The notes under the pieces are model-generated. The model saw only the letters and a program-made list of their open reading frames with translations. It searched no databases and had not been told where the DNA came from. A stretch of DNA of 64,000 nucleotides from Thermoanaerobaculia bacterium. GTDB taxonomy: Bacteria > Acidobacteriota > Thermoanaerobaculia > UBA5066. The position numbers were made by a program, and so were the translations under genes. Location of the stretch: NCBI GenBank assembly GCA_963816185.1, contig CAWFJJ010000025.1, positions 544,001 through 608,000 of the forward strand, written 5' to 3'. Shown here in pieces: positions 1 through 64,000 of this stretch (the first letter of the stretch is position 1; every line of letters begins with the position of its first letter).

Positions 1-1648
1 TCTCGGTCGAGTTGGAGAAGAGCCAGAGGGGGAAGCCCGGCTCGTCGGGCGGGACGGGCGGCATCTCGTGGACGAGCTTCATCTTGCCGGACGCGGTGGG
101 AAACTTGCGATCTTCGAAGAGGACCTTTTCGACGAGAGGGTTGCGGACGGATTCGCGCTCGAGTCTTGCTGCGGTCAGGCCGAGCGGCGCGACTCGTGCG
201 AGCAGCCGCTCTTTCCAATCCCGGGCCGTCCCTCTTACCTTCTCAGAAATCTTCTCTTCTCTTTCTCCGGTTCTTTCGTCGATGGCCTTCGCGAGCGCCT
301 GGACGATCTCGAGATCCGACAAAACGCCCTGGGGCGGCGCGAGCGCGGGAGTCGAGGCCCCGAGCCAGTGGTTACCGTAGGCGCCGAGGAGGTCGTCGTC
401 TTCCACGAGCGTCGTCGTGGGGAGGACGAAGTGCGCGCGGCGGCCCGTGTCCGTCAGGAACGGATCCACGACGACGACCAGCTCTCGCGTCTCGAGAGCG
501 CGTGCCACCGTTCCCGACTCCGGCAGCATCGCGACGGGGTTCCCTGCGGTGACCCAGACCGCGCGGACGGGCGGGTCCTTCGCCTCGAGAATGCCCGGGC
601 CGAGAAGCGGCTCGGAGATCGTGCGGGGCGGATTCTTCTTCAGAAACGACGTGTCGAACGCGCCGCGCCTCTTGAAGTAGAACGACACGCCGCCGCCGGA
701 GATACCGATGTTCCCGCTGACTCCCGAGAGCGCGTCGAGCGCCCGCACGATGCCCGAGCCGTTCATCCGCCGGCCCATCCCCCAACCCACCTGGATCGAG
801 CAGGGTTTCCCCGCGAGCGCCGAGGCGACGGCCGAGACGTCCTCGATGCTCACGTCGGCGGCACGCGCCCAGGCGCCGGGGGAGCGCGACGAGGCCAGCG
901 CCCGGAACTTCTCGAAGCCGTCGCAATAAGAGGGCGCGTCCAGGTCCACCTGCCCGCGCTCGAAGAGGAGCGCGGCGGCCCCCATCGCGAGATCGAAGTC
1001 GCCGCCGGGGCGGACGAGGATCGTCCGGTCGGCGATCTTCGCGCCCTTGTGTCGAACGGGGTCGATGAGGAGGATCCGCGTCCCCGCCTTCTTCGCCTTC
1101 TGGAGGAGAGGCAGGATGTGGATGTTCGAGACGTTCGGGTTCTTGCCCCAGAGGAGGATGTTCTTCGAGCTCAGGATGTCGAAGAGATCGTGCGACTCCT
1201 CTTCGCCGAAGTCGGTCGTCTGCGCCGCGTCGCCGCCGCCTGAGCAGATGTCTCCTCGCTTGACCGTGACCGGCCCGAACAGCTCCCAGAAATAATCCAC
1301 CACGGACTTGAGGAGTCCGAGCGATCCGCCCGACCGGTAGTGGAGGATCGCGGCCGGTCCGGATTCCTTCCGGATCGCGAGCAAGAGGTCGGCGATCGTG
1401 CCGAGCGCTTCGTCCCACGTCACCTCGGCGAAATCCTTCCCGCGGCGCATGAGCGGCTTCGTGAGACGCTCCTTCGAGTTCTGCATCTCGGGAAAATTCG
1501 ACGTGCGAGTGCAGATGAAGCCCTGCGTGACCGGATGGTCCGGATCGCCTCCGAGGGAGACGAGCCTTCCGTCCTCGACGGTTGCGATCAGGCCGCACGC
1601 GTCGGGGCAGTCCCGGTTGCAGACAGTCCGGAGAGTCTCGATCGCCAT
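1..1648 (-). CDS. Molybdopterin-dependent oxidoreductase (bis-MGD family), 3' end outside window
   Basis: Manual translation from ATG 1648 (SD GGAG): MAIETLRTVCNRDCPDACG...DPDHPVTQGFIC (4Fe-4S motif), LWGKNP, VTAGNP, VVVDPFLTDTGRRAHFVLP. Open to the window edge, so absent from the ORF track. Confidence 0.9.
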   Translation of the reverse strand, partial: MAIETLRTVCNRDCPDACGLIATVEDGRLVSLGGDPDHPVTQGFICTRTSNFPEMQNSKERLTKPLMRRGKDFAEVTWDEALGTIADLLLAIRKESGPAAILHYRSGGSLGLLKSVVDYFWELFGPVTVKRGDICSGGGDAAQTTDFGEEESHDLFDILSSKNILLWGKNPNVSNIHILPLLQKAKKAGTRILLIDPVRHKGAKIADRTILVRPGGDFDLAMGAAALLFERGQVDLDAPSYCDGFEKFRALASSRSPGAWARAADVSIEDVSAVASALAGKPCSIQVGWGMGRRMNGSGIVRALDALSGVSGNIGISGGGVSFYFKRRGAFDTSFLKKNPPRTISEPLLGPGILEAKDPPVRAVWVTAGNPVAMLPESGTVARALETRELVVVVDPFLTDTGRRAHFVLPTTTLVEDDDLLGAYGNHWLGASTPALAPPQGVLSDLEIVQALAKAIDERTGEREEKISEKVRGTARDWKERLLARVAPLGLTAARLERESVRNPLVEKVLFEDRKFPTASGKMKLVHEMPPVPPDEPGFPLWLFSNSTE

Positions 1649-1651
1649 CTC

Positions 1652-2329
1652 CTACCCCAAGTGCGTGCGGAAGTGGGCGACGGTCCTCTGCCAGGCGTCC
1701 TTCGCGCACTCCTCCCGGTAGATGCCGGGGCGCGTGTCGTTGAAGAAGGCGTGCGGTGCGCCGCGGAAGATGATCGTCTCCACTTTCTTTCCGAGCGCCT
1801 TGAGCTTGTCCTCGAGCGGCTTCGCATCCGACGCGGGGACGCTCTCGTCCATCTCGCCGTAGATCAGGAGGATCGGGCCGGAGAGGTTCTCCCAGCGGAT
1901 TTGCACTTTTTTGAAGCCGCCGTAGAAGCTGACGGCGGCGCCCACGCTCGGGTTCGAGGTGGCGGCGTATTGCGCGAGCGCGCCGCCCACGCAGAAGCCC
2001 ACGACGCCGAAGGCCTTCGACGCGCACTCCGGCCGGTTCAGGAGATACGCGCCCGCCGCCGCGATCTCGCGGCCCGCGCGCTCGACGTCCATCTCCATCA
2101 GGAGACGCCCGGCCTCGTCCGGCGAGGTCGTCGTTTTGCCGTGATAGAGATCGGGTGCGAACGCGACGAAGCCTTCTTTCGCGAAACGGTCCGTGACATC
2201 CTGGATGTGCGGCACCAGGCCCCACCACTCCTGGATCACGACGACGGCCTGCCCCTTGCCCGACGCGGGCTTCGCGAACCACCCCTCGCCCTTCTGGCCG
2301 TTGACGGTGAAGGAGACCTTCTCGCCCAT
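1652..2329 (-). CDS. Dienelactone hydrolase family protein
   Basis: QEWWGL, APDLY, GFCVGG nucleophile, GAPHAFFND motifs. Confidence 0.92.
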   Translation of the reverse strand: MGEKVSFTVNGQKGEGWFAKPASGKGQAVVVIQEWWGLVPHIQDVTDRFAKEGFVAFAPDLYHGKTTTSPDEAGRLLMEMDVERAGREIAAAGAYLLNRPECASKAFGVVGFCVGGALAQYAATSNPSVGAAVSFYGGFKKVQIRWENLSGPILLIYGEMDESVPASDAKPLEDKLKALGKKVETIIFRGAPHAFFNDTRPGIYREECAKDAWQRTVAHFRTHLG

Positions 2330-2399
2330 GTGTGCGCCCTCCTGATCGACTTGCCCGCCTCATTCTCTCCCAGGTTCCCGCGCCCTATACTCGCCCTTC

Positions 2400-4172
2400 G
2401 TGCGCCGGATTCTCGCCCTCGTGGTCGTCCTCGCCGTGGCGGCCGGCGCCGTGGCGTGCAGCCTTCTCCTGAACGGAGAGAGCTCCCGGAGGAAGGACGT
2501 CACGGGCTCCCTGTTCACGGATGTCACGAAAGAGTCCGGAGTGCGCTTTCGGTTTCACGGCGACCTCATCGACGCCAAGCTGATCCCCACGATGGGCGGC
2601 GGCGCGGCGCTCGCGGACTTCGACGGAGACGGGAACCTCGATCTCGTCCTCGTCCAGCAAGTGAAGAGCGCCACGAAATGGCGGAAGGCGGGACGGACGC
2701 AGCCCCTGGCCGAGTGCACGCGCCTCTTCCGGAACCGCGGAGACGGGACGTTCGAGGACGTGACGGAGAGATCCGGCGTTGTCGCCTGCGGATGGGGCAT
2801 CACGGCGATGTGGGCCGACCTCGACAACGACGGCTTCCCGGACCTCGTCATCGGCAATGCCGGCGAGCAGAACCTCGTCTTCCGCAACAAGGGCGACGGG
2901 ACGTTCGAGAGGATGGAGAAGACGGGCCTCGAAGGCGGCAAGTTCACGGTCGGGCTTGCCGCCCTCGACATCGACGGGGACGGGCTCCCGGACGTCTACA
3001 TCGGGAACTACCTCGAGACGGACCCCGACCGCGAATCCAAAGCCAAGCCCACGTCCTTCATGACGCCCGACGAGTACAAGGGGCAGGACAACCAGATGCT
3101 GAGAAACCTCGGCGGCTGGAAATTCGCCGACGTGACCGACGCGAGCGGCACGAGGGATCCGGGCAGCAAGACGATCGGAGCCGTCGCGCTCGACTACGAC
3201 GGCGACGGAAGAACCGATCTTTACGTCTCGAACGACCAGTGGCGCAACACGCTCTTCCACAACGAGGGCGGCGGCCGGTTCCAGGACGTGTCGGACGAGA
3301 CGGGCACGGGCTATCCCGAGGAAGGCAGCACGACCGCTTTTGGGCGGAGGACGCGCAGCGGCATGGGGCTCGTCGCGGCGGACCTCGACGGCGACGGCCG
3401 GCCCGACCTCTACGTGACGAACTACGCGAACGAGCCGAACACCCTTTATCGAAACGTCGAGGGTGCGACGTTCGCGGAGAGCGAGGTCGAGGCGTTCGGG
3501 GGCGACCGCGATCCGGTCCTCCCGCTCTCGAAGTGGGGCGTCACGGCGCTCGACTTCGACAACGACGGCAGGGACGATCTCGCGGTCTCGAGCGGCCAGA
3601 TCCTCTCCCGCTTCTTCACGGTCCTTGCGGGGTGGTTCAATCCGGCGGGTCGGAACTTCGCCGTGGGCGAGAAGAGCTACGCGCAGCGGCAGTTCCTTTT
3701 CCGCAACGAAAGCGCGCCCGGGGCGATCAAGTTTCGCGACGTCTCGGCCCAGTCCGGCGACCTCGGCCGTCTGTGCGTGGTCGGGCGCGGGCTCTCGGCC
3801 GGCGACCTCGACGGCGACGGGAAAGAAGACCTCGTCTTTAACCCGATCGACGTGGCGGCCGTCGTCCTCCGCAACACGGCGCCGGGCGGGCGCGCACTGG
3901 AGATCCTGCCGGCCGTGGGCGCGGACCGCAGGACGGTCCTCGGGACGAAAATCACGGTCGGGGGGCGCGCGAAGGAGTTCTACGTCGTGCCGTCCTACGC
4001 GAGCGGTTCATGGTTGCCGCTTCACTTTGGGCTGGGAGAGGCGACCTCGGCGCGTGTGGCCGTACGGTGGCCGGACGGAACGGCGCAGGATCTCGGCGAG
4101 CTTCCCGCCGGCGCGTACAAGCTCGTGAAGGGCCTGGCGCCCGCCCCTCTCCGCGCGAAGCCGATGAAGTGA
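2400..4172 (+). CDS. CRTAC1-family FG-GAP repeat / ASPIC-UnbV exported protein
   Basis: N-terminal hydrophobic segment, repeated DFDGDGxxDL and FRNxGDGTFEDV motifs, C-terminal HFGLG...VRWPDG. Confidence 0.88.
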   Translation: MRRILALVVVLAVAAGAVACSLLLNGESSRRKDVTGSLFTDVTKESGVRFRFHGDLIDAKLIPTMGGGAALADFDGDGNLDLVLVQQVKSATKWRKAGRTQPLAECTRLFRNRGDGTFEDVTERSGVVACGWGITAMWADLDNDGFPDLVIGNAGEQNLVFRNKGDGTFERMEKTGLEGGKFTVGLAALDIDGDGLPDVYIGNYLETDPDRESKAKPTSFMTPDEYKGQDNQMLRNLGGWKFADVTDASGTRDPGSKTIGAVALDYDGDGRTDLYVSNDQWRNTLFHNEGGGRFQDVSDETGTGYPEEGSTTAFGRRTRSGMGLVAADLDGDGRPDLYVTNYANEPNTLYRNVEGATFAESEVEAFGGDRDPVLPLSKWGVTALDFDNDGRDDLAVSSGQILSRFFTVLAGWFNPAGRNFAVGEKSYAQRQFLFRNESAPGAIKFRDVSAQSGDLGRLCVVGRGLSAGDLDGDGKEDLVFNPIDVAAVVLRNTAPGGRALEILPAVGADRRTVLGTKITVGGRAKEFYVVPSYASGSWLPLHFGLGEATSARVAVRWPDGTAQDLGELPAGAYKLVKGLAPAPLRAKPMK

Positions 4173-4187
4173 CGTTTCTCGAGCGGT

Positions 4188-4287
4188 GAAGGGGGCAGGG
4201 GGAAACGCGACCGTGTTTCCCCCATCACTCGCAGTCGCTGTAGCCCCCCTTCCTCGGTCAGACCGCGCAGCGGTTGGGGCTACAGCG
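4188..4287. terminator. Nested inverted repeats between convergent genes (bidirectional terminator or REP-like element)
   Basis: GGGGGAAAC 4198-4206 / GTTTCCCCC 4215-4223; CGCTGTAGCCCC 4236-4247 / GGGGCTACAGCG 4276-4287. Confidence 0.45.
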
Positions 4288-5188
4288 GCGTCACGTTGAC
4301 GTCTTCGCGCCGCGCGGCCGCCTCGGCCGCGGCCACGCTGATCGCATCGACGCCGTCCGCGCTCTTCAGGCTGCCGCGCGACATGCCGAAGGCCGCGAGG
4401 AGGTGACGCGGCGGCGCAAAGTCGAGGTCGGGCTCGTTCACGAAGAGGCGTCCGAGATTCTCGACGTAGGCCGACGTCAGCTCCTTCCAGGAGATCCGGT
4501 CGAACTCCTGCGCCACTTTTCGGCTTCCGAGGGACAGGAGGACGAGCGAGTGGAAGACCATCTGGTAGATGGCCTTCAGGCGCGCGCGGCTTCTCTCGGG
4601 GTGGTGCTTCAGGATCTCGCGGATGAAGTGCACGTTGAGCGGCACGTGGAACGACTCGTCCCGCGTGAGAATCGTGAGCACCTGCCGCGCGAGAGGCTGT
4701 TTCACACGCCGGAGCGACAGCCGGTACGTCGTGGCGCCGATCGTCTCGAACATGAGGTTCGTCAGCATGATCGATTCCATGCGCTCGGCCTTCGCGTAGG
4801 TCCTGTAGAACGAGCTGACCATCCAGCCCATCTCGGTCACGGCGCCGCCGATGTGCGCGAGGAACTCGTCGAGGAGCTCGCGGTGCCAGCCCTCCTCGTT
4901 GCCGTAGAGCACGAGGCACTCGGCGAGGTCGGGATCCCACGCCCGGACTTCCTCGGCGAGCCTGTGCGCGCCGGCCTTCCCCGACTCCTCGGCGCGATAC
5001 GCCGCGTTGAAGAAGCTGATGCAGGCGAGGCGCTCTTCCTCGGACTCGAACGCGACGGGTTTCGACAGGTCGAGGCGCTCGCCGTACATCCTCTCGGCGC
5101 GTTTCTTGAGCGTCTCGAGCCACCAGGCCGTCGGGCGCTGCGTCGGGATGCCGATGAGGGTGGAAACGGAGCCTTTCGCGAGCATCAC
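4280..5188 (-). CDS. Ferritin-like di-iron domain protein
   Basis: Carboxylate/ExxH pattern: AEES, NEEGWH, FETIG, RDESFH; helical protein. Confidence 0.75.
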   Translation of the reverse strand: MMLAKGSVSTLIGIPTQRPTAWWLETLKKRAERMYGERLDLSKPVAFESEEERLACISFFNAAYRAEESGKAGAHRLAEEVRAWDPDLAECLVLYGNEEGWHRELLDEFLAHIGGAVTEMGWMVSSFYRTYAKAERMESIMLTNLMFETIGATTYRLSLRRVKQPLARQVLTILTRDESFHVPLNVHFIREILKHHPERSRARLKAIYQMVFHSLVLLSLGSRKVAQEFDRISWKELTSAYVENLGRLFVNEPDLDFAPPRHLLAAFGMSRGSLKSADGVDAISVAAAEAAARREDVNVTPL

Positions 5189-5248
5189 CGCGCGGGATGA
5201 TGCCGAAACCGCAACCGCGTCGTCAAACGGGGGAGGACCGCCCCAGCG

Positions 5249-5659
5249 TCAATGCGGCTCGACCCGGAGGTGGCCGGTGAGAACCTCGCGGCCGGGCACG
5301 AGCCGAATCTCGATGCGGAAGTCCTCGCCGGAAGAAGAGAGCCCGGGCAGGGTGAAGAAGAGGGGGAGGTTGAATCCCCGCCCGGGCTCCAGGCGGGTGG
5401 GATAGGCGAGCATCCGGCACTGGCGTGTCTGCCGGGAGCGCTCGCGGCCCTCCGAGTCGAGGAGGACCATCTCGAGGAGGGGACCCGCTTCCGTGGATCC
5501 CTCCCACGCTTGAAGGGTCTTGTTCCGGATTTCGAGGTGAAGGAGGACCTTGCCGGGCTCCGTCGCGCTCGGCACGACGACCGGCTGCGGCGCATGGAGC
5601 ATCAACGACAGCGTGACGTCGCCAGCCGGCTCTTCCTTCGGCAAGCTACTTCTCAGCAT
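5249..5659 (-). CDS. Hypothetical beta-sandwich protein, possibly BsuPI-like proteinase inhibitor
   Basis: SD AAGGAG upstream; LEIRN...VLLDSEGRE...LEPG pattern resembles BsuPI (family assignment is inference). Confidence 0.55.
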   Translation of the reverse strand: MLRSSLPKEEPAGDVTLSLMLHAPQPVVVPSATEPGKVLLHLEIRNKTLQAWEGSTEAGPLLEMVLLDSEGRERSRQTRQCRMLAYPTRLEPGRGFNLPLFFTLPGLSSSGEDFRIEIRLVPGREVLTGHLRVEPH

Positions 5660-5737
5660 GTCGGTGCTCCTTTCGAGCGAAACATTCCCCAGACGCCCCT
5701 TTGGCGTAGCTGGTTCGACAAACTATCCGTGGGCGTG

Positions 5738-5893
5738 TCAGCCGATGGGTCCGACGCTCGCCCCGATGGGTCCGACGCTTGCTCCGATGGGTCCGACGCT
5801 CGCTCCCGTTCCGCGATCGATATCGCGGGAACGCGCGAATCCGCCGAATTCGAAACCGGAGAAGACGTCAAAAAACGCAAAAAGAAACGCCAT
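5738..5893 (-). CDS. Small 51-aa precursor-like peptide MAFLFAFFDVFSGFEFGGFARSRDIDRGT(GASVGPI)x3G
   Basis: AGGAGG SD at 5898-5903 before ATG 5893; three identical heptapeptides ending at the TGA stop; differences between repeats are synonymous. Confidence 0.65.
   Translation of the reverse strand: MAFLFAFFDVFSGFEFGGFARSRDIDRGTGASVGPIGASVGPIGASVGPIG
5742..5804. repeat. Three tandem 21-bp repeats
   Basis: CCGATGGGTCCGACGCT(C/T)GC(C/T) x3, no spacers. Confidence 0.95.
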
Positions 5894-5987
5894 ACGTCCT
5901 CCTACCCCGATCCGGACAGGTGTGTATTTCTCCTGCCCTTCACCTAGTAGGACAGGGGACACGGGCCGTTTTGACCCCCGACGCTCG

Positions 5988-6017
5988 AAAAAACATCGGC
6001 CGCCCGAAGGCGGCCGA
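5988..6017 (-). terminator. Rho-independent terminator after the TPR gene
   Basis: Minus strand TCGGCCGCC-TTCG-GGCGGCCGA followed by TGTTTTTT. Confidence 0.85.
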
Positions 6018-6046
6018 GTGAATTCGCGACAGATCGGTGGCTGTGT

Positions 6047-7309
6047 CTAGCCGACGAGCCTCAGCGGGCGGTACGCACGTTTAACGCCATTCTCTTCGTT
6101 CTGCAGGTACTCGCGGACGTGCGCGATGAGGTCCGCGTCGATCGTGCCCTGATCGAGGCAGACGAAGAGTTCACCGAGAGCCGGCGACGGGGAGAAGCGA
6201 GAGTCGCGTCGATCGCGACGAATGCCATCGACCTCGGCGGCCATGGCGTTCAAATTGCCGAGATGGCCGAGGCACTCGGCGACATGCAGTCGTGCGAACA
6301 GGACTTCCATCGGCGATCCTGTGATTTCAGCCTCGCGCGCGATTTCTGCGAAAGCGCGCAGCGCCTGCTGGTAGCGCTCGCGACGAAAATCGAGTTCGGC
6401 GAGACCGTTTCGTACGAAGAAAACCGTCGACGTGAAGCCATGCTTTCGAGCGAGATTCAACGCACGTGCGAAACCCGCGCGCGCCTCTTCGAATCTCTCG
6501 AGCCGGGCGAGAGCGTTTGCCCGATTGTTGAGAGTCATGGCCAGCGGCTGTGCATCACACTCGGGATCGAACGCCTTAATCGCACGATCGAGCCGGGAGA
6601 GAGCTCTCAGGTCGTCACCGCGCTGCAGGAAGAGAGTCCCGAGAGCTGCCTCCGCACGGGCCACGAGATGATCCTGCCCGAACTCCGCAAAGGACGAAAG
6701 TGCGCTCTTGAGCTTCTTCTCCGCCGAGCCGTAGTCCTTTGCGAACCCGGCCGCCTGACCTTCATAGTAGTCGCACAGAGCCTGGCCGAACCCGAGGTCT
6801 CCCGACTGCCGGAAGAACTCTCGGGCCGGCTCGATCGCCGCTCGTGCGGAATCGGCCTCGCCGACCTGCAAAAAGGCGTGAGACCTGAGGATCATCGCTT
6901 CGGCTTGGACCGCCTGTCTTGGCGCCGGCGTCGTGAGTCGGGAGTCGCGATTCACATCGAGAAGAGAGGATGCTTCCGCGAGAAGCTCATCTGCGAAATG
7001 AAGTGCGACCCTTGGATTCTCGGAAACGAGCGGCCCCGCCTTCTGTGCCGCGTACAGCAGAGCAAAGCCCCGGTAGGGCTTGCCGTCCAGCGAGCGGAGC
7101 GCGGCCGCGAGTTCGTCGGCGCCGGACCGGGCGGCATTCAGGATCAGCTCGGCGGGCTTCTCGGCGTCCTGTGAAAGCTGGTAAATCTCTTCCACGGAAA
7201 CGCGAGCGTTGGCTCTCACGAAGGGGAGCGTGCGGCCCATGGCCTCGCGCGGCAGCTCGGGCACGAGCTCGCTCTCGAGGATCGCGTCGAAGACGTCATC
7301 CTTCTTCAC
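6047..7309 (-). CDS. Tetratricopeptide-repeat protein (about 420 aa)
   Basis: TPR helices such as LAMTLNNRANALARLERFEEARAGFARAL; GTG 7309 overlaps the upstream TGA (GTGA); more A/T-rich than its flanks. Confidence 0.85.
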   Translation of the reverse strand: MKKDDVFDAILESELVPELPREAMGRTLPFVRANARVSVEEIYQLSQDAEKPAELILNAARSGADELAAALRSLDGKPYRGFALLYAAQKAGPLVSENPRVALHFADELLAEASSLLDVNRDSRLTTPAPRQAVQAEAMILRSHAFLQVGEADSARAAIEPAREFFRQSGDLGFGQALCDYYEGQAAGFAKDYGSAEKKLKSALSSFAEFGQDHLVARAEAALGTLFLQRGDDLRALSRLDRAIKAFDPECDAQPLAMTLNNRANALARLERFEEARAGFARALNLARKHGFTSTVFFVRNGLAELDFRRERYQQALRAFAEIAREAEITGSPMEVLFARLHVAECLGHLGNLNAMAAEVDGIRRDRRDSRFSPSPALGELFVCLDQGTIDADLIAHVREYLQNEENGVKRAYRPLRLVG

Positions 7310-7794
7310 GGTCTCAGCCTCACGAGTCCGGCACGGAGGCGGTCCCACAGCGTGCGCCGGAAGGCGCGCATCGGCGCGGTCCTGGGAGACGCGGGCGCGG
7401 TCTCGACGCGGACCTCGATCTCGCCCGATTCCGCGAGCCTGAGATCGCGCACGACGAACGCAGGCCCGGAATCCCCGATGCCGCGTCTCTCACGCGCCTG
7501 GAGAAGGTTGTTGCACTGATTCAGGAACGCCGCGCGCAAGTACGCCTTCGGGTCGCGCACGCGCGGGTTCATCGCGAGCACCTTGAGGAAGACGGTCTGC
7601 GCGGCTCCCTCGCATTCGTCCTGCGTGAGGCCGAACCGGATGACGCCGGCCGCGATGAGGCGGGGGCGGAACTTCGCGTTCAGCTCCTCCCAGTTCCAGA
7701 CGGGCCGCGCGGGGGCAGTGACCTCGACCGGCGCGAACCGGGCGCGCTGCCTTTGCACCTCGTCGGGCGGAATCTCTACGAAGTTCCGGGACAT
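7306..7794 (-). CDS. ECF sigma region-2-like protein lacking a recognisable region 4
   Basis: WEELNAKFRPRL...ECEGAAQTVFLKVL...KAYLRAAFLNQCNNLL fits the sigma-2 pattern; no canonical HTH follows. Confidence 0.65.
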   Translation of the reverse strand: MSRNFVEIPPDEVQRQRARFAPVEVTAPARPVWNWEELNAKFRPRLIAAGVIRFGLTQDECEGAAQTVFLKVLAMNPRVRDPKAYLRAAFLNQCNNLLQARERRGIGDSGPAFVVRDLRLAESGEIEVRVETAPASPRTAPMRAFRRTLWDRLRAGLVRLRP

Positions 7795-7920
7795 CTTTCC
7801 CCTTACGAGAAGAGCCCTTATATGCTACGCCCGCTTTCCGGCAGGGGTCAACCGGAACCTCGCAGACAACCCTAATTCAACGCTAACGTCAGACATCCGG
7901 AATCAGAGGGGTGGGCTCGC

Positions 7921-10674
7921 ATGGCGACTAAGAAGAAGGCTAAAGCAGCACCGAGGAAGCTCGTTTACTCGTTCGGAGCGGGAGCTGCCGAGGGAAGAGG
8001 CAGGCAGAAGGACCTGCTCGGCGGCAAAGGGGCGAACCTGGCCGAGATGGGGCGGCTTGGCCTGCCGGTGCCCCCCGGCTTCACCATCACGACCGAGGTC
8101 TGCACCTTCTTCTACGACAACAAGAAGAGCTACCCCAAGGGTTTGCGCAAGGAGGTCGCGACCCACCTGAAGGGGATCGAGAAGAAGCTCGGACGCACCT
8201 TCGGGGACCCGAAGAACCCGCTGACGGTGTCCGTTCGATCGGGCGCGCGGGCATCCATGCCGGGCATGATGGACACGATCCTGAACCTCGGCCTGAATGA
8301 CGAGACGGTCGAAGGTTTGGCGCAAGTCTCGAAGACCCCCCGCTTCGCCTGGGACTGCTACCGGCGGTTCGTGGCGATGTACGGAGACGTCGTTCTCGAG
8401 CTGAAACCGCTTGACAGGCACGAGCGGGACCCGTTCGAGGTCATCCTCGAGAAGAAAAAGAGCGCCTACAAGGTAAACCTCGACATGGAGCTCCCGGTGC
8501 AAGCCCTCCGGGAGCTCGTGCGCGAGTTCAAGGCCGAGATCAAGAAGCGTACCGGGAAGACCTTCCCGGACGATCCTCTCGAGCAGCTCTGGGGCGCGAT
8601 TGGCGCCGTGTTCGGCTCCTGGATGAACGACCGCGCGAAGGTCTACCGGCAGCTCAACGGAATTCCGGAGAGCTGGGGCACCGCGGTGACCGTCCAGTCG
8701 ATGGTGTTCGGCAATCTCGGCGGCGACTGCGGAACGGGCGTCGCGTTCACGCGCGACCCCGCGTCGGGGGAGAACGTCTTCTACGGCGAGTACCTGATCA
8801 ACGCGCAGGGCGAGGATGTCGTGGCCGGCGTGCGCACGCCGCAGAAGATCGCGACGCTCGGCAGGAAGATGCCGAAGGTCTACGCGGAACTGCTCGGCAT
8901 CCGGAAGACGCTCGAGGACCACTACGGCGACATGCAGGACATCGAGTTCACGGTGGAGGCCGGGAAGCTCTGGATGCTCCAGACGCGGACCGGCAAGCGC
9001 ACGGGCTTCGCGGAGGTGCGCATCGCCGTCGAGATGGTCGAGGAGAAGCGCATCACGCCCGAGCAGGCCGTCCTGCGCGTGAACCCCGACTCTCTGAACC
9101 AGCTTCTCAGGCCGATCTTCGATCCGGCCGCGAAGGCCGAGGCGATGGGCGCCGGCCAGTTTCTCGCGAAGGGTCTCAACGCCGGGCCGGGCGCCGCCAC
9201 GGGGCGCGCCGTCTTCACGGCGCTCGACGCCTTCGAGTGGGCCGAACGCGGCGAGAAGGTGCTCCTCGTACGCGAGGAGACGAGCCCCGAGGACATCAAA
9301 GGCATGAACGCGGCGGAGGGCGTCCTCACGGCGCGCGGCGGCATGACGTCTCACGCCGCGCTCGTCGCGAGGCAGATGGGCAAGGTGTGCATCGTGGGCT
9401 GCGAGACCCTGCGGATCGACGCGCAGCAGCGCCTCATGACGATCGCCTCGCCCGGCGCGAAAGAGCCGCGCATCGTCCACGAGGGCGACTGGCTCTCCAT
9501 CGACGGCTCGACGGGCGAGGTCATCGAGGGCCGCATCGGGACGAAGCCGTCCGAGGTCCTGCAGGTCATCCTCGACCGCTCCCTCGATCCGAAGAAGAGC
9601 GAGGTCTACCGGCGCTACGCGACGCTCATGAAGTGGGCGGACAAGGCTCGGCGCCTGAAGGTGCGCGCGAACGCCGACCAGCCGGACCAGGCCACGAACG
9701 CCGTCGCGTTCGGGGCCGAAGGCATCGGCCTCTGCCGCACGGAGCACATGTTCTTCGGCGGCGAGCGCATCACGGCGATGCGCGAGATGATCCTCGCGGA
9801 CAAGACCGAGGACCGCGAGCGTGCGCTCGACAAGATCCTCCCCATGCAGCGCGAGGACTTCGTCGGCCTGTTCCGCGCGATGGGGCCGCGCCCGGTGACG
9901 ATCCGGACGCTCGACCCGCCGCTCCACGAGTTCCTTCCGCACGGCGAGAAGGAGCGCGAGAGCGTGGCGCGCCAGGCCGGCGTCGACCCGCGCACCGTGG
10001 CGCGCAAGGTGGCCGAGCTGCACGAGATGAACCCGATGCTCGGGCACCGCGGCTGCCGCTTGGGCATCTCGTTTCCCGAGATCACCCGCATGCAGACGCG
10101 CGCGATCCTCGAGGCCGCGTGCCGCGTCAAGAAGGAAGGCATCGACGTGAGGCCCGAGATCATGATTCCACTCGTCGGCCACGTGAACGAGCTGGCCGAC
10201 CAGGCGAAGATCGTGCGCGACACCGCGAAGAAAGTCTTCGAGGCGGAAGGGATCAAGGTGAGCTTCCTTCTCGGCACGATGATCGAGCTGCCGCGCGCGG
10301 CGGTCACGGCGGACGAGATCGCTCGGGAGGCCGAGTTCTTCAGCTTCGGGACGAACGACCTCACGCAGACGACGTTCGGGCTCTCGCGGGACGACGCGGG
10401 CAAGTTCCTGCCCGAGTACGTGCGGCGCGAGATCCTGCCCGCCGATCCCTTCGAGAGGCTCGACCAGATCGGCGTCGGCAAGCTCATGAAGATGGCCGTC
10501 GAGCTGGGGCGCTCGACGCGCCCGGATATGCACCTCGGGATTTGCGGCGAGCACGGCGGCGACCCGTCCAGCGTGGAGTTCTGTCACCGCATCGGCCTCG
10601 ACTACGTGTCCTGCTCGCCGTTTCGCATCCCGATCGCCCGGCTGGCCGCGGCGCAGGCGGCGCTGAGGAAGTGA
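7921..10674 (+). CDS. ppdK: Pyruvate, phosphate dikinase
   Basis: [26 protein letters not shown] phospho-His motif, [10 protein letters not shown]; 917 aa. Confidence 0.98.
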
Positions 10675-12140
10675 GCCGCAGAGGCCGCCACCACCGCTCC
10701 GATCTCGCCGACATCGCGCGCCGCGCGATGCAGGAGAAAGGGCTCAACCCCGACTTCCCGAAGGATGCGCTCGTCCAGCTCGGGAAGATCGAGGAGCCCG
10801 CGCGTGAGAAGGATCCCGCGATCCGCGACCAGCGCGACCTCCTCTGGGCCTCCATCGACAACGACGACAGCCGCGACCTCGACCAGCTTTCCGTCGCCGA
10901 GGAGCTCGCCGGCGGCGCCGTGAGGGTACTCGTCGCGATCGCGGACGTCGACGCGCTCGTCGGGAAGGGAACTCCGCTGGATGGGCGGGCCGCACAGAAC
11001 ACGACGTCGGTCTACACGGCCGGCGGGGTCTTCCCCATGCTTCCCGAGAAGCTCTCGACGGACCTCACGTCGCTGAACCAGGACGAGGACCGGCTCTCCG
11101 TCGTCATCGAGTACGTCGTGAACGCGGACGGGACGCTCGGCGATTCCAACGTCTATCGCTCCCTCGTACGCAACAAGGCGAAGCTCGCCTACGACTCGGT
11201 GGACGCGTGGCGCGACGGCCGCGGAGAGATGCCGGCCGCGATGGCGAAGGTTCCGGGGGTCGACGCACAGATCCGGCTTCAGGAGGACGTTTCGCAGCGC
11301 CTCCGCCACCTGCGTTACGCGCACGGCGCGCTCGACCTCCAGACGATCGAGGCGCGAGCCGTCTTCGACGGTGAGGAGATTCGCGACCTGACGGTCGACG
11401 AGCAGAACCAGCCGAGGCAGCTCATCGAGGACTTCATGATCGCCGCGAACGGCGTGACGGCCCGCTATCTCGAGGACGCGGGCTTCGCCGCTCTCAGGCG
11501 CGTCGTGAAATCCCCGGAGAGGTGGCAGCGCATCGTCTCCGTCGCCGCCGAGCACGGCTTCTCGCTCCCTCCGGAGCCGGACTCGAAGGCGCTGGAGGCT
11601 TTTCTCGCGGCGCGCCGCAAGGCCGACCCTCTGCGCTTTCCGGATCTCTCACTCGTCATCGTGAAGCTCATGGGCTCCGGCGAGTACGTCGTCGAGCTGC
11701 CCGGGAAGGAGCCGGTCGGCCACTTCGGCCTCGCCGTGCGCGACTACACGCACTCCACGGCGCCGAACCGCCGCTACCCGGACGTGATCACGCAGCGTCT
11801 TCTCAAGGCGGCGCTCGCGCATCGCCCGACGCCCTATTCGGCGTCCGATCTGAACGGCCTCGCCGTTCGCTGCACCGAGCAGGAGGACGCCGCGAACAAA
11901 GTCGAACGCCTCGTGCGCAAATCCGCGGCCGCGCTGCTCCTCGAGACGCGCATCGGCGAGCACTTCGACGGAGTCGTGACGGGTGCGTCGGAGAAGGGCA
12001 CCTGGGTGCGCATCTTCCGGCCGCCCGTCGAAGGCAAGGTCGTCCGCGGCGAAGCGGGCCTCGAGGTCGGGAACAAGGTGCGCGTCAAGCTCGTGTCGAC
12101 GAACGTCGAGCGCGGCTACATCGACTTCGTCAGGGCGTGA
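10671..12140 (+). CDS. RNB-domain ribonuclease (RNase II/R family) with C-terminal S1
   Basis: [33 protein letters not shown]; GTG overlaps the ppdK stop. Confidence 0.92.
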
Positions 12141-13017
12141 CGCCCGTCAGGAAACGGATCAGGAGCTCGTTGACCCGCTGGGGCGCGTCGGCCTGCACCC
12201 AGTGACTCGCGTCCGCGATCCGCTCGACCGTCAGGCGCGGCACCCAGCGGTCGAGGCCCTCGAGGAGGCCAGGGCCGAGGTAGCGGTCGCGCTCGCCCCA
12301 GACGAGGAGCGTTCGGAGGTCTTCCGGCCACGTGCGGCCGCGGACCCGCGGCGGAAACCGGAAGGCCGCCCGGTAGTAGTTCACGGCGGCCGTGAGCGCG
12401 CCGGGCCGGGCGAGGGCTTCCTTGTACAGGCGGATGTCCTCGTCCGTAAAGGCTCCCGGCGACACGGGATCGCGCCGGAGCATCCTCTCGAGCACCGCGA
12501 AGTTCCCGGCGCGGATTCGCCGCTCCGGAAGCCAAGGGAGCTGGAAGAAGAAGACGTACGAGGACTTCCTCCGCTGCGCGGGGTTCGTCCGCAGCTCGCG
12601 TCGGAAGGCGAGCGGATGCGGCGCATTGAGCAGGGTCAGCGAGAGCAGTCGCTCGGGATGGAAAAGCGGTGCGAACCACGCGAGGACGCCGCCCCAGTCG
12701 TGCCCGACGACGTGGGCCTTCGCGTTCGCTCCGCCGCCGAGCTGGTCGATCAGGCCCTCCAGGTCCGCGAGGAGGGTCTCGATACGGTACGCGGAGACAC
12801 CTCGCGGCGTGTCCGAGAAGTTGTAGCCGCGGAGGTCGGGCGCCACGGCGCGGAAGCCCGCGGCCGCGAGCGCGGGGACCTGGTGGCGCCACGCGTACCA
12901 GAACTCGGGGAAGCCGTGGAGGAGAATGACGAGCGGCCCTTCGCCCTGCTCGACCCAGTGCAGGCGGATCCCGTTGACCCGGCCCTCGACGTGACGGAGA
13001 GGCGAGGCCGCGTTCAC
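12130..13017 (-). CDS. Alpha/beta hydrolase (epoxide hydrolase-like)
   Basis: LLHGFPEFWY, APDLRGYN, GHDWGG, ASHWVQ; GTG overlaps the upstream stop. Confidence 0.92.
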   Translation of the reverse strand: MNAASPLRHVEGRVNGIRLHWVEQGEGPLVILLHGFPEFWYAWRHQVPALAAAGFRAVAPDLRGYNFSDTPRGVSAYRIETLLADLEGLIDQLGGGANAKAHVVGHDWGGVLAWFAPLFHPERLLSLTLLNAPHPLAFRRELRTNPAQRRKSSYVFFFQLPWLPERRIRAGNFAVLERMLRRDPVSPGAFTDEDIRLYKEALARPGALTAAVNYYRAAFRFPPRVRGRTWPEDLRTLLVWGERDRYLGPGLLEGLDRWVPRLTVERIADASHWVQADAPQRVNELLIRFLTGVTP

Positions 13018-16000
13018 CGGTTGGAATGGGCGACGAAGCTCCCGTCGTTCGTGGCGCCGCTCTGCGGCGTCGGTCCGTCGTTGACGACGCCGTACGCGTA
13101 GAGCGCGCTCGAGCCTCCCGTGCGGAGGACGTGGACGTAGCCGTTCGCGACCCCATAGGACGTGAGGATGGGCGAGAACTGGAACCACCCGCCGACGGGA
13201 AGGTTCTGGACCTTGGAGCTGCCCGCCAGCTTTCCCGTGTCGCCGTTGTAGACGTCCACGCGGTAGGCGTCCGTCACGTTGACGTTCCCGAAGTTCACGA
13301 CGGCGAGGTTCGAGCGGTTCGTCGCGTTCTGCTGGAGGCCGTACACCCAGGCCTCGCCCGAGGCGGCTTCGGACACCTGCGTCGCGCGGTAGAAGAGACC
13401 GTACTGGCCACCGCCCGCGGCGGGCGCCCCCGTCCGTGCCCCGACGAACAGCCACGCGAGACCGCCGTTGCGCATGGCGCTGATCTGGAGCGCCCCGGCG
13501 TAGGAACCGGCCCCCTTGGCGCCGATCGCGACGCCTTTGCCCCGCAGGTAGTCGAGGGCGTTGGGGATGATCTTCTGCTCGTACGGCTGGAGGCTCTCCA
13601 TGGCGACGCCGCCCGCGCCGCCCGCCGGGCTCAGCGACTCCACGTACGTCATCGTGATGGTGATCGGCTCGGCGTACGGGCTTCCGAGAACGAGCTCGCT
13701 CTGGAACGTCCCCGTCTCCACGAGGACCGACAGGGTCTGGGGATTTCCCGGACTGAGCGGCATCGGGGGAACGAAGGACCCGTCCGACGTGACGTTGTCG
13801 TTGAAGACGGCGTACGTGTAGAACGGTCCGGGCCCATCGACGAGCTCGACCGTCGCCCAGCCGTCGGCATAGCCGGCCGAAGACAGGACGTGACCGATCT
13901 GCGTCCACTGGCCAGGCCCGAGGACGACGTTCGGGAGGACCATGGAGCGTCCGTCGGCGCCCGCGTGGAGAGTCACCCGGAGCGTGATCGGGATCGCCGC
14001 GTTCATGTTCACGAGGGCGAGGTTGCTCCGGTCGGCGGCATTCTCGCGGAGGCCGAAGAGGTACACGGGCGACGTGAAGGCGTCGTCGAGCCTCACACCG
14101 GGATACGCGAGTCCCGCGCGCCCGCCCGCGGAGGGCGCCGTCGTCCGCGCGCCCGCGAAGGCGACGGAATCCGATGACAGACCCTCGAACGTGACGAAGA
14201 GCGCCCCGCCCTGATTCGAGTCTGACGGGATCGTCAGGCCCTTCGTCCTCAAGTACGCGAGCGTATCCGGGATAATGATCTGTCGCCCCGCCGGGAGCGT
14301 CTCGCTCACGGTCCCGCTCCCGGAGGCGCCGAGCGAGGTCGCCGCGACGTACGTCATCTGCAGTGTGGCCGTCGTCGTGCCCCGGTTCGCGAGCGTCAGC
14401 TCCGACGAGAACCGCGCGCGCCGCCCACGCCCGAGACGTCGAGGACGATGGGGACGACCTTCGTGACCGCGCTGCCCGCGATCGCGGGGGCGACCGTGAC
14501 CGACTGCGTCTTCGTGTTCTCTCCGGCGGCGTTCGTCACCGTGAGCGAGACCTGGTATTGGCCCGCGGCGGCGAACGTGTGCGTCGGGTACGGCACCGCC
14601 GACACGCCCCCGTCGCCGAAGGTCCACGACCAGGACGTCGGGTTGCCGGTCGAGAGGTCCGTGAAGCCGAATGGCTGCCCGGCGACCGGAATCCCGGCCC
14701 ACGTGAAGTCCGCCAGCGCGGGCGGCGTCGGGAAGCGGTAGACGCCCCGTGCGCTCGTGCCGACGTAGAGCGTCGCGGATCCCGGCGCGATCGCGAAGGC
14801 GTTCACGAAAGCGTTCCCGAGCCCGGCGTTGAAAGGCGTCCAGCTCGTCCCGTGGTCCGTGCTCCTGAAGAGACCGACGATCGTGCCGGCGTAGAACGTC
14901 GAGGCGGACGCGGGATCGAACTTCAGGGCGGTGATCGTCGTCGACGGCAGGCCGTTCGTGACCGGTGCCCAGCCCACGCCGCCGTCGGCCGATCGAAACA
15001 GGCCCCCGTCCGTACCCGCCCACATGGTCGAAGAGGAGCTCGGGTCCATGGTCAGCGCGTAGACGACCCGGGTCGCCAGGGCGTTGTTCGTGACCCACTC
15101 CAGTCCGCCGTCCTTGTGGACGCGGATCCCGTAGACGCCTGAGTCCGTCCCGGCGACCGCGGTCGCGCCGGGCGCGGGGACGACGATGCTCTCGAAGACG
15201 GGGAGCGGGGCGGGCGAGCCGCCGTAACCCGCCCAAGTGGCGCCGGCGTCGGTGCTCTTCCACGCGAGTCCCTGCGCCGGGGTTGTGGGGGCTTCGGGCG
15301 TGCCGACCCCCCCGGCGGCATAGACGGTCGTCGGCGATCCGGGGTCCGACGCCCACGCGTAGACGATGGCGATGGTGTCGATGTGCGTCCATGTCGCGCC
15401 GCCGTCGGTGCTCCTCCAGCCCCCGTCGCCCATTCCGGCGAGAATCGTCGAAGAGCCCGGGAGGATTGCGAGACAGAAAACGTTGGCGACGTTCGGGCTG
15501 ACCGTGACGGACGTCCACGTCACGCCGGCGTCCACGCTCTTGTATAGGCCGACGTCGGTGCCCGCGTAGACAGTCGCGGGTGCCGTGGGATCGACGGCGA
15601 GCGACAGGATCCTGACCGACGTCAGGCCCCTGTTCGAGGCCTGGGCGTTCACGCCCGCGTTCGTGCTCCTGAAGACGCCGTTCGCCGCCCCGATGTAGAC
15701 ATTCGAGGGCGTCACGGGGTCGACCGCAAGGGCATTGATGACCTGTTGCGGGAAGCCGCCGGTCACCCGGCTCAGGGTCGCGGCCCCGTCGAGACTCTTC
15801 GCGACCTGCACCGCGTTGGCGCAGGCATAGACCGTGGTGGGCGTGACGGGGTCGATGGCCAGAGCGAAGCCGGTCCCCTTGAAAGCGGCGGCATTCCAGG
15901 TCGCCGCGCCGTCGGTGCTCTTGAAGACGCCGCCTCCGTTCGTCCCGGCATAGAGGGTCGAAGGCGTTTTCGGGTCAATCGCGATCGCGAAGACCCTCGT

Positions 16001-16684
16001 CTGGGTCAACCCGTTCGAGGCCGCCGTCCAGGTCGCGGCCCCGTCCGAGGTCCGGAAGACGCCGTTGTCCCTCGTACCCGCATAGAGAGTCGAGGGCGAG
16101 ACCGAATTGATCGCCAGGGCGAAAACCTGCACGGTCCCGAGGCCGGCGCTCGCGGCGGTCCAGCTCGCCGCGCCGTCCGTGCTCTTGAAGACCCCGCTGT
16201 CCGTCCCTGCATAGAGTGTGGATGGCGTCCCGGGGTCGATCGCAAAGACCCAGATCCGGTTCGTCGTCAGGCCGGCCGCCGCCCAGCTCGTCCCGCCGTC
16301 GGTGCTCCTCCAGACGCCGTGATTCCTCGTGCCCGCATACACGGTCGTGCTCGTGATCGGATCGATCGCGAGAGAGAGAACGGCATCCCCCGGCAAGCCG
16401 GTACCGGCAACCGCCCAGCTCGCCCCGCCGTTCGTCGTCTTGAAGACGCCGCCGCCGCCCGCGCTGCTGAACTTGAAGGCCCCGTGGCCGGTGCCCGCGT
16501 AGATCGTCGCCGGCGCGCGCGGATCGATGGCCAGGGCGAACACATTCCCCCCGGTCGGTCCGACGCTGCTCCACACGTCCACGTCGCCGCGGGCAACGCC
16601 CGCGAGAAGAAAGAGGGCCGCAAAAGTGGGGATAGAGACGAACCGGTGGGTGAGAAGGCAACGCAGCCTAACGAGCACGATCAT
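13014..16684 (-). CDS. Large exported BNR/Asp-box beta-propeller + PKD + C-terminal beta-domain protein, with apparent frameshift near 14415
   Basis: Signal-like N-terminus, many 'YAGT..GVFKSTDGGASW' repeats, PKD WSWTFGDG. Reading continues in another frame (FSSELTLANRG...) after a (CG)4 tract. Start codon uncertain. Confidence 0.8.
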
Positions 16685-16741
16685 GTCGTCGATCGCTCCG
16701 GGAAACGCGCGATTGCGCGGCATCATATCGTGCGCGGGGGG

Positions 16742-17980
16742 TCACGAGCCCTCCCGCCGCGGCTCCCTGACGCGTGAGAAGAGCGCGGCGGAGAGGAGTC
16801 CGAGCGCGAGCATCGAGAGCCACAGCACGCGCCCGCCCCCGTGTTCGAGGAGCGCGGTTCCGAGCGGCGGCCCGACGACGATCGCGAAGCTGAACGCCAT
16901 CCCGTAGAGCCCCATGTAGACGCCGCGGCTCTCGGGCGGCGCGACGTCGGCTACCCACGACGCCATTCCGGGGAGCAGCATCATCTCGCCGAACGTCCAG
17001 ACGACGATCGTGAGGACGACGACGGGCATCGAGCGCGCGAACGCGAGCGCGCCGAAGCCAGAGGCGACGAGGACGGAGCCGAGCGCGAGCGCGCGCCGGT
17101 GCGACCAGTGCGCGGTCGCGAAGTTGAGCGGCACCTCGAGGAAGACGATCAGGACCGTGTTGACCGTGTGGAGGAGGCCGAACGTCCAGACCGGGAAGCC
17201 GAGGACCACGACGAGGAAGACGGGCAGGGACGACGCGTGTTGGAAGAAGACGATCCCCACCGGCACGAGCGCGACGAGGAAGTAGACGAGCGCCGGATCC
17301 CGCAGGCCCTCGCGCCGCGACGGGCCGACGCCGGCGGGTGCCGCCGCGGGGAACGCGATGTCCTTCGGGAAGAAGAGGGCGAGCGTCGCGGCCGCGAGGA
17401 GGGACGTCGCGCCGTCGACGTAGAACAGAGCGGGCCACGACACGGCCGCGAGGAAGCCGCCGAGCGCGGGCCCGATGCTCATCCCGAGATTCGAAGCGAG
17501 CCGCTGGAGCGCGAACGCCGCCCGCCGCTGTTCGGGCGCGGCGAGGTGCGTGATGACGCTCAGGCTCGCCGGCCGGAACGCCTCGTTCACGACGGCGATG
17601 ACGAGCGTGAGCACGGCGATCGACGGGAGGGTGCGCGCGAGCGGGACGAAGAGGAGGAAGAGGCCCGAGAGGAGGAGCGAGACGAGCATCATCCGCACGG
17701 GGCCGAAGCGGTCCGCGAACCGGCCGACGACCGGTCCCGCCACGAGCGCCCCGAGGCCGAAGAGCGCGAAGACGCCGCCCGCCATGGACGGGGTCACGCC
17801 CAGGTCCTTCGTGAGGTAGAGGATCAGGAACGGCAGGAACATCGTCCCCGACCGGTTCACGAGAGTGGCCCCCGCGAGCACCCAGAGCGCGCGGGGGAGA
17901 TCCGAGAGTCCCCGCCAGGGGTTCAGCGCGAGTCTCCGGAGAGCGGCATCACGCGCGGAGCATACGTGCGCCTGCATCAT
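16742..17980 (-). CDS. MFS transporter
   Basis: Multiple hydrophobic helices, GRFADRFG motif A; exact start uncertain. Confidence 0.9.
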   Translation of the reverse strand: MMQAHVCSARDAALRRLALNPWRGLSDLPRALWVLAGATLVNRSGTMFLPFLILYLTKDLGVTPSMAGGVFALFGLGALVAGPVVGRFADRFGPVRMMLVSLLLSGLFLLFVPLARTLPSIAVLTLVIAVVNEAFRPASLSVITHLAAPEQRRAAFALQRLASNLGMSIGPALGGFLAAVSWPALFYVDGATSLLAAATLALFFPKDIAFPAAAPAGVGPSRREGLRDPALVYFLVALVPVGIVFFQHASSLPVFLVVVLGFPVWTFGLLHTVNTVLIVFLEVPLNFATAHWSHRRALALGSVLVASGFGALAFARSMPVVVLTIVVWTFGEMMLLPGMASWVADVAPPESRGVYMGLYGMAFSFAIVVGPPLGTALLEHGGGRVLWLSMLALGLLSAALFSRVREPRREGS

Positions 17981-18016
17981 TCCTGCCGGTCCGGCAGATT
18001 CCGAAGATAATCTCTT

Positions 18017-20629
18017 ATGCATGTCGCGTTGACGCTCAACGGCGTCGAGAAGACCTTTGACGTCGCCGCCGACGCGTCGCTCCTCGAGCTGCTCCGCGAC
18101 GGCGCGGGGATCACGTCGCCGAAGGATGGCTGCTCGCCCCAGGGCCAGTGCGGGGCGTGCCTCGTGCTCGTGGACGGGCATCCGAAAACTTCGTGCGCGA
18201 TTCCCGCCCGGAACGCCGCGGGGAAGAGCGTCCTGACGCTCGAGGGAGTGGCCGAGAGCGAGCGGCGAATTTACGGTGAGGCGTTCGCACGGACGGCGGG
18301 CCTCCAGTGCGGCTTCTGCATTCCGGGCATCGCGCTCCGGATGAAGAGCGTCCTCGACGCGAACCCGGATCCGACGGACGAAGAGATCAAGCGGAAGCTC
18401 GATCCGCACCTTTGCCGGTGCACCGGGTACGTCAAGATCGTCGACGCGTTCCATGCCGCGGCGCGGCTGCGCCGCGGCGAAGCGCTCCCGCCGCCGGACG
18501 AATCGGGCCGCGTCGGAACCAGCCTCGACCGCTACGAGGCCGAGGAGCTGACTCTCGGGACGCGGCCGTACGTCGCCGACCTCGTTTTTCCCGGGATGCT
18601 CCACGGCGCCGTGGCGCTCTCGGCGCACGCGCGGGCGCGCGTAAAAAGGATCGACACATCGAGGGCGGCCGGCCACCCCGGCGTGATGGCGGTCGTCACC
18701 GCGCGCGACGTGCCCGGCAAGCGTTTCTACGGCCTGATCGTCCCGGACTGGCCCGGCTTCGTGGCGGAGGGCGAGGAAACGCACTATGTCGGCGACGTCC
18801 TCGCGGCCGTCGCCGCGGTCGACGCGCGGACCGCCCGCGCCGCGGCGGCGAAGGTCGACGTGGAGTACGAAGTTCTCCCGCCCGTGACCGACCCCGAGGA
18901 GGCGCTCCGTCCCGGCGCTCCGCTCGTGGGAGGCGAGGGCAACCTCCTCGAGCGCTCGGTCGTCAAGCGCGGCGACGTCGAGGCGGCGCTCGCGGCGTCG
19001 GCGCACGTCGTCGAGGGCACGTGGCAGACGCAGCGCATCGAGCACCTCTACCTCGAGCCCGAGGCGTGCCTCGCCGCGCCGGGCGATATCGCCGGGCAGA
19101 ACCCTCGAGCGCGCCTGACCCTCTACACGCAGGGACAGGGAGTCTTCGACGACCGGCGGCAGGTGGCCGCGTTCCTCGGCCTCGCCGAGGACGAGGTGCA
19201 CGTCGTCCTCGTCCCGAACGGCGGCGCCTTCGGCGGCAAGGAGGACATGTCGATCCAGGCGCAGACGGCCCTCCTCGCCCGCGTGACGGGGCGGCCCGTT
19301 CGACTCGTCCTCTCGCGTGAGGAGTCCATGCGGCTCCACCCGAAGAGGCATCCCATCCGGATGCATTACCGCGCCGGGTGCGACTCCGAAGGCAGGCTGA
19401 CCGCGGTCCGGGCACGGATGATCGGCGACTCGGGCGCATACGCGTCGGTCGGGGGCAAGGTTCTCGAGCGTGCGGCCGGGCACGCGGCCGGACCGTACAA
19501 GTGCCCGAACATCGATGTCGAGGCGCTGGCCGTCTACACGAACAACCCGCCCTGCGGCGCCATGCGCGGCTTCGGCGCGAACCAGGCCCACTTCGCCATG
19601 GAAGGCGCCCTCGACATGCTGGCCGAGAAAGCCGGACTCGACGGCTGGGAGATCAGGTGGCGCAACGCGCTCGAGGCGGGCGACGAGTGGTCGTGCGGGC
19701 AGAAGCTCACGGCTTCGGTCGGCCTCAAGAAGACTCTCCTCGCCGTCAAGGACGTCTGGGAGAAGAACCGGGGGCGCGCGGGCATCGCCTGCGGCATCAA
19801 GAACTCCGGCATCGGGAACGGGCTGAAGGAATGGGGAAGGGCGCGGCTCGTGGTGGAGGGCGGCGGCAGCATCACGCTTTACAACGGCTACACCGAGATG
19901 GGCCAGGGCCTCCTCACTGTCCTGATCCAGTGCGCGTGCGAGGTGACGGGGCTCCCCGCGTCCGTCTTCCGCGCCCGGGTCGACACGCGCTTTCCGATGG
20001 AGGTGGGCCAGACGACAGGCTCGCGGGCGACGTATCTCGGCGGACGTGCCGTCGTCGACGCGGCGCGGAAGCTGAAAGCGGACCTCGATTCCGGCAGGAC
20101 GCTCGAGGATCTTTCGGGCACCGTCTACGTGGGCGAAGTCCTCGTGGATGACACGACGAAGCTCGGCCACGAACCGCCTCCCGGAGTCCCGATGAAGCTT
20201 CACTCGGCCTTCGGATTTGCCACGCAGGTCGTGATCCTCGACGAGAAAGGCCGCGTGTCGAAGGTCGTGGCAGCTCACGACGTGGGGCGCGCCATCAACC
20301 CGAAGCTCTGCGAGGGGCAGATCGAAGGCTCCGTCCACATGGGTCTCGGCTACGCGCTCACGGAGGAGATGGTCTGCAAGGACGGCATGCCGGTTTCGTT
20401 CCGCATCCGCGACTACGGCGTCCTCAGGGCTCAGGACATGCCCGAAGTCGAGGTGATCCTCGTGGAGGACCCGCAGCCCGACGGCCCGTTCGGCGCCAAG
20501 GGCGTGGGGGAGATCGGCCTCGTGCCGACGGCTCCCGCGGTGGCCGCCGCCCTGCACACTTTCGACGGCGTCCGCCGGTTCACGCTCCCGATGCGCGATT
20601 CTCCTGCTGCCCGGGCGTTGAAACGGTGA
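18017..20629 (+). CDS. xdh: Xanthine dehydrogenase-family molybdenum hydroxylase, fused 2Fe-2S + Mo subunit (selenium-dependent XDH-like)
   Basis: GCSPQGQCGAC, QCGFC, CRCTGY, GGAFGGK, AMRGFG, GAKGVGE. Confidence 0.9.
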   Translation: MHVALTLNGVEKTFDVAADASLLELLRDGAGITSPKDGCSPQGQCGACLVLVDGHPKTSCAIPARNAAGKSVLTLEGVAESERRIYGEAFARTAGLQCGFCIPGIALRMKSVLDANPDPTDEEIKRKLDPHLCRCTGYVKIVDAFHAAARLRRGEALPPPDESGRVGTSLDRYEAEELTLGTRPYVADLVFPGMLHGAVALSAHARARVKRIDTSRAAGHPGVMAVVTARDVPGKRFYGLIVPDWPGFVAEGEETHYVGDVLAAVAAVDARTARAAAAKVDVEYEVLPPVTDPEEALRPGAPLVGGEGNLLERSVVKRGDVEAALAASAHVVEGTWQTQRIEHLYLEPEACLAAPGDIAGQNPRARLTLYTQGQGVFDDRRQVAAFLGLAEDEVHVVLVPNGGAFGGKEDMSIQAQTALLARVTGRPVRLVLSREESMRLHPKRHPIRMHYRAGCDSEGRLTAVRARMIGDSGAYASVGGKVLERAAGHAAGPYKCPNIDVEALAVYTNNPPCGAMRGFGANQAHFAMEGALDMLAEKAGLDGWEIRWRNALEAGDEWSCGQKLTASVGLKKTLLAVKDVWEKNRGRAGIACGIKNSGIGNGLKEWGRARLVVEGGGSITLYNGYTEMGQGLLTVLIQCACEVTGLPASVFRARVDTRFPMEVGQTTGSRATYLGGRAVVDAARKLKADLDSGRTLEDLSGTVYVGEVLVDDTTKLGHEPPPGVPMKLHSAFGFATQVVILDEKGRVSKVVAAHDVGRAINPKLCEGQIEGSVHMGLGYALTEEMVCKDGMPVSFRIRDYGVLRAQDMPEVEVILVEDPQPDGPFGAKGVGEIGLVPTAPAVAAALHTFDGVRRFTLPMRDSPAARALKR

Positions 20630-20633
20630 AGGC

Positions 20634-21884
20634 GTGAGCCGGCATCTGCCGAAGGTCACGGGCTTGAGATGCGTCCTGTGCGGGACCGTCTACGCGCACG
20701 GCGAGAAGGAATACACCTGCCCGCGGTGCGGGATCGAGGGAATCCTCGACGTCGAATACGACCACGAGCTGATCGCCCGGACCTTCGGCCTCTCGTCCCT
20801 CGCGGCCGACCGCGATCTTTCGCTCTGGCGCTACCGGGCTCTCCTGCCTCTTCCCGACGACATCGTCCCGCCGCGCCTCCAGGTCGGCTGGACACCCGTG
20901 GTCGAGTCGCCCGTGCTCGCCAAGGAGCTCGGCCTCGGCGCCTTCTTCGTCAAGGACGACGGCCGAAATCCCACCGCCTCGTTCAAGGACCGCGCCAGCT
21001 CGGTGGGTGTCACGCGCGCGCGGTGGCTCGGCCGGAACGAAATCACCTGCTCGTCGACCGGCAACGCGGCGTCATCACTCGCGGGCTTCGCGGCCGAGGC
21101 GGGGATGGTAGCGTTCATCTTCGTGCCCGTTTCGGCCCCGGAGGCGAAGGTCGCCCAGCTCCTCGTCTACGGGGCGAAAGTCTTCCTCGTCGAGGGTCCG
21201 TACGAGGATGCCTTCAAGACGTGCCAGTCCTCGGTCGAGGCGTTCGGCTGGTACAACCGCAACTGCGCGATCAACCCTTATCTCGTCGAAGGGAAGAAGA
21301 CGTGCGGCCTGGAGATCGCCGAGCAGATGCGCGGCCGGATGCCCGATGTCGTGACCGTCGCTCTCGGCGACGGCTGTACGACGGCTGGGATCTGGAAGGG
21401 GCTCGCCGAAATGAAGAGGCACGACGTCGTCGATCGGTTGCCGCGCATCCTGGCCGTCCAGGCCGAGGGCGCCGCGCCGCTCGCGACGACCTTCGCCCGT
21501 GGCGACGAGCACATCGAGCCGGTCGAGGCGACGACGCTCGCCGACTCCATCAACGTGGGCGCGCCGCGAAACGGCATCAAGGCCCTCCGCGCCGTCCGCG
21601 CCTCGGGCGGAGCGATCGTGACCGCGCGCGACGAGGCGATCCTGTCGTGGATCCCGCGCCTGGCCCGCGCCACGGGCGTCTTCGCCGAGCCCACGGGCGT
21701 CGCCGCGCTCGCCGGCCTCGAGGTCGCGATCGAGAGGGGCCTCGTCAGGCGTGGGGAGCGCGTCCTCCACGTGGCGACCGGCAACGGCCTGAAAGACACG
21801 CGCGGCGCGATGCGTTCCGTCGGACCCCCGCGAAGAATTCCGCCCTCTCTCGACGCCGTCCGCGGCGCACTGGAGCAAGACTAA
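20634..21884 (+). CDS. Threonine synthase-like PLP enzyme (fold type II)
   Basis: N-terminal CxxC...CxxC, NPTASFKDR, SSTGNAA, TGNGLKD. Confidence 0.88.
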   Translation: MSRHLPKVTGLRCVLCGTVYAHGEKEYTCPRCGIEGILDVEYDHELIARTFGLSSLAADRDLSLWRYRALLPLPDDIVPPRLQVGWTPVVESPVLAKELGLGAFFVKDDGRNPTASFKDRASSVGVTRARWLGRNEITCSSTGNAASSLAGFAAEAGMVAFIFVPVSAPEAKVAQLLVYGAKVFLVEGPYEDAFKTCQSSVEAFGWYNRNCAINPYLVEGKKTCGLEIAEQMRGRMPDVVTVALGDGCTTAGIWKGLAEMKRHDVVDRLPRILAVQAEGAAPLATTFARGDEHIEPVEATTLADSINVGAPRNGIKALRAVRASGGAIVTARDEAILSWIPRLARATGVFAEPTGVAALAGLEVAIERGLVRRGERVLHVATGNGLKDTRGAMRSVGPPRRIPPSLDAVRGALEQD

Positions 21885-23239
21885 TGATCCACGGCCCAAC
21901 GTATTCCGAGATGCGCGACCCTTCGAGCCTGCCCGCGGAGCTGCGGCGTCGAGCCGCCGTCGCCGCGCGCGAGGCGCCGCTCGATCCGGTCAACCTCTTC
22001 AACATCACGTGGCACGAAGAGGACGGCCGCGTGCGGGCTCTGCGCCTCCCCGAGGCCCTCACGGGCGTCGAGGCGCCCATCGTCCTCCTCCATGCGGGGG
22101 ATTTTCCGACCGGCGCACACAAGGTGGGGGCGACGTACTCGGTCCTCATGGAACACCAGCTCGCCGGCGACGTCACGCCCGGGACGTCGACGCTCGTCTG
22201 GCCCTCGACCGGCAACTACGGGATCGGCGGCGCGTGGGTCGGCCCGCGCATGGGCTACGAATCGGTCGTGATCCTGCCGGAGGAGATGAGCGCCGAGCGC
22301 TTCGAGAAGATCGCCGCGTACGGTGCGAAGGCCATCAGCACGCCCGGCTGCGAGAGCAACGTCAAGGAGATCTACGACGAGTGCAAGCGCCTCGCGGCGC
22401 AGCCGCGCGTCCGCGTGATGAATCAGTTCGCCGAGATGGCGAACTACCGCTGGCACTACCACGTCACCGGCGCCGCAGCGGCGGAGGCGGTCGAGACGCT
22501 CGGAGCCGGGCGGCCTGCCGCTTTCGTCTCGGCGATGGGCTCGGGAGGCACGATCGCGGCCGGCGACGCCCTCAAGGCGCTCTTCAGGACGCGCATCGTC
22601 GGTCTCGAGCCTGTCCAGTGCCCCACGCTCTCGCGCAACGGCTACGGCGGACACGCGATCGAGGGGATCGGCGACAAGCACGTGACGTGGATCCATCACG
22701 TGACGAATCTGGACGCCATGATGTGCATCGACGACGAGGAGTGCCTGCTGGGTCTCCAGCTCGTGAGCGAGCCGGCGGGCCGCGACTTCCTCGCCGCGGG
22801 AGGCGGGCTGGGAGAAACCGCGCATCGCCTCTCGACACTTCTCGGCATCAGCGGTGTCTGCAACATCCTCGGCGCGATCAAGACCGCGCGGTGGCTCCGG
22901 CTCGGCAAGAACGACGCGATCGTGACGGTGGCGACGGACTCCCTCGACCGGTACCCGTCCGTTCTCAAGCGCCTCGCGGCGCGCACGGGGCCGCTTACGC
23001 TCGAGCGGGCCGAGGCGCGCCTCGCGTCCGTTTTCCGCGGGCAAAAGCTCGACTGGATCTCGGAGGGGACTCGCGAGAGCCGAGAGCGCTGGCACAACCT
23101 GAAATACTTCACGTGGGTCGAGCAGCAGGGAAAGACGATAGAGGAGCTCGACGCGCAGCGTTCCGAGAGCTGGTGGAGCGAACAGGCGGCGCTCGCGGGA
23201 GACGTGGATCGCCGGCTCCGCGAGGCGCGTGGGTGGTGA
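21884..23239 (+). CDS. PLP-dependent enzyme, fold type II (cysteine synthase/ammonia-lyase-like)
   Basis: FPTGAHKVGA (PLP Lys), WPSTGNY, SAMGSGGT, IEGIGDKH; ATG overlaps the upstream TAA. Confidence 0.85.
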   Translation: MIHGPTYSEMRDPSSLPAELRRRAAVAAREAPLDPVNLFNITWHEEDGRVRALRLPEALTGVEAPIVLLHAGDFPTGAHKVGATYSVLMEHQLAGDVTPGTSTLVWPSTGNYGIGGAWVGPRMGYESVVILPEEMSAERFEKIAAYGAKAISTPGCESNVKEIYDECKRLAAQPRVRVMNQFAEMANYRWHYHVTGAAAAEAVETLGAGRPAAFVSAMGSGGTIAAGDALKALFRTRIVGLEPVQCPTLSRNGYGGHAIEGIGDKHVTWIHHVTNLDAMMCIDDEECLLGLQLVSEPAGRDFLAAGGGLGETAHRLSTLLGISGVCNILGAIKTARWLRLGKNDAIVTVATDSLDRYPSVLKRLAARTGPLTLERAEARLASVFRGQKLDWISEGTRESRERWHNLKYFTWVEQQGKTIEELDAQRSESWWSEQAALAGDVDRRLREARGW

Positions 23240-24459
23240 AAGAGGGGGGGCGACGCGGATCGGGCGCGAGGGGCCTCGCCATCGAAGGCGGCACCGTCTT
23301 GGCGCTCGCCCCGCCCTCCCTTGAGCGGCGCGACGTGCTGTTGGGAGCCGAGCCACGGCGCCGGCTCGACGCCTCCGGCTGTCTCGTCATGCCCGGGCTC
23401 GTCATCGCGCACACGCATCTCTATTCGGCGCTCGCCCGCGGAATGCCGGGTCCGGCCGCGCCCCCGCGCACCTTCCGGGAGATCCTCGAGCGGATCTGGT
23501 GGCGCCTCGACGCGGCGCTCGACGAAAGCTCGCTTCGGGCGTCGGCCGAGGTCGCTCTCCTCGACGCGGCTCTCTCGGGTGCGACGGTCGTCCTCGACCA
23601 CCACGAGTCCCCGTCCTTCATCGACGGCTCTCTCGATGTCCTCGCAGGTGCGGCGAAGGCGGTCGGCGTGAGCGTCGCGCTCACGTACGGGGCGACGGAC
23701 CGGCACGGACCGAAAGGAGCGGCGGACGGCCTCGCCGAGTGCGAGCGGGCGATCCGGGAAGGTCTCCCCGCAATGGTGGGTCTTCACGCCGGCTTCACGG
23801 TCTCGGACGAGACGCTCGCCGCCGCGTCGGACCTCGCGAGGCGAACGGGGGCCTGGCTCCACGTGCACGCGGCCGAGGACCTCTGCGATGAGGGATCCTT
23901 CGAACGTCTCGACCGCGCCGGAGCCCTCGGGCCGAAGACGCTCCTGGCCCACGGCGTTCACCTCGGGTCGAGAGAGCGCGAGCGGGCGCGCGAGGCAAGC
24001 GCGTGGATCGTTCACAACCCTCGCAGCAATCTCCAGAACGCCGTGGGATACGCCGACGTGGGGACCCTCGGCTCGCGCGTCGCCCTCGGCACGGACGGGA
24101 TGGACGGCGACCTCTTCGCGGAGGCGCGCGTCGCGCACCTGCGCGCCCGGGAAGCGTACGGGCCGGCGGGCGGGATCGATGCGGTCGCTCTTCTTGCCCA
24201 GAGCCAGCGTCTGGCCGACGAGGCCGTCGGGCCGCGCCCTGGGGACTGGATCGTCCTCGAGTACGACCCTCCCACGCCTCTGACGGCGTCGAATCTCGCG
24301 GGACACGTTCTCTTTGGCCTCGGGACGCGCCACGTGCGCGACGTCGTCGTGAACGGCGAGGTCGTCGTCGAAGGGCGGAGGTCCGTGCGCGTGGACGGCG
24401 CTCGCGTCCATGCCCGGGGGCGCGAGGAAGCGGCGCGGCTCTGGGAGCGGATGGCGTGA
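23236..24459 (+). CDS. ssnA: SsnA-like amidohydrolase
   Basis: MPGLVIAHTHLYSALARGM, LDHHESP, GLHAGFT, HVHAAED, HNPRSN, LGTDG. Confidence 0.82.
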   Translation: MKEGGRRGSGARGLAIEGGTVLALAPPSLERRDVLLGAEPRRRLDASGCLVMPGLVIAHTHLYSALARGMPGPAAPPRTFREILERIWWRLDAALDESSLRASAEVALLDAALSGATVVLDHHESPSFIDGSLDVLAGAAKAVGVSVALTYGATDRHGPKGAADGLAECERAIREGLPAMVGLHAGFTVSDETLAAASDLARRTGAWLHVHAAEDLCDEGSFERLDRAGALGPKTLLAHGVHLGSRERERAREASAWIVHNPRSNLQNAVGYADVGTLGSRVALGTDGMDGDLFAEARVAHLRAREAYGPAGGIDAVALLAQSQRLADEAVGPRPGDWIVLEYDPPTPLTASNLAGHVLFGLGTRHVRDVVVNGEVVVEGRRSVRVDGARVHARGREEAARLWERMA

Positions 24460-26472
24460 GCACGCTCCGCCCGCTCCCGCTCTCCGTACTCGTACGCCGC
24501 GCGGCGGAGGAGCTCCCTACGGGATCGGTCTACGACCTCCCGCTGCGACACGTGTTCAGGGGTTTCCCGGGCCTGGACCTCTCGGTGAGGTTCCACGGTC
24601 ACCGCTGCGCGACGCCGGTCGGACCGGCGGCGGGGCCGCACACGCAGATGGCGCAGAACATCGCGCTCTCCTTCTTGGCCGGAGGCCGCATCCTCGAGCT
24701 CAAGACCGTTCAGGTGAACGATCGGCTCGTGATCCCGCGTCCGTGCATCGACATGCGGACCGTGGGCTTCAACATCGAGTGGTCGCAGGAGCTTCTGGTC
24801 GAAGAGTCCCTCCGCGAGTACGCGAAAGCGCGACTGCTCGTGGCGATCCTGTCCGAGCTCTGCGACATTCCCGACGCAGAGCGCGACTTCGTCCTCGACG
24901 TGTCCGTCGGCTACAGCCTCGACGGCATCAAGTCGCGCAAGATCACCGGATTCTTCGAAGGGGTCCGCGACGCGGGCGCTCTCCTCGACCGCGAGCGACA
25001 GGCTCTGCGCAGAGAGCTCCCTTCCTCTCTGAGGCGGTTCGCCGACGTTCCCTGCGACGCACGCCTCTCCGACTCGGTCACGCTCTCCACGTTCCACGGC
25101 TGCCCGGCCGGCGAGATCGCCGCCATCAGCCGGCATCTCCTCTCGGAGCTGGGACTCCACACCATCGTCAAGCTGAACCCGACTCTCCTCGGATACGAGG
25201 AGACGCGGGAGATCCTTCACGACCGCCTCGGATACGCGCACATCGCGCTCCGCCGCGCCGCTTTCGAGAAGGACCTGCAGTGGAGCGACGGCCTCTCGAT
25301 CGCTCGGGAGCTGTCGGGTGAGGCCGCACGGCTCGGTCTCGACTTCGGCGTGAAGCTCACGAACACACTCGTCGTCGAGAATCCTGCCGACTTCATGCCC
25401 GGCGAGGAGGCGTACCTGTCCGGCGAGCCGCTCCACGTCCTCGCGCTGACGCTCGGGTCGAGGCTTCGGGAAAACCTCGGAGCCGCATTCCCGATCTCCT
25501 TCTCCGCCGGGATCGACTCGGCCAACGTGGCCGGCGCGGTCGCGAGCGGCTTCGTGCCGGTGACGAGCTGCACCGATCTTCTCCGGCCCGGCGGCTACGA
25601 GCGCCTTCACCGGCAGGTCGAGGCTCTCGCGGGCGCGGTGCAGGAATCGGGCGCCGCTGCGATCCCGGACTTCATCCGGGCACGCGCCGGAGCGGCAGCC
25701 GGCGGCGACGTCGCCGCCGCGTCTCTCCTGAATCACAGCCGCTTGGCCGCCGGGGCGCTCGTCAACGAGCGCTACTGCAGCCGCGAAGACCGGCCTCCTG
25801 CCCCGTAAGATCGGCTCACGCCTTCACCTTCTGGACTGCATCAATTGCGACAAGTGCATTCCCGTCTGCCCGAACGATGCCAACTTCTCCTACGAGATGC
25901 CGCCTCGGACGATCACCTTCCGCGACCTCGTCTCCCGCGGCGGCCGTCTCTCACCCGCCGACGAACGGACCCTCGCGTGGGGAGCCGGGAAATCGCCGAC
26001 GCACCAGATCGCGAACTGGGCAGACGCCTGCAACGACTGCGGGAACTGCGACGTCTTCTGCCCCGAGGACGGCGGTCCCTACATCGAGAAGCCGCGCATC
26101 TTCCGGTCCTTGGCATCCTTCCTGTCCGATGACCCGCGCCCCGGTTTCTTCGTCCTCCGCGAGGAGGACGGCTCTCTCACGGCCTACGGCCGCTGGGGAG
26201 GCCGTGAGGTGGAGCTTCTCGTGAGGCCCGGCGGCTCGGCAATTTTCCGCGACGGCGTCGCCGAGCTGCAATTCGCGTCCGCCGAAGCCGTAGCTCCGGA
26301 CGAAGCGCGCATCCTCGCGCCGCCGGCGCCCGAGGGACACGTCGTTCCTGTCGGGCACTACCATGTCCTCCGGGCGGTCCTGACCGGACTTTTCGCGCCG
26401 GGCGCCGTCTCCTGGCTGACCGCCATGTTTCCGGAGGTTTCCGGACCCACAAACGTCTCTTTGGAGAGCTGA
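24456..26472 (+). CDS. ygfK: YgfK-like oxidoreductase (N-terminal barrel + 4Fe-4S dicluster), with apparent frameshift near 25775
   Basis: GPAAGPHTQMAQN, ELKTVQ, TLSTFHGCP, KLNPTLLG. After a frame change: PRKIGS...CINCDKCIPVCPN...CNDCGNCDVFCP. Confidence 0.78.
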
Positions 26473-26473
26473 C

Positions 26474-27601
26474 GTGAAGACCACCGCTGCCGCCGATCCC
26501 GCCGTTCCGGCCGCCCTCGTGGGCCGGAGCCTCCTCCTCACGGACGACTACACGACGGCGGAGCTTTCCTCTCTCCTCGCCGTCGCCGAGAGCTTCTGCG
26601 CGCTGGACCGCGAAGGGAAGAAGGCGGAGCTCCTGCCCGACGAGCTCGCCTACGCGCTCTTCTTCGACAACTCCACGCGCACCAAGTCCGCGTGGGCGGG
26701 CGCCGCGGCCCGGCTGGGCATGCACCCGGTCATCGTGGACGGCTCGTCCACACAGGTCTCGCACGGCGAGACCGCGGCCGAGACCGGCGCCATGCTCGGG
26801 ATGAACGCGCACGCTCTCGGCGTGCGGCACGACCTGATCCTCGGCGAGGGCAACGCTTTCATGCGCGACGTGAAGAGAGGGATCGACGCCTATCTCGTGG
26901 CCACGCGCGACGGGCGGAAGGTTCCCGTCGTCAACCTTCAGTGCGACATCGACCATCCCACCCAGACGCTGGCCGACCTCTGCTGGCTCCGCGAGACGTT
27001 TCCCGAAGGTGTCGCGGGCAAGCGCATCGCCGTGTCGTGGGCGTACTCGCCCAGCTACGCCAAGCCGCTCTCGGTGCCGCAGGGGCTCATCATGCTCATG
27101 ACGCGCTTCGGCGCGCACGTGACGCTCGCGCATCCGGAAGGCTATCGCCTCATGGACCGGTGCCTCGCGTCCGCGGCTTCGCATGCCGCCTCGTCGGGCG
27201 GCTCCTTTCGGACGGTTTCTTCCATGGACGATGCGTTCGAGGACGCCGACGTCGTCTATCCGAAGAGCTGGGGGCCGTACGACCTCATGCTCTCCCGTGT
27301 CGAGGCCAACCACGCGCGTGACGCGAAGCGAATGGGCGAGATCGAGAAAGAAGCGCTCGCGCGAAACGCGCAACACAAGGACTGGATCTGTGACGAAAGG
27401 CGGATGAAGACCACGCGGGGAGGCGATGCCCTTTACATGCACTGCCTTCCCGCCGACATCGGGTCGGAGGTCTCGCCCGGCGTCATGGCGAAGCACGCCG
27501 TGAACGTCGCGCGCGAGGCGAACTGGAAGGTCTACGTCGTGATGGCGGCGCTCGCGACGGCCAAGGTGCCCGATCTCGCCCGCCGGATGGAGGCGTTGTG
27601 A
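26474..27601 (+). CDS. ygeW: YgeW-type carbamoyltransferase
   Basis: DNSTRT, NLQCDIDHPTQ, SWAYSPSYAKPLSVPQG, YMHCLPAD. Confidence 0.9.
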   Translation: MKTTAAADPAVPAALVGRSLLLTDDYTTAELSSLLAVAESFCALDREGKKAELLPDELAYALFFDNSTRTKSAWAGAAARLGMHPVIVDGSSTQVSHGETAAETGAMLGMNAHALGVRHDLILGEGNAFMRDVKRGIDAYLVATRDGRKVPVVNLQCDIDHPTQTLADLCWLRETFPEGVAGKRIAVSWAYSPSYAKPLSVPQGLIMLMTRFGAHVTLAHPEGYRLMDRCLASAASHAASSGGSFRTVSSMDDAFEDADVVYPKSWGPYDLMLSRVEANHARDAKRMGEIEKEALARNAQHKDWICDERRMKTTRGGDALYMHCLPADIGSEVSPGVMAKHAVNVAREANWKVYVVMAALATAKVPDLARRMEAL

Positions 27602-29160
27602 GTGAAACGAAGACGATGACGAGAAACGAGCTCGACGTGAAGGTCGCGGAGCTGGCGGCACGCTACCGGCCGATCGCGGAGAGAATTCTCAGGGAGGTCG
27701 TTCGCATCCCGGCCGATTACGTCGACCGGCCGAAAGATGCCGGCGGCGACCCGAGCTGCGGCCTTTCGAACCACGAGAAGCCGCGGCTCGAGTACCTGAA
27801 ACGCATGATCGTCGAGATCGGCGCGGTCCGCCGTCCCGAAGACGTCGGCTACGACGGCTACGGCAACCTCGTCTGGACGGTCGACGATCTTTCCGACCGC
27901 ACCCCTGTGACGGACAAGCGCGTCATCTACTTCGACGGCCACACGGACACGGTCAAGGCCATCCGCCCGGCGTGGCGCGAGAAGACGGGAGGCGTCGACG
28001 CCTACGACGGGCTCGTCGACGCGGCGGCCGTCAAGCGCAACTTCCTCAAGACCGAACTCGGATACCTGCCGCCCGAGTCCGAGTGGGAGCATCTCGTCTT
28101 CGGGCGCGGCTCGGCCGACCAGCTTTCGGGCGTCGTGGCGCAGGTCGTCGCGTCGAAGATCCTCCTGGAGCTCTCGCCGCAGGGCTCGCTGCGCGGCGCG
28201 ATCGTCCGTTCCTACGCGACGGTGACCGAAGAGGATAACGACGGCGGAGGACCGCAGTTCCTGATGAAGAAGGTCCTCCCGGGTGCCGGGGCGGAGCTCG
28301 TGCCGGACGTGGTCATCCTCACGGAGGGCACGGGCGACTCCGCGAAAGGAGCGCTCGGGATCTACCGAGGCCAACGCGGCCGCATGCAGATCGAGGTGAG
28401 CGTGACCGGGAAGTCCTGCCACGGCTCGATGCCGTGGGAGGGCCGCAACCCGCTCGAGTGGGGAGCGCCGATCCTCGCCGAGGCCGCGAAACGGTACAAC
28501 GCCCGCGACGGCTTCCTCGACCACCCGTTCCTCGGCCACGGCACACGGACGGCCTCGTGGGCTCGACTCGACACGCCGAGCGACTGCGCCGTCCCCGAAC
28601 GGTTCATCTTCCGATTCGACCGTCGCCTCACGATCGGGGAGACGCCTGAAAAAGCCGTCGCCGACGTCGAGGGGCTCGCGGCAGTAGCCGCCGCGCGGGC
28701 GGCGGGGCTGGCGGTCGACGTCAGCGTGCCGACGTACGACGAGCCGACGTGGAACGGCTTCATCCTCCACAACCCGCAGATCTACATGGGCTGGCTCACG
28801 CCGGAAGAGCACCCGGCCGTTCAGGCGGCCGTCGCGGCGTATCGCGCCGTCGTGTCTCCGCACGTTCCGGCCGGAGGCCAGCGCGGCGCCCTTCGCGCCG
28901 AGCCGCGCGTGGACCGGTGGATCTTTTCGACGGACGGCGTCGGCTTCCCGATTCGCGTCGACGACGCCTCGATCATCGTTCCCCTGCGCAAGGCTTGGGT
29001 CACGTCAGGCGCCGTGAAGCACCCCGCCATGCTCGGAATCGGGCCGGGCATCGAGCAGAACACACACAAGATCGGCGAGTGCGTCGACTTGCGCGAGGTC
29101 GTGAACGCCGTCGCGCTGCTGGCCCGCTTCCCGAGCGTGTTCGTGGCTGTCTCCGGCTAG
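27598..29160 (+). CDS. ygeY: YgeY-like M20 family metallohydrolase
   Basis: FDGHTDTV, GRGSADQ, TEEDNDG, YRGQRGR, WIFSTDGV. Confidence 0.8.
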   Translation: MSETKTMTRNELDVKVAELAARYRPIAERILREVVRIPADYVDRPKDAGGDPSCGLSNHEKPRLEYLKRMIVEIGAVRRPEDVGYDGYGNLVWTVDDLSDRTPVTDKRVIYFDGHTDTVKAIRPAWREKTGGVDAYDGLVDAAAVKRNFLKTELGYLPPESEWEHLVFGRGSADQLSGVVAQVVASKILLELSPQGSLRGAIVRSYATVTEEDNDGGGPQFLMKKVLPGAGAELVPDVVILTEGTGDSAKGALGIYRGQRGRMQIEVSVTGKSCHGSMPWEGRNPLEWGAPILAEAAKRYNARDGFLDHPFLGHGTRTASWARLDTPSDCAVPERFIFRFDRRLTIGETPEKAVADVEGLAAVAAARAAGLAVDVSVPTYDEPTWNGFILHNPQIYMGWLTPEEHPAVQAAVAAYRAVVSPHVPAGGQRGALRAEPRVDRWIFSTDGVGFPIRVDDASIIVPLRKAWVTSGAVKHPAMLGIGPGIEQNTHKIGECVDLREVVNAVALLARFPSVFVAVSG

Positions 29161-30171
29161 TCAGCGAACGACGCGCGTCGCGGCGCGCGAGAGCCGGTCC
29201 ATGATCGTCCGGCCGAGTCCGCGCCGGGGAACCGCGAGAACCAGCAGCTCGCTTCCGCGGCGCCGCGTGCGCAGCGCGGCGAACAGCGCGCGCGCAATCT
29301 CCTCGGGAGAAGAGCCGAGGGAAAGAAATCTTTGCTTCGGAAAGAGAAGAGAAAGACGCGCGGGGCCGAGCACGAGCGCGTTGGGATGCGATGACGCATG
29401 GGAAATCAGAGAAGATTTTCTTAGAAAGAGAATGAGGGGACGGCTCGGAGCGTAGTGGACGTACCGCGTGCCGGGACTCTGCGCGGCGCGCCTCTTCACC
29501 TTCGAAGAAAGAGCGCCGCCGCCCATTGCGGGGCGCCCGCTCGAAGCGGCAAACCGAAGCCCGGGAATCATCTTTCTAAGAAGATCCCCAGGTATCGCCC
29601 CTTCCCGCAGGATCCTCGGCGGGTCCAGCGCGACGACGGTGGACTCGACGCCGTGCTTTGTCGATCCGCCATCCAGGACGAAGACGTCCGGGAAGTCATC
29701 TGCAACGTGCCGCGCCGTCGTGGGGCTCGGGCGGCCCGAGACATTCGCGCTCGGCGCGGCGATCGGCACGCCCGCGAGGCGCACGAGATCGCGCGCGACG
29801 CCCTGCGGCATCCGGACGGCAACCGTGTCGAGGCCGGCGGTGACCGAAGAGGGGACCGAAGATTTCTTAGAAAGTATGAGAGTCAGGGGGCCGGGCCAGA
29901 ATCGCGCGAGCAGCGCCTTCGCACGGGGCGGAGGCGCCTCTGCCACCTTTCTGAGCATCCTCATGTCGCTCACGTGAACGATCACCGGGTTGTCTTGGGG
30001 CCGGCCCTTCGCCTCGAAGATCCTCGCGACTGCTTTCGCGTCCAGCGCGTTCGCGCCGAGGCCGTAAACCGTCTCCGTCGGGAACGCGACGAGCTCGCCC
30101 CGGCGCAGCCGTGCGGCCGCCGTGCGCAGAGAGCGGGCGCTGACGGGATGGACGTTCTTCGAGCGCGTCAC
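29161..30171 (-). CDS. sua5: L-threonylcarbamoyladenylate synthase (Sua5 type)
   Basis: FPTETVYGLGA, KGRPQDNP, AAPSAN, SPG...HYAP. Confidence 0.93.
   Translation of the reverse strand: MTRSKNVHPVSARSLRTAAARLRRGELVAFPTETVYGLGANALDAKAVARIFEAKGRPQDNPVIVHVSDMRMLRKVAEAPPPRAKALLARFWPGPLTLILSKKSSVPSSVTAGLDTVAVRMPQGVARDLVRLAGVPIAAPSANVSGRPSPTTARHVADDFPDVFVLDGGSTKHGVESTVVALDPPRILREGAIPGDLLRKMIPGLRFAASSGRPAMGGGALSSKVKRRAAQSPGTRYVHYAPSRPLILFLRKSSLISHASSHPNALVLGPARLSLLFPKQRFLSLGSSPEEIARALFAALRTRRRGSELLVLAVPRRGLGRTIMDRLSRAATRVVR
29408..29880. repeat. Three copies of the dispersed TTCTTAGAA motif inside sua5
   Basis: TTCTTAGAA at 29418 and 29864; reverse complement at 29574. Confidence 0.8.
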
Positions 30172-30229
30172 GCGCGCATCTTAGCGGCGGCCATCGCGCT
30201 CGCGCGGAGTACACTTCCAAAGCAAGGTC

Positions 30230-31300
30230 GTGCGAGAAAAGAGCAGGTTGGGGTTGCTGTGGCGCCGGGTTCGCGCTCCGCGGTCGAACGGTGACGAGGA
30301 GGAGCGCATCGGCAAACAGAACGCGGAGCTTCTCGGGGCCCTCCAGAAGTGTCCGGACTCCATCATCGCGACCGACGCGAAAGGTCTGGTGACCATGTTC
30401 AACGCCGGGGCCGAGGAGCTGTTCGGCTACCGACCCTCGGAGGTCGTCGGCTTCTCGGCGGCGCGCTTCTATCCGACCCGCGAGGTCGCCAAGGGGATCA
30501 TGATGGCGTTGCGGGAGGCCCCCGGCGGTCGCCTGCGAAACATCGAGGTCACGGTCCGCCGGAAAGACGGCCTGGACATCCCCGCGTTGATCTCGCTGAC
30601 GCTCATCCGAAATGACCGCGGGGAGCAGGCCGGCACGGTCGGCTTCGTCAAGGATCTGATCTCCCAGAAGCAGGCGGAGCGGAAGCAGCAACAGGAGCTG
30701 GAGTACCTCGAGCGGAAGCTGAGCGAGATCATGGAGGTCTCCGAGGCCATGGCGCTCGGAGATTTCACACGCGAGGTCCGGGTCGAGCGCGACGACGTCA
30801 TCGGGAAGCTGGCCGCTTCCTTCAACCAGACGGCGCGGTCCCTCGGAGAGCTCGTGGCCCAGATCCAACGCACGGCCGAACGCATCGTCCGGGCCACCTC
30901 GCTGCAGGCGGAGGGCGCGGGCGGGGAGGAGCGGGTGATGGCGGCGGCCGTCGCCTCGATGAACGGCATCTCCCGGGCGTCGACGCAGATCACCGAGATC
31001 ACGGCGGTCATTGATCGGATCGCGCACCAGACGAATCTGTTGGCCCTCAACGCGGCCATCGAGGCGGCCCGGGCGGGGGAGCAAGGCCGCGGGTTTGCCG
31101 TGGTGGCGCTCGAGGTGCGAAAGCTTGCCGAACGCTCGGCCGAGGCGGCTAAGGAGATCAGGGAGCTCATCCAGGACTCGGTGCAGAAGGTCCACGACGG
31201 CTGCGAACACGTGGATCTGGCCAGCCGGCTGGTGGGCGAGCAGGCCGACGAGCTGGGACGGATCGTGGGGCGCTTCCAGGTGGCGGGAAAGGGAGGTTAG
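30230..31300 (+). CDS. Cytoplasmic PAS-HAMP methyl-accepting chemotaxis-like protein
   Basis: PAS (DSIIATD...[11 protein letters not shown]), HAMP ([13 protein letters not shown]), [27 protein letters not shown] hairpin tip. Confidence 0.88.
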
Positions 31301-31348
31301 GGCGGCCCGGACGCCGGCCAAATGTCGTTCAGCTTGCCTGAAACGTAG

Positions 31349-32602
31349 CTACCGCATCGCCTCCATGGGCGAGAGGCGCGAGGCGCGGATCGCGGGATAG
31401 AGGCCGAACGTGAGCGCGAGGCTGAGGGCGACGATCCACGCCGTCATGAGCCCGAAGGGGTTGACGACGAGCCCCCACGGGAACATGGGCGAGAGCGCGC
31501 GGCAGACGATCGATCCGGCGACCGTGCCGACCGAGGCTCCGAGCGCGGCGAGCACGGCGGCCTCCAGGAGGAACTGGACGAAGATCTCGTGATCGGACGC
31601 GCCGAGCGACTTGCGCAACCCGATCTCGTAGCGCCGGTCCGAGAACGAGATCAGCATGACCGAGAGGACGCCCACGCCGCCCACGAGGAGGACGGTCGCG
31701 GCAAGGGAAAGGAGGACGATCCTCCAGCCCCTCATCTCGTCGAGGAAGCGCGCGTACGAGCGGGCGGCCTCGGTATCGAGGTCCTGGATCTCCACGTCCT
31801 CGATCCCGTGGTGGGCCTGGCGAACGCGTCCCAGGAGAGCCGCGGAGATGTCGGCCAGGTCGTCCTTGTCCCGCAGCTTGACGGCGACCTGCGTGAGGGC
31901 GTGCGTCGTGTCGATGCGGTCCATGTAGGTCTCGAGGGGGATCTGGAAGCCGTTTGCGTCGTACCAGATCTCGTCGTTGAAGATCTGCATCGGAGCCTGG
32001 AGCCCCACGACGCGGAACGGGACGCCCTCGAGGACGACGTCGCGCCCGATGGGATCGGCGCCTCCGAAGAGCTTCGAGGCGAGGGTCGAGCCCACGACCG
32101 CCACCGTGCTGCGGCGCTTCTGGTCGTCCGCGGTGAGGCCCCGTCCCGAGGCGATCTGCCGGTTCATGAAGAGCGCGTAGTCGTGCGTCACGCCGGTGAC
32201 GGAGCACCGCTCCATGCCCGAAAGGGAGCGAACGGATGTGCGCTTCATGGCGCGAGGCAGGAAGGCGAGCACCTTGGGGTTCGCGAGCGTGATCCGGGCG
32301 AGGTCCTCGTACCTCAGTCCCGGCGACATCGCGAAGCGCTTCTGCTCCTCCGAGGTCTGGGCCACCTTCGGGACGATGACGGCGGTACCGTCCCAGCTCA
32401 TCCCCGAGAAGCCCGTCGCGACCTTGTCGAGGACCCCGTCCAGCACCGACGTCATGACGACGAGCGCGAAGACGCCGAGCATGAGGAGCGTGAGCGTGAG
32501 GATCGAGCGCAGCTTGTGGGCCCAGAGCTCGATCAGGCCGCCCGTGACGATCTCCCAGATCAGGGCGAGCCGGGCTCCGAGCGAGAGGGAGCCGCTACTC
32601 AT
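31349..32602 (-). CDS. MacB/FtsX-type ABC permease
   Basis: KLRSILT, VGGVGVLSVM, EIGLRKSLGA, YPAIRASRLSPMEAMR. Confidence 0.92.
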   Translation of the reverse strand: MSSGSLSLGARLALIWEIVTGGLIELWAHKLRSILTLTLLMLGVFALVVMTSVLDGVLDKVATGFSGMSWDGTAVIVPKVAQTSEEQKRFAMSPGLRYEDLARITLANPKVLAFLPRAMKRTSVRSLSGMERCSVTGVTHDYALFMNRQIASGRGLTADDQKRRSTVAVVGSTLASKLFGGADPIGRDVVLEGVPFRVVGLQAPMQIFNDEIWYDANGFQIPLETYMDRIDTTHALTQVAVKLRDKDDLADISAALLGRVRQAHHGIEDVEIQDLDTEAARSYARFLDEMRGWRIVLLSLAATVLLVGGVGVLSVMLISFSDRRYEIGLRKSLGASDHEIFVQFLLEAAVLAALGASVGTVAGSIVCRALSPMFPWGLVVNPFGLMTAWIVALSLALTFGLYPAIRASRLSPMEAMR

Positions 32603-33848
32603 ACCGAAGCGCTTCCATCGGGGAGAGGCGGCTGGCCTTCCACGCCGGATAGATCGCGAAGAGGAAGCCGAAGACGAGGGCCAGGAGGAAGGCCCAGACG
32701 AAGCTCTTCGGGTCCATGTAGAGCGGGACCTCGAGGACGCTCGTGATCACCTTCGAGAACGCGACACCGATGAAGAAGCCGACGAACCCGCCGAGGCCCG
32801 TCAGGAGCAGCGCCTCGGTCATGAACTCCTTGAAGACCTCGCGGCCCGAGGCGCCGATCGCCATCTTGACGCCCACCTCGCGCACGCGCTCCTTGAGCGT
32901 CGCGAGCTGGATGTTCACGTTCACCATCCCGCCACCGACGAGCGACAGGATGCCGGAGAGCATGAAGATCAGGTTGTAGACCTGGCCCTGGCTGCGCCTT
33001 TTCCGGACGCGCTTGGCGATGTCGTCGATCCGGAAATCCTCCTGCTGGCGGTGGCTGGACTTCAGGACCGCCGAGAGCCTTTCGCTGAACTTCTCGATGA
33101 CGTTGATATCGGGGATCTTGAAGACGACCCGATCCAGCCGGTGGTACGCGTCTCCCTGCATCCGCTCCGCGACGAGGGTCGCCGGCAGTGCGACGAGCTT
33201 GTTCCGCCAGGCGAAGATGTTTCCCTGGCTGTCGCGGAACCGGAAGACCTTCTCCTTCAGGATGCCGATCACCGTCACCGGGATGTCGCCCACGCGGACG
33301 ACCTGGTTGAGCGCCTCGCCCGTCGGGAAGAAGACGCTCACGGCCTCGTAGCCGAGCACGCACACCGGCGCGGCGGTCTCGACGTCGCGGGACGAGAAGA
33401 GCCGGCCCTTGTCCAGCGTGTACCCGTTCACGGCGAGATAGTCGGCCGCGACGCCGGTGATCTGGCGGTCCTGATCGGCGAACGGCGACCGCACGCGCGC
33501 CCGCGCGAACTTCTGAACGCTGACGCCCTGCACGGCTTTCATGTCGACCTTCTCGCCGCGCGAGGCGTCGTCCGCGCGCAGGCCGAGGTTCGCGTTCTGG
33601 AGCGCCGAGGGCTGCGTCCCGTCTTTGATGGCCTCCGACGGCTGGACGTTCAGCTTGTCGAACCCGCCGATCTTCGCGAACAGCTCGTCGGAGCGGCGCC
33701 GCTGGCTGTCCGAGATGGAGAAGCCGCCCAGGACCGACGCTACGCCGAGCATGACCCCGAGCGCCTGGAGGGTCGAGCGGCCGAAGTTCTCCCGGATCTC
33801 GACCCACGCGCTGAAGACGCGCTCGCGGAAGGCGCCGGTCGCGGCCAT
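32595..33848 (-). CDS. MacB/FtsX-type ABC permease
   Basis: ERVREVGVKMAIGA, YPAWKASRLSPMEALRYE. Confidence 0.92.
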   Translation of the reverse strand: MAATGAFRERVFSAWVEIRENFGRSTLQALGVMLGVASVLGGFSISDSQRRRSDELFAKIGGFDKLNVQPSEAIKDGTQPSALQNANLGLRADDASRGEKVDMKAVQGVSVQKFARARVRSPFADQDRQITGVAADYLAVNGYTLDKGRLFSSRDVETAAPVCVLGYEAVSVFFPTGEALNQVVRVGDIPVTVIGILKEKVFRFRDSQGNIFAWRNKLVALPATLVAERMQGDAYHRLDRVVFKIPDINVIEKFSERLSAVLKSSHRQQEDFRIDDIAKRVRKRRSQGQVYNLIFMLSGILSLVGGGMVNVNIQLATLKERVREVGVKMAIGASGREVFKEFMTEALLLTGLGGFVGFFIGVAFSKVITSVLEVPLYMDPKSFVWAFLLALVFGFLFAIYPAWKASRLSPMEALRYE

Positions 33849-33851
33849 GGC

Positions 33852-34541
33852 CTAGGCGGCGGCCGCTTCCGGCCCGAGGATCAGGCCGTCGCGCAGCTCG
33901 ACCTTGCGCTCGGCCATCGCGGCGATGTGGGGATCGTGCGTGACGAGCATGACCGCGTTGCCCTGGCGGTGCAGCTCCTTGAACAGCTCGAGAACCTCGG
34001 CCCCGGTCTTCGAATCGAGCGCGCCGGTAGGCTCGTCCGCGAGGAGGAGGGCAGGCCTGTTCGCGAGGGCCCGGGCGATGGCGACCCGCTGGCGCTGGCC
34101 GCCCGAGAGCTGCGCGGGGAGAACGTCGGCCTTCTCGGGAATTCCGACCTTCTCGAGCATCTCCATCGCGCGGCTGCGGCGCTCCTTGCGCGAGAGACCG
34201 GCATAGAGCAGCGGCAGCTCGACGTTGCGGAGGATCGAGGCCTTCGGCAGGAGGTTGTAGCTCTGGAAGACGAAGCCGACCTTCTCGTTGCGGATTCGCG
34301 CGAGCGCGCCGCCCGACAGGCCCTCGACGGACTGGCCGTCGAGCGCGTAGCGGCCCGCGGTGGGGGAGTCGAGGCAGCCCAGGATGGCCATGAGCGTCGA
34401 CTTCCCGGAGCCCGACGGCCCGATGAGGGCCACGAACTCGCCCTTCTCGACCACCATGTCGATCCCGCGCAGGGCGTGAACGGCGTTCCCGTTCGCACCG
34501 AAGACCTTCGTCAAGCCGGCTGTCTCAATGATCGTTGACAT
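33852..34541 (-). CDS. ABC transporter ATP-binding protein (LolD/MacB-like)
   Basis: GPSGSGKS, LSGGQRQR, LLADEPTGALD, VTHD. Confidence 0.95.
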   Translation of the reverse strand: MSTIIETAGLTKVFGANGNAVHALRGIDMVVEKGEFVALIGPSGSGKSTLMAILGCLDSPTAGRYALDGQSVEGLSGGALARIRNEKVGFVFQSYNLLPKASILRNVELPLLYAGLSRKERRSRAMEMLEKVGIPEKADVLPAQLSGGQRQRVAIARALANRPALLLADEPTGALDSKTGAEVLELFKELHRQGNAVMLVTHDPHIAAMAERKVELRDGLILGPEAAAA

Positions 34542-34561
34542 CGTGTTTTTGGTTGGCTGGT

Positions 34562-34666
34562 CTTTCTTAGAAAGTGAATGCGGCCTTCCGTACGCGTCGA
34601 GCTTGCCGTGTCAGGCCGCCGCGACCCGCCGCCTATTCATGTTCTAAGAAATCCCCTCTTCTCTCC
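34562..34666. repeat. Inverted pair of the TTCTTAGAA motif, intergenic
   Basis: TTCTTAGAA 34564-34572 and TTCTAAGAA 34642-34650. Confidence 0.8.
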
Positions 34667-34671
34667 GGTTC

Positions 34672-35892
34672 CTAGTTGTCGTCGTCTTTCTCTACTTTTT
34701 TCTTCGTCGGATCCTCGAGGCAGACCTGATCGTTCGCCTTGAGGCCCGTCAGGATCTCCGCCCGCTCGAGCGTCGCGACGCCCGCCTGCACCGGAACGAC
34801 ATCGAAGTAATCCTTCCAGTGGTCCGAGAGCCAGATGAACTTGGCGCGGCCGGCGAGCCCCTCGCGGGCGTCCGCGAGCTGCTTCGGCTTGAGGTTGTCC
34901 TTGAGGCGGTACACGACCGTCTTTCCCTCGCGACGCTGGAGCGCCTCGAGCGGAACGGATACGGCCTTCTCGCGCTTCTCCCCGAGGATCTCGACGTTCG
35001 CGCTCATGCCCGTGCGGTAGGCGTCGCCGAGCTCGTCGAGCGAGACCTCGACCGGGAAGACCTTGATCTTGTCCTGCAGCTTCGCCGCGGGCGCGACGAA
35101 CCGCACCTTGCCCGTGAAGTTCTTCTGCGGGTACGCGTCGAGCGTGATGCGCACGATCTGGCCGACCCTGACCTTCGCGATGTCGACCTCGTTGAGATTC
35201 ACGCGGATGAGGAGCGTCTTGAGGTCCGCCACCGTGAAGAGGACCGTCCCCGCGTTGAACGAGGAGACGCCGGACGTCACCGTCTCGCCGAGCTCGACGC
35301 CCTTCGTGATCACGACGCCCGACATCGGGCTCGTCACGCGCGCGCGCTGCGTGACCGCGTCGCCGCCGATCGGGATGCCGTGCCCCTCGACGATCTCGTA
35401 GCGCTGGCGCGCGGCCTTGAGGTTCTCGGCCGCGAGATCGCGCTTCGTGACGTAGTCCTTCAGCGTCTCGCCCCCGATGAGGCCGTCCTTGAAGAGCCGC
35501 TCTTGCGACCGGAGCTGCCGCTCGGCGTCCTTCAGGCCGACGTCGGCCTGCGTGACTCCGGCCCTCACGTCGGAGAGCGACTGCGCCTGCGTCACGTCGG
35601 GCTCGACCTCGGCGAGGAGGTCGCCGGATTTCACGATGGCGCCGTCGCGGACCTTCAGGGCCACGACCCGCCCCGAGACGGCGGACTTGACGTCGACCTT
35701 CGTCTCGGGGTCGACGACGCCGACCTCGCGCACACTCACCTGGAGATCTTCGGTCTGCACCTTCCCGACCCGGAACGGCGACTGGTCGGCTCCCTTGGCC
35801 TTGTCCTTGCCGCGCGAGGCGAAGACGGCCCCTCCGCCCGCGAGCAGGATCACGCCAGCGGACGCCAGGATCCATTTGAGTTTCTTGGACAT
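34672..35892 (-). CDS. Efflux periplasmic adaptor subunit (MacA/HlyD family)
   Basis: MSKKLKWIL membrane anchor, VKSAVSGRV, SPMSGVV, RTGMSANVEI. Confidence 0.92.
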   Translation of the reverse strand: MSKKLKWILASAGVILLAGGGAVFASRGKDKAKGADQSPFRVGKVQTEDLQVSVREVGVVDPETKVDVKSAVSGRVVALKVRDGAIVKSGDLLAEVEPDVTQAQSLSDVRAGVTQADVGLKDAERQLRSQERLFKDGLIGGETLKDYVTKRDLAAENLKAARQRYEIVEGHGIPIGGDAVTQRARVTSPMSGVVITKGVELGETVTSGVSSFNAGTVLFTVADLKTLLIRVNLNEVDIAKVRVGQIVRITLDAYPQKNFTGKVRFVAPAAKLQDKIKVFPVEVSLDELGDAYRTGMSANVEILGEKREKAVSVPLEALQRREGKTVVYRLKDNLKPKQLADAREGLAGRAKFIWLSDHWKDYFDVVPVQAGVATLERAEILTGLKANDQVCLEDPTKKKVEKDDDN

Positions 35893-35967
35893 GCAGGACC
35901 TCTCGTCGGGATATACGGATGCGAGCGGCGAAAGTTCGCGAATTTCCCAGGCACCTACAATCCCCGG

Positions 35968-36810
35968 ATGGACGAGGCGCGGATCCGGCAGCGTGTGGCC
36001 GCGGCGAGGCGGATCGTGGTCAAGGCCGGGACGAACGTGATCATGCGCGACGACGGCGCAGTCGCGCTGGGGCGCCTCTATGGGCTCATCGAATCCGTCG
36101 CGAGCCTCAAGAAACAGGGGCGGCACGTCCTGATCGTCTCGTCGGGAGCCGTGGGGCTCGGGGCGCAGCGGCTGCGGCTGGGAAGAAGGCCGGGCTCGCT
36201 CACCCTCAAGCAGGCCTGCGCCGCCATCGGGCAGAGCCGGCTCATGTCCGTGTACGAGGAGGGGTTCGAGAAGATGGGCCTCCTCACGGCGCAGGTCCTC
36301 CTCACTGAAGACGATTTCATGGACCGGACGCGCTTCCAGAACCTCTCGGCGACGCTCGAGAAGCTCTTCGAGCTCGATGCCGTGCCGATCCTCAACGAGA
36401 ACGACACGGTCTCGACGCTCGAGCTGGAAGCTCCCGACGGGACAGGCGTGCGCGGCCTCTTCGGCGACAACGACCGGCTCTCGGCGCTCGTCATGAGCAA
36501 GGTGAAGGCGGACGTCCTCGTGATCCTCTCCGACGTGGACGGCCTCTTCACGGGGAACCCGGCGCACGACCGCACGGCCACGCTCATCCCCGTGGTCCGC
36601 GAGATCACGGAAGAGATCGCGCGGCACGCCGACGGCGGAAGCGGGCGCGGCGGCATGGCCTCGAAGCTGGACGCGGCGAGGATCGCGACGGGCTCGGGCG
36701 GCGTCGCGGTCATCGCGAACGGGCGGACGCCGGGAGTCCTCGACCGGCTCTTCGCCGGGGAGGCCGTCGGCACCGTGTTCGGTCCGAAGGCCGGGGCGAG
36801 AGACCGATGA
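35968..36810 (+). CDS. proB: Glutamate 5-kinase (no PUA domain)
   Basis: VVKAGT, VSSGAV, ILNENDTV, GDNDRLSA, GGMASK. Confidence 0.95.
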   Translation: MDEARIRQRVAAARRIVVKAGTNVIMRDDGAVALGRLYGLIESVASLKKQGRHVLIVSSGAVGLGAQRLRLGRRPGSLTLKQACAAIGQSRLMSVYEEGFEKMGLLTAQVLLTEDDFMDRTRFQNLSATLEKLFELDAVPILNENDTVSTLELEAPDGTGVRGLFGDNDRLSALVMSKVKADVLVILSDVDGLFTGNPAHDRTATLIPVVREITEEIARHADGGSGRGGMASKLDAARIATGSGGVAVIANGRTPGVLDRLFAGEAVGTVFGPKAGARDR

Positions 36811-36816
36811 GGGAAG

Positions 36817-36843
36817 GACGAGGAGGATTTCTTAGAAGGGAAT
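36817..36843 (+). repeat. TTCTTAGAA motif between proB and proA
   Basis: GAGGAGGATTTCTTAGAAGGGAA. Confidence 0.75.
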
Positions 36844-38148
36844 ATGGGACCGGTTGAGATCGCGGAGCGCGCTCGAGTCGCCGCGAGGCGCCTCGCGTCA
36901 CTGTCTTCCGAGACCAAGGATCTCGTCCTTCGAAGAGTCGCCGACGGGATCGATGCGGCGCGAGACGCGATCCTCGAGGCGAACCGCGTGGACGTGCTCG
37001 AGGCCCGCACCACTTTCGAGGAAATCGCTCTCTCGCGTTCTCTCCTCGACCGCCTCGTCCTCGACGACACGAAGCTGGACGCGATGGCCGCGGGCGTCCG
37101 CGCCGTCGCCGCGCTCGCCGATCCTGTCGGGCGCGTGCTCTCGCGCACGCTGCTCGACGACGGCCTCGTTCTCGAGAAGGTGACGTGTCCTCTGGGCGTC
37201 CTCCTCGTCATCTTCGAGTCGCGTCCCGACGCGGTCGTGCAGATCGGCTCTTTGGCTTTCAAGTCGGGCAACGCGGCGATCCTCAAGGGCGGGCGGGAGT
37301 CCGCCCGGTCCACGGAGGCGCTGCTGGACGTGTTCACGAAGGTTCTCGCGGACTTCCCCGACATCCCCGAAGGCGCGCTCTCCTCCGTGGCCGGCCGGGC
37401 TGAAGTGGACGCGCTCCTCGCGCTCGACGAGTCCATCGACCTCGTGATCCCGCGGGGCGGCTACGAGCTCGTCAAGCACGTCCAGGCGCACACGCGCATC
37501 CCGGTCCTCGGCCACACGGAGGGCGTCTGCCACGTCTACGTGGATCGCGCTGCGGACGAGAGGATGGCGACGGCGATCGTCCTCGACAGCAAGCTCCAGT
37601 ACGCGGCGGCGTGCAACGCGATCGAGACGCTTCTCGTCCACCGAGAGGCCGCCAGTCGCTTTCTCGTTCCGCTGCTCGGTCGGCTCCTCGAGGCCGGCGT
37701 GGAGATCCGTGCCTGTGAGGAAACGCGAGCTCTCGCGCCGCCGCTCGTCCTCGCACCGGCCTCGGAGGAGGACTGGCGCATGGAGTACGGCGGCCCCGTA
37801 CTCGCGGTGAGGATCGTGAATTCCCTGGACGAGGCGGTCGATCACGTCAACCGTTACGGCTCGCACCACACCGAGGCCATCGTCACCTCCGACAAGACAG
37901 CCGCCGAGGCTTTCCTTTCCCGCGTGGACGCGGCGGGCGTCTTCCACAACGCCTCCACGCGCTTCGCCGACGGCTTTCGCTACGGCTTCGGGGCGGAGGT
38001 CGGAATCTCGACGAGCCGTATCCACGCCCGCGGTCCGGTCGGCCTCGACGGGCTCGTGACGTACAAATACGTCCTCAGGGGCAACGGCCAGATCGTGTCG
38101 ACGTACAGCGGGAAAGACGCCCGCCCGTTCCGGCATCAGCGGCTCTGA
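36844..38148 (+). CDS. proA: Glutamate-5-semialdehyde dehydrogenase
   Basis: IFESRP, ILKGG, ACNAIETLL, NASTRFADG, HARGPVGL. Confidence 0.96.
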   Translation: MGPVEIAERARVAARRLASLSSETKDLVLRRVADGIDAARDAILEANRVDVLEARTTFEEIALSRSLLDRLVLDDTKLDAMAAGVRAVAALADPVGRVLSRTLLDDGLVLEKVTCPLGVLLVIFESRPDAVVQIGSLAFKSGNAAILKGGRESARSTEALLDVFTKVLADFPDIPEGALSSVAGRAEVDALLALDESIDLVIPRGGYELVKHVQAHTRIPVLGHTEGVCHVYVDRAADERMATAIVLDSKLQYAAACNAIETLLVHREAASRFLVPLLGRLLEAGVEIRACEETRALAPPLVLAPASEEDWRMEYGGPVLAVRIVNSLDEAVDHVNRYGSHHTEAIVTSDKTAAEAFLSRVDAAGVFHNASTRFADGFRYGFGAEVGISTSRIHARGPVGLDGLVTYKYVLRGNGQIVSTYSGKDARPFRHQRL

Positions 38149-38174
38149 AGGAGTGATCGGGAGCAGTCACTCGT

Positions 38175-38561
38175 TTACCAGACGCGCTGGACCGCGTAGG
38201 CGTCGAAGATGGCATCGTTGGAGAGAAGGGGAAACCCCTCGACGAGCGCCTGTGCGGCGAGCATCCGGTCGAACGGGTCACGGTGCCGGAGCGGTAGGCT
38301 GCCGGCTCGCTGAGCGTGGCGGACCGTGATGTCGAGCGGCTGAAATCCCTGACTCCCGAGACACGCCGAGACGTCCGCGGCAACGTCGAGAGCTCCCGGG
38401 AGCTTTCCTGCCGCCGCTTTGATGGTGATCTCCCACGCAGAGGCGGCGCTCACGAAGACTTCCGTCTTCTCATCGGCGACCAGCCGGCGTCCCCGCGAGG
38501 AGAGGCGGCGGTCGCCGTCGAGCCACCAGAGGAACGCGTGCGTGTCGAGGAGAAGGCGCAT
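38175..38561 (-). CDS. vapC: PIN-domain toxin VapC
   Basis: LLLDTHAFLW, SAASAWEI, HRDPFDRML. Confidence 0.93.
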   Translation of the reverse strand: MRLLLDTHAFLWWLDGDRRLSSRGRRLVADEKTEVFVSAASAWEITIKAAAGKLPGALDVAADVSACLGSQGFQPLDITVRHAQRAGSLPLRHRDPFDRMLAAQALVEGFPLLSNDAIFDAYAVQRVW

Positions 38562-38564
38562 CGC

Positions 38565-38798
38565 TCAGAGGCCCCAAGCCTTCAGGTCGGTCTTGGAAAG
38601 CGGCTTGAAGAACGCGGCCGACACGCGGGCGCGGCCGCGATAAGCGCCGAAACGGCGCGCCGGTTTGCCCACCCTGACCGGCACCAGCCGGACGGCCGGG
38701 ACCCTTCCTCGGGCGATGACGACCTCTTCGCCGGCCTCGGCCTTCTCGATGAGGCGCGAAAGATGCGTCTTGGCGGTGTGAACCGTGACGGTCTTCAT
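38565..38798 (-). CDS. Phd/YefM family antitoxin
   Basis: AKTHLSRLIEKAEAGEEVVIAR; directly upstream of vapC; TTAGCTAA palindrome at 38822-38829 is a possible operator. Confidence 0.9.
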   Translation of the reverse strand: MKTVTVHTAKTHLSRLIEKAEAGEEVVIARGRVPAVRLVPVRVGKPARRFGAYRGRARVSAAFFKPLSKTDLKAWGL

Positions 38799-38876
38799 GG
38801 AACCTCCATGGACCAATCATCTTAGCTAACACATCAGAGCGGAGCAATCCGTGCGTTCTCGTTCTAACATCCCGAC

Positions 38877-40736
38877 GTGGCTCCGATCCGGGTCCTTCCC
38901 GACGCCCTCGTCGATCAGATCGCCGCGGGCGAGGTCGTGGAGCGCCCGGCGTCCGCCGTCAAGGAGCTCGTGGAGAACGCGCTCGATGCCGGCGCGCGGC
39001 GGGTCCGCGTGGACGTCGAAGGCGGGGGGATCGCGCGGATCGAGGTCGTGGACGACGGCTCCGGCATGTCTCCCACCGACGCGAACCTGGCTCTCGAACG
39101 GCATGCGACCTCCAAGATCCGCACGTTTCAGGACCTGACCTCGATCGGCACAATGGGTTTCCGCGGCGAGGCGCTGCCCTCGATCGCCTCCGTCTCGCGC
39201 CTCGTCCTCGCGACGTCGCCGGACGAGTCCGGCCTCGGGACCGAGGTCGTGGCCGAGCGGGGCGCGCCTCCGCGCGTGTCACCCGCTCCACACCCGAAGG
39301 GCACGCGCGTCGTCGTCGAGGACCTCTTCGGTAACGTCCCGGCGCGCCGCAACTTCCTGAAGAGCGCCGAGGCCGAGCTCCGCGCGGTCGTGAAGGTCGT
39401 CACGACGCTGGCGCTTTCGCGGCCGGACGTCGCCTTTGCGCTCGGGGCGGGAAGCCGGCTTCTCCTGGATCTGCCTCCGGCACCTGGAATCGCGTCGCGG
39501 TTCCGAGAAGTCCTCGGGCTCGCGGCCCCGGCACCCCCACGCGACGTGGACTTCGCATTGAACGGCATGACGCTCACGGGCGCCGTGACGCGGCCCGACA
39601 CGACGTTTCCGTCGCGGGCGCACCAATGGTTCTTCGTGAACGGCCGCGCGATCCGGGACGCGACCGTGGCGCACGCCGTCGCGCTCGCGACGCGCGAGGT
39701 GCTGCGATCGGACCGCCACGCGGGGTTCGCGCTGTTTCTCGGCTGCGCGCCGGAGCTCTGCGACGTGAACGTACACCCGCAGAAGCTGGAGGTTCGCTTC
39801 CGCGAGCCGAGCGCCGTGCACACGCTCGTCCACCGCGGCCTCGTCCACGCGCTCACGGGGGGGAAGGGCGCCGTGGCGGTCCGTGGAGATGCATTCGAAG
39901 GTGAAAGAGGAAGACGAGGAAGAGAACGAGATTTCTTAGAAAGGGATATTGGTTGGCGGGGCGTGTCTGAGGTCGGCGAGGGGTTGGCTCGCTATGGCGG
40001 CGGGGACGCGGGAGCCGGAACGCTACTCGACGCGCGAGCGGCCGGCGCGTCCCCTTCCTCATATCCGCAGAAAATCTCCTCTTCTCTTTCCCCCTCTTCT
40101 CATTCGGAAGAAATCTCCTCTTCGTCTTCTTCGCTTTCCTCTTCCCCTCTCGGCCCCATTCGCCTCCTCGGCCAGTACCGCGATTCGTTCCTCGTGGGCG
40201 AAGGCGAGGAAGGGCTCGTGCTCATCGACCAGCACGTGGCGCACGAGCGCGTGAGGTACGAGAGATTTCTCGAGAGGCTCGAGGCGTCGGAGGTCTCGTC
40301 GCAGAATCTCCTGGCGCCGGTGACGTTCGAGGCGACGCCTGACGAGGCGGCGCTCCTTTCGCGGTCGGACGACTTCCTCGCCGAAGCGGGCTTCGTCGTT
40401 TCGGAGCTCTCGGGCCGGACGTTTCTGATTTCCGCCACACCGCCTGAAATGCCGGCCTCCTCGATCCTCCCCGCGCTTCGTGACACCCTCGCGCGCCTCG
40501 CGGCGTTGCCCGAGGGAGCCGCGTCCTCGCCCGCGCTCAGGCGCGAGGTCCTCGCCGCGTCGCTTGCCTGCCGTGGCGCGATCACGGTGAACCACCGCCT
40601 CGCGCCGGCGGAGGCCGTGCGGCTTCTCGCGGACCTCGCCGCCTGCCGTGACCCGTGGACGTGTCCGCACGGGCGCCCCATCCTCCTCGCGTTTCCGCAT
40701 GAAGAGCTCGAGAGACGCTTCGGGCGGCGCGGATGA
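38877..40736 (+). CDS. mutL: DNA mismatch repair endonuclease MutL
   Basis: IAAGEVVERP, GFRGEAL, DVNVHP, DQHVAHER, ACR, CPHGRP. Confidence 0.97.
   Translation: MAPIRVLPDALVDQIAAGEVVERPASAVKELVENALDAGARRVRVDVEGGGIARIEVVDDGSGMSPTDANLALERHATSKIRTFQDLTSIGTMGFRGEALPSIASVSRLVLATSPDESGLGTEVVAERGAPPRVSPAPHPKGTRVVVEDLFGNVPARRNFLKSAEAELRAVVKVVTTLALSRPDVAFALGAGSRLLLDLPPAPGIASRFREVLGLAAPAPPRDVDFALNGMTLTGAVTRPDTTFPSRAHQWFFVNGRAIRDATVAHAVALATREVLRSDRHAGFALFLGCAPELCDVNVHPQKLEVRFREPSAVHTLVHRGLVHALTGGKGAVAVRGDAFEGERGRRGRERDFLERDIGWRGVSEVGEGLARYGGGDAGAGTLLDARAAGASPSSYPQKISSSLSPSSHSEEISSSSSSLSSSPLGPIRLLGQYRDSFLVGEGEEGLVLIDQHVAHERVRYERFLERLEASEVSSQNLLAPVTFEATPDEAALLSRSDDFLAEAGFVVSELSGRTFLISATPPEMPASSILPALRDTLARLAALPEGAASSPALRREVLAASLACRGAITVNHRLAPAEAVRLLADLAACRDPWTCPHGRPILLAFPHEELERRFGRRG
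39920..40123. repeat. TTCTTAGAA motif plus two partial reverse copies in the mutL linker
   Basis: GAGATTTCTTAGAAAGGGA at about 39928-39946; AAATCTCCTCTTC at about 40072 and 40111. Confidence 0.7.
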
Positions 40737-41653
40737 GCGACCGACACGACCTCTTCGCGCCGAAGCTCGGCCTCACGCTGCCGCTCTGCAGCTTCCACTT
40801 CATCTTCTTCTTGCTCCTCAGGATGAACCCCGAGCAGACATACGGGCTCTTCGCGTTCAATCCCCGGACCGCCCTCGAAAGGCCGTGGACGTTCGTGACG
40901 TACCAGTTCCTGGACGGAGGGCTATTCGAGCTCTTTTTCGGCACGCTGATTCTCTACATCCTCGGGTCCGCGCTCGAGGCGGAGTGGGGAACGGGCGAGT
41001 TCACCGTCTTCTGGCTCGTTTCGACGCTCGGGGCCTCCCTCGCGGCGCTCGTCACGGGAAACGCGCTCGTTTCGGGCGGCGTCGTGACGGGTGCGTCACT
41101 GCTCTTCGCGTACGCATACCTCTTCCCCGACATGCAGTTCCTGATCATGTTCGTGATCCCCGTGAAGGTGAAGTGGCTCGCGTGGCTGGGCGTGGCCTTC
41201 CTCGGATGGGATCTCGTGAAGGCGATTCTCGCGGGACGGCCGGGAGCGGGGTTCGTGTCAGTCGCCGGCGCCGGCGCGGGATTCCTCTTCTTCTGGATCC
41301 GCCACCACGGACGGTACCGCGTGAAGAAGGTGGCGCAGTCCGCGGTGGTCGCCGTGAAGTCCGCCGGTGCATTGCGTGAGGACGCGGTTCTCGAGCGCCG
41401 CAACCGCGAGCTGTTCCCGAAAGTCGAGGACCTGCGCCGGGCGACGCAGGGCGGCGGCGACCCGCCGCCGCGACAGCGCGAGTTCGCTGCGGAGCTCGGG
41501 AAGCTCGTCGTCCCCGGCGTGAACATCTGCAAGCCCATCGACTTCAAGGGCGACAAGGACGGCATCTGCGTGAAGTGCGAGGGCTTCGCCGAATGCTCGC
41601 TCCGCTACGTCGCGGGGCAGCCGACCGAGATCGTCGTCAAGACGCGAGAGTAG
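40733..41653 (+). CDS. Rhomboid-like membrane protein with C-terminal Cys-rich domain
   Basis: PWTFVTYQF, GSALEAEWG, IPVKVKWL; C-terminal CKP...CVKC...EC. Confidence 0.78.
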   Translation: MSDRHDLFAPKLGLTLPLCSFHFIFFLLLRMNPEQTYGLFAFNPRTALERPWTFVTYQFLDGGLFELFFGTLILYILGSALEAEWGTGEFTVFWLVSTLGASLAALVTGNALVSGGVVTGASLLFAYAYLFPDMQFLIMFVIPVKVKWLAWLGVAFLGWDLVKAILAGRPGAGFVSVAGAGAGFLFFWIRHHGRYRVKKVAQSAVVAVKSAGALREDAVLERRNRELFPKVEDLRRATQGGGDPPPRQREFAAELGKLVVPGVNICKPIDFKGDKDGICVKCEGFAECSLRYVAGQPTEIVVKTRE

Positions 41654-41688
41654 GGCGGGATAGAATCCCGCCCCAAAGGCGCCACGTC

Positions 41689-42189
41689 ATGCTCATCTTC
41701 GTCAGCCTTGCGGCGATCGGTCTCTTCCTGACCGCTGCCTCCGCGCTCCTCGGACACGATTTCGAGGCGCATCCCGAGCTCGAGGTAGGCGGGGTCGGGT
41801 TCATCAGCATGCGCGCGATGGCGATCTTCCTGCTGACGTTCGGGACCGTCGGCGCCCTCGGGCGGTGGCTCGAGAAGCCGCCCATCACGAGCTCCCTCTG
41901 GGGCCTTCTCGCCGGCGTCGGCACGTACGGCATCTACATCGCGGCCATGCAGCTCATCAGGTCCCAGCAGGCGAGCTCGCTCATCGAGGATCGCGAGCTC
42001 GTGGGCCTGACCGCCATGGTGACGGTCGCCATCCCCGCGGACGGCGTCGGAGAGGTGACGTGCCGGCTGAAGTCCCAGACGACGCGTCGGATGGCGCGGG
42101 CCAAGCACCCGCAGCCGATCGCCGAAGGTGCTCTCGTGAAGGTCACCGACCTGCACGGCGCGCTGCTGCTCGTCGAGCCCGTCACTTAG
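41689..42189 (+). CDS. NfeD-like membrane protein (C-terminal OB fold)
   Basis: Three TM segments, then LVGLTAMVTVAIP...GEV...IAEG...LLVEP; directly upstream of the SPFH gene. Confidence 0.82.
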   Translation: MLIFVSLAAIGLFLTAASALLGHDFEAHPELEVGGVGFISMRAMAIFLLTFGTVGALGRWLEKPPITSSLWGLLAGVGTYGIYIAAMQLIRSQQASSLIEDRELVGLTAMVTVAIPADGVGEVTCRLKSQTTRRMARAKHPQPIAEGALVKVTDLHGALLLVEPVT

Positions 42190-42210
42190 CTCTCCAAGGA
42201 GCCGCTTTCA

Positions 42211-43779
42211 ATGCCCAGCTTCATCCTTCCCGTTCTTCTCGTCCTCGTCGCGATCGTGCTTCTCGTCGTCCTGATGACGGCGGTCCGCAACTACATCAAG
42301 GTCCCACCGAACAAGGTGGCCGTCTTCTACGGGCGAAAGCACAAGACGCCCGACGGAAAGCTCGTCGGGTTCCGGCTCGTGACCGGGGGCGCGGGCTGGA
42401 AGTGGCCCGTCCTGGAGAACGTCACGTACCTCGACCTGAGCGTCTTCCCGATCGATCTCGACGTGCGGGACGTGCCGAACATCGACGGCGTTCTCGTGAG
42501 CGTCCAGGCGGTCGCGAACGTGAAGGTCCGCAGCGACGAGCAGTCGCTCACGGCGGCCGCGGAGCGTTTCCTGGGGTCGACACCCACCGAGATCAAGCAG
42601 ATCGCCTACAAGAACCTGGAAGGGCATCTGCGCTCCATCGTCGGCCGCCTCACCGTGGAGGAGATCGTCCGCGACCGATCGAAGTTCAATCAGGAGGTCC
42701 TGACGGAGGCGACGTCGGACCTCGCGAAGATCGGCCTCGGCGTCGACGTCCTCACGATCCAGAAGGTCAACGATTCCGAGGGCTACATCGAGGCGCTCGG
42801 GAAGAAACGGACCGCCGAGGTGAAGCGCGACGCGCAGATCGGCGAGGCGAACGCGGCGCGCGAGGCCACGATCCAGTCCACCACGTCTCTCCGGGAAGGC
42901 AAGGAGAAGGAGAACGAGAACCTCGCGCTCGTCGCGCTGGCCGAAAAGGAGCGGGACGTCCGCAAGGCGACGTACGAGGCGGACGTCCTCTCCCAGCAGG
43001 CCACGGCCAAGCAGTCGGGGCCGCTTGCCGACGCACGGGCCCGGCAGCAGGTCATCGAGCAGGAGGTGATGGTCGAGCTGATCCGGACGCGCAAGCAGAC
43101 GGAAGTCGCCGAGGCCGATGCCCTGAAGCGCGAGAAGCAGCTCCTCTCGGAGATCGTCAAGCCCTCCGAGGCGCAGAAGCAGCAGATCATCCTCCAGGCC
43201 GAAGCCTCCCGGCAGCGCGAGATTCTCGAGGCCGAGGGCAAGAAGTCCGCGATCATCGCGATCGCCGACGGCGAGAAGCAGCGGCTCGCGATGGAAGGCA
43301 TGGGCCAGGCCGACGCGCTGCGCGCGAAGCTCCTCGCCGAGGCGGAGGGGAACAAGGCGAAGCTCCTCGCCGAGGCCGAAGGAAACAAGGCCAAGCTCCT
43401 CGCCGAAGCCGAGGGAATCAAGGCGAAGCTGCTCGCCGAGGCCGAAGGAGCGCTCCGAAAAGCCGAGGCCTTCGCGAAGCTGGACGACTCTTCCCGGGCG
43501 CTTCTCGTCCTCGAAAGGTTCCCGGAGATCATCAAGGCTTTCGCCCCGGTCGCCAGCGCGGTCGCCGCCCCGCTCGGGAACATCGACAAGCTCGTCATGA
43601 TCGACTCGGGCGGGTCGGGAGACGGAAACAGCACGGTCAATCGTCTCGCGAGCACCGTTCCCACGACGATGTTCCAGGTCATGCAGGCGGCGCAGGCCTT
43701 GGGCCTCGACATGAGCGTCCTCCTGGGCAAGCTCGGGATCAAAGCGGAGGAAGAGACCAAGGGCGCGAAGAAAGCCTAG
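42211..43779 (+). CDS. Flotillin / SPFH domain protein
   Basis: N-terminal TM, LEGHLRSIVG, EA-rich coiled coil, NIDKLVMID. Confidence 0.92.
   Translation: MPSFILPVLLVLVAIVLLVVLMTAVRNYIKVPPNKVAVFYGRKHKTPDGKLVGFRLVTGGAGWKWPVLENVTYLDLSVFPIDLDVRDVPNIDGVLVSVQAVANVKVRSDEQSLTAAAERFLGSTPTEIKQIAYKNLEGHLRSIVGRLTVEEIVRDRSKFNQEVLTEATSDLAKIGLGVDVLTIQKVNDSEGYIEALGKKRTAEVKRDAQIGEANAAREATIQSTTSLREGKEKENENLALVALAEKERDVRKATYEADVLSQQATAKQSGPLADARARQQVIEQEVMVELIRTRKQTEVAEADALKREKQLLSEIVKPSEAQKQQIILQAEASRQREILEAEGKKSAIIAIADGEKQRLAMEGMGQADALRAKLLAEAEGNKAKLLAEAEGNKAKLLAEAEGIKAKLLAEAEGALRKAEAFAKLDDSSRALLVLERFPEIIKAFAPVASAVAAPLGNIDKLVMIDSGGSGDGNSTVNRLASTVPTTMFQVMQAAQALGLDMSVLLGKLGIKAEEETKGAKKA
43324..43449 (+). repeat. 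Four 33-bp coding repeats (AKLLAEAEGxK) in flotillin
   Basis: Seen directly in both DNA and translation. Confidence 0.85.
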
Positions 43780-43819
43780 GAAGGCGCACGCGGCAGCCGA
43801 AGGCCGCTAGAATCCTCTC

Positions 43820-44362
43820 GTGCCGATGCCTTTCGCTTTCACTTTCGCTCTCGTGTTCGCTCTCGCGGCGCCCCCTTCGCCGATTCCAGGCGTGCCGTTC
43901 CCCCCCGGAGGAGAGATCGACCCCGTTCTCACGCAGGTCTTCACCGACCGCGCCGCAGTCGAGACGCGTCAGGCGCTGGCTCGCCTCGACGCCGACACGT
44001 CGCGAACCGCGGTCGAAAAAGCCGAGCTGAAGAAGCGGCTCGCAAAGCTCAAGATCGCGGTGTTCACGACGCCGAGGTCGCTGGACGAAAGCGTCGCCTC
44101 TTACGAGCGCCTGCTCCCGCAATCGCGCTTCATCTTCGCCGAGCGCAATCTCGAGGCCGACCTCAGGGACGGCATGAAGAGCGGCGCGATCCAGGCGGAC
44201 GCGGCGGCGGTCGCGAAAGCCGTGGGCCAGAGAGGGAGGTCCGCGCGCTGGAACCGCGCGGACGGCGCCCTCGAAATCGACATCGAGGACCACCTCATCG
44301 ATCCGCGAACGGGCGCGATTTCCGAAAAGACGATCGTCCTCGTCACCTCGTTGGGGGATTGA
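43820..44362 (+). CDS. Hypothetical exported protein
   Basis: Signal-peptide-like N-terminus, host-like codon bias, TAGAAT 6 nt upstream. Confidence 0.7.
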   Translation: MPMPFAFTFALVFALAAPPSPIPGVPFPPGGEIDPVLTQVFTDRAAVETRQALARLDADTSRTAVEKAELKKRLAKLKIAVFTTPRSLDESVASYERLLPQSRFIFAERNLEADLRDGMKSGAIQADAAAVAKAVGQRGRSARWNRADGALEIDIEDHLIDPRTGAISEKTIVLVTSLGD

Positions 44363-44401
44363 CGTTGCGCAGTCGAAGCCGGGCCGGCATTTGCGCGGGG
44401 T

Positions 44402-46573
44402 CTATTGGAAGTAGCCGTTCACGTCGACGATGACGTGAACCGGGCCGGAGGCATCGTTGAAGATCCCGACCTTTCCTGTCCCGTCACGCGAAAGCTCGAG
44501 CATGGCGTTGTTCGCCCGCGTCTGCCCCGCCCGGAAGCTGATCGTGCTCGCGACCGGGACCGCGACGTCTCCGGGGTAGGCGGTCAGCGATCCCGCGGCC
44601 GCGGGCCCCGTGACCGTCACGTTGACGGAAAGAGAGGTCGCCGTCATCGGAATGCCGCACCTTCCCTCGTGCGAAAACACGCGCGAGGAGGCCGCCGCCA
44701 GCGCCGGTGACGCGGCGTCGGGCCCGATCGGATTCCGCGTGTCGAAGAGCCGGCAAGGGGGGAGGGTGTAGAAGGACGAGGCGGCCGGGCTCCCGCTTCC
44801 GCCCGTCCCGGGGTTCCCGCTCGACGGGCCGTTCACCGGCCCTCTGCTCATGCGCGACACGTCGAAGAGAAACGTCTGGTTGCCCTGAGAGCTGCCGTAC
44901 CCGATCACCCGCTCGTCCGTGTACGTATTCCCTGCCGCGTCGACGTACGTCACGTCCACGATTCCCGGATCGGAATCGACGGATGCCGTCGCCGGATGCG
45001 ACGCGCTCGCCCACGGCGGAGCCGCAAGAAAAACGCCGTTCACGACGGGAACGGGTGGCCCGTCCGGAAAGCCCCTGTGATTCAGGGAGATGACTCCGCC
45101 GTTCGCGCCGACGACTCCTCCGAACACGCCGGCGGCATTGCGCAGCGGGGCCCCGATGATCTGATAGGAGTCGTGCGTGACGGTCGTTCCCGCGGTGAAT
45201 TGGACGCTCAGGCGGTACAGGTCGAAAGGCAGGACGCTCGTCGCGTACGTGGAGGGATCGCCGCCGGGCCAGGGAAGATTCGTGGCTTGCGTCGTGAGGT
45301 TCACCTCATCGCTCCCGAACCCGAAGAATGCGGGCGGGTTGTCGGTTGGCGCGATCTGGAGCCCCTTCTGCCAGACGACGTCGCCGCGGCTCGTGCGCAG
45401 CGTCGCCGTTCCCAGCGAGCCGTTCAGGTCGTAATAGACATAAGTGCCCGCGCTGTTGGTGTAGACCCAATCCGAGCCGTTCGAGAACGTCTCGTAGAGG
45501 AACGTCCGGTTGAAGATGAAATAGTCCCCGGACCACGGGTAGCGCTGCGTCTGGAGCCACACCTTCTTGCCGGGGTGATCCGCGCAGTCGAAGATGTGCT
45601 GCTCGTCGATCCATTGCGCCGCGGACCGGCCCTCGATGACCGGCGCGACCGTCCGGATGATGTCCACGACGAGGTCACGCGACATGGTCAGGTGAGGATC
45701 GGCGTTGAGACGGCGATAGAACTCGGCGTTGAAGGCCCGATGAAAGCCCGGGTGCTCCCACTCGATCTTCGCGATGGCCGCGGCCGCCACCTCGTATCGA
45801 GTCCAATAGAGGAGCATTCCTCCCGAGTCGCTCCAGAAGTTCGTCGTCCCGAGCTCCGGCACGTTCTGGAAGTCGTAATCCCATTCGTGGCTCGACTCGT
45901 AGATTTGCTGGGAGAGTCCGAACGAAGGGAAGCGGCGCGCGAATTCCGTCATCGCCTCGTAAGAGACGGCCTGGGCGAAACCCTCCTCGAAGCCGTTCAG
46001 CGTGGCGTCGTACTGCCACGAGGGACCGCTGCTCAGGACCCGGTCGCGGCGAAAGGCGTGCACGAGCTCGTGCGTGAGCAGCTGGTACGTGACGGTGTCT
46101 CCGAGGTGGATCTCGTCGACCGAGGGAAAAAAGACCGCCGACGCGGTGTATCGGAGGTCGCGAATGACGGTCAGGGTGTACGAAGTGGCCGGCGGGCCGT
46201 ACAGGTCGGAGAGCACGGGCAGCATCTGATCCAGGAAGGCGCTGAGTGCAGCTACTTTCTGCGGCGGCCAGGTCGAGGTCTCCGTGCCGTCGGCGGCGAA
46301 GCCGGTCGAGGCGAAGGTGTACTTGATCTGGTTGCCGGCCTCGCCGTAGATCGTCGGTGCCGTGTCGGCCGCACGCCGAACCTGCTGGAGAGAGCCGGGC
46401 GCCGATCCCGACAGCGTGGGTCGCGTGATCCAGACTTCGCGGTCCACCGCCTCGCGGAGGATCGGCGTCTCGTGCGGGCCGACCTCCGCACGTGCCGTCC
46501 CGGCAGATCCGGCGGCCAGGAGAGCCGCGGCCAGGGCGGCGAAACGGAAGGAGGTCTTGGTGCGGGTGTCCAT
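44402..46573 (-). CDS. Exported gluzincin-type metallopeptidase with C-terminal 'PCRLFDTR' domain
   Basis: Signal peptide (ARA), THELVH plus FEEGFA; C-terminal YTLPPCRLFDTR...HVIVDVNGYFQ. Confidence 0.8.
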   Translation of the reverse strand: MDTRTKTSFRFAALAAALLAAGSAGTARAEVGPHETPILREAVDREVWITRPTLSGSAPGSLQQVRRAADTAPTIYGEAGNQIKYTFASTGFAADGTETSTWPPQKVAALSAFLDQMLPVLSDLYGPPATSYTLTVIRDLRYTASAVFFPSVDEIHLGDTVTYQLLTHELVHAFRRDRVLSSGPSWQYDATLNGFEEGFAQAVSYEAMTEFARRFPSFGLSQQIYESSHEWDYDFQNVPELGTTNFWSDSGGMLLYWTRYEVAAAAIAKIEWEHPGFHRAFNAEFYRRLNADPHLTMSRDLVVDIIRTVAPVIEGRSAAQWIDEQHIFDCADHPGKKVWLQTQRYPWSGDYFIFNRTFLYETFSNGSDWVYTNSAGTYVYYDLNGSLGTATLRTSRGDVVWQKGLQIAPTDNPPAFFGFGSDEVNLTTQATNLPWPGGDPSTYATSVLPFDLYRLSVQFTAGTTVTHDSYQIIGAPLRNAAGVFGGVVGANGGVISLNHRGFPDGPPVPVVNGVFLAAPPWASASHPATASVDSDPGIVDVTYVDAAGNTYTDERVIGYGSSQGNQTFLFDVSRMSRGPVNGPSSGNPGTGGSGSPAASSFYTLPPCRLFDTRNPIGPDAASPALAAASSRVFSHEGRCGIPMTATSLSVNVTVTGPAAAGSLTAYPGDVAVPVASTISFRAGQTRANNAMLELSRDGTGKVGIFNDASGPVHVIVDVNGYFQ

Positions 46574-46608
46574 TGGCTTTTGCGAGCTGCAGTCGCTGCG
46601 GGACACGT

Positions 46609-46624
46609 TGCAACCGCGGAACCA
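46609..46624 (-). promoter_or_regulatory. Candidate sigma54 -24/-12 promoter
   Basis: Minus strand TGGTTCCGCGGTTGCA (GG-N10-GC); GTGTCAGA repeats at 46697 and 46720 upstream. Confidence 0.4.
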
Positions 46625-46787
46625 TGAGGAATCTCAAGGGGATGCGGAGACTTCGTTGGAAACACGGCACTTAGCGCCCGCCTCAAAACTCGAAATGTGT
46701 CAGAGCCGTGGCGCACACGGTGTCAGACACAGCTCAGAGACAGCGGGGCAGGTCCGTCGTCAGGAGGAGCGAGCGGCGTGAGGCTCT

Positions 46788-47363
46788 TCAGCCCTCGGCA
46801 GATGGGCCGCCGTCGGCGCGCTTCGACTGATAGTGGCGGAAGACCTGCCAGGCGCCGAAGGCGACGAGGAGGATCGGCCACCAGTCGTCCAGGAAGGACA
46901 GGTCGATCGTCACGAATCGGTCGAGGAGCAGGAACCCCCCGATCAGGATCAGGAGAAGACCTGCCGTGAGGCTTCCGCTCACGCGCACCGGCTCGTCGGA
47001 GCCGAGGATGTTCGCTTCCGGCCGGCCCGTCATGTTGATCGCCTTGGCCTGGCGCACCGCGTCGATGATCGAGAAGACCATCCAGAACGGAATGGCAATC
47101 CCCGGAAACGGCCCGTGGGAGTGTCCAGCGAGCGAGATGAAGAGGACCCAGACGCCGAAGAGGATCGCGGCGCGTTGGTAGAGGCCGAGATAGAGGTGCC
47201 CCATCCCCGGAATGATCCCGAGTGCGCCCGCGGCGCCGGGATTCTTCGGGAGCGGCGGAGCCGGCAACGCGCCCGCGGGAGAGAAGGCGACGGGGGGCGG
47301 CGGCGGCGCCTGTGAAAGCGACGCCGCGTTCGGTGGCTGCGGGTTCGTACTCGTGTCGTTCAT
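46788..47363 (-). CDS. Membrane protein with LiaI/LiaF-like (DUF5668-type) domain
   Basis: KNPGAAGALGIIPGMGHLYLG; GLLLILIGGFLLL...WWPILLV. Confidence 0.75.
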   Translation of the reverse strand: MNDTSTNPQPPNAASLSQAPPPPPVAFSPAGALPAPPLPKNPGAAGALGIIPGMGHLYLGLYQRAAILFGVWVLFISLAGHSHGPFPGIAIPFWMVFSIIDAVRQAKAINMTGRPEANILGSDEPVRVSGSLTAGLLLILIGGFLLLDRFVTIDLSFLDDWWPILLVAFGAWQVFRHYQSKRADGGPSAEG

Positions 47364-47377
47364 CGTTTCACCTGTCG

Positions 47378-48157
47378 TCAGGAACGTCGAAAGGGCTCGG
47401 AAGGTTCCGGCTTGTCGTGCGAGGCTTGCAGCGCGTCGACCGTCCCGCCGAAGAGCTTCTCGAAGACGAGCTGCGAATAGGCGACGGCGCGGGCGCGCGC
47501 CTCGGCGAACGCGCGATAAACGCGGTAGTCGAGCCGCTTCGTGATCGGGGCGGCCGCCCGGCCGAGGGCGCTGTCGTCGAAGCGGTTGACCGCGGCGATG
47601 CGCGCTTCGGTCAGTGCGCGCTCGCCCGCGGACGTCAGGTCGTTCGCCGCGCCGCGGGCCGCCGACATCGGATCGACGCGCAGGAGCGCGACGATCAGGA
47701 ACGTCGCCGCGTACGCGGCCGCGACGGCGAACCGCCAGTCGGTCACGATGGGCTTCAGCCGTCCGAAGACGCGCCGTCGCACGTTCGGCGCGGCGCTCGA
47801 AGGCGCGGGGCGGGGGATGGCGAGCAGCTGCCTCAGGAACGTGCGAGAAGGTTCCGGACGCGCGAGCGTTCCCGGGGTGAGGAACGACAGAACTTCCGAG
47901 GCCTCCTGGCGAGCACGAACGTCGGCCGGAGTCTCCGCGAGGCGCGAGAGAAACTCGGGCGAGGGCTCGGGACACGCGAGGAACGCGAACACCCTCGCGT
48001 GCTCCGCGACGAGCGTCGCGAGAAGAGCGCACTCGGCGCATTCCACGGCGTGCGCGTCGGCGCCCGCGAGGGCACGGGCCGCCGCGGCCGCGCTCTCGCC
48101 GGAGAGGTCGAGGGCCTCGCCGAGGCGCTGCTCGAAGGCGCGACAGGCCGCGCTCAT
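47378..48157 (-). CDS. Putative zinc-finger anti-sigma factor
   Basis: C...HAVECAEC (HxxxCxxC), TM helix; ATGA overlap with the ECF sigma stop. Confidence 0.78.
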   Translation of the reverse strand: MSAACRAFEQRLGEALDLSGESAAAAARALAGADAHAVECAECALLATLVAEHARVFAFLACPEPSPEFLSRLAETPADVRARQEASEVLSFLTPGTLARPEPSRTFLRQLLAIPRPAPSSAAPNVRRRVFGRLKPIVTDWRFAVAAAYAATFLIVALLRVDPMSAARGAANDLTSAGERALTEARIAAVNRFDDSALGRAAAPITKRLDYRVYRAFAEARARAVAYSQLVFEKLFGGTVDALQASHDKPEPSEPFRRS

Positions 48158-48795
48158 CGCGCTCCTCCCGTGGCCGTCGAGACGCGCGGGCCGAAGGGCG
48201 AGTAAAGAGATTTTCCGTCTCCCGTCGAGGCCCCGACGCGTCCCCTCACGACGCGTGCCAGCTCGATCCGCGCGCGGTTCAGACGCGACTTCACCGTGCC
48301 GTCGGCCAGCTTCAGGAGGTCGCCGATCTCGCGATAATCGAGGCCGTCGAGGTCGCGCAGGATCACGACCTCGGCAAGCTCGTCGGGCAGCTCGGAGATC
48401 GCGTCGAGCAGCATTCTCACGCGCTCGCGGCGCACGGCGTCCGCCTGCGGGTCGTCGGTTGCCGGAAGAAGAGCCGCGACGGCGTCGTCGGAGAGGAACG
48501 CGAACCCCTTCTCCCTTTTTCTCCTCCTGTAGTGATCGATGCACAGGTTTCGCGAGAGCGCCGCGATCCAGGCGAGAAGCGAGGCTTCGGTCGGCTCGTA
48601 GCGGTCGAGGTTCTGCCAGACCTTGAGGAAACAGTCCTGCGTCAGCTCCTCGGCTTCCGCGCGGTCGTACGTCATGTGCCAGGCGATCCCGTAGACTTTT
48701 TTTCCATAGGAGGCGACGAGGTCTGCCCAGGCGCCCTCATCCCCCCTTTGGCAGCGGGCCACGAGCTCGGCATCGGGGTGAGGCTCTTCGGGCAT
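48154..48795 (-). CDS. ECF RNA polymerase sigma factor
   Basis: AEELTQDCFLKVW, NLCIDHYR, YREIG...GTVKSRLNRAR. Confidence 0.93.
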   Translation of the reverse strand: MPEEPHPDAELVARCQRGDEGAWADLVASYGKKVYGIAWHMTYDRAEAEELTQDCFLKVWQNLDRYEPTEASLLAWIAALSRNLCIDHYRRRKREKGFAFLSDDAVAALLPATDDPQADAVRRERVRMLLDAISELPDELAEVVILRDLDGLDYREIGDLLKLADGTVKSRLNRARIELARVVRGRVGASTGDGKSLYSPFGPRVSTATGGAR

Positions 48796-48812
48796 CGGTC
48801 CTCGAATCGGTG

Positions 48813-48839
48813 TAACGAGAAAGCGGCCGGATCGGTTCC
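48813..48839 (-). promoter_or_regulatory. ECF-type autoregulatory promoter
   Basis: Minus strand GGAACC-N16-CGTTA directly upstream of the sigma gene. Confidence 0.7.
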
Positions 48840-48891
48840 GGCGCCGCTAAGTCTATAATCGCCAAGAGTTCCGAAGGAGAGCAGGAAGTCG

Positions 48892-49509
48892 ATGCGGAGT
48901 ATTTCCGTCCGTTTTGGGCTTCTTTTGCTGCTGGCGTCGCGCCCAGCCGCGGCGCAGGACCAGCCTCCCCCCGCGCCCGTCGCCGCCCCGACGCCCGCTG
49001 CGGCCGCTCCCGCCCCCGCCACGACGGGTCCCGCCCCGGCCGCGGCGGCCGCCTCGCCGGCCTGGCGGCCTTTCCAGGAGCTCGCTTTTCTCGTCGGCTC
49101 GTGGTCGGGCAGCGCGGAGTCCGGCACGCGCGTCGGCGGGCGCGTCGCGCGCTTCACGCCGCAATTCAACGGGAATTACCTCGTCCACCGCGGAAGCACG
49201 ATCCTCACGTCGGACGACGGCAAGGAGGAGACGATCGAGGAGGTGGGCTATTTCGCGTACGATCGGGAGAAGAGGAGGTACGTCGCCTCGTATTTCTTTT
49301 CCACCGGTATCAGCGCCACGTTCGACGTCGTGATCGCGCCCGAGGGCGTGCGCCTCGCGTCGCGCGAGCTCCTGAACGCGGAGGCCGGGACGAAGGCGCG
49401 GATGCTTTTTTCGCCGAAGAGCGACGGCGAGCTCACTCTGTCGATGGATCTTGCGCCGGGAGGGAAGGATTTCGTGCCTTTCCTCACGAGCAGCCTTCGG
49501 AAGAAGTAG
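48892..49509 (+). CDS. Hypothetical exported beta-barrel protein
   Basis: Signal peptide, Pro/Ala linker, LAFLVGSWSG; TATAAT and SD upstream. Confidence 0.72.
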   Translation: MRSISVRFGLLLLLASRPAAAQDQPPPAPVAAPTPAAAAPAPATTGPAPAAAAASPAWRPFQELAFLVGSWSGSAESGTRVGGRVARFTPQFNGNYLVHRGSTILTSDDGKEETIEEVGYFAYDREKRRYVASYFFSTGISATFDVVIAPEGVRLASRELLNAEAGTKARMLFSPKSDGELTLSMDLAPGGKDFVPFLTSSLRKK

Positions 49510-49595
49510 GGTTCATCGGAAAAACGGCGGTCTGGTAACCTGCAAGACCCGCGAGGCGGCCATTTTCGTGGCCCCGCGTTCCGAAAGCAGGCCTC

Positions 49596-51434
49596 ATGTC
49601 CGGACTTCGCAACATCGCGATCATCGCGCACGTCGACCATGGCAAGACCACGCTCGTGGACTGCCTCCTGAAGCAGTCGGGTACGTTCCGTGCGAACGAG
49701 GCGATGTCCGGCGCCGAGCGGATCATGGACAGCAACGACCTCGAGAGGGAGCGCGGGATCACGATCCTCGCGAAGAACACGTCCATCCACTACCACGGCA
49801 CGAAGATCAACATCGTCGACACGCCGGGCCACAGCGACTTCGGCGGCGAAGTGGAGCGCGTCCTCAAGATGGTGGACGCGGTGCTCCTCGTCGTGGACGC
49901 GGCCGAGGGCACGATGCCTCAGACGCGCTTCGTCCTGCGCAAGGCGTTCGAGCTGGGGCTGAAACCCCTCGTCGTCGTGAACAAGATCGACCGGCCGGAC
50001 GCGCGGCCGCATCAGGTCATCGACGAGGTGTTCGACCTGATGGTCGACCTCGGCGCCACGGACGCGCAGCTCGACTTCCCGATCATCTACACGTCCGCCA
50101 AGCACGGCTTCGCGCGCCGCGAGGTGGACCACACGGAGACGGACGTGCGGCCGCTCCTCGACGCGATTCTCGTGGAGGTGCCGGAGCCCGGCGGAGACCC
50201 GGCCGCCCCGCTGCAGATCCTCGTGGCGTCGCTGGACTACGACAACTACCTCGGCCGGCTCCTCATCGGCCGCATCGTGAACGGGACGGCGAAGCCGGGG
50301 CAGCAGATCTCGGTCTGCAAGCTCGACGGCACCGTCACGAAGGCCAAAATCGCGATGCTGATGGCGTTCGAAGGGCTGAGACGCGTCGAGGTCGAGGAGG
50401 CTCACGCCGGCGACCTCGTCGTCATCTCCGGCATCGACGAGGTCACGATCGGCGAGACGCTGGCCGACCTGGAGAATCCCGTCGCCCTCGCGCCCATCGC
50501 CGTCGACGAGCCGACCGTCTCCATGACGTTCCGCGTGAACGACTCGCCGTTCGCCGGCCGGGAGGGCAAGTACGTCACGAGCCGAAACCTCGGCGAGCGC
50601 CTCCAGAAGGAGCTTCGCACGAACGTCGCGATGCGCGTCGAGGGCACGGACAGCCCCGACGCCTTCCGAGTCTCGGGCCGCGGCGAGCTGCACCTCGCGA
50701 TCACGGTCGAGATGATGCGCCGCGAGGGATACGAGTTCGCGCTCTCACGCCCCCAGGTCATCCTCAAGGAGGTCGACTCTCAGACGTGCGAGCCGATCGA
50801 GGAGCTCGTCGTCGACGTGCCGGAAGTCGCGATGGGCACCGTCATCGAGAAGCTCGGCCAGCGCAAGGCCGAGATGACGAACATGACGAATCACGGCTCG
50901 GGACGCGTGAAGATCGAGTTCAAGATCCCGACGCGCGGCCTCTTCGGGTACCGCAACGAGTTCCTCACGGACACGAAGGGCGAGGGCCTCCTGTACCACG
51001 TCTTCCACGGCTACGAGCCGTTCAAGGGCGAGGTCACGGGCCGCGGGCGGGGCGCTCTCGTGTGCAAGGAGGCGGGAGAGACGACCGCGCACTCCCTCGA
51101 GCGGCTCGAGGAGCGTTCGACGCTCTTCCTGTCGCCCGGAGTCGAGGTCTACGGCGGGATGATCTGCGGCGAGAGTGCGCGGGAGAACGACCTCGTCGTG
51201 AACCCCTGCGTCAAGAAGCACCTCACGAACATGCGTTCGTCCAACTCGGACTTCGCGATCCGCCTCACGCCTCCGCGGCCGATGCCTCTCGAGCTCGCCA
51301 TCGGGTGGATCGAGGACGACGAGCTCGTCGAGGTGACGCCGAAGTCCGTGAGGCTGAGAAAGCGCATCCTCGACCATACCCAGCGGCGCGTCTCCGAGAA
51401 GAGGAGCGCGGTCGTGGAAGAGGAGGAGGCGTGA
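49596..51434 (+). CDS. typA: Translational GTPase TypA/BipA
   Basis: [50 protein letters not shown]. Confidence 0.97.
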
Positions 51435-52093
51435 GCGCTCGCCGGGCGGTTGCCGCAGTCTGCCTGCTTCTCGCGCGGCCTCTCGTCGCCGACGGGGGCC
51501 GTGCCGCGGAGGTCGCCGCCTGGCTCACGGGCACGTTCGAGCTGAAGAGCGAGAGGTCGGACGGAGCGCCCGAGGCGGTCCGGGTCGTCGTCGTGGCCGT
51601 GCCGAGGAGCCGGATCGCGAACGGTTCTCTCGTCCTCTATCGCGAGCAGGCCGCCGCGCCGAAGCTCGACGAGCCGTCCCAGCAGCGTTTCTACCGCCTC
51701 GAAGACGCCGGAGATACGGTCCGCATGCGCGCGTTCGACCCGAAGGACCCCATCGTCGTGCGCGGCAAATGGCGAGATCCTTCTGCTCTCGCTCTTTACG
51801 GCGCGAGCGACGTGCGCGAGAGGCCAGGCTGCACGCTGCTGCTCAAGAAAAAGGGCGACCTCTGGGAAGGCGAGACGCCGGGCACGGACTGCCCCTCGAC
51901 CGTGAAGACCGCGGCGACGGTGAGGTCCGTCTTGATCCTCGCGCAGGACGGCTTCACCCAGTGGGACCGGGGATTCGACGAAAAGGGTCAGCAGACGTGG
52001 GAGTCCCCGGAAGGCGGCATGCGGTTCCTGAAGAGATCGATGAACGCGCCCGTGGACGAAAAGCTCATCGAGCGTCCGGTCGGGCGCCGCTGA
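51431..52093 (+). CDS. CpcT/CpeT chromophore lyase family protein
   Basis: LYREQA...QRFYRL, RPGC, GTDCPS, WDRGFD..G.QTW; GTG overlaps the typA stop. Confidence 0.78.
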   Translation: MSARRAVAAVCLLLARPLVADGGRAAEVAAWLTGTFELKSERSDGAPEAVRVVVVAVPRSRIANGSLVLYREQAAAPKLDEPSQQRFYRLEDAGDTVRMRAFDPKDPIVVRGKWRDPSALALYGASDVRERPGCTLLLKKKGDLWEGETPGTDCPSTVKTAATVRSVLILAQDGFTQWDRGFDEKGQQTWESPEGGMRFLKRSMNAPVDEKLIERPVGRR

Positions 52094-52104
52094 AGTCGCG
52101 CCGT

Positions 52105-52467
52105 CTACTTCGGCTCGACGACGAGCGTTCCCGTCATGTCTTCGTGGCCGTCGCCGCAGAAGACGTCGCAGTGGAACGGGAACGTTCCCTCCTTGTCGGG
52201 CGTGAGCGCGACCCGCGTGACGTCCTTCGGGACGATGTCCTTCCGGATCTTGAACGCCGGGAGGTTGAAGCCGTGAACCCGATCCAATGACGTCAGTTCG
52301 AGAACGACGGCTTCACCTTTCTTGACGTGTACCTCGGCGGGCGTGAACGAGAACCTCTTCGCGGAGATCTTCACGACCCGCGGCTCGGCGCCGCGCCCGG
52401 CCGCCGCGGCGGCGAAGACGGCCAGAGCGAGTGCCGCGCGCCCCGCAAGGACGCTGCCGGACCGCAT
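52105..52467 (-). CDS. Exported cupredoxin (CuA/CoxII-like) protein
   Basis: Signal peptide, DRVHGF, FHCDVFCGDGHEDM. Confidence 0.88.
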   Translation of the reverse strand: MRSGSVLAGRAALALAVFAAAAAGRGAEPRVVKISAKRFSFTPAEVHVKKGEAVVLELTSLDRVHGFNLPAFKIRKDIVPKDVTRVALTPDKEGTFPFHCDVFCGDGHEDMTGTLVVEPK

Positions 52468-52469
52468 GG

Positions 52470-53387
52470 TCAACCCACGGCCGCGGCAGGTGTCCGCACC
52501 CATGTCGCCTTGATCGCCTTCTGCTCGAGGCGATATACGCCCTTGCCCGGATAAGCTTCGACGTCGCGCCAGCCGAGGCCGCGATACGGCTGCTTGTCGT
52601 CCCACGGGACCGGAGCCCTCTTTGGGACCGAGCCGGGGGCCGGGAGCGGGAACATCAGAGACGTGGCGGAGTGGTGCTCGATGTGGCCCGTCTTGTGGTG
52701 GTGCTCCTGGTGGATGTGCCCGTAAAAGACGGTCACGTGCGGGAACGGCTGGAGGACCTCGAGCGCGGCGGCGCCGTCTTTCGTGGCCCAATCCCACGAG
52801 GGGTAAAGGTCGAAGAGCGGGCGGTGCGTGAGGATCACGATTGGCTTGTCGGCTTTCCGCTTCGCGAGGTCGCTCTTGAGCCATGCGAGCTGCGCCTCGC
52901 CGATCGCGGCACCCGGATCGGACACGTTGTCGAGGACGGCGAAGTGGACCCCCTTGTGGTCGAACGAATAATGCGTCTCCCCGAAGAGCTCGTGGTACGC
53001 CTCGCCGCGGTCGAGAGAGGCGTCGTGCTCGCCCGGCAGGAACCGCACCGTCTTGGCCTTCAGCTTCCCGGCGATGTCGCGGAACTCCTTCATGCGGTCG
53101 CGCCGCTTCACGCCATCGTCCGTCGTGTGCGTGAGGTCGCCGGTGAAGACGACGAAATCGGGCTGCGCCGACAGCGCGTTCACGGCCTCGATCGCCTTCG
53201 GAAGCGTGCCTTTCGCATCCGGGTTCGGAGGGCCTTCGAAGCCCCAGTGCGTGTCCGAGAGCTGGACGAAGTGGAACTCGTCGGCGGGCTCGGCCAGCGC
53301 GGTTCGCCACAGGCTCGACGCGAAGACGACGCCGCCTCCGAGGCCGGCCAGCTTCAGGAACTCCCGTCGATCGGTTTCGGCTTTCAT
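52470..53387 (-). CDS. Tat-exported calcineurin-like metallophosphoesterase
   Basis: DRREFLK Tat motif; SDTH, TGDL, PGEHD, THRP, GHIH. Confidence 0.9.
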   Translation of the reverse strand: MKAETDRREFLKLAGLGGGVVFASSLWRTALAEPADEFHFVQLSDTHWGFEGPPNPDAKGTLPKAIEAVNALSAQPDFVVFTGDLTHTTDDGVKRRDRMKEFRDIAGKLKAKTVRFLPGEHDASLDRGEAYHELFGETHYSFDHKGVHFAVLDNVSDPGAAIGEAQLAWLKSDLAKRKADKPIVILTHRPLFDLYPSWDWATKDGAAALEVLQPFPHVTVFYGHIHQEHHHKTGHIEHHSATSLMFPLPAPGSVPKRAPVPWDDKQPYRGLGWRDVEAYPGKGVYRLEQKAIKATWVRTPAAAVG

Positions 53388-53407
53388 GGCGCCTTCCTCC
53401 GCCGAGG

Positions 53408-53470
53408 AGACCCGCGCGAGTAGCCGTCTATTCCCGGATGCCGGGAATAAGATGACCCCGCCCGCGGTCT
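53408..53470. promoter_or_regulatory. Back-to-back identical ECF promoters
   Basis: GGGAATA-N16-GGTCT on + (53443-53470) and on - (53435-53408). Confidence 0.8.
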
Positions 53471-53476
53471 GTGGAA

Positions 53477-54019
53477 ATGGAGGGTTCCCTGCGCGAACCG
53501 GAACCGGGGGCGGAATTCGAGGAGCTGATGCTGCCGCTTCTCCCATCCGCCTATAACCTCGCGCGCTGGCTCACGCGCAACGACCACGATGCAGAGGACG
53601 TGGTTCAGGAGGCATTTCTGCGGGCTTATCGGTTCTTCCCTTCGTTCCGCGGCGGCGACGCGCGGGCCTGGCTCCTCGCGATCGTGCGCAACGCTTGCTG
53701 GACGTGGCTTCGCACGAATCGCGCGCGCGAGGACGCGACGGCCCTCGAGGACGCCGAAGAGCCGGCGGACATCGTCGCTTCCGTCGAGGAGGACCTCGTG
53801 CGGCGCGCCGATGGCGCACGGCTGAGGCGGGCGCTCGACGAGCTGCCTGGGGAATTCCGCGAAGTGATCGTGCTCCGCGAGCTCGAGGAGCTCTCGTACC
53901 GGGAGATCGCCGAGGTCGCGGGGGTCCCGGTGGGAACCGTGATGTCGCGCCTCGCGCGGGGGAGGCGGCGCCTCCAGTCGGCGCTCGCCCGGCCGGCCGC
54001 AGCCGAGGTGGCGCCATGA
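53477..54019 (+). CDS. ECF RNA polymerase sigma factor
   Basis: AYNLARWL, DAEDVVQEAFLRA, SYREIA...GTVMSRLARGR. Confidence 0.93.
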   Translation: MEGSLREPEPGAEFEELMLPLLPSAYNLARWLTRNDHDAEDVVQEAFLRAYRFFPSFRGGDARAWLLAIVRNACWTWLRTNRAREDATALEDAEEPADIVASVEEDLVRRADGARLRRALDELPGEFREVIVLRELEELSYREIAEVAGVPVGTVMSRLARGRRRLQSALARPAAAEVAP

Positions 54020-54756
54020 CCTGTCCGTTTCCCCGCGAGAACGCCCACGCCTGGCTCGACGGAGAGCTCTCGGTCGAGGCGACTCTGGAAGCCGAGCGCC
54101 ACGCCCGAGAGTGCGCCTCGTGCGCCGCGGAATACCGGCGTGCGCTCGCCCTGCGGTCGGCGCTCCGGGAGGGCGGGCTCGTCGCCGTTCCTCCGGCCTC
54201 CCTCGAGGCGCGCGTTCGTGCCCGCCTTGCGAAAGAGCGCAGGCCCTCGTGGCGGCGCGGCGTGCCGGAGTGGGCCGCACTCGCCGCAGCGCTCGTCCTC
54301 GGTGCCGCGCTCACGGCCCTCCTCATGCCGCTGCGCGAGTCGATCCGCGCCCGCGGCCTCGACGAGACCCTCGTCGACACCCATGTGCGCGCTCTCATGA
54401 AGGGGCCTCTCATCGAGGTCGTCTCGTCCGACCGTCACACGGTCAAGCCGTGGTTCGCCGGGCGCATCGACCTCTCGCCGAAAGTGAAAGACCTCGCGGA
54501 CCGGGGCTTCCCGCTCTCCGGCGGACGGGTGGACGACCTTTCGGGGCGCCGGGTTGCCGCCCTCGCGTATACGCACGGGCGGCACGAGATCGACCTCTTC
54601 GTCTGGGTCGCGGCGGCGCCCGCTCCGGCCGTGACCACGGCCGTTTTGCGCGGCTACCACGTCGCGCGCTGGACGGAAGGCGATCTCGCCTACGCCGCCG
54701 TGTCCGACATGGACGAGGAGGAGCTGCGCACGTTCGTCGAGCTCATCCGCAACTGA
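54016..54756 (+). CDS. Zinc-finger transmembrane anti-sigma factor
   Basis: HARECASC, TM helix, SSDRHTVKPWF; ATGA overlap with the sigma gene. Confidence 0.88.
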   Translation: MTCPFPRENAHAWLDGELSVEATLEAERHARECASCAAEYRRALALRSALREGGLVAVPPASLEARVRARLAKERRPSWRRGVPEWAALAAALVLGAALTALLMPLRESIRARGLDETLVDTHVRALMKGPLIEVVSSDRHTVKPWFAGRIDLSPKVKDLADRGFPLSGGRVDDLSGRRVAALAYTHGRHEIDLFVWVAAAPAPAVTTAVLRGYHVARWTEGDLAYAAVSDMDEEELRTFVELIRN

Positions 54757-54796
54757 CCTCGAAAGAGGAAGGATTCTTTTCAAAAGGGGAAGATGG

Positions 54797-54823
54797 GAAG
54801 AGAGAGATTCTTAGAAAGGGAAG
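54797..54823 (+). repeat. TTCTTAGAA motif, intergenic
   Basis: GAAGAGAGAGATTCTTAGAAAGGGAAG. Confidence 0.75.
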
Positions 54824-54943
54824 AGGCGGCGGCGCGCAAATCTCAGCGGCGGCGCGGCTGAGAACAGGCGACCGCATCGGACAAGCCGCAGCCGCGGCTC
54901 GGGACCATTCGAAGAATCTTCATCGGCATGTCTAGAATGCAAC

Positions 54944-55741
54944 ATGCCATCCCGCGTGAGGCCGGCGATTCTGTCTGTTCTTCTTCTCACGGCCGCGTCG
55001 GCGGCCGCGCAGCAGGACGTCTCCGGCCGCCGGAGCGCCTCGGGCGTGGAGGAGAGCTACGCCGAGCGTGCGAGCTCGAGCATCCTCCTCGTCTACGACG
55101 GGAGGCGCGTGGAGCCGGGGCTCGAGCGTGTGCTCCTCTCGTCGCTCGAGCAGGCCTACGCCGATCTCGTTCAGGATTTCGGCTCGGGTCCCGTCGAGAA
55201 GATCGTGGTCGTGGTCTACGCCGAGCGCGACTTTCAGGCTTCGACTCAGGCTCCCGCCTGGGCCGACGGCCTCTTCGACGGGAGGGTGCGTGTGCCGGCG
55301 CGCGGCCTCACGGGCGTCACGCCGGAGCTTCTCTCCGTTCTCAAGCACGAGATGACGCACAGCTTCGTCCATTTCCGCGCGAAAGGGCGCGCCCCGACCT
55401 GGCTTCAGGAAGGGCTCGCACAGGTCGAGGAAGGGAAGACGTCCGCACGGTTCGCGTCCGCCCTCGCGGATTCCTATGCCGCGCGCGGCACGTTCCAACT
55501 GCAAGGCCTCGAAGGGGGGTTCACCGGTTTTTCCGCGTCGCAGGCGCGGGGCGGATACGTGATCTCGCTTGCCGCGGCCGAGATGCTGAAAGACACGCGT
55601 GGCTTCGGCGCGCTCGTGCATTTTCTCGACCGCCTGGGTGACGGCGCTCTCGTCGAGGACGCCATGCGCGAGACGCTGCGCGCCGACTACGCGCGGCTCG
55701 AGTCCGACCTCGCGGACTGGCTGAAGAGCCGCGCGCGTTAG
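54944..55741 (+). CDS. Exported peptidase MA-family metallohydrolase
   Basis: Signal peptide, LKHEMTH, PTWLQEGLA. Confidence 0.82.
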   Translation: MPSRVRPAILSVLLLTAASAAAQQDVSGRRSASGVEESYAERASSSILLVYDGRRVEPGLERVLLSSLEQAYADLVQDFGSGPVEKIVVVVYAERDFQASTQAPAWADGLFDGRVRVPARGLTGVTPELLSVLKHEMTHSFVHFRAKGRAPTWLQEGLAQVEEGKTSARFASALADSYAARGTFQLQGLEGGFTGFSASQARGGYVISLAAAEMLKDTRGFGALVHFLDRLGDGALVEDAMRETLRADYARLESDLADWLKSRAR

Positions 55742-57108
55742 GTCGGCGCCGGCGCGGTCGAGACCTCCGGCCGGCGGCGGCGGCCCCGGCGGCGCCTGCG
55801 GGCGGGCGCACGGCCGTCCGGCGCGGGCTGAGAGATCGCGTCCGGCGGGGCCGGTGCCCCGGGAAACGGCGCGGCGAGACGGTGCGAGCCGAGGCCATGC
55901 TCCACGGCTTCTTCCCAGGCCGCGGCGGCCTCGCGGTAGCGGCCGGAAGCGCGCGCATAGAGCGAGAGAAGCGCGACGGTGGCTTCGAGGTACGGTCTCG
56001 CCACGAGACGCCGCGCGCCCGGAGCTGTCGGGGGCGTGCTCGTGAGGCGCCCCAGCGTCTCGAGGACGTGCTTGACGGTCTGCGTGAGATGGTTCGGAAG
56101 AGCCATGCGGACCGCGAGGGGGTTCACGGTGTCCTCGAGGACGAGGAGAATCTCGCCGGGGGCGCCGGACGAGAGAGGCCCGCGGCGCCTCACGGCGTCG
56201 AATACGACCGGCAGGAACATTGCGGAAAGAAGCGTCGCGTCCCCGAGCCTCTCCCCTGCAGACCGCTTCGCATCGATCTCACGCAGAAGCGAGGAGAGAA
56301 GCCCGTCGGCCGATCCCTCGGCCGCGCGCGCGGCGCCGACGCCGCCGAGCTCGGGCAACAGCGCGTCGAGAAGGCCCGCCTCCGACCAGAGGCGATACGT
56401 GTCCTGTCCCCAGCCTCGCCGCAGCGGGTCGAGCAGCTCCTCCGTGACGCGGGGCGCGGCGCTCTTCGTGACCTCGCGGTTGAGCTCGGCGATGGCCCCA
56501 CGCACGTCCTCGGACATCTCGAACGAGAGGCGCGCCGCGAACTCGCAGGCGCGGAGCATCCGGACCGGATCCTCGCGAAACCGGATCATCGGGTCGCCGA
56601 TCGTTCGCACGACGCGCCGTTCGAGGTCCTCGACGCCGCCTACGAAGTCGAGGACGGCGTACGTCGCGATGTCGTAGAAGAGCCCGTTGATCGTGAAGTC
56701 GCGGCGGAGCGCGTCCTCCTCGGGCGATCCGAACGTGTTGTCCGAGCGGATGAGGAGATCGTCGTCCCCTTCCTGGCCCTGCTCGCCCTGCACGGCGTCG
56801 GGCGTCTTGCGGAACGTCGAAACCTCGACGACCTTTCCCCCTTCGAACAGGATGTGCGCGAGCCGGAAGCGCCTCCCGATGACGCGCGAGTTGCGGAACA
56901 GGCGGCGGACTTCCTGAGGGCGCGCATCGGTCCCGACGTCGAAGTCCTTCGGCGTACGGCCCGTCATGAGATCGCGCACCGACCCTCCGACGAGATAGGC
57001 CTTGTAGCCGGAGCGGTGCAGCCGGTACAGGACGCGCAGCGCGTCGGGGTCGATGTAGCCGCGCGATATCGGATGCTCGGCGCGAGGCAGGATGCGGGGA
57101 ATGCTCAT
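55738..57108 (-). CDS. pcnB: Poly(A) polymerase I
   Basis: VGGSVRD, PKDFDV, IGRRFRLAHI PAP signature, RRDFTIN, EDPVRMLRA; alternative start at 57141. Confidence 0.9.
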   Translation of the reverse strand: MSIPRILPRAEHPISRGYIDPDALRVLYRLHRSGYKAYLVGGSVRDLMTGRTPKDFDVGTDARPQEVRRLFRNSRVIGRRFRLAHILFEGGKVVEVSTFRKTPDAVQGEQGQEGDDDLLIRSDNTFGSPEEDALRRDFTINGLFYDIATYAVLDFVGGVEDLERRVVRTIGDPMIRFREDPVRMLRACEFAARLSFEMSEDVRGAIAELNREVTKSAAPRVTEELLDPLRRGWGQDTYRLWSEAGLLDALLPELGGVGAARAAEGSADGLLSSLLREIDAKRSAGERLGDATLLSAMFLPVVFDAVRRRGPLSSGAPGEILLVLEDTVNPLAVRMALPNHLTQTVKHVLETLGRLTSTPPTAPGARRLVARPYLEATVALLSLYARASGRYREAAAAWEEAVEHGLGSHRLAAPFPGAPAPPDAISQPAPDGRAPARRRRRGRRRRPEVSTAPAPT

Positions 57109-57181
57109 CCCGCGGGATGTCGAATCGACATCGAGCTTCATTGTAACTGTTTCGGCGCGGCTGGAAAAATGAAACACTCGG

Positions 57182-59504
57182 ATGGTGTTGAGGCGCTTCC
57201 GCCGGGATGACGACCGGCGCCGCGAGCCGCCGCTCGCTTTCGCCGCGCTCGTCTTGGGCGCCGTCGCCGCCTCCCGGTTCTTCGCGCTCGCGCATTCGCC
57301 GGGCGAGATCGACGAGGCGATCTTCGCGGGCGCCGTGACGCATTTCGACCTGTTCGACCTGTCGCCGCAGGCGCCCGGCTTTCCCGTGTGGATCCTGCTC
57401 GGCCGGGCCCTGCTGCCGTTGTGCGTCACGCCGTTCAACGCGCTCGCGACGGCGTCCACGGTGCTCGCCGCCTGCAGCGTTCCCGCCCTTTACGTCTGGG
57501 GCCGGCGCGTCGTCGGCGGGTGGGCCGCGCTCGCGGGCGTCGTCTTCGCGTTCGCGCTTCCCGTCGTCTGGGTGAACGGGGGGCGCGCGTTCTCCGACAC
57601 GCCCGCCACGGCTCTCTTCCTCGGCGCGCTCGCGTGTCTCGGGACCGCCGAGGAGAGGCGCTCGCCGAACCAGACGCGCTGGCGCGACCTGGTGGCCGCC
57701 CGGCGCGCCCGGCTTCTCGGGCTCGCGGCGGGGCTCCTCGCGGCCGCGGGCTGCGGCGATTCGGCCGCATCTCCTTCTCGCCTTCTTCCCGATCCTCCTC
57801 CTCTCCATGTTGCGGCTCATGGTCCGGCACGACCGGGCCGACGCGGCTTGGACGTTCGGCCTGTCCGCTCTTGCCGGCACCTCCGCGTGGTTCGTCTGGC
57901 TGTTCGCGCAGGCGGGCGGCGCGCCCGGGCTCTTCGCGTCGCTGTCCGAGCGCGCCGAATTTCGCACGCACGCGTTCGCGACCGGCACCGTCGGGTCACT
58001 CCTCGACTCCTTCCTCGTGCGGGACTTTCTCACGTGGCGGCGGGCGCTGGTCGTCCTCGCGGTCGCGGCCACGGGCCTCCTCGCCCTCGCCATCCGCAAA
58101 CGCCGAGGCTTTCTCGATCTCGTCCTCGTCCTCGCCCCGACGTTCTTCTCGCTGTGGTTCCTCCACAGCCGCGCGATGTCCCGCTACTCCGTGCCGTTCG
58201 TCCTCGTCCTCGGCCTCGCGGTGGGGGCGGGGCTCGAGGCGCTCCTCCGGCGCGGCTTCCTCGCGTTCGGCGCGGCCGGTCTCGCCGGGCTCTTCCTGGC
58301 TCGCGAGGCCTGGCCCGAGGTGCGCGCGAGCGCACGGGAGGAGACTCCGCCCATCGCCGCCCTGCGCGACCTCGAACGCTGGGTGCATCCCGGCCGCGAG
58401 ACGATCGTGGCCGATCCGGACTTTCAAGCCTTCCTCAGGACCGAGCGTTGGGAAGGGCGCCTCGTCGTGTGGGGCTACCTGGATCACGAGCTCGTGCAGG
58501 CGCCGCGCCAGATGAACAAGCGCCTCGTGCGCCTTGCCGACTTCACGGACGAAACCGGCCCGCCGACCCTCGTCGATCCTCTTTGGCGCTCTTATGAGAG
58601 AAGCGGACGGGTGGCGGAGGCGCTCGGGAACCGTCGGCTTCTCCACGTCGCCGTGCGCGATCCGGCGCCGCCGCTCTTCGGCGTGGGGTTCGGCGTGAGG
58701 GAGTCGATACCAGGCAAGCCTTCGTTTCGCTGGGCAGGACCCGTCGCGCATCTGTACGTGCCGGCAGATCAAGGCCCGCTCTGCGCCGTGCTGTCGGGCG
58801 AGCGGCCCGAGGACGCCGGCGAGACGACGCTGCGCGTGACGGAAGCGGGCTCGGGACGCCTGCTCCTCGAGCGCCGGATCGCGCCGGGTCCGTTCGACCT
58901 TGCGATCGTGCCTCGCGCGATCTTCGGGCCGATGCCGGGGCCCTCGGAATACGTGCTGTCCTGCGACCGGTCGAAGGACTTGCCTCCGCTCGAGGGCGCG
59001 AAGCGGCCGGCGAAAGGCTGTTTCACGATTCGCGAGGCGACGTACGCCTACGCGCCGGAAGCGCTCTGGACGAAGCAGGAGCCTCGGCTCGTGGCCGACC
59101 TCGGCGCGCCCGACGACGGCCGCTTCGACCCGGAAGGCTTCTTCTCACGCGAGAAAAGCGCGGACACGGGCCTCGATCTCCGTTGGACGACGAACACCGC
59201 TTCGATCGTCTTCTCTCCCGTTCCGGGCTTCACCCCGTCGCGGCTCATCCTGCGCGCGCGCTCCGTCGCGTCGCCCGTCGACGTCGACGTGTCGGTCGGT
59301 GAGGTGCCGGCCGGCTCTGTCCGCGTGGATGTGGGCCTTGCGGAAGTGTCGCTCCCGCTGTCGTCCGACGCCCAGCGTGCTCTCGCGGGCCCCGAGCCCG
59401 TCCGGCTTTGGTTCCACACGCCGACGACCGTTCCGAAGGACGCCGGAAAGGGAGACGACACCCGGGCCCTCGGGATCGGCGTCGACCGGGTCTCGCTGGA
59501 GTAG
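57182..59504 (+). CDS. Polytopic membrane GT-C-like glycosyltransferase with C-terminal soluble domains, with apparent frameshift near 57756
   Basis: EIDE, PQAPGFP, AFSDTPA. The hydrophobic frame continues as IRPHLLLAFF...SRYSVP after one extra base. Confidence 0.7.
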
Positions 59505-59558
59505 ACGGAACGTGTGCTCGCTGACGTGGAGCGGTGGTTCGATCACTTCGCAGGCTTC

Positions 59559-59945
59559 TCAGGCGATGACGGCTCCCCGCTCGAGAAGGAGCTCACGGAG
59601 AATAGACCGATGACAGCGTTCCTCGGAAGGACAGTAGCAGCCTACCGAGAACGACGTGGCGTGAGAGAGAGCGGCGAGAAGATCCAGGACATGCGCTTTG
59701 TCCGGCCGCTTCATCTCGGTGCGATAGCGTCTGCTGAAGGCCCGCCATCGGACAGCGTCGTCTGCCGCCCGGCCCGCCTTGACGAGCTCCTCGCTGGGCG
59801 CCACCTCGGGAAGCCAGATGTCGTAGAAATCGCGGGACGCGAAGTCGGCCTTCGGGACTCCGCGCGGCGGGCGTCGAACCGTTCCGATCCGAAGGCCCTC
59901 GCCCGGGAGCCTTGAACTTCCTAGTCTGACGACGCGAATGGACAT
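59559..59945 (-). CDS. DUF488 family protein
   Basis: RRPPRGVPK, WLPEVAPS, CYC...CHRS; SD AGGAG. Confidence 0.88.
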   Translation of the reverse strand: MSIRVVRLGSSRLPGEGLRIGTVRRPPRGVPKADFASRDFYDIWLPEVAPSEELVKAGRAADDAVRWRAFSRRYRTEMKRPDKAHVLDLLAALSHATSFSVGCYCPSEERCHRSILRELLLERGAVIA

Positions 59946-59987
59946 TCGTATCTCCTGGGGCGGTCTTCCGTGACCGACTCTGAGCAC

Positions 59988-60047
59988 GCCTGACGATAGC
60001 GACCTCGACGGCGGGCGCACGCGATCCCGCTGCATGGGGTGTCAGGG
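59988..60047 (-). mobile_element. Degenerate integron attC site
   Basis: Minus strand CCCTGAC...TGCAGCGG...ATCGTCAGGC; similar to the attC at 61630; the upstream gene's stop lies in R''. Confidence 0.6.
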
Positions 60048-60431
60048 AGGACACGCCTTTTCGAATTGCACACGCAGACCCTGAAACGACAGGCTGTACG
60101 AGTAGCCGCGTGACTCGTCGCGCCGCCAGGAAACGACTCTGTCGCGCCACCCTGGATGTGCCCGCAGGGTACGGTCATAAGCGTTTCTGGCTCGTGACGA
60201 CTCCCTGGGGTAAAGGCAATAACAGCTGTCTGCGGGCGCCAGATGACGCTTGACGCAGTCCGCGACTCTATCCCTTACCGCGTCGATCGCGGTCTTCAGC
60301 ACCGCCGCATCGTGAACGTCGGCAGGCCTCTCCAGTGTGATCGGCGGGGACGGGGTTGCCCCAGCACCGTGCGCCGGTGATCCCGCCGAGCCGGTTGACA
60401 ACAGCAGTACGGTGTAGAGAAGTGGGCTCAT
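60042..60431 (-). CDS. Hypothetical exported Cys-containing protein (cassette gene)
   Basis: Signal-like N-terminus; ORF ends in the attC-like site. Confidence 0.6.
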   Translation of the reverse strand: MSPLLYTVLLLSTGSAGSPAHGAGATPSPPITLERPADVHDAAVLKTAIDAVRDRVADCVKRHLAPADSCYCLYPRESSRARNAYDRTLRAHPGWRDRVVSWRRDESRGYSYSLSFQGLRVQFEKACPP

Positions 60432-60498
60432 GCGTGCCGATCCTCAAGCAGCGAGAGCAGCGGATGCGATGGCGACAATGGAACCTATGGGTCCCATA

Positions 60499-61035
60499 CT
60501 ATCCTCCATCTCCGAGTGTTACAGAGGCACGTTTCGTCCACTGCCACAGGCCGGCGGTCACTGCGGCTGGCAAGCGGAAGCCGATCTGCCTCGCCACCAA
60601 CACGATCTGTCCGCGGTGATGGCCCTCGTGAGCGACGAAGTACGTTAGCAGGTGGCCGACGTCCAGCGGCAGATTCCTCCACACGTAAGCCGGGCTGGCT
60701 GGAACCTTTCCGCCGCAGCCACACCCGAGCCGCAAGAGGTCTTCGATGCCCCGGCTACTCCTGTTCAGTGCCGCGACCAGCTGGCGGCGGCTCACCTTCC
60801 GGCGGTCGACGGCGGACGGAACCGGGATGCCATGGGGCCGGCCGAGGGTCTTGAGCCACATGCAGCGGGCGTTGTGGAGGTGGCCGGCGAGCATGCGAAT
60901 CGTCTTCCGCGGGGCTCCGGGCACCGGGGCCTCCCATACCGCGGTGGGGACGTGCCTGACGAGAAAGACAGTGACCTGATGATTGGTCCGCCAAGCCGCC
61001 AAGATGGTCTCGGTGAGATCGCGAAGGGCGGGCAT
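60499..61035 (-). CDS. DinB family protein
   Basis: GHLHNAR, HEGHHRGQI; SD AGGAG. Confidence 0.88.
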   Translation of the reverse strand: MPALRDLTETILAAWRTNHQVTVFLVRHVPTAVWEAPVPGAPRKTIRMLAGHLHNARCMWLKTLGRPHGIPVPSAVDRRKVSRRQLVAALNRSSRGIEDLLRLGCGCGGKVPASPAYVWRNLPLDVGHLLTYFVAHEGHHRGQIVLVARQIGFRLPAAVTAGLWQWTKRASVTLGDGG

Positions 61036-61071
61036 TTCGGGTCTCTCCTGATATTTCGCGCTGACGCGTAA

Positions 61072-61125
61072 CGCTAACAAGGTCGGCAGCAAGCGTTGCG
61101 AGTCCGCTGCAGCGCGTCGTTAGGC
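61072..61125 (-). mobile_element. Integron attC site
   Basis: Minus strand GCCTAAC GACGC GCTGCAGCGGAC ... GTTAGCG. Confidence 0.75.
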
Positions 61126-61136
61126 AGCGGCCCAAC

Positions 61137-61604
61137 CTACCCGGGGACGCGACGCCAGAGACGAAGCCACCAACGGAAAAGCCGGTGACCAGGATCCACG
61201 GGCTGGCAATACATGAGTGGGCAACCACCCACGATGGGCTCGATGCCGTGCTGCCGACATGCTTCGAGTGCCTCGGACGACACACTGCCAGCCCCGAAAG
61301 ACCTGTGGAACCAGATGCGGCGAATGCCCCGGGCCGCCGCCTCTCGCACGATGGACGCCCCGACAGACGGATGGGTGGCGACAAGGACGCCGTGCAGTTC
61401 GCCCGGGACGGCTGAAAGGGTGGGATAAGCGCGCGCTCCTTCGAGCTCGGACGCGTTGGGATTGACGGGAATGGCTTCATGCCCGCATTGCTGGAGGCGA
61501 CGAAAGATGGCGTTGGCGGGCGCGCGACCCGTACGCGAGACACCAGCGACGACGATGCGTTTACCGGCGAGAAAATCGGCGACGGACGGGGGAAGAGGCT
61601 GCAT
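61137..61604 (-). CDS. CoA-binding protein
   Basis: VVAGVSR, IPVNP, IWFHRSFG, GGCPLMY. Confidence 0.88.
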   Translation of the reverse strand: MQPLPPSVADFLAGKRIVVAGVSRTGRAPANAIFRRLQQCGHEAIPVNPNASELEGARAYPTLSAVPGELHGVLVATHPSVGASIVREAAARGIRRIWFHRSFGAGSVSSEALEACRQHGIEPIVGGCPLMYCQPVDPGHRLFRWWLRLWRRVPG

Positions 61605-61629
61605 GGATGCGATGCCGCACTTATCGGCC

Positions 61630-61709
61630 GCCTAACGATATCGCGCTCAGCGGTGAGAAGGAAGGAGCCCGGTGGCTGACGCCGAGTCCGCTGCAATAAC
61701 GGGTTAGGC
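61630..61709 (-). mobile_element. Integron attC site
   Basis: Minus strand GCCTAAC CCGTT ATTGCAGCGG ... CCGCTGAGC GCGATATC GTTAGGC; perfect R''/R' pair and L boxes with an extrahelical base. Confidence 0.88.
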
Positions 61710-61724
61710 GACGGTTCTCGAACC

Positions 61725-62459
61725 TCACGCGAGGAGTCTGGGGCCGAGCCCCTGAACGACGACGTCGCCGACAAAGTGGCAAATGATCGCGTACGGAAGA
61801 CCCCAGCGCCAGAACAGCCAGCCGAAGAGCAGGCCTCCGGCACCGTTAAGAAGCAGTACCGCGCCGATCAAGGTTGTGGTCGGATGCGCTACCGCCAGCC
61901 AAGCTGGCAGATGAACTAACGCGAAAAGCAACGCGGAGGTGAGGAGGGATAGGAACATGGCTCGCGCTGAAGTGGGACTTAGCCAATTGACCAACCAAGC
62001 GATGACACTCATTGCAAAAAGGCGAAAGACAACCTCTTCGAGAATCGACGATTCGAAGGCCAACGCCAACGGGCGCCATGCTGGCTCAGTGAGACGATTC
62101 AGGAAGCGAGCATGAAGCGCTGGCTCACGCTGGGCCAGGAACGCGAGAGCGGCCAAGAGCACGAACCCGAGTGCGCCACCGGCCACGGCAGAGAGGAGGG
62201 CTAAGCGGCCTCGCTGTCGTCCTAGATGCGCCGGAACGCGGCGGCAGCGCGACGCAGCGGAGAAGCCCGAGATCACGAAGAAAGCGCCCGCGACGGAGCC
62301 GACCGCTACGTAAATCACGTTGGCCGGCTGTGGCACCGCCAGACAGAGCGCGAGCACGAATGCCAGCCAGGTGCCGAGGAGTGTGACGATGGGTTCTCTG
62401 TCCACGCTGCCTGCGAAGTGACTCGTTGCCGGCTCCGCAGCCTGAGGATATCGTTTCAA
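61725..62459 (-). CDS. CPBP (CAAX/Abi) family intramembrane metalloprotease
   Basis: LEEVVFR, FALVH, ICHFVGD; start uncertain. Confidence 0.85.
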   Translation of the reverse strand: MKRYPQAAEPATSHFAGSVDREPIVTLLGTWLAFVLALCLAVPQPANVIYVAVGSVAGAFFVISGFSAASRCRRVPAHLGRQRGRLALLSAVAGGALGFVLLAALAFLAQREPALHARFLNRLTEPAWRPLALAFESSILEEVVFRLFAMSVIAWLVNWLSPTSARAMFLSLLTSALLFALVHLPAWLAVAHPTTTLIGAVLLLNGAGGLLFGWLFWRWGLPYAIICHFVGDVVVQGLGPRLLA

Positions 62460-62543
62460 TGAAATCGAGAAAAGGGCCGTCCTCGCCGACCAAGCAAGGG
62501 AGGACAGCCCGATGAGGTGCCGACCTCTCTGGAGGGGTTCTCC

Positions 62544-62568
62544 TCGCTGCGGCGCGTTGTTAGGCAGC
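62544..62568 (-). mobile_element. Partial attC (R''/L'' half) beside the IS
   Basis: Minus strand GCTGCCTAAC AACGC GCCGCAGCG; no clear R' box found. Confidence 0.55.
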
Positions 62569-62573
62569 AGGCG

Positions 62574-63976
62574 GGTTCAGTCCGGGCACATGGGTTACAG
62601 AACGGTCCAGGCACATGGGTGACACAGGGCAGAGTTCGGGCGGGAGGAGAAACGCCCGATGCCCTGGAAGGAGACGACACCCGTGGCCGAGAGGATGCAG
62701 AGCCTGGTGGATTATCGAAGCGGGCTTTTCACGGTGAGCTTTCTGGCCGAGCGGCACGGCGTGAGCCGCAAGACGCTCTACAAGTGGATCGAGAGATTCG
62801 AGGCGGAAGGTGTGGCAGGGCTCGAGGACCAGATGCGCCGGCCGCACTGGCACCCGAATCAGACCGCTGGGGATGTCGAGTCGGCCATCACCGAGTTTCG
62901 ACGCAAACACCCCGACTGGGGCCCGAAGAAGATCGTCCACGTGCTGGCGACGCGCGACCAGGAGACGAGCTGGCCGGCACGAAGCACGGTGGCGGCGATT
63001 CTCAAGAGACACGGGCTCGTGAAGGCGCGGCGCCGCAGACGGCCCGTCGGGCATCCGGGACGTCCGATGACGGTGGCTGAGAAGGCGAATGCGCTGTGGG
63101 CCACGGACTTCAAGGGCGAGTTCCTGACGGGCGACGGGATCTACTGCTACCCGCTGACGGTGAGCGACCTCTATAGCCGATACCTCATCGGGTGCAGAGG
63201 GCTGCTCTCGACGAAGGCGGACGGCGTGAAGAAAAGCTTCGAACGGCTGTTTCGCGAACATGGATTGCCCGATGCGATCCGAAGCGACAACGGGGTTCCG
63301 TTTGCGTCGACGGGCCTGGGGCGGCTCTCGCGCCTCTCGGTGTGGTGGATCAAGCTGGGAATCAGGCCCGAGCTCACGCAGCCGGCCCACCCCGAGCAGA
63401 ACGGCTCGCACGAGAGGATGCATCGCACGCTCAAGCGGGCGACGACTCACCCCGTGGGGCGCGACCTCAGAGGCCAGCAGAAACGCTTCGACGCCTTCCA
63501 GCTGGAGTTCAACACCGAGCGGCCCCACGAAAGCATCGGCATGAAACGGCCCGCCGATCTTTACCGTCCTTCACTGCGCACGTTCCCGTCCAAGCTCGCA
63601 CCCATCGAGTACCCGGGCCACTTCGAGGTCAGGCGCGTCAGCCGCAACGGCGGGATCCGCTGGAAGACGGGCTGGCTCAGCGTCAGCCACCCCCTGATCG
63701 ACGAGTACGTCGGGCTCGAGGAGGTCGACGACGGCATCTGGAACCTGTACTTCGGTTCGCTACTGCTGGGGCGCTTCGACGAGCGCGACAAGAAACTCTA
63801 TGCAGCCTTTTATGAACACCGGCCCTGGCACCGCGGCGGCCGCACTAGGCGCGGGGCTGAGAGCTCTACGCAAGAAGATTTCCACGATCTCCACAGCACG
63901 ACGACGACGAGGTAACTGTTGATAAGTGTTACCCATGTGCCTGGACTAAAGTGTTACCTATGTGCCCGACCGTTCA
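62574..63976 (+). mobile_element. IS481-family insertion sequence
   Basis: Two 20-bp GTCCRGGCACATGGGTNACA repeats at the left end (62580, 62605), inverted copies at the right end (63927, 63952). Exact left boundary and target duplication unclear. Confidence 0.85.
62659..63915 (+). CDS. IS481-family DDE transposase
   Basis: MPWKE, HTH GVSRKTLYKWIER, WATDFKG, SDNG, NGSHERMHRTLK. Confidence 0.93.
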   Translation: MPWKETTPVAERMQSLVDYRSGLFTVSFLAERHGVSRKTLYKWIERFEAEGVAGLEDQMRRPHWHPNQTAGDVESAITEFRRKHPDWGPKKIVHVLATRDQETSWPARSTVAAILKRHGLVKARRRRRPVGHPGRPMTVAEKANALWATDFKGEFLTGDGIYCYPLTVSDLYSRYLIGCRGLLSTKADGVKKSFERLFREHGLPDAIRSDNGVPFASTGLGRLSRLSVWWIKLGIRPELTQPAHPEQNGSHERMHRTLKRATTHPVGRDLRGQQKRFDAFQLEFNTERPHESIGMKRPADLYRPSLRTFPSKLAPIEYPGHFEVRRVSRNGGIRWKTGWLSVSHPLIDEYVGLEEVDDGIWNLYFGSLLLGRFDERDKKLYAAFYEHRPWHRGGRTRRGAESSTQEDFHDLHSTTTTR

Positions 63977-64000
63977 CTGCGGTTCAGGCGAGCTCTTGCC

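Follow-up and report, generated by a model that had tools for sequence, protein, structure and literature searches.

The DNA uptake sequences (DUS) of Neisseria and the USS of Pasteurellaceae have a short exact core that occurs in both orientations, in permissive intragenic frames and as inverted pairs. Chromosome-organising sites of the parS/matS type are expected to be stand-alone symmetric operators at stable positions. Among REPs, head-to-head dimers predominate and spacers between co-directional ORFs are preferred; some REPs are intragenic, many of these lying in replication or repair genes, in linkers or loops (parts of PMC3733652). REP doublets forming hairpins are the REPINs (portions of PMC3337134). 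According to sections of another article (PMC10969869), transcripts of Correia elements are cut by RNase III at the TIRs, the TIR of ERIC contains an RNase E site, and unrelated protein genes have taken up the Rickettsia palindromic elements (RPEs) as in-frame palindromic insertions.

We analyzed a 64-kb stretch of Thermoanaerobaculia DNA (the window), in which TTCTTAGAA has eight exact copies on either strand: 29418+, 29574-, 29864+, 34564+, 34642-, 36829+, 39933+ and 54808+. A preliminary description of this DNA had listed these sites and put their expectation below 0.1 per window; all positions and strands were reproduced, and the expectation agrees with 100 dinucleotide-preserving shuffles (mean 0.03, maximum 1, none reaching 8) and with an order-3 Markov model (0.088, two strands summed). 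Under a still higher-order background, a check proposed there, an order-5 model gave 2.6 vs the 8 observed, but its training sequence was this window itself, so that the motif is already part of the model. Of the full 14-mer GATTTCTTAGAAAG, the window has exact copies only at 29861 and 39930. The clustering noted earlier was also recovered, with seven of the eight copies within 29.4–40 kb (10.5 kb), three of them in one gene, sua5, and none from 0.3 to 29.4 kb. The variant previously mentioned at 240 proved to be a minus-strand TTCTGAGAA. The partial copies listed near 40072 and 40111 were confirmed; they are reverse-oriented half copies at 40064- and 40104-. A PWM derived from nine window copies found 12 window sites vs 0–1 per Markov-1 simulation (n = 10). 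Presence in relatives had been suggested as a further check: five Thermoanaerobaculia MAGs (L001–L005), each assembled independently and together giving 53.8 kb, contain 9 additional exact copies of TTCTTAGAA, and the PWM detected 22 sites in them vs 0 in the unrelated loci L006, L010 and L011 (50–66% G+C). The lineage DNA compared, about 118 kb in all, was chosen around sua5. The identity of the window to its relatives is mosaic, suggesting recombination between lineages.

The repeated unit is a strand-asymmetric arm of about 30–45 nt, in which a purine tract is followed by GATTTCTTAGAAAG and often by (R)GAATG and a G-rich stretch. As the preliminary description had it, the core is palindromic (11–13 bp, TTTC-TTA-GAAA) and the flanks are strand-biased: purines make up 66% or more of the 35 nt upstream of the core in eight of the nine copies, and 40% in the remaining one, 34564. 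Two arms converge, with their purine tracts outward, around an unrelated G+C-rich interior, giving a foldback of about 100–130 nt. When the best inverted partner was sought on either side of each window locus, the one on the 3' side showed no more than 4 mismatches in 13 positions for six of the seven loci, vs 5–7 for the one on the 5' side; the probability of a best partner with at most 4 mismatches at random window positions is 0.048. In five of nine independent pairs the cores are 78–85 bp apart, which was matched in 129 of 200,000 uniform-spacing simulations. Different loci have just 14–22 nt in common, and the interiors of the pairs are non-homologous and, when compared with the adjoining 1.5 kb, were not copied from there. 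No clear target-site duplication was seen around the arm blocks; short direct repeats around the ATG at two junctions are possible on reading by eye.

One reading of this architecture, which we consider rather unlikely, is a selected bipartite DNA site, in which a dimer-of-dimers or a DNA-wrapping nucleoid protein would occupy both palindromic cores of a pair, spaced by about 80 bp, much as gyrase and IHF do at BIMEs or as a looping repressor does; the arms would arise in place where tolerated. The palindromic core and the narrow spacing of the pairs agree with it, but a range of 78–85 bp covers about three quarters of a helical turn and is therefore not phase-locked. Moreover, the spacer TTA is strongly favoured (8 TTCTTAGAA vs 3 TTCTTCGAA), which would be odd if the spacer were uncontacted, a symmetric operator would have no evident use for a long purine tract on one side, and there is no known binding protein.

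In sua5 (29161–30171, minus strand, by Pfam), site 3 (29415–29428, plus; PWM 40.5) is antisense to the gene, whose sense strand reads LILFLRKSSL, and at the orthologous place it is exact in L003 and L004 and degenerate in L001 and L002. Its convergent partner, 83 bp away core to core, is the weak arm TTTCTTCGAAGG (29499–29513, minus, sense to the gene, ALSSKVKR; PWM 17.3), with orthologous weak arms in L001 and L003; the linker holding it is longer than in distant Sua5 proteins and, in L001 and L002, contains an in-frame block of about 90 nt with an inverse arm. By eye, an SSKV signature is present in many of 120 Sua5 homologues. Site 2 (29572–29585, minus, sense to the gene, PGDLLRKMIP; PWM 27.6) is occupied in L004 and L005 by G/C-rich codons (CTG CGT, CTA CGC) of the same length. 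Site 1 (29861–29874, plus, antisense, the sense strand reading TLILSKKSSV; PWM 34.3) has the same length as in distant Sua5 proteins, is exact in L001 and L002, and in L003, L004 and L005 differs at a single third codon position (TCT/TCG/TCC/TCA). It faces a degenerate partner at 29946–29960 (minus; CCTTTCTGAGCATCC on the plus strand; sense MLRKV), 84–85 bp away across a conserved coding segment, FWPGPLT; the best inverted partner also lies at offset 85 in L001, L003, L004 and L005 with 3–5 of 13 mismatches, the 5 of L005 being within the null range. The two sua5 pairs bracket segments conserved in all Sua5 proteins, FWPGPLT and SPGTRYVHYAP. Since site 1 involves no change in length and the pairs surround conserved segments, the sua5 arms were not delivered as one insertion.

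Third positions in sua5 are mostly G/C. At codons for conserved amino acids, A/T third positions number 7 of 11 in the arms, whose codons were picked after seeing the data, vs 19 of 133 elsewhere (Fisher p = 6e-4), and 3 of these 7 vs none of the 19 are invariant across at least five relatives. The kept A/T positions look less like junk in decay than like constraint, or like homogenisation that is still going on. They fit the earlier proposal that selection acts on the DNA and not on the protein, as does the occurrence of the sua5 copies in different frames and both orientations, which the three peptides above confirm. Because the same sequence stands between genes and is read in multiple frames and both orientations within genes, the signal lies in the nucleic acid, not in the protein. 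Several features of this gene speak for a bipartite binding site: only the central spacer varies freely among the site-1 orthologues, the conserved coding segments are undisturbed between the flanking arms, the A/T synonymous positions in the arms are retained, and at site 2 the change between the arm and the G/C-rich codons found in L004 and L005 consists of several substitutions without any indel.

Arms also occur in other genes and in spacers. In the molybdopterin-oxidoreductase gene (2–1651, minus), the variant TTCTGAGAA (238–251, minus; PWM 34.2) reads EEKISEKVRG, and from the codons its T-to-G change keeps the ORF open, because the canonical T would give an in-frame TAG. In mutL (38877–40736, plus, by Pfam), a 37-nt purine tract and an exact arm (39896–39943, plus, reading ...GERGRRGRERDFLERD; PWM 36.2) lie in the linker, where the preliminary description had placed this copy, between Pfam domains ending at about residue 326 and starting at 431; L005 has a degenerate ortholog, GACTTCTTCGAAAGGGAC. 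Its partners are two reverse half-arms with pyrimidine tracts (40064–40161, minus; PWM 14.6 at 40064- and 16.6 at 40104-), the 35-nt arms being 71% complementary. In the region of the half-arms the window has 47 nt more than L005, and by eye the extra 47 nt look like a duplicated half-arm. The spacer between an anti-sigma-like gene (54016–54756) and a peptidase-MA gene (start at about 54944) forms a foldback at 54757–54943 (PWM 32.6), with arms at 54805–54818 (plus) and, in degenerate form, 54905–54919 (minus), cores 100 bp apart and 15-nt arms 87% complementary; this locus was covered in the window only.

Gain and loss could be followed at three operon junctions. Between the genes for an HlyD-family membrane-fusion protein and an ABC ATPase, a two-arm foldback (34542–34671, an insertion of about 120 nt) has arms at 34561–34574 (plus) and 34640–34653 (minus), with cores 78 bp apart and a 17-nt inverted repeat that is 88% complementary. 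The block is found in the window only; all four covering relatives (L002, L003, L004 and L005) have junctions of 0–11 nt without it, and its flanks are 93–95% identical to L003. This comparison shows that, in at least one case, a two-arm block has been gained recently. At an FtsX/FtsX junction, a block of 165–240 nt with an arm pair is present in L001, L002 and L005 and absent from the window, L003 and L004. The proB/proA spacer (about 33 nt) is filled by a single arm (36811–36843, plus, core 36826–36839; PWM 37.9), followed by the start ATG of proA; it is kept in L003, and L004 has an overlapping ATGA stop/start and no spacer. Within proA (36926–37026), a weak sense arm, CCTTCGAAGAG (36927–36937), for which L004 has a better copy, TTCTGAGAA, lies about 89 bp from an inverse arm, CTTTCGAGGAAATC (37013–37026), which is also a partner of 36826–36839 (186 bp, 2 of 13 mismatches). 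The inverse arm belongs to a 30-nt in-frame segment that the window shares with L004 and that L003 lacks. The comparison among syntenic relatives shows that arms and pairs have been acquired or lost as separate blocks (30–240 nt), both at operon junctions and in gene regions that tolerate them and in which the reading frame continues through them. For a bipartite DNA site, the coming and going of whole two-arm blocks with unrelated interiors is a difficulty, since a source of DNA is needed.

The four intergenic sites all lie between co-directional genes, and at least three (HlyD/ABC, proB/proA and, in relatives, FtsX/FtsX) are within operons, where relatives without the block have overlapping or nearly abutting stop and start codons, which the block, when present, moves apart. 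This arrangement would suit an RNA element. Within G+C-rich mRNA its paired arms would fold, between or inside cistrons, into a long hairpin with an AU-rich stem, and recognition by RNase III, RNase E or an RNA-binding protein would set how stable, or how strongly translated, neighbouring cistrons are relative to one another. Three intergenic folds were better than shuffles, those of the HlyD/ABC foldback (z = -2.91; 0 of 200 shuffles as good), the 54757–54943 foldback (z = -2.94; 1 of 200) and a third element (z = -1.8), and parts of PMC10969869 provide precedents in the RNase III cleavage of Correia TIRs and the RNase E site in the ERIC TIR. However, the other two of the five folds, the L002 element (z = +1.2) and the mutL block (z = -0.5), were no better than shuffles, no Rfam family matched the elements even at E ≤ 1, and no covariation was seen, pairing at the single variable position of one sua5 pair (pair A) being possible, by reading, in 2 of 6 sequences. 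An RNA element also accounts for an effect and not for copies arising at new places, and we regard it as an unlikely explanation of the motif.

The preliminary description had proposed, first, a DUS-like signal, which would build up as biased uptake is followed by recombination. In keeping with such a signal are the short exact core, which occurs on both strands, in several frames and in permissive protein segments, the inverted pairs, the copy in mutL, the sua5 arms that seem to have arisen in place and the mosaic identity to relatives. Its density is nevertheless low and uneven (8 per 64 kb, with seven crowded into 10.5 kb), and the clustering, the long asymmetric flank, the fixed spacing of the arms and their carriage on 30–240-nt block insertions are not predicted by it, making it improbable. 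The second proposal, a cluster of parS/matS-like sites, has in its favour the seven copies in 10.5 kb and the conserved position of some intragenic sites in relatives. We find it hardly credible, given that canonical parS is absent from the window, Pfam finds no parAB or origin-type genes there, further copies lie at 0.24 and 54.8 kb, close relatives differ in their sites by insertion, and the unit consists of asymmetric convergent pairs about 80 bp apart that come and go as blocks. Neither DNA uptake nor chromosome partition is an obvious role for the motif.

We favour, at about an even chance, the explanation that these uncultured Acidobacteria, the Thermoanaerobaculia, carry a family of small dispersed inverted repeats specific to their lineage, REP/BIME (REPIN)- or MITE-like, with the motif as its conserved core. 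The family, whose members sit in intergenic spacers and also, as in-frame sequence, within genes, would be new and previously undescribed. Its core would be recognised by a sequence-specific protein, such as a transposase or a RAYT-like enzyme, whose gene lies elsewhere and which would spread or homogenise the arms; short-range copying would be part of this process and would account for their clustering. In the window, Pfam detected no Y1/RAYT or other candidate cognate transposase, and the ends of the sole IS, of the IS481 family, are unrelated to the arms. Once transcribed, paired arms would form long hairpins between cistrons, replacing translational coupling, and these hairpins could be targets of RNase III or RNase E, as in Correia and ERIC elements.

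Set against the known systems, this family shares with DUS/USS the short exact core in both directions, the permissive intragenic frames and the inverted pairs, whereas its arms are much sparser, clustered, spaced by about 80 bp, provided with a long asymmetric flank and carried on inserted blocks. Like the RPEs, as far as sections of PMC10969869 describe them, it involves in-frame palindromic insertions tolerated in unrelated genes, but RPEs are about 150 bp long and encode a conserved peptide, whereas the arm DNA is read in various frames and orientations (LRK, SKK, FLE, SEK), in some cases without a change in length. With the MITEs Correia, ERIC and RUP it has in common a size of about 100–165 nt, terminal inverted arms, positions at gene junctions, presence or absence that varies among relatives, and transcribed hairpins that RNases could cut (portions of PMC10969869). 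It differs from them in that single arms of about 30 nt are units of gain and loss, in that no clear target-site duplication or, in the window, parent IS with arm-like ends was found, and in that the copies are not alike over their whole length, which counts against an element family of the classical MITE kind. Against classical REPs stands the intragenic position of 8 of the 12 window copies; in addition, the inter-arm spacers are unrelated, the arm consensus has no GTAG or CGTC tag, its core is A+T-rich with a stem of just 4–5 bp in a 68% G+C genome, the purine tract is long and one-sided, and no RAYT was seen in the window. With REPs, BIMEs and REPINs, as described in parts of the articles cited above, the family nevertheless shares a short palindromic unit, occurrence as singlets and, mostly, as convergent dimers able to fold into a larger hairpin, a preference for spacers between co-directional genes, and some intragenic copies, notably in repair genes.

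The preliminary description had placed exact copies of TTCTTAGAA at 29418, 29574, 29864, 34564, 34642, 36829, 39933 and 54808, and all eight positions and strands were confirmed in the window, as were the variant at 240 (TTCTGAGAA, minus strand) and the partial copies near 40.07 and 40.11 kb, which are two reverse half copies. Dinucleotide-preserving shuffles of the window contained TTCTTAGAA 0.03 times on average, with 8 copies reached in 0 of 100, and an order-3 Markov model of the window gave an expectation of 0.088. A position weight matrix (PWM) made from the nine window copies detected 12 sites in the window, against 0–1 per simulation in ten Markov-1 simulations. Two near-matches to the 14-mer, GATTTCTGCGAAAG at 6341–6354 (+) and GATTTCATTGAAAC at 62453–62466 (-), fall below the PWM cut-off and may be chance or decayed arms. 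The G+C content of the window is 64–71% throughout. The copies are clustered, as had been reported, with 7 of the 8 exact ones inside 10.5 kb of the 64 kb; all the DNA examined, including this window with its 12 PWM sites, was picked around sua5. DNA uptake sequences (DUS/USS), which favour the uptake of DNA that carries them, are very dense and rather evenly spread (about 1 per kb). The 64-kb window, with 8 exact copies and 7 of these grouped in 10.5 kb, shows neither such density nor such evenness, and the DUS-like signal first proposed for this enriched motif is very unlikely.

The core, TTTCTTAGAAA, is indeed a palindrome, 11 nt long, and can be read as 5+1+5 or as a 4-bp stem with a 3-nt loop (TTTC-TTA-GAAA). 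A parS-like site had also been proposed and is the least probable of the readings considered: parS is a 16-bp palindrome close to TGTTNCACGTGAAACA, whereas the present core is another, odd-spaced palindrome, and 0 matches to a TGTTNCACGTGAAACA-like consensus were found at ≤3 mismatches. Around the core extends a strand-asymmetric arm of about 30–45 nt, consisting of a purine tract, (G)ATTTCTTAGAAAG, an ATG within 0–6 nt (6 of 9 copies) and a G-rich stretch. The purine flank noted earlier was found in 8 of 9 like-oriented copies, with at least 66% purine over 35 nt upstream. The TTA spacer is specifically preferred (TTCTTAGAA eight times vs TTCTTCGAA three times), and generic TTC-N3-GAA is not enriched (50 seen vs a null mean of 39). 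When 20 copies with 150-nt flanks were aligned all-against-all, non-orthologous copies matched over only 14–22 nt, indicating that the repeated thing is short and not a long element; long MITE homology was rejected on the same matches. An origin of the interiors by local duplication was likewise rejected, with no convincing alignment for any of four (scores vs shuffle maxima of 27 vs 31, 24 vs 30, 30 vs 30 and 31 vs 29). An IS481-family transposase gene lies at 62659–63915 (+) within an element (62575–63975) whose inverted ends carry repeated CACATGGGT-like blocks, and the G+C content drops to 64% over the last 4 kb of the window. The ends of this element (62.6–63.9 kb) are unrelated to the motif, and it was rejected as a source.

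Using Pfam to confirm the window genes, we assigned a molybdopterin oxidoreductase gene (2–1651, -), sua5 (29161–30171, -), an operon of HlyD-family, ABC, FtsX and FtsX genes (31349 to about 35900, -), proB (ending at 36810), proA (starting at 36844), a PIN-domain toxin and Phd/YefM antitoxin pair between proA and mutL (38175–38816, -), mutL (38877–40736, +), and an ECF sigma/anti-sigma pair followed by a peptidase-MA gene (around 53.5–55.7 kb). Eight of the 12 PWM sites are intragenic, in sua5, mutL or the molybdopterin oxidoreductase gene. At 16742–20659, the crude GC3 gene caller chose a 1305-aa minus-strand ORF with an MFS domain in its C-terminal part, which overlaps a plus-strand xanthine-dehydrogenase-like gene (18011–20629); gene boundaries here need proper annotation.

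Several signals of gene expression were considered and rejected. The 29–41 kb region contains 0 sigma-70-like sites, and its terminator-like sites occur at the shuffle rate. An ECF-type promoter was dropped because the -35/-10 spacing looked, by eye, inconsistent between copies. Pairing of the 3' tail of 16S rRNA with CTTAGAAAG, which may be complementary to it, was rejected, as the spacing to ATG looked too short. Nor is the arm a general ribosome-binding signal, since among about 50 upstream regions the sense arm stands directly before the start only at proA; one other, that of the ABC ATPase gene (34541), contains the inverse arm of a foldback (a convergent inverted pair of arms).

In 6 of 7 window loci, an inverted partner with 1–4 mismatches in 13 was found on the 3' (AGAAAG) side, whereas the best inverted partner on the purine-tract side had 5–7; the locus lacking a convincing partner is that at 240. 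A position picked at random in the window has a partner within 30–260 nt with a probability of 0.048 at ≤4 mismatches and 0.0014 at ≤2. The terminal inverted arms are 15–35 nt long, 71–94% complementary and 55–187 nt apart. Core spacings are 78 bp at the junction of the HlyD and ABC genes (HlyD|ABC), 80 bp at the FtsX|FtsX junction of relatives L001 and L005, 81 bp in the L001 sua5 insert, 83 bp for the window sua5 pair 29418/29501 (80 in its L003 ortholog) and 84–85 bp for the sua5 pair 29864/29948, whose offset is the same in L001, L003, L004 and L005. The others are 100 bp (54.8 kb pair), 131 and 171 bp (mutL), 156 bp (sua5 29418/29574), 186 bp (proA 36829/37015) and about 89 bp (a weak proA pair). 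Five of nine independent spacings fall inside an 8-nt span, which was equalled in 129 of 200,000 uniform simulations that left out the 171 and 89 bp spacings. A putative bipartite binding site would be consistent with the shared spacing, but we consider it unlikely.

RNA folds pair the arms in the three intergenic foldbacks (z=-2.91, 0/200 shuffles; z=-2.94, 1/200; z=-1.79, 6/200); neither the L002 copy (z=+1.20) nor the block in mutL (z=-0.53) folds better than shuffles. RNA covariation, judged by eye, was not supported at sua5 pair A, and no Rfam family matched the whole window at gathering score or 29–41 kb at E≤1; tRNA and tmRNA were also absent. An RNA hairpin is a rather doubtful explanation of the arms in its own right, but it is compatible with a repeat family, of which it could be a downstream effect.

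A protein-guided scan with the window Sua5 gave 11 loci, of which five close ones (L001 to L005; 74–81% identity) are MAG contigs labelled Thermoanaerobaculia or Acidobacteriota and syntenic with window positions 24.4–41 kb. The lineage DNA examined amounts to about 118 kb, all centred on sua5. In 53,785 nt chosen around sua5, the five relatives contain 9 exact cores and 22 PWM sites, while the unrelated loci L006, L010 and L011 (50–66% G+C) contain no PWM sites, ruling out an assembly artefact; low-scoring A+T-rich PWM matches in loci of 52–54% G+C were regarded as noise. Orthologues retain the arms: those of sua5 recur at the same places in the relatives, that upstream of proA recurs in L003, and that of mutL recurs in L005 in a degenerate, more G/C-rich form. 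Two foldbacks had no match in plasmid and phage collections, and exact-string and keyword searches of the literature found neither the motif in bacteria nor a description of the element family.

Comparison with the relatives revealed gain and loss of whole blocks. 1) At HlyD|ABC, the window has a 130-nt spacer with both arms, compared with 0–11 nt in all four relatives covering the junction. Since the block is absent from these relatives and lies in DNA 93–95% identical to L003, within an operon of 92–97% identity, the gain was recent; no direct repeats are evident here. 2) At FtsX|FtsX, L001, L002 and L005 have 165–240 extra nt with an arm pair, whereas stop and start codons overlap in the window, L003 and L004. 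3) At proB|proA, a spacer of about 33 nt consists of one arm in the window and L003, the following ATG being the proA start codon, whereas in L004 the two genes overlap at ATGA. Read by eye, FtsX|FtsX and proB|proA may have short direct repeats around ATG as candidate target-site duplications. 4) In proA, a 30-nt in-frame segment, which contains an inverse arm, is shared by the window and L004 and missing from L003. 5) The sua5 linker of L001 and L002 has about 90 extra nt in frame (protein of 364 aa vs 336), comprising a G+C-rich hairpin and an inverse arm whose flank resembles, by eye, that of another sua5 arm at a distance of 300 nt.

The same comparison showed other differences. The ABC-transporter operon (31350–35000) has its 92–97% identity to L003 between flanks (sua5, the M20 peptidase gene and proA) of 75–88%, about as to other relatives, a mosaic which suggests that lineages have recently recombined. 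Between sua5 and the FtsX genes, the window has a gene for a PAS-HAMP-MCP chemoreceptor (30230–31300); the corresponding spot is empty in L003 and L005 (4–7 nt) and measures about 440 nt in L004 and about 1.9 kb in L001 and L002. The difference here is the presence or absence of a whole gene.

Inside genes, the arms lie in different frames and orientations, as had been noted, and are read as LRK, SKK, FLE or SEK. The canonical core includes a stop triplet on each strand (TAG and TAA), and codon reading shows that the T-to-G variant at 240 occurs in exactly the frame where T gives an in-frame TAG. In sua5, site 1 (29861–29874) leaves the length unchanged relative to distant Sua5 proteins, whereas the linker and the loop after site 3 (29415–29428) are longer in Thermoanaerobaculia. 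Two sua5 pairs enclose FWPGPLT and SPGTRYVHYAP, segments conserved in all Sua5 proteins, and these arms therefore did not arrive together in one insertion. At site 2 (29572–29585), L004 and L005 have CTG CGT and CTA CGC where the others have CTT AGA AAG. At sua5 codons for conserved amino acids, an A/T third base was found in 7 of 11 within arms vs 19 of 133 elsewhere (p=6e-4), and 3 of these 7 vs 0 of 19 are invariant across at least 5 sequences (p=0.013), in a small sample with arm codons defined after the data were seen. Among 120 Sua5 homologues (P0003–P0122; 65–100% identity, with the window's own protein as top match), the linker between the YrdC-like and Sua5_C domains has 28–74 residues and varies much more than the remainder of the protein. 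At the protein level and without a formal count, the weak-arm (29499–29513) signature SSKV was seen in many of them, and the inverse-arm signature SKK in a few, in differing contexts. Taken together, the arms around conserved segments, the retained A/T synonymous sites and the multi-substitution differences without indels point to an active process by which the arms are written or preserved.

A mobile or homogenised repeat family is the best explanation of these data, and we give it an even chance of being correct. The arms could be written or kept by a sequence-specific enzyme through short-patch copying, or by selection for binding or RNA function. It is also conceivable, if improbable, that the arms are not passive transposon ends but a 'written' bipartite signal of two TTTCTTAGAAA cores 78–85 bp apart with outward purine tracts, where a directed process installs the cores and keeps them perfect, even around universally conserved coding segments. 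Such a process might involve a domesticated nuclease or transposase that promotes gene conversion over short patches, or else a drive linked to uptake or recombination. The signal would then represent a driven sequence motif of a novel kind, reshaping codon usage and the linkers of proteins throughout a bacterial class. To our knowledge, the Thermoanaerobaculia are uncultured and almost unstudied. As a repeat family, a small selfish or semi-domesticated element can uncouple translation at operon junctions, provide proA with a new start codon and lengthen linkers (Sua5, MutL and ProA) in a G+C-rich genome, and for annotators it explains the odd A+T-rich, rare-codon patches and indel-rich linkers of these MAGs. 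Active maintenance of the arms in conserved genes, if borne out, would suggest a novel enzyme or binding protein with sequence specificity.

Among known classes, REP/BIME/REPIN elements have a short (20–40 bp), imperfectly palindromic unit, matched here by the core and its arm, and occur mostly as head-to-head dimers that can fold together, matched by the convergent partners. The core stem is at the short end of the REP stem range reported in PMC3733652. REP elements also reach a high copy number across the genome; the counts here are 12 PWM sites in the 64-kb window and 22 in the 53.8 kb of relatives, in DNA picked around sua5 and with clustered copies. Unlike these elements, which are extragenic and carry a GTAG or CGTC tag at one end, the present sites are mostly intragenic and have neither tag at a fixed position in aligned copies; no Y1 transposase of the REP-associated RAYT type, whose gene the repeats flank, was found in the window by Pfam. 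MITEs are matched in having terminal inverted repeats on a 50–500-bp non-coding unit and insertion polymorphism between related genomes, but they share whole-length homology from one master or IS, as opposed to 14–22 nt here. RPEs are matched by the in-frame insertions in sua5 (L001 and L002) and proA, but encode a conserved peptide, which is absent here as frames and orientations differ. Several defining tests thus failed for each class, the missing features being the GTAG/CGTC tag, an extragenic majority, related interiors, a demonstrated target duplication, a conserved peptide and a transposase in view. Together, however, the gain and loss of blocks, the convergent arms, the size of about 100–130 nt, the location at co-directional gene junctions and the in-frame linker copies put the element among the small dispersed palindromic repeats (REP/BIME/REPIN, MITE and RPE).

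Follow-up and report, generated by a model that had tools for sequence, protein, structure and literature searches.

A locus in the window, as we call the whole 64,000-nucleotide stretch of Thermoanaerobaculia DNA analysed here, carries a module that, by its sequence relationships, is derived from an ECF sigma factor and a cytoplasmic anti-sigma factor combining a ZAS-like motif with a TPR domain, followed by a tiny peptide gene. The host is a soil acidobacterium and the locus is part of a lineage-specific module family found in one order of Thermoanaerobaculia (Acidobacteriota). The anatomy, conservation and coding status of the module, the co-variation of its parts and its cassette-like history are established. 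We put at about one half the probability that the TPR sensor has the peptide as its cognate ligand and that a regulatory loop, perhaps operating between cells, is closed in this way; in this reading binding, export and the promoter assignment are presumed.

The sigma-like ORF, the TPR ORF, the terminator, the peptide ORF and the beta-sandwich ORF all lie on the minus strand (Table 1). This is the layout reported in an earlier note made from the DNA letters, and every sequence feature listed there was found. The TGA stop of the sigma-like ORF indeed overlaps the GTG start of the 420-aa TPR ORF within a GTGA. The impression that the block is richer in A/T than its flanks holds in part: GC content is 0.61-0.63 over positions 5501-7000 and 0.66-0.70 on either side, but equally low values are found where the neighbouring dikinase gene begins (7751-8750). 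A search of positions 5600-6100 against Rfam gave no match near the gathering score.

Table 1. Features of the module and its surroundings, with positions in the window.
Feature	Position	Strand	Description
Ferritin-like di-iron protein, 302 aa	4280..5188	-	Weak AurF match (E 0.0037), under cut-off
Beta-sandwich protein, 136 aa, distantly BsuPI-like	5249..5659	-	AF2 pLDDT 85.4, all beta
GC hairpin past the peptide stop, without T run	5693..5707	-	Read off the sequence
Peptide gene, 51 aa	5738..5893	-	F-rich conserved N-terminus, variable linker, ASVGPIG x3, stop
21-bp tandem repeat, 3.1 copies	5742..5808		Encodes the heptapeptide; Tandem Repeats Finder, score 111, 89% matches
Leader hairpin GGGCAGG...CCTGTCC, 5' untranslated region	5914..5938	-	Read off the sequence
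Bipartite promoter-like motif GGGGGTCAAAAC-N13-CTGTCC	5950..5979	-	Proposed ECF-dependent; putative function
Intrinsic terminator after the TPR gene	5996..6017	-	9 pairs (8 G-C), loop TTCG (UUCG), tail TGTTTTTTCG
Cytoplasmic TPR protein, 420 aa, proposed peptide sensor	6047..7309	-	Pfam TPR_12, E 7e-12
Truncated ECF-type sigma gene, 162 aa	7306..7794	-	Region 2 (about residues 35-104) and 58-aa tail
Sigma-70-like promoter candidate TTGACC-18-TAGCAT, 5' of the sigma-like gene	7822..7851	-	Consensus scan, pattern match only

The 51-aa ORF is a real gene and is tied to the TPR gene. It opens with an ATG at 5893, behind an AGGAGG Shine-Dalgarno (SD) sequence at 5898-5903, and its C-terminal triple repeat, (ASVGPIG)x3 followed directly by the stop, is present as first described. 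Variation among the 21-bp copies is confined to synonymous third positions in the frame of the ORF, and codon differences between peptide repeat units number 80 synonymous versus 14 non-synonymous. A small ORF of the family type with an SD lies 3' of 71 of the 93 distinct TPR homologue 3' ends for which at least 300 nt of downstream DNA were available, the background under the identical rule being 47 of 4000 random 450-nt windows of the genome itself. By class, this ORF accompanies all orthologues (39/39), most C28-type paralogues (20/24), 11 of the 17 edge-cut fragments and a single one of the 13 second convergent copies; an intact peptide ORF is missing downstream of 12/13 second-copy TPR genes and 4/24 paralogues. 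The downstream scan, which had been suggested as a check, recovered short ORFs whose conserved C-terminal motif occurs one to four times, and the family C-terminus can be written as 1-4 copies of x3-4-(G/S/T)-P-(I/V)-x1-2, then stop. Five further metagenome peptides have the identical core; among peptides sharing it the N-terminus is conserved, the linker variable and the core invariant. More distant relatives within the order have a short ORF 3' of the TPR gene ending in GPIPA, GPVPE, SPIPI or TPVPA. They include 10-aa ORFs that have neither a leader nor a Phe run, and in one relative the small ORF has a signal-like N-terminus. The short forms of 18-21 aa have a hydrophobic N-terminus and often contain CC or CxxC. 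The N-terminus of the window's peptide (MAFLFAFFDVF) is F-rich and hydrophobic but acidic, and the peptide has no recognisable export signal, in agreement with the earlier remark that a classic Sec signal is absent. No transporter or processing protease linked to any module was found.

The Phe-rich N-terminus of the small ORF recalls phe leader peptides. Together with the hairpin between the ORF and the beta-sandwich gene, it might suggest a cis-acting leader peptide that tunes this gene in an attenuation-like manner. We consider this highly improbable and dropped the idea, because in the paralogous modules a terminator closes the peptide gene and no gene follows it; in C28-type loci, for example, that strand is free of genes beyond the terminator. 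Moreover, it is the C-terminal unit and not the Phe codons that is conserved and repeated, and the Phe run is absent from the 10-aa versions.

The peptide gene appears to be transcribed separately from the TPR gene. A terminator with a UUCG loop, as had been noted, was found at 6017-5996, and its T run extends to about position 5986. Its stem is kept in 15 of the 17 loci of alignment A4, the exceptions being the sister-genus rows L055 and L062. The promoter-like motif follows, 67-89 nt past the TPR stop in most loci. The GGGGTCAAA and TGTC columns of alignment A4 are invariant or nearly so, and GGGGGTCAAA-N14-15-TGTC stands upstream of the peptide gene in orthologous and paralogous modules alike. 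The genome itself has the full motif at the peptide-gene site, twice at the C28 paralogue and in two or three uncertain places, and nowhere else. The motif is a putative ECF-dependent promoter. ECF promoters usually have a spacer of 16-17 nt and that of the peptide-gene motif is shorter. No GGGGTCAAA-type motif was found upstream of the sigma-like gene at 7822..7851, the site of the sigma-70-like candidate. The arms of the leader hairpin change together in L005, L008 and L009, as judged by inspection of the aligned loci. An equivalent of the hairpin after the peptide stop is present in relatives, with differing loops, and paralogous loci have a full terminator there instead. Evidence that the locus is transcribed is weak. 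RNA-library contigs of relatives span the beta-sandwich gene and the leader, DNA carry-over being possible, and stretches of the TPR gene have no RNA-contig cover at 88% likeness, in libraries that represent relatives and not the window's own strain. The uncovered stretches are uninformative because the RNA runs hold relatives of this strain.

The likeness of the first gene product to sigma region 2, also proposed earlier, is weak when the protein is taken alone: no Pfam family matched, and the sole NCBIfam match is SigX4 (E 0.004, residues 42-104). It is secured by the 188-aa sigma factor of locus L006, to which residues 1-104 are 80% identical. The tails of the two proteins are unalignable, and no similarity to region 4 was detectable in the 58-aa tail of the window's protein. 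The sigma factors of L006, L034 and L043 pass the NCBIfam ECF model TIGR02937 with 46.9, 50.8 and 48.2 bits, respectively (cut-off 42.9 bits), and that of L042 lies slightly below with 42.4 bits. Regions 2 and 4 together with a passing family model, the mark of an ECF sigma factor, are found in orthologues and paralogues and not in the window's own copy. The 'half sigma' is not an original design but a derived state, an ordinary ECF sigma factor that has lost its region 4. This truncated form is common to many species of the genus, and other species have a sigma protein that is shorter still, of about 100 aa.

The TPR protein has no evident signal or membrane segment in its sequence, and searches of Pfam and NCBIfam revealed no HTH or Rap-type effector domain. 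Its AF2 model is an all-helical superhelix of about nine helix pairs (pLDDT 87.8). Peptide-binding TPR proteins (LGN/Pins, KLC1), which bind extended peptides, head the Foldseek matches of this model, with Rap proteins at ranks 29-49. In a PDB profile search RapF and RapJ reach E 2e-4 and rank behind many generic TPR proteins; because these score better, no specific RRNPP homology is demonstrated. NCBIfam matches to HaaT (TPR protein, E 6e-5; di-iron protein, E 0.002) are weak and were treated as noise. Predicted as a complex with the 51-aa peptide, the TPR protein (alignment A2) scored 0.01 against a mark of 0.32; run without controls, the prediction speaks neither for nor against binding.

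In long-form relatives of the TPR protein the N-terminus carries H-x3/4-C-x2-C, and the gene overlaps the stop codon of the sigma gene; in the C28 paralogue, too, the sigma and TPR genes overlap in a GTGA. Pfam zf-HC2 gave no significant match in six long-form proteins (best E 9.7, in one of the six), and we call their N-terminal part ZAS-like on the strength of the motif. By these relationships the window's TPR protein, which has no such part, is homologous to proteins of anti-sigma type that possess a ZAS-like motif and a TPR domain. The suggestion that the TPR protein controls its sigma partner fits, because its homologues resemble anti-sigma factors in gene position and architecture. With neither sigma region 4 nor the ZAS part, the window copy is unable to work by the canonical anti-sigma mechanism.

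These losses raise the question of decay. The window module would then be a remnant whose sigma-like and TPR genes have no regulatory role, with the peptide and the beta-sandwich protein kept functional through a paralogous sigma factor. Such an outcome would agree with the missing region 4 similarity, the dN/dS of 0.29-1.17 for the sigma tail in five truncated-type loci, the absence of the ZAS-like part, the sigma proteins of about 100 aa in other species and the existence of a full-length C28 paralogue with identical promoter halves. We nevertheless judge it unlikely. In the same five loci dN/dS is 0.09-0.24 for sigma region 2 and 0.07-0.26 for all three TPR segments, the frames are intact, the GTGA coupling is retained and many species share the truncated form. 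Sigma region 2 and the TPR parts of the window copy are still under purifying selection (dN/dS 0.07-0.26).

The proposal that the peptide is recognised by the TPR protein draws on their shared variation. The genome contains three sigma/TPR pairs, each with its own downstream peptide behind the common motif, and the three peptides end in VSTTTIGG x2, SIKPIGG and ASVGPIG x3. When receptor/peptide co-variation was checked, as had been recommended, the peptide unit was found to co-vary with the TPR domain. Across 20 orthologous loci the distances between peptides track those between TPR proteins when beta-sandwich distance is controlled for (partial Mantel r 0.75, p 2e-4), and the reverse test is negative. 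In 12 paralogous loci, where the sigma factors are 82-97% and the TPR proteins 50-93% identical, peptide follows TPR given sigma with r 0.37 (p 0.004). The signal can be narrowed within the receptor: over 43 pairs, and with the TPR N-terminus controlled for, peptide correlates with the central TPR region, residues 101-380 (r 0.31, p 3e-4), against r 0.01 in the reverse test. Statistically, then, the C-terminal unit of the peptide co-varies with the central TPR region in two paralogous groups, and the flanking genes show no such relation to it. The correspondence has exceptions. In L103 the central TPR is 97% identical to the ISSMPIG type and yet the peptide is MGVGPIS, and identical heptapeptides are also paired with central TPR regions only 58-65% identical. 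Part of the signal could come from close linkage alone, and related loci are not independent.

The central region has a history of its own. In L008 the beta-sandwich gene is 98% identical to that of the window, and TPR residues 100-380 and the peptide match another clade. At synonymous sites the central TPR region has diverged far more than its flanks, by 1.5-2.6 in nine of ten pairs, versus 0.2-0.5 for sigma region 2; in the tenth, L004/L005, which share a peptide type, the value is 1.0.

The genes downstream bear on a different role for the peptide. The small beta-sandwich protein was correctly recognised at the outset, its AF2 model being an all-beta sandwich. PDB entry 3isy matches it with a phmmer E of 0.015 and in Foldseek at rank 27 (TMq 0.56, TMt 0.64), and 18 of 30 Atlas hits fall in BsuPI clusters (score 0.92); Pfam, in which BsuPI is PF12690 (intracellular proteinase inhibitor), gave no match. 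The protein is 80-98% identical across the genus and its gene is probably co-transcribed with the peptide gene. The product of the next gene is placed by the Atlas among FA_desaturase_2, AurF and rubrerythrin clusters at 0.92-0.97. This di-iron gene is adjacent within the genus; its sister-genus counterpart is some 2-3 kb off or was not found in the locus. Paralogous modules have neither gene, and the di-iron gene is a conserved neighbour that probably does not belong to the module.

The peptide might be a mere output of the sigma/anti-sigma switch, for example a secreted or membrane-active peptide or a RiPP precursor with maturation enzymes encoded elsewhere. The TPR protein would then sense something else or, as happens in lantibiotic autoinduction, the mature product, and co-variation would reflect linkage in a mobile cassette. 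The peptide is built as a leader with a repeated core, and among same-core peptides the N-terminus is conserved and the core invariant while the linker varies; CC or CxxC is frequent in the short forms, and the di-iron and beta-sandwich genes follow the peptide gene in the genus. Hitch-hiking is also possible because the peptide gene directly adjoins the variable part of the TPR gene. We hold this explanation to be rather unlikely. The family has no candidate modifying enzyme in common, and the C28 and C5 modules are without any; no enzyme is common to the three modules of this genome, and the lack of enzymes in the paralogous modules makes a RiPP cluster unlikely. In C28-type loci the peptide gene stops at a terminator of its own with nothing beyond it, the sister-genus di-iron gene is distant or not found in the locus, and the ORFs of distant relatives can be as short as 10 aa, without a leader. 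Furthermore, the TPR tail, the spacer and the peptide N-terminus are conserved between the variable parts, yet the association holds in two paralogous groups.

The reading that we prefer, in which the peptide is the ligand, can be put as follows. The modules of the family consist of an ECF sigma factor, a translationally coupled cytoplasmic anti-sigma factor in which a ZAS-like N-terminal part precedes a large TPR sensor domain, and a tiny gene that appears to have a transcript of its own. The peptide, or a C-terminal unit freed from it by proteolysis, would bind the TPR domain as cognate ligand, and occupancy of the TPR domain would alter the hold of the anti-sigma factor on the sigma factor, with either sign of feedback conceivable. 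An autoregulatory loop would thereby be closed, since the promoter motif in front of the peptide gene is that of the module itself. If the peptide leaves the cell, this would amount to a quorum-sensing circuit with strain-specific peptide types. The window holds a derived module that has lost region 4 and the ZAS part, with region 2, TPR, promoter motif and peptide gene under selection. Its promoter would probably be served by a full-length paralogous sigma factor, and its sigma-2/TPR pair would then be a peptide-binding modulator.

The known systems that come closest are the RRNPP/RRNPPA systems Rgg/SHP, ComR/ComS, PlcR/PapR, AimR/AimP and Rap/Phr. The earlier note had proposed an RRNPP-analogous system; the analogy in the way of working stands, and membership does not, the receptor having no effector domain and no demonstrable homology. 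Like RRNPP systems, the module joins a cytoplasmic TPR-type receptor, a superhelix in the AF2 model, with an adjacent tiny gene (39/39 orthologous and 20/24 paralogous loci) conserved at its C-terminal end. Receptor and peptide diversify together and the peptide gene, beside the receptor gene, has its own putative promoter. The short forms of 18-21 aa, with their hydrophobic N-terminus, resemble SHP and ComS in style. Unlike those systems, the receptor has no HTH or Rap-type effector, and output would pass through an ECF sigma/anti-sigma pair; further differences are the lack of a Sec-type signal, the Gram-negative host phylum and the repetition of identical units in one precursor. Peptide quorum sensing of the RRNPP/RRNPPA type is described for Firmicutes in the available parts of two sources (PMC10075063, PMC13361665). 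Leaderless communication peptides with the RopB receptor, according to the portion of the source at hand, are very short signals that need no leader removal (PMC10518010). The 10-aa ORFs of distant relatives would fit this style, although receptor type, phylum and peptide motif differ. The 19-aa PepX of S. venezuelae is an unrelated peptide, to judge from part of its description (PMC11256431).

On the sigma side several precedents apply. SigR/RsrA and SigE/ChrR are ECF sigma factors with cytoplasmic anti-sigma factors of ZAS type. Coupled sigma and anti-sigma genes, a cytoplasmic anti-sigma factor and, in relatives, H-x3/4-C-x2-C are shared with them, whereas the TPR sensor of about 400 aa, the missing region 4 and ZAS part of the window copy and the presumed conserved target, a downstream tiny peptide gene and not the sigma operon, are not. 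MibX/MibW of microbisporicin exemplify lantibiotic autoinduction through an ECF sigma factor and an anti-sigma factor; there, as proposed here, the product of a ribosomally made peptide gene acts back on the sigma/anti-sigma pair controlling its expression. That system differs in its membrane anti-sigma factor, heavily modified peptide and large biosynthetic cluster, the window family having no linked enzymes. In Bacillus, SigO-RsoA is a two-subunit sigma factor, a precedent for sigma function on a protein having only part of the sigma domains; unlike that case, no partner supplying region 4 was found here and the window state is a secondary loss. The passages covered from the ECF reclassification mention TPRs in two settings only, fused as an extension in ECF42 and within a FecR-like protein in ECF267 (PMC7826278).

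The literature, as far as it was covered, contains no account of a TPR anti-sigma factor with a cognate peptide or of peptide signalling in Thermoanaerobaculia. To our knowledge, peptide signalling via cytoplasmic TPR receptors is considered characteristic of Firmicutes and their phages, and ECF sigma/anti-sigma pairs are considered envelope or redox stress sensors. A broader and more tentative view is that Thermoanaerobaculia use strain-specific ribosomal peptides as cell-cell signals that are read by TPR anti-sigma factors and put out through ECF sigma factors. Such signalling would have originated independently of RRNPP, with long-lived types exchanged as cassettes and with derived pairs reduced to sigma-2 only and TPR only, like that of the window, acting as extra receptors or decoys. 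Genomes of the family hold several modules, the peptide and receptor types behave like pherotypes, and a conserved class of 10-56-aa genes has been overlooked by gene callers. If the proposal is true, the small orthogonal parts of peptide, sensor, sigma factor and promoter would be testable using synthetic peptides. It would also define a new class of input for ECF signalling, in uncultured soil Acidobacteriota, and extend peptide communication to a Gram-negative phylum.

All the elements described in the earlier note are present in the order given there: a sigma-like ORF, a GTGA-coupled TPR gene, a UUCG terminator, a repeat-bearing small ORF with a Shine-Dalgarno (SD) sequence and a beta-sandwich gene. 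The block had also been described as A/T-rich. The GC dip is real yet modest (0.61-0.63 over 5501-7000 against 0.66-0.70 alongside), and the adjoining pyruvate phosphate dikinase gene starts with a GC content just as low. The window belongs to contig C25 of a 5.09-Mb assembly, and the TPR homologues carry the labels of Thermoanaerobaculia or Acidobacteriota MAGs. The order sigma-like, TPR, small ORF, beta-sandwich is kept in 11 same-genus loci (the first set fetched); in the four that reach that far, the next gene encodes the di-iron protein, a 302-aa ferritin-like product absent from paralogous modules. Since the dikinase gene lies upstream and divergent both in the window and in the sister genus, the module occupies a stable chromosomal place and not a recent island.

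Features of the module and its neighbourhood in the window
Feature	Position	Strand	Remarks
FG-GAP/ASPIC repeat protein	2400-4172	+	Pfam FG-GAP_3, E 5e-51; convergent with di-iron gene
Beta-sandwich ORF, 136 aa	5249-5659	minus	no Pfam match
Small ORF, 51 aa	5738-5893	minus	AGGAGG Shine-Dalgarno; three ASVGPIG units, then stop; no Pfam match
Tandem repeat	5742-5808		21-bp unit, 3.1 copies; Tandem Repeats Finder
Strong terminator	6017-5996	minus	UUCG loop and T run
TPR ORF, 420 aa	6047-7309	minus	TPR repeats by Pfam; GTG start overlaps preceding TGA stop
Sigma-like ORF, 162 aa	7306-7794	minus	no Pfam match
917-aa ORF	7921-10674	+	pyruvate phosphate dikinase by eye; divergent from sigma gene

The small ORF is a real gene. 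It is found in 10 of the 10 same-genus loci that include the TPR/beta-sandwich spacer, where it always starts M-(D/E)-F-L-F-A-F-F and ends in one to three units (for example ISSTPIG, IGVGPIS, SGYGPIN, RIGPIGG). The earlier note had called for a scan downstream of TPR homologues for short motif-ending ORFs, and the scan bears out its expectation. Three collections (genome searches, genome contigs and metagenome contigs) were pooled into 108 distinct TPR 3' ends, 93 of them with 300 nt or more of sequence beyond the 3' end. Of these 93, 71 are followed by an ORF of 9-80 aa that has an SD in front and the family motif at its end, against 47 of 4000 random 450-nt windows of the own genome under the same classifier. 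It is present in 39/39 orthologues, 20/24 paralogues of the type on contig C28, 11/17 genes cut by the locus edge and 1/13 second convergent copies. In the 12 of 20 loci with repeated units, pairwise comparison of codons between the units counts 80 synonymous against 14 non-synonymous differences, and five metagenomic peptides with the ASVGPIG core keep N-terminus and core around a variable linker. The ORF is frameshifted or read through in at least four loci (L056, L080, L084 and L086).

Two further sigma/TPR pairs are present in the own genome, one on contig C28 and one on C5. Full-length sigmas occur in both, in the sister genus and in part of the own genus; of four tested, three score above the cut-off of the NCBIfam ECF model TIGR02937 and one falls 0.5 bit short of it, and their Pfam matches to regions 2 and 4 are both sub-threshold. 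Their TPR partners (460-485 aa, with a GTGA overlap at the start) share an N-terminal H-x3/4-C-x2-C, as in zinc-binding anti-sigma (ZAS) domains. Because Pfam zf-HC2 gives no significant match on these long forms, the ZAS assignment is based on motif and position. Three states exist among the orthologues: a 188-aa sigma with a region 4 helix-turn-helix and a long TPR protein (L006, L007, L011, L012); a 159-162-aa sigma whose tail is unlike region 4, with a TPR partner of 417-420 aa without the ZAS part (window, L002, L004, L005, L008); and a sigma of about 100 aa (L009, L010). The window sigma is 80% identical to that of L006 over residues 1-104, the remainder being unalignable. The half sigma of the earlier note is thus a secondary loss. 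This loss appears not to be a decay of the whole sigma/TPR pair; among five truncated-type loci, dN/dS is 0.09-0.24 for sigma region 2, 0.07-0.26 for three TPR segments and 0.29-1.17 for the sigma tail.

In the third module (L043), the TPR gene matches as two pieces in different frames (C5 37288-38449), the result of either a frameshift or an assembly error, and a histidine kinase gene comes next after the peptide gene. In some species a second, convergent pair of full ECF sigma and ZAS-TPR genes flanks the peptide and beta-sandwich genes (L170, G023:C6:94400-98000; L171, G018:C252:12000-15600, in genomes of relatives). From residue 39 onward the second-copy TPR protein shares about 60% identity with the first, and 12 of 13 such copies are without a peptide gene of their own.

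Each of the three modules in the own genome has its own peptide: MDFDFGFGSFLYFIDWFGFGSSAESVSTTTIGGNKVSTTTIGG on C28, MDATTLIDLALSLLGLTTTDTTDPTDGTDRSIKPIGG on C5 and threefold ASVGPIG in the window. C28-type peptides elsewhere are mostly of 19-21 aa (for example MFETLFALFFDCCRGTGPIGG), encoded by an ORF that has a terminator of its own and is followed by no gene on the same strand. CC or CxxC is very common just before their (G/S/T)-P-I-x-G end (L067-L083, L149-L167; for example ...DCCRGTGPIGG and ...FCDRCIGTNPIQG), which hints at metal binding, lipidation or cross-linking. Matches to the C28 anti-sigma at E <= 1e-8 were obtained in only 9 of 301 sampled genomes of the phylum, and the strong ones are limited, in that sample, to two families of one order. 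In distant relatives within the order the TPR gene is likewise followed by a short ORF, with the end GPIPA, GPVPE, SPIPI or TPVPA. Their peptide genes (L088, G035:C19; L089, G027:C1; L090, G029:C3; L087, G033:C1) are very different, comprising one 82-aa product with a signal-peptide-like N-terminus and the end HGPVPE, one 19-aa ORF ending GPIPA and two 10-aa ORFs (MDRIMSPIPI, MNAENTPVPA).

Receptor/peptide co-variation, which the earlier note had proposed to check, is seen in two paralogous groups. In a set of 20 distinct orthologous loci, protein distance averages 0.39 in TPR, 0.25 in the beta-sandwich and 0.21 in sigma region 2. The C-terminal heptapeptide distance tracks TPR distance given beta-sandwich distance (partial Mantel r 0.75, p 2e-4), related loci being not independent and linkage contributing in this as in the following statistics; no association with beta-sandwich or sigma distance is found in these loci given TPR distance. 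The signal is located in TPR residues ~100-380: over 43 pairs, the peptide is associated with the central TPR given the TPR N-terminus (r 0.31, p 3e-4), the reverse giving r 0.01. The paralogous group has the same pattern (sigmas 82-97% and TPR proteins 50-93% identical; partial r 0.37, p 0.004). At L008 the beta-sandwich gene is 98% identical to that of the window and the TPR N-terminus is window-like, the central TPR and the peptide (…DRTGPIGG) being of the short-peptide clade type. Between the window and its truncated-type neighbours, synonymous divergence is 1.6-2.6 in the central TPR and 0.27-0.45 in sigma region 2; with divergence of this depth, the cassette holds old, exchanged types and does not reflect fast positive selection. 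There are exceptions. L103, a metagenome contig, combines a central TPR 97% like the ISSMPIG type with a peptide of the MGVGPIS type, and has arisen either by natural recombination or by chimeric assembly across the strongly conserved spacer; elsewhere, identical heptapeptides are paired with central TPR identities of 58-65%.

A motif, GGGGGTCAAA-N14-15-TGTC, lies ~67-89 nt past the TPR stop and is followed by a leader of ~100 nt. In the own genome the full motif is present in the window, at C28 in two copies, and less certainly at two or three other places. The GTC core of its second half recalls ECF -10 elements, and the motif is a putative ECF-type promoter of the module itself. In many C28-type loci a second copy, GGGGGTCAAAG...CTGTC..TACTAATAGCCCAC, is located 300-380 nt after the first (C28 ~179341, that is L042 ~7341; L072, L074, L076, L083, L086), with no conserved ORF behind it in loci of this type; in L042 and L076 it is oriented towards a convergent gene and into its 3' end. 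A small or antisense RNA under sigma control may be transcribed from this second copy. An element resembling the first half of the motif, GGGTACCTCAAAA-AATCTTT, is conserved ~25-30 nt upstream of each GGGGGTCAAAG motif in C28-type loci, as a possible tandem site or upstream element. At C6 ~3109 (L091), a partial motif, GGGGTCAAAC...CTTGTCC, is followed by an SD and an ORF whose Cys-rich product has a signal-like N-terminus; this gene could be one more target of these sigmas.

RNA-library contigs of relatives (four libraries, three studies; 88-99% likeness to the locus) cover the leader region and the beta-sandwich gene together with portions of the di-iron and sigma genes, and one of 768 nt links the TPR 3' end to the beta-sandwich gene by way of a divergent peptide region. 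Because DNA carry-over is possible, they are a weak hint of transcription.

The TPR model (pLDDT 87.8) is a continuous superhelix following disordered residues 13-34. In the PDB it is matched best by peptide-binding TPRs (LGN/Pins, KLC1), with several Rap receptors at ranks 29-49; the sequence profile reaches RapF and RapJ, which score below generic TPRs. The 136-aa protein is modelled as a beta-sandwich (pLDDT 85.4), and is tied to the BsuPI intracellular proteinase inhibitor by three lines of evidence, each weak. It belongs to a small family of 36 clusters that does not extend beyond this clade. In the sister genus (L035, L036, L039, L040), second beta-sandwich copies are located elsewhere, without TPR, sigma or peptide gene, and L040-type upstream regions of such copies contain a different conserved element (…CGACAGATTTC…TTTTTGTCGGAA…).

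The best-supported reading of these sequences is a peptide-gated ECF sigma/anti-sigma module. The C-terminal unit of the peptide is proposed as ligand of the TPR sensor because peptide and TPR types diversify together, because repeats multiply an identical unit, and because nothing but a C-terminal (G/S/T)-P-(I/V)-x is shared by all versions, from 10 to 56 aa. The peptide may act within the cell or from cell to cell; pherotype-like diversity and one signal-bearing relative favour the latter, and leaderless 10-aa forms and the lack of a linked exporter speak against it. No description of such a peptide-gated ECF/TPR module was found in the literature searched, which was covered in part, and the available portion of the ECF reclassification paper (PMC7826278) names no such group. 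The earlier note had called the system analogous to RRNPP, the known TPR-receptor peptide-signalling systems. The lack of an RRNPP effector domain sets the module outside RRNPP itself; the analogy holds for its way of working, which would be similar to that of Rgg/SHP and ComR/ComS.

Follow-up and report, generated by a model that had tools for sequence, protein, structure and literature searches.

A small gene ending in three heptapeptide units is a member of a sigma-like/TPR gene module in Thermoanaerobaculia and a candidate multi-copy signalling pro-peptide

We analyzed a stretch of 64,000 nucleotides from a Thermoanaerobaculia bacterium of the phylum Acidobacteriota (GenBank assembly GCA_963816185.1, contig CAWFJJ010000025.1, positions 544,001 to 608,000), hereafter called the window. 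It contains a short tandem repeat within a small gene, which lies in a 390-bp gap between the terminator-like hairpin of a TPR gene on one side and the start of the gene m136 (5659) on the other. The features of this locus are as follows.

4280..5188, minus strand: m302, a ferritin-like di-iron protein of 302 aa with a weak AurF match (E 0.004), a variable cargo
5249..5659, minus strand: m136, a protein of 136 aa belonging to no family, the cargo of the window's module type
5693..5707, minus strand: short hairpin in the gap from the small gene to m136, conserved when the long-form loci are aligned
5738..5893, minus strand: small gene of 51 codons plus stop (ATG at 5893, stop at 5740..5738), from the open reading frame and its translation
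5741..5803, minus strand: three 21-nt units (5803..5783, 5782..5762 and 5761..5741), each reading ASVGPIG, from Tandem Repeats Finder
5804..5893, minus strand: N-terminal segment and linker of the small gene (codons 1–30), the first ~12 residues conserved and hydrophobic, the linker variable
5898..5902, minus strand: ribosome-binding site GGAGG, 4 nt before the ATG of the small gene, read from the sequence
5951..5978, minus strand: motif resembling a promoter (GGGGTCAAA and TGTC, 15 nt apart) that precedes the small gene and is conserved in the intergenic alignment
5986..6017, minus strand: intrinsic-terminator-like hairpin with a T run at the end of the TPR transcript, conserved in relatives
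6047..7348, minus strand: TPR protein of 433 aa from GTG 7348 (420 aa in the public gene call, start 7309)
7306..7794, minus strand: ECF-sigma-like protein of 162 aa; its overlap with the TPR gene is 43 nt, or 4 nt if the 420-aa start is used

Tandem Repeats Finder reported one array (5742..5808; period 21, 3.1 copies, 89% matches, score 111), and the heptad units correspond to codons 31–51 of the small gene, with the stop codon directly after the third unit. A preliminary description of this DNA had read the 21-bp repeat as probably encoding a repeated peptide, with the minus strand favoured, and had stated that its units differ only at wobble positions and that the array runs into a stop codon. 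The array, the reading frame and the relatives described below bear this out: compared codon by codon, the three units displayed four synonymous and no non-synonymous differences, and the four differing bases are third codon positions of Ala (GCG/GCA/GCG) and of the last Gly (GGA/GGG/GGC). The Phe-rich N-terminus with a Gly-Gly pair mentioned in that description is also found in the window (eight Phe among residues 1–19; Gly-Gly at residues 17–18), and rare TTT codons occur in this Phe-rich start. The gene is present as a 51-aa call (P0266) in the protein collection. The earlier caveat that synonymy leaves the antisense strand unsettled was correct as well; all three antisense frames of the small gene are open in the window, and the GC content at third codon positions is 0.63, compared with 0.85–0.93 in the neighbouring genes, so that the window alone cannot settle strand or coding. 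The strand was settled by the relatives.

We collected same-genus loci via the downstream di-iron gene. All relatives' loci containing m136 (10/10) had a small ORF at this position, whose ribosome-binding context (GGAGGAC), frame and N-terminus are conserved and whose stop directly follows the last unit. A DNA pattern composed of the upstream motif and the ribosome-binding site was run on 301 genomes sampled from the class. It matched 15 genomes, all belonging to the window's genus (that of the window and 14 of the 16 others), compared with one match for the reversed control, and a small ORF with a stop right after its last unit followed every pattern match (16/16). A profile of 12 long forms retrieved 68 public proteins of 40–56 aa, none of them named, with three units in 53, two in 12 and four in 3. 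In loci of the genus, the unit count ranged from one to four; single-unit forms of 17–21 aa occurred in other strains, and the family spans 17–56 aa. M1 and F3 were invariant in the alignment of the 12 long forms (A3), A6 and F11 were kept in at least 90%, and N-termini across the family read Met-Asp/Glu/Asn-Phe followed by a hydrophobic stretch. The unit sequence varies among strains, while its end is kept as Pro-Ile/Val-x (Pro-Ile-Gly/Ser/Asn in the window's type). Copy number and core sequence in relatives, the comparison suggested earlier, accordingly gave one to four units with the frame kept and cores that differ between strains.

We then compared adjacent units of the same gene in 12 genes, leaving out of the counts and of the trees below a 50-aa variant without the Pro-Ile-Gly end (G021) and a frame-shifted long-read assembly (L034) in which m136 and m302 are shifted as well. 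Synonymous differences amounted to 59.8 over 128.7 sites and non-synonymous differences to 11.2 over 333.3 sites (pS 0.465, pN 0.033, pN/pS 0.07). In the paralogous module type, synonymous differences between identical units were found in five of seven genes, and the antisense frames were broken in 6, 2 and 5 of 12 orthologues. These comparisons of related sequences demonstrate that the 51-codon small gene is a real gene and, because the units differ almost only synonymously, that purifying selection acts on every unit as a peptide. The unit copies are old as DNA and have been kept identical as peptide, which argues that every copy is used.

The product has a mean Kyte-Doolittle hydropathy of 2.18 over its first 11 residues and 1.42 over 19 residues, and inspection together with hydropathy revealed no Sec-type signal peptide in the small-gene products, whose start is acidic and contains no basic residues. 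Nine peptides of the family matched no family in Pfam or NCBIfam, Rfam returned only chance-level matches for 5500..6200 (E 0.14–0.91), and a search of the window's own genome with the peptide found the peptide itself and chance matches at E above 0.4. The proposal of a multi-core precursor stands in part. A conserved N-terminal part and selected C-terminal units are present, but the features taken to mark a leader are not conserved: neither the Gly-Gly pair nor the Phe-richness is kept in relatives, several single-unit forms having two to four Phe. A double-glycine leader was ruled out on the same alignment (A3).

The TPR gene has two further paralogues, and the genome holds three modules. 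Located via their TPR genes and not via a peptide search, the paralogous peptides complete a set in which each TPR gene (3/3) is followed 150–250 nt later by a small ORF with a similar C-terminus. On contig C28, the order is sigma-like gene, TPR gene and, about 190 nt later, a 43-aa ORF with two 8-residue units at its end, which shares the upstream motif and the ribosome-binding site; this module contains no enzyme gene, and only convergent, unrelated genes come after the peptide gene. On contig C5, a sigma-like gene, a TPR gene and a 37-aa ORF with a similar C-terminus are followed by a histidine kinase gene, an arrangement that recurs in two relatives. The genes downstream thus differ among the three modules (m136 and m302, only convergent genes, or a histidine kinase) while the linkage to the TPR/sigma pair is kept, which suggests that the partner of the peptide is this pair and not the downstream enzymes.

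With the C28 TPR protein as query, matches were obtained in 38 of 61 genomes of the window's family, with 2–6 per same-genus genome. Among the loci of this type with at least 300 nt after the TPR stop, 24 of 26 contained an ORF of 19–53 aa with one to three units and an end of Pro-Ile/Val-x-Gly or similar; the two others are an incomplete match and a distant locus. Units are separated by 2–4-residue spacers in some C28-type relatives. Short forms of this type are Cys-rich next to Ser/Thr. A search with the TPR alignment yielded 56 metagenome loci, 34 of which have at least 300 nt after the TPR stop, and 30 of these 34 carried a peptide ORF. Three exceptions (L184–L186) are orphan TPR genes without peptide, sigma gene or m136, and the fourth is an incomplete match. 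The TPR family is narrow: 7 of 301 phylum-wide genomes matched at E 1e-15, six of them from two families within the order of the window, with one of the seven (G025) adding a single weak match, and all named homologues of the TPR protein come from Thermoanaerobaculia or Acidobacteriota. On these comparisons, the small gene is the third member of a lineage-restricted module consisting of an ECF-sigma-like protein, a soluble TPR protein and a small peptide. The novelty lies in this sigma-TPR-peptide module, of which we found no description in full-text searches of the literature or in the passages on TPR and Acidobacteria of the ECF classification.

The TPR protein matched Pfam TPR_12 (E 7e-12) and otherwise only generic TPR families. 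Its AlphaFold2 model is an all-helical superhelix (mean pLDDT 87.9), and no membrane segment was found in it (maximum hydropathy 0.98 over 19 residues). In Foldseek searches with this model, the top matches were the TPR domains of LGN/Pins and kinesin light chain (KLC), which have been solved with bound peptides; Rap proteins ranked below LGN and KLC (E 3e-5 to 1e-4), and Rap-pheromone complexes gave TM values of 0.46–0.56. The likeness of the model to Rap is one within a promiscuous fold and not homology. The central repeats are the most variable part of the protein, and residues 61–100 and 376–420 the most conserved. Complex prediction with the TPR protein (45-row alignment) and the 51-aa peptide (12-row alignment) gave scores of 0.34, 0.01 and 0.01 without controls, which speak neither for nor against binding. 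We propose, from gene order and sequence comparison, that the TPR protein is the cognate partner of the peptide.

The sigma-like protein of the window displayed weak matches to NCBIfam families of the sigma-70 type (best E 0.004) and none to Pfam. Its paralogue on C28 matched Sigma70_r2 (E 0.0014) and r4 (E 0.016), both below the cut-off. Only residues 35–105, a three-helix core, were confidently predicted by AlphaFold2; the C-terminal half of the window's copy is degenerate (pLDDT below 50), while the paralogues have a clearer region-4-like end. The best Foldseek matches were to region 2 of ECF sigma factors, at non-significant levels (E 0.17–1.4), and a profile of the sigma-like proteins found nothing significant in the PDB, with RpoE at E 0.49. 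The sequence and the model are thus weakly indicative of a sigma identity for the 162-aa protein.

We compared the rates at which the genes of the locus diverge. Across the same seven genomes, identity was 57–85% for the TPR protein, 77–98% for m136 and 81–96% for m302. Maximum-likelihood trees were built from 14 loci, excluding L023, L025 and L026, whose TPR genes lie in several frames. The TPR tree splits (support 100/99) into a clade in which all peptides have a single unit and a clade in which all have several, and its sub-clades match the unit types; the two loci whose rows conflict with the m136 tree (L017 and L108) both side with the peptide type. The median end-branch length was 0.15 for the TPR protein vs 0.028 for m136, and the TPR protein evolves about five times faster than m136. 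In a partial Mantel test on 23 loci, the correlation between TPR and unit distances given m136 was 0.51, a value reached by none of 5000 permutations, and the converse was –0.19; restricted to the 10 loci in which m136 shares 90% or more identity with the window's copy, the partial r was 0.52. Nucleotide identity between the window and two relatives was 87–96% through the flank, the di-iron gene and m136, and 87–92% in the 5΄ half of the sigma-like gene. It dropped to 59–69% in the stretch that runs from the middle of the TPR gene across the small gene, and it returned to 93–95% exactly where m136 starts. In the C28 type, the sigma-like protein was 87–98% identical across loci in which the TPR protein was 57–90% identical. 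These results demonstrate, at the level of sequence divergence, that the TPR gene and the peptide gene have diversified jointly, within a hypervariable island that has sharp boundaries. However, because the two genes are ~150 bp apart, a shared recombination history alone could produce much of this co-variation.

The motif GGGGTCAAA-15 nt-TGTC may act as a promoter. GGGGTCAAA alone has 12 matches in the genome, of which only three, those next to peptide modules, resemble one another, perhaps together with one on contig C6, and a sigma-70 promoter scan of 5200..6400 gave no sites. The terminator scan placed a stem of nine pairs (eight G-C) at 6017..5996 with a T-rich tail after it. We also searched sequencing runs, and none contained half of the sampled words (best share 0.42 for DNA libraries and 0.12–0.19 for RNA libraries). 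Contigs from all four RNA-library runs (4/4) covered m136 and stem from relatives (85–99% likeness). In one run (X17), 5850..6050 was also covered, and two contigs join about 5671/5697 to 5850/5914, skipping the variable part seen in the window; no contig in the four runs covered 5709..5843. Such contigs prove neither transcription, strand nor a single transcript.

The three identical copies and their evolution in step with the TPR gene point to an undescribed peptide signalling module in Gram-negative bacteria. We hypothesize that the small gene encodes a multi-copy pro-peptide, that its units are the cognate ligand of the adjacent TPR protein, and that the latter controls the sigma-like protein, which would amount to a Rap-Phr-like logic outside Bacillota; we give this reading roughly an even chance. 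The units, one to four per gene in relatives, would be freed as short peptides ending in Pro-Ile-Gly and would be bound by the neighbouring TPR protein. This protein would hold or control the sigma-like protein, as Rap proteins do their protein targets, and ligand binding would alter sigma activity. The sigma-like protein may recognize the promoter-like motif that precedes the peptide gene and its downstream cargo, which in the window comprises m136 and the di-iron protein; the motif would complete a feedback loop, besides driving the cargo. Such a scheme would involve proteolytic release, export and uptake of the peptide, its binding to the TPR protein, binding of the TPR protein to the sigma-like protein, and use of the promoter.

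A more specific form of this hypothesis would be a strain-specific pherotype pheromone system in Gram-negative soil Acidobacteria, with a leaderless pro-peptide carrying one to four heptapeptide copies, a Rap-like TPR protein as anti-sigma factor or co-activator of a divergent ECF sigma factor, and three to five insulated channels per genome. We put it forward tentatively, leaning slightly against it. Several observations speak against the signalling model: the products have no Sec signal, no exporter or processing protease is encoded in any module, AgrB-like proteins (PF04647) had no match in the genome (94.9% complete), the sigma assignment is weak, third-position GC is 0.63, and the TPR genes of L184–L186 are orphans. 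Opp-type binding proteins are present in the genome, although these are unspecific.

The small gene may instead encode an unprocessed intracellular protein that acts whole on the TPR/sigma pair, for example as an anti-anti-sigma or feedback element, with its units docking on successive TPR repeats. The missing signal peptide, exporter and protease would then be expected, the shortest forms are just 17–21 aa, the linkage to the TPR/sigma pair is equally tight, and the many repeats of the TPR superhelix could hold a periodic ligand. However, the TPR protein keeps a length of 429–433 aa whether the peptide has one, three or four units, and the 2–4-residue spacers between units in some relatives fit cutting better than docking. 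Moreover, hypervariability at the strain level within near-identical flanks would be expected of social or conflict loci, and not of a private loop. We consider this alternative unlikely.

In a second alternative, the product would be a RiPP precursor whose N-terminus is a leader and whose units, as cores, would be modified by m136 together with the di-iron protein, or else by enzymes from other loci, with the TPR/sigma pair being mere cluster regulators. In some lantibiotic clusters, expression depends on a dedicated ECF sigma/anti-sigma pair. The conserved N-terminus with a hypervariable C-terminus, the di-iron oxygenase-like gene and the gene of no family downstream in the window, and the Cys-rich short forms of the C28 type beside Ser/Thr are all compatible with such a precursor. 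However, a Pfam search of the 20 ORFs spanning 2..21884 found no protease, YcaO, radical SAM protein, lanthipeptide enzyme or peptidase-ABC exporter. Because no RiPP maturase lies within about 12 kb, the cyanobactin-type assignment made in the preliminary description is not supported; in addition, the units abut without recognition sequences, and the C28 module has no enzyme gene at all. m302, with invariant residues E68, E99/H102, E148 and E178/H181 in its alignment (A1) and no match in a PDB sequence search, was found in 14 of 24 other same-genus genomes, and in six genomes without it, m136, the peptide gene and the TPR gene are nonetheless present. Members of the di-iron family are common in Polyangia and occur there without m136, and m136 homologues were found in 14 of 80 loci, all in Acidobacteriota. 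m136 itself follows the small gene in all loci of the window's module type with enough sequence, and is 77–98% identical among genomes whose peptides differ completely; the co-varying partner of the peptide is the TPR protein. A RiPP precursor is accordingly quite improbable. As a lead only, a protein-atlas search matched m136 to BsuPI-like beta-sandwich proteins (score 0.92).

An antagonistic, bacteriocin-like peptide whose specific partner in immunity or sensing is the TPR protein would agree with the hypervariable island, its co-varying partner gene and the several paralogous modules per genome. Nevertheless, we give this possibility little credence, since there is no exporter, the peptides are very short and Gly/Pro-rich, and the TPR protein, besides being soluble, is linked to a sigma-like gene.

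The small gene might also encode a leader peptide that acts in cis, as an attenuator or arrest peptide, on the expression of m136 and the di-iron gene, with Phe codons or the terminal Pro-Ile-Gly-stop stalling ribosomes. It lies 78 nt upstream of m136 with the small conserved hairpin between them, the start of the window's copy is rich in Phe with its TTT codons, and the RNA-library contigs of relatives bridge the leader region of the small gene and m136. However, this is very improbable: the C28 type has no co-directional gene downstream and the C5 type precedes a different gene, and neither purifying selection on every unit nor a count of one to four units would be expected. The attenuator idea fails because Phe content is not conserved (two to four Phe in several single-unit forms) and modules without a downstream gene exist; we rejected a pheL-type amino-acid attenuator on these grounds and on the lack of an Rfam match. 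Finally, a non-coding DNA repeat, in which three 21-bp protein-binding sites two helical turns apart would lie 83–150 bp before the m136 start, has a negligible probability, as unit DNA is poorly conserved while the peptide is kept, and start, frame and stop are conserved in dozens of loci.

The multi-copy signal pro-peptide, which had been the second suggestion of the preliminary description, fits the data best, the peptide gene being always downstream of the gene for a fast-evolving, co-varying TPR protein. The host phylum comprises abundant, mostly uncultured soil bacteria, and the family offers a natural experiment with dozens of receptor-peptide pairs and one to four copies, each of them visibly selected. 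Although the organism is uncultured, synthetic heptapeptides and a pair of recombinant proteins would suffice to test the model. Should the signalling model prove wrong, the results would still add a family of small genes that are unannotated or called 'hypothetical', and a hypervariable island, to what is recorded for Thermoanaerobaculia.

Rap-Phr systems, as described in PMC11343458, have the pro-peptide gene next to that of the receptor; the mature peptide of 5–10 residues usually lies at the C-terminus, the Phr pro-peptides contain one to four copies, tandem duplicates included, and Rap acts by binding protein targets and not DNA. The module studied here resembles Rap-Phr/RRNPPA systems in that a small pro-peptide gene lies beside a gene for a soluble, putative TPR receptor (3/3 paralogues, 24/26 and 30/34 loci). 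The repeated part is C-terminal, as is the active part in Phr, with one to four copies in both; receptor and peptide diversify together, although linkage is a confounder here. In RRNPPA systems, mature peptides of 5–10 residues are released and re-imported by Opp, and the predicted units of 7–10 residues end at the stop codon here. In contrast to Phr pro-peptides of 50–120 aa with a signal peptide, those found here have 17–56 aa and no Sec signal, and the host is a Gram-negative Acidobacterium and not a member of Bacillota. No sequence relation was detected beyond generic TPR families, and the presumed target is an ECF-sigma-like protein.

The SHP-Rgg and ComS-ComR systems of streptococci use very short hydrophobic precursors without a classical signal peptide, whose active part is the C-terminal 7–9 residues. 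These peptides are sensed by a cytoplasmic TPR-type receptor encoded next door, and ComRS controls an alternative sigma factor. The leaderless short hydrophobic precursor and the TPR-type partner next door are points of likeness. However, the receptors of those systems carry a DNA-binding HTH domain, and a dedicated exporter and a membrane protease are known there, whereas none was identified here; we know of no tandem units in SHP or ComS precursors. In the agrBDC and comQXP loci, the pherotype island consists of the peptide gene and the specificity part of its partner between conserved flanks, and a sharply bounded island with a peptide gene, a partner and conserved flanks is likewise found at the window's locus. 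The difference from agr is that the window's module type has no AgrB, no AgrD family match and no membrane kinase receptor.

Cyanobactin precursors of the PatE type are processed by PatA/PatG-type subtilisin proteases, usually with a YcaO heterocyclase, and recognition sequences flank their cores. The two have in common a single precursor with a conserved N-terminal part ahead of several short repeats, but no PatA/PatG-type protease or heterocyclase was found nearby (20 ORFs, 2..21884), and the units here abut without flanking recognition sequences, the last one ending at the stop. Yeast alpha-factor is made from tandem identical peptide copies that pass through the eukaryotic secretory pathway and between which Kex2 cuts at dibasic spacers; the present family likewise has identical short peptides in tandem within one precursor, their number varying between genes, although the organisms and proteins are unrelated.

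Like the ECF sigma/anti-sigma pairs of PMC7826278, the module has a small sigma-like gene overlapping the gene of a presumed regulator and a conserved motif before the target, but the regulator is a soluble all-TPR protein and not a membrane anti-sigma factor. In the passages of that classification on TPR and Acidobacteria, TPRs form a C-terminal extension in ECF42 and are part of a FecR-like protein in ECF267, and these passages contain no ECF group with a separate TPR protein and a peptide gene (PMC7826278). Unmodified-peptide signalling via cytoplasmic TPR receptors is regarded, in the texts of PMC10075063 and PMC11343458, as a speciality of Bacillota and their phages; if the signalling model is true, the known range of peptide communication would be widened by a module that follows a Rap-Phr-like logic with unrelated components and is connected to a sigma factor.

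The hypervariable island, which comprises the TPR gene and the small peptide gene, is also distinct in composition. The GC content at third codon positions is 0.73 in the TPR gene (window 6047–7348) and 0.63 in the small gene (5738–5893), and ranges from 0.85 to 0.93 in all neighbouring genes. The sigma-like protein of the module is the following:

Window 7306–7794, minus strand: sigma-like protein, with its C-terminal half shortened and poorly modelled compared with its paralogues

The paralogues retain a helix-turn-helix resembling region 4. Despite the shortened C-terminal half, orthologues of the window's protein show approximately 80% conservation.

Aberrant forms of the small gene were also observed. 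In genome G021 (loci L026 and L115), the orthologue lacks the Pro-Ile-Gly end; this ORF of 50 aa runs into the start of m136, and the adjoining TPR gene is unusually divergent and split over two frames, which may reflect either joint decay or an assembly error. In one long-read MAG (L034, about 2799–2960), the small ORF is frame-shifted and three regular units lie in another frame. Because frame shifts also affect the di-iron gene and m136 on this contig, an assembly error is likely in this case. Among the short C28-type peptides (L121–L141; 19–21 aa), which carry a single unit, one to three Cys residues, often paired, immediately precede the terminal unit; these residues are mostly absent from the multi-unit forms.

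We also observed 'orphan' TPR paralogues. Two genomes that lack the di-iron gene carry a second TPR gene, which is convergent toward m136 (L107, 288–824; L108, 2262–3083). Four metagenome loci (L184–L187) contain a TPR relative without a sigma gene or m136, and no peptide gene was found beside this relative at any of the three loci having at least 300 nt downstream.

Elsewhere in the window's own genome, a third module, a second copy of the promoter-like motif on C28 and a similar motif on C6 were located as follows:

Contig C5, about 36109–39219, minus strand: third module, with sigma-like, TPR, peptide and histidine kinase genes
Contig C28, 179341, plus strand (also L098, 3218): second motif copy, ~140 nt 3΄ of the C28 peptide gene
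Contig C6, 3109, plus strand: similar motif, preceding a 112-aa Cys-rich protein

In the C5 module, a 193-aa sigma-like gene is followed by the TPR gene, which was matched in two pieces, a 37-aa peptide gene and the histidine kinase, which has one hydrophobic segment at the N-terminus. The second C28 copy is directed into convergent genes, with no obvious ORF downstream. The Cys-rich protein on C6 has a start resembling a signal peptide, and no TPR or sigma gene adjoins this motif.

The two cargo genes are as follows:

Window 4280–5188, minus strand: m302, ferritin-like protein of 302 aa, with invariant di-iron ligands E68, E99/H102, E148 and E178/H181
Window 5249–5659, minus strand: m136

The m302 family is large and unnamed (>1500 matches), and Sorangium and other Polyangia carry copies 60% identical to m302; no relative of known structure was found by sequence. 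For m136, no Pfam or NCBIfam family was found. With a score of 0.92, the protein atlas placed it near the beta-sandwich proteins of the BsuPI type ('intracellular proteinase inhibitor'); the cargo of the module would be a protease inhibitor if this placement is true.
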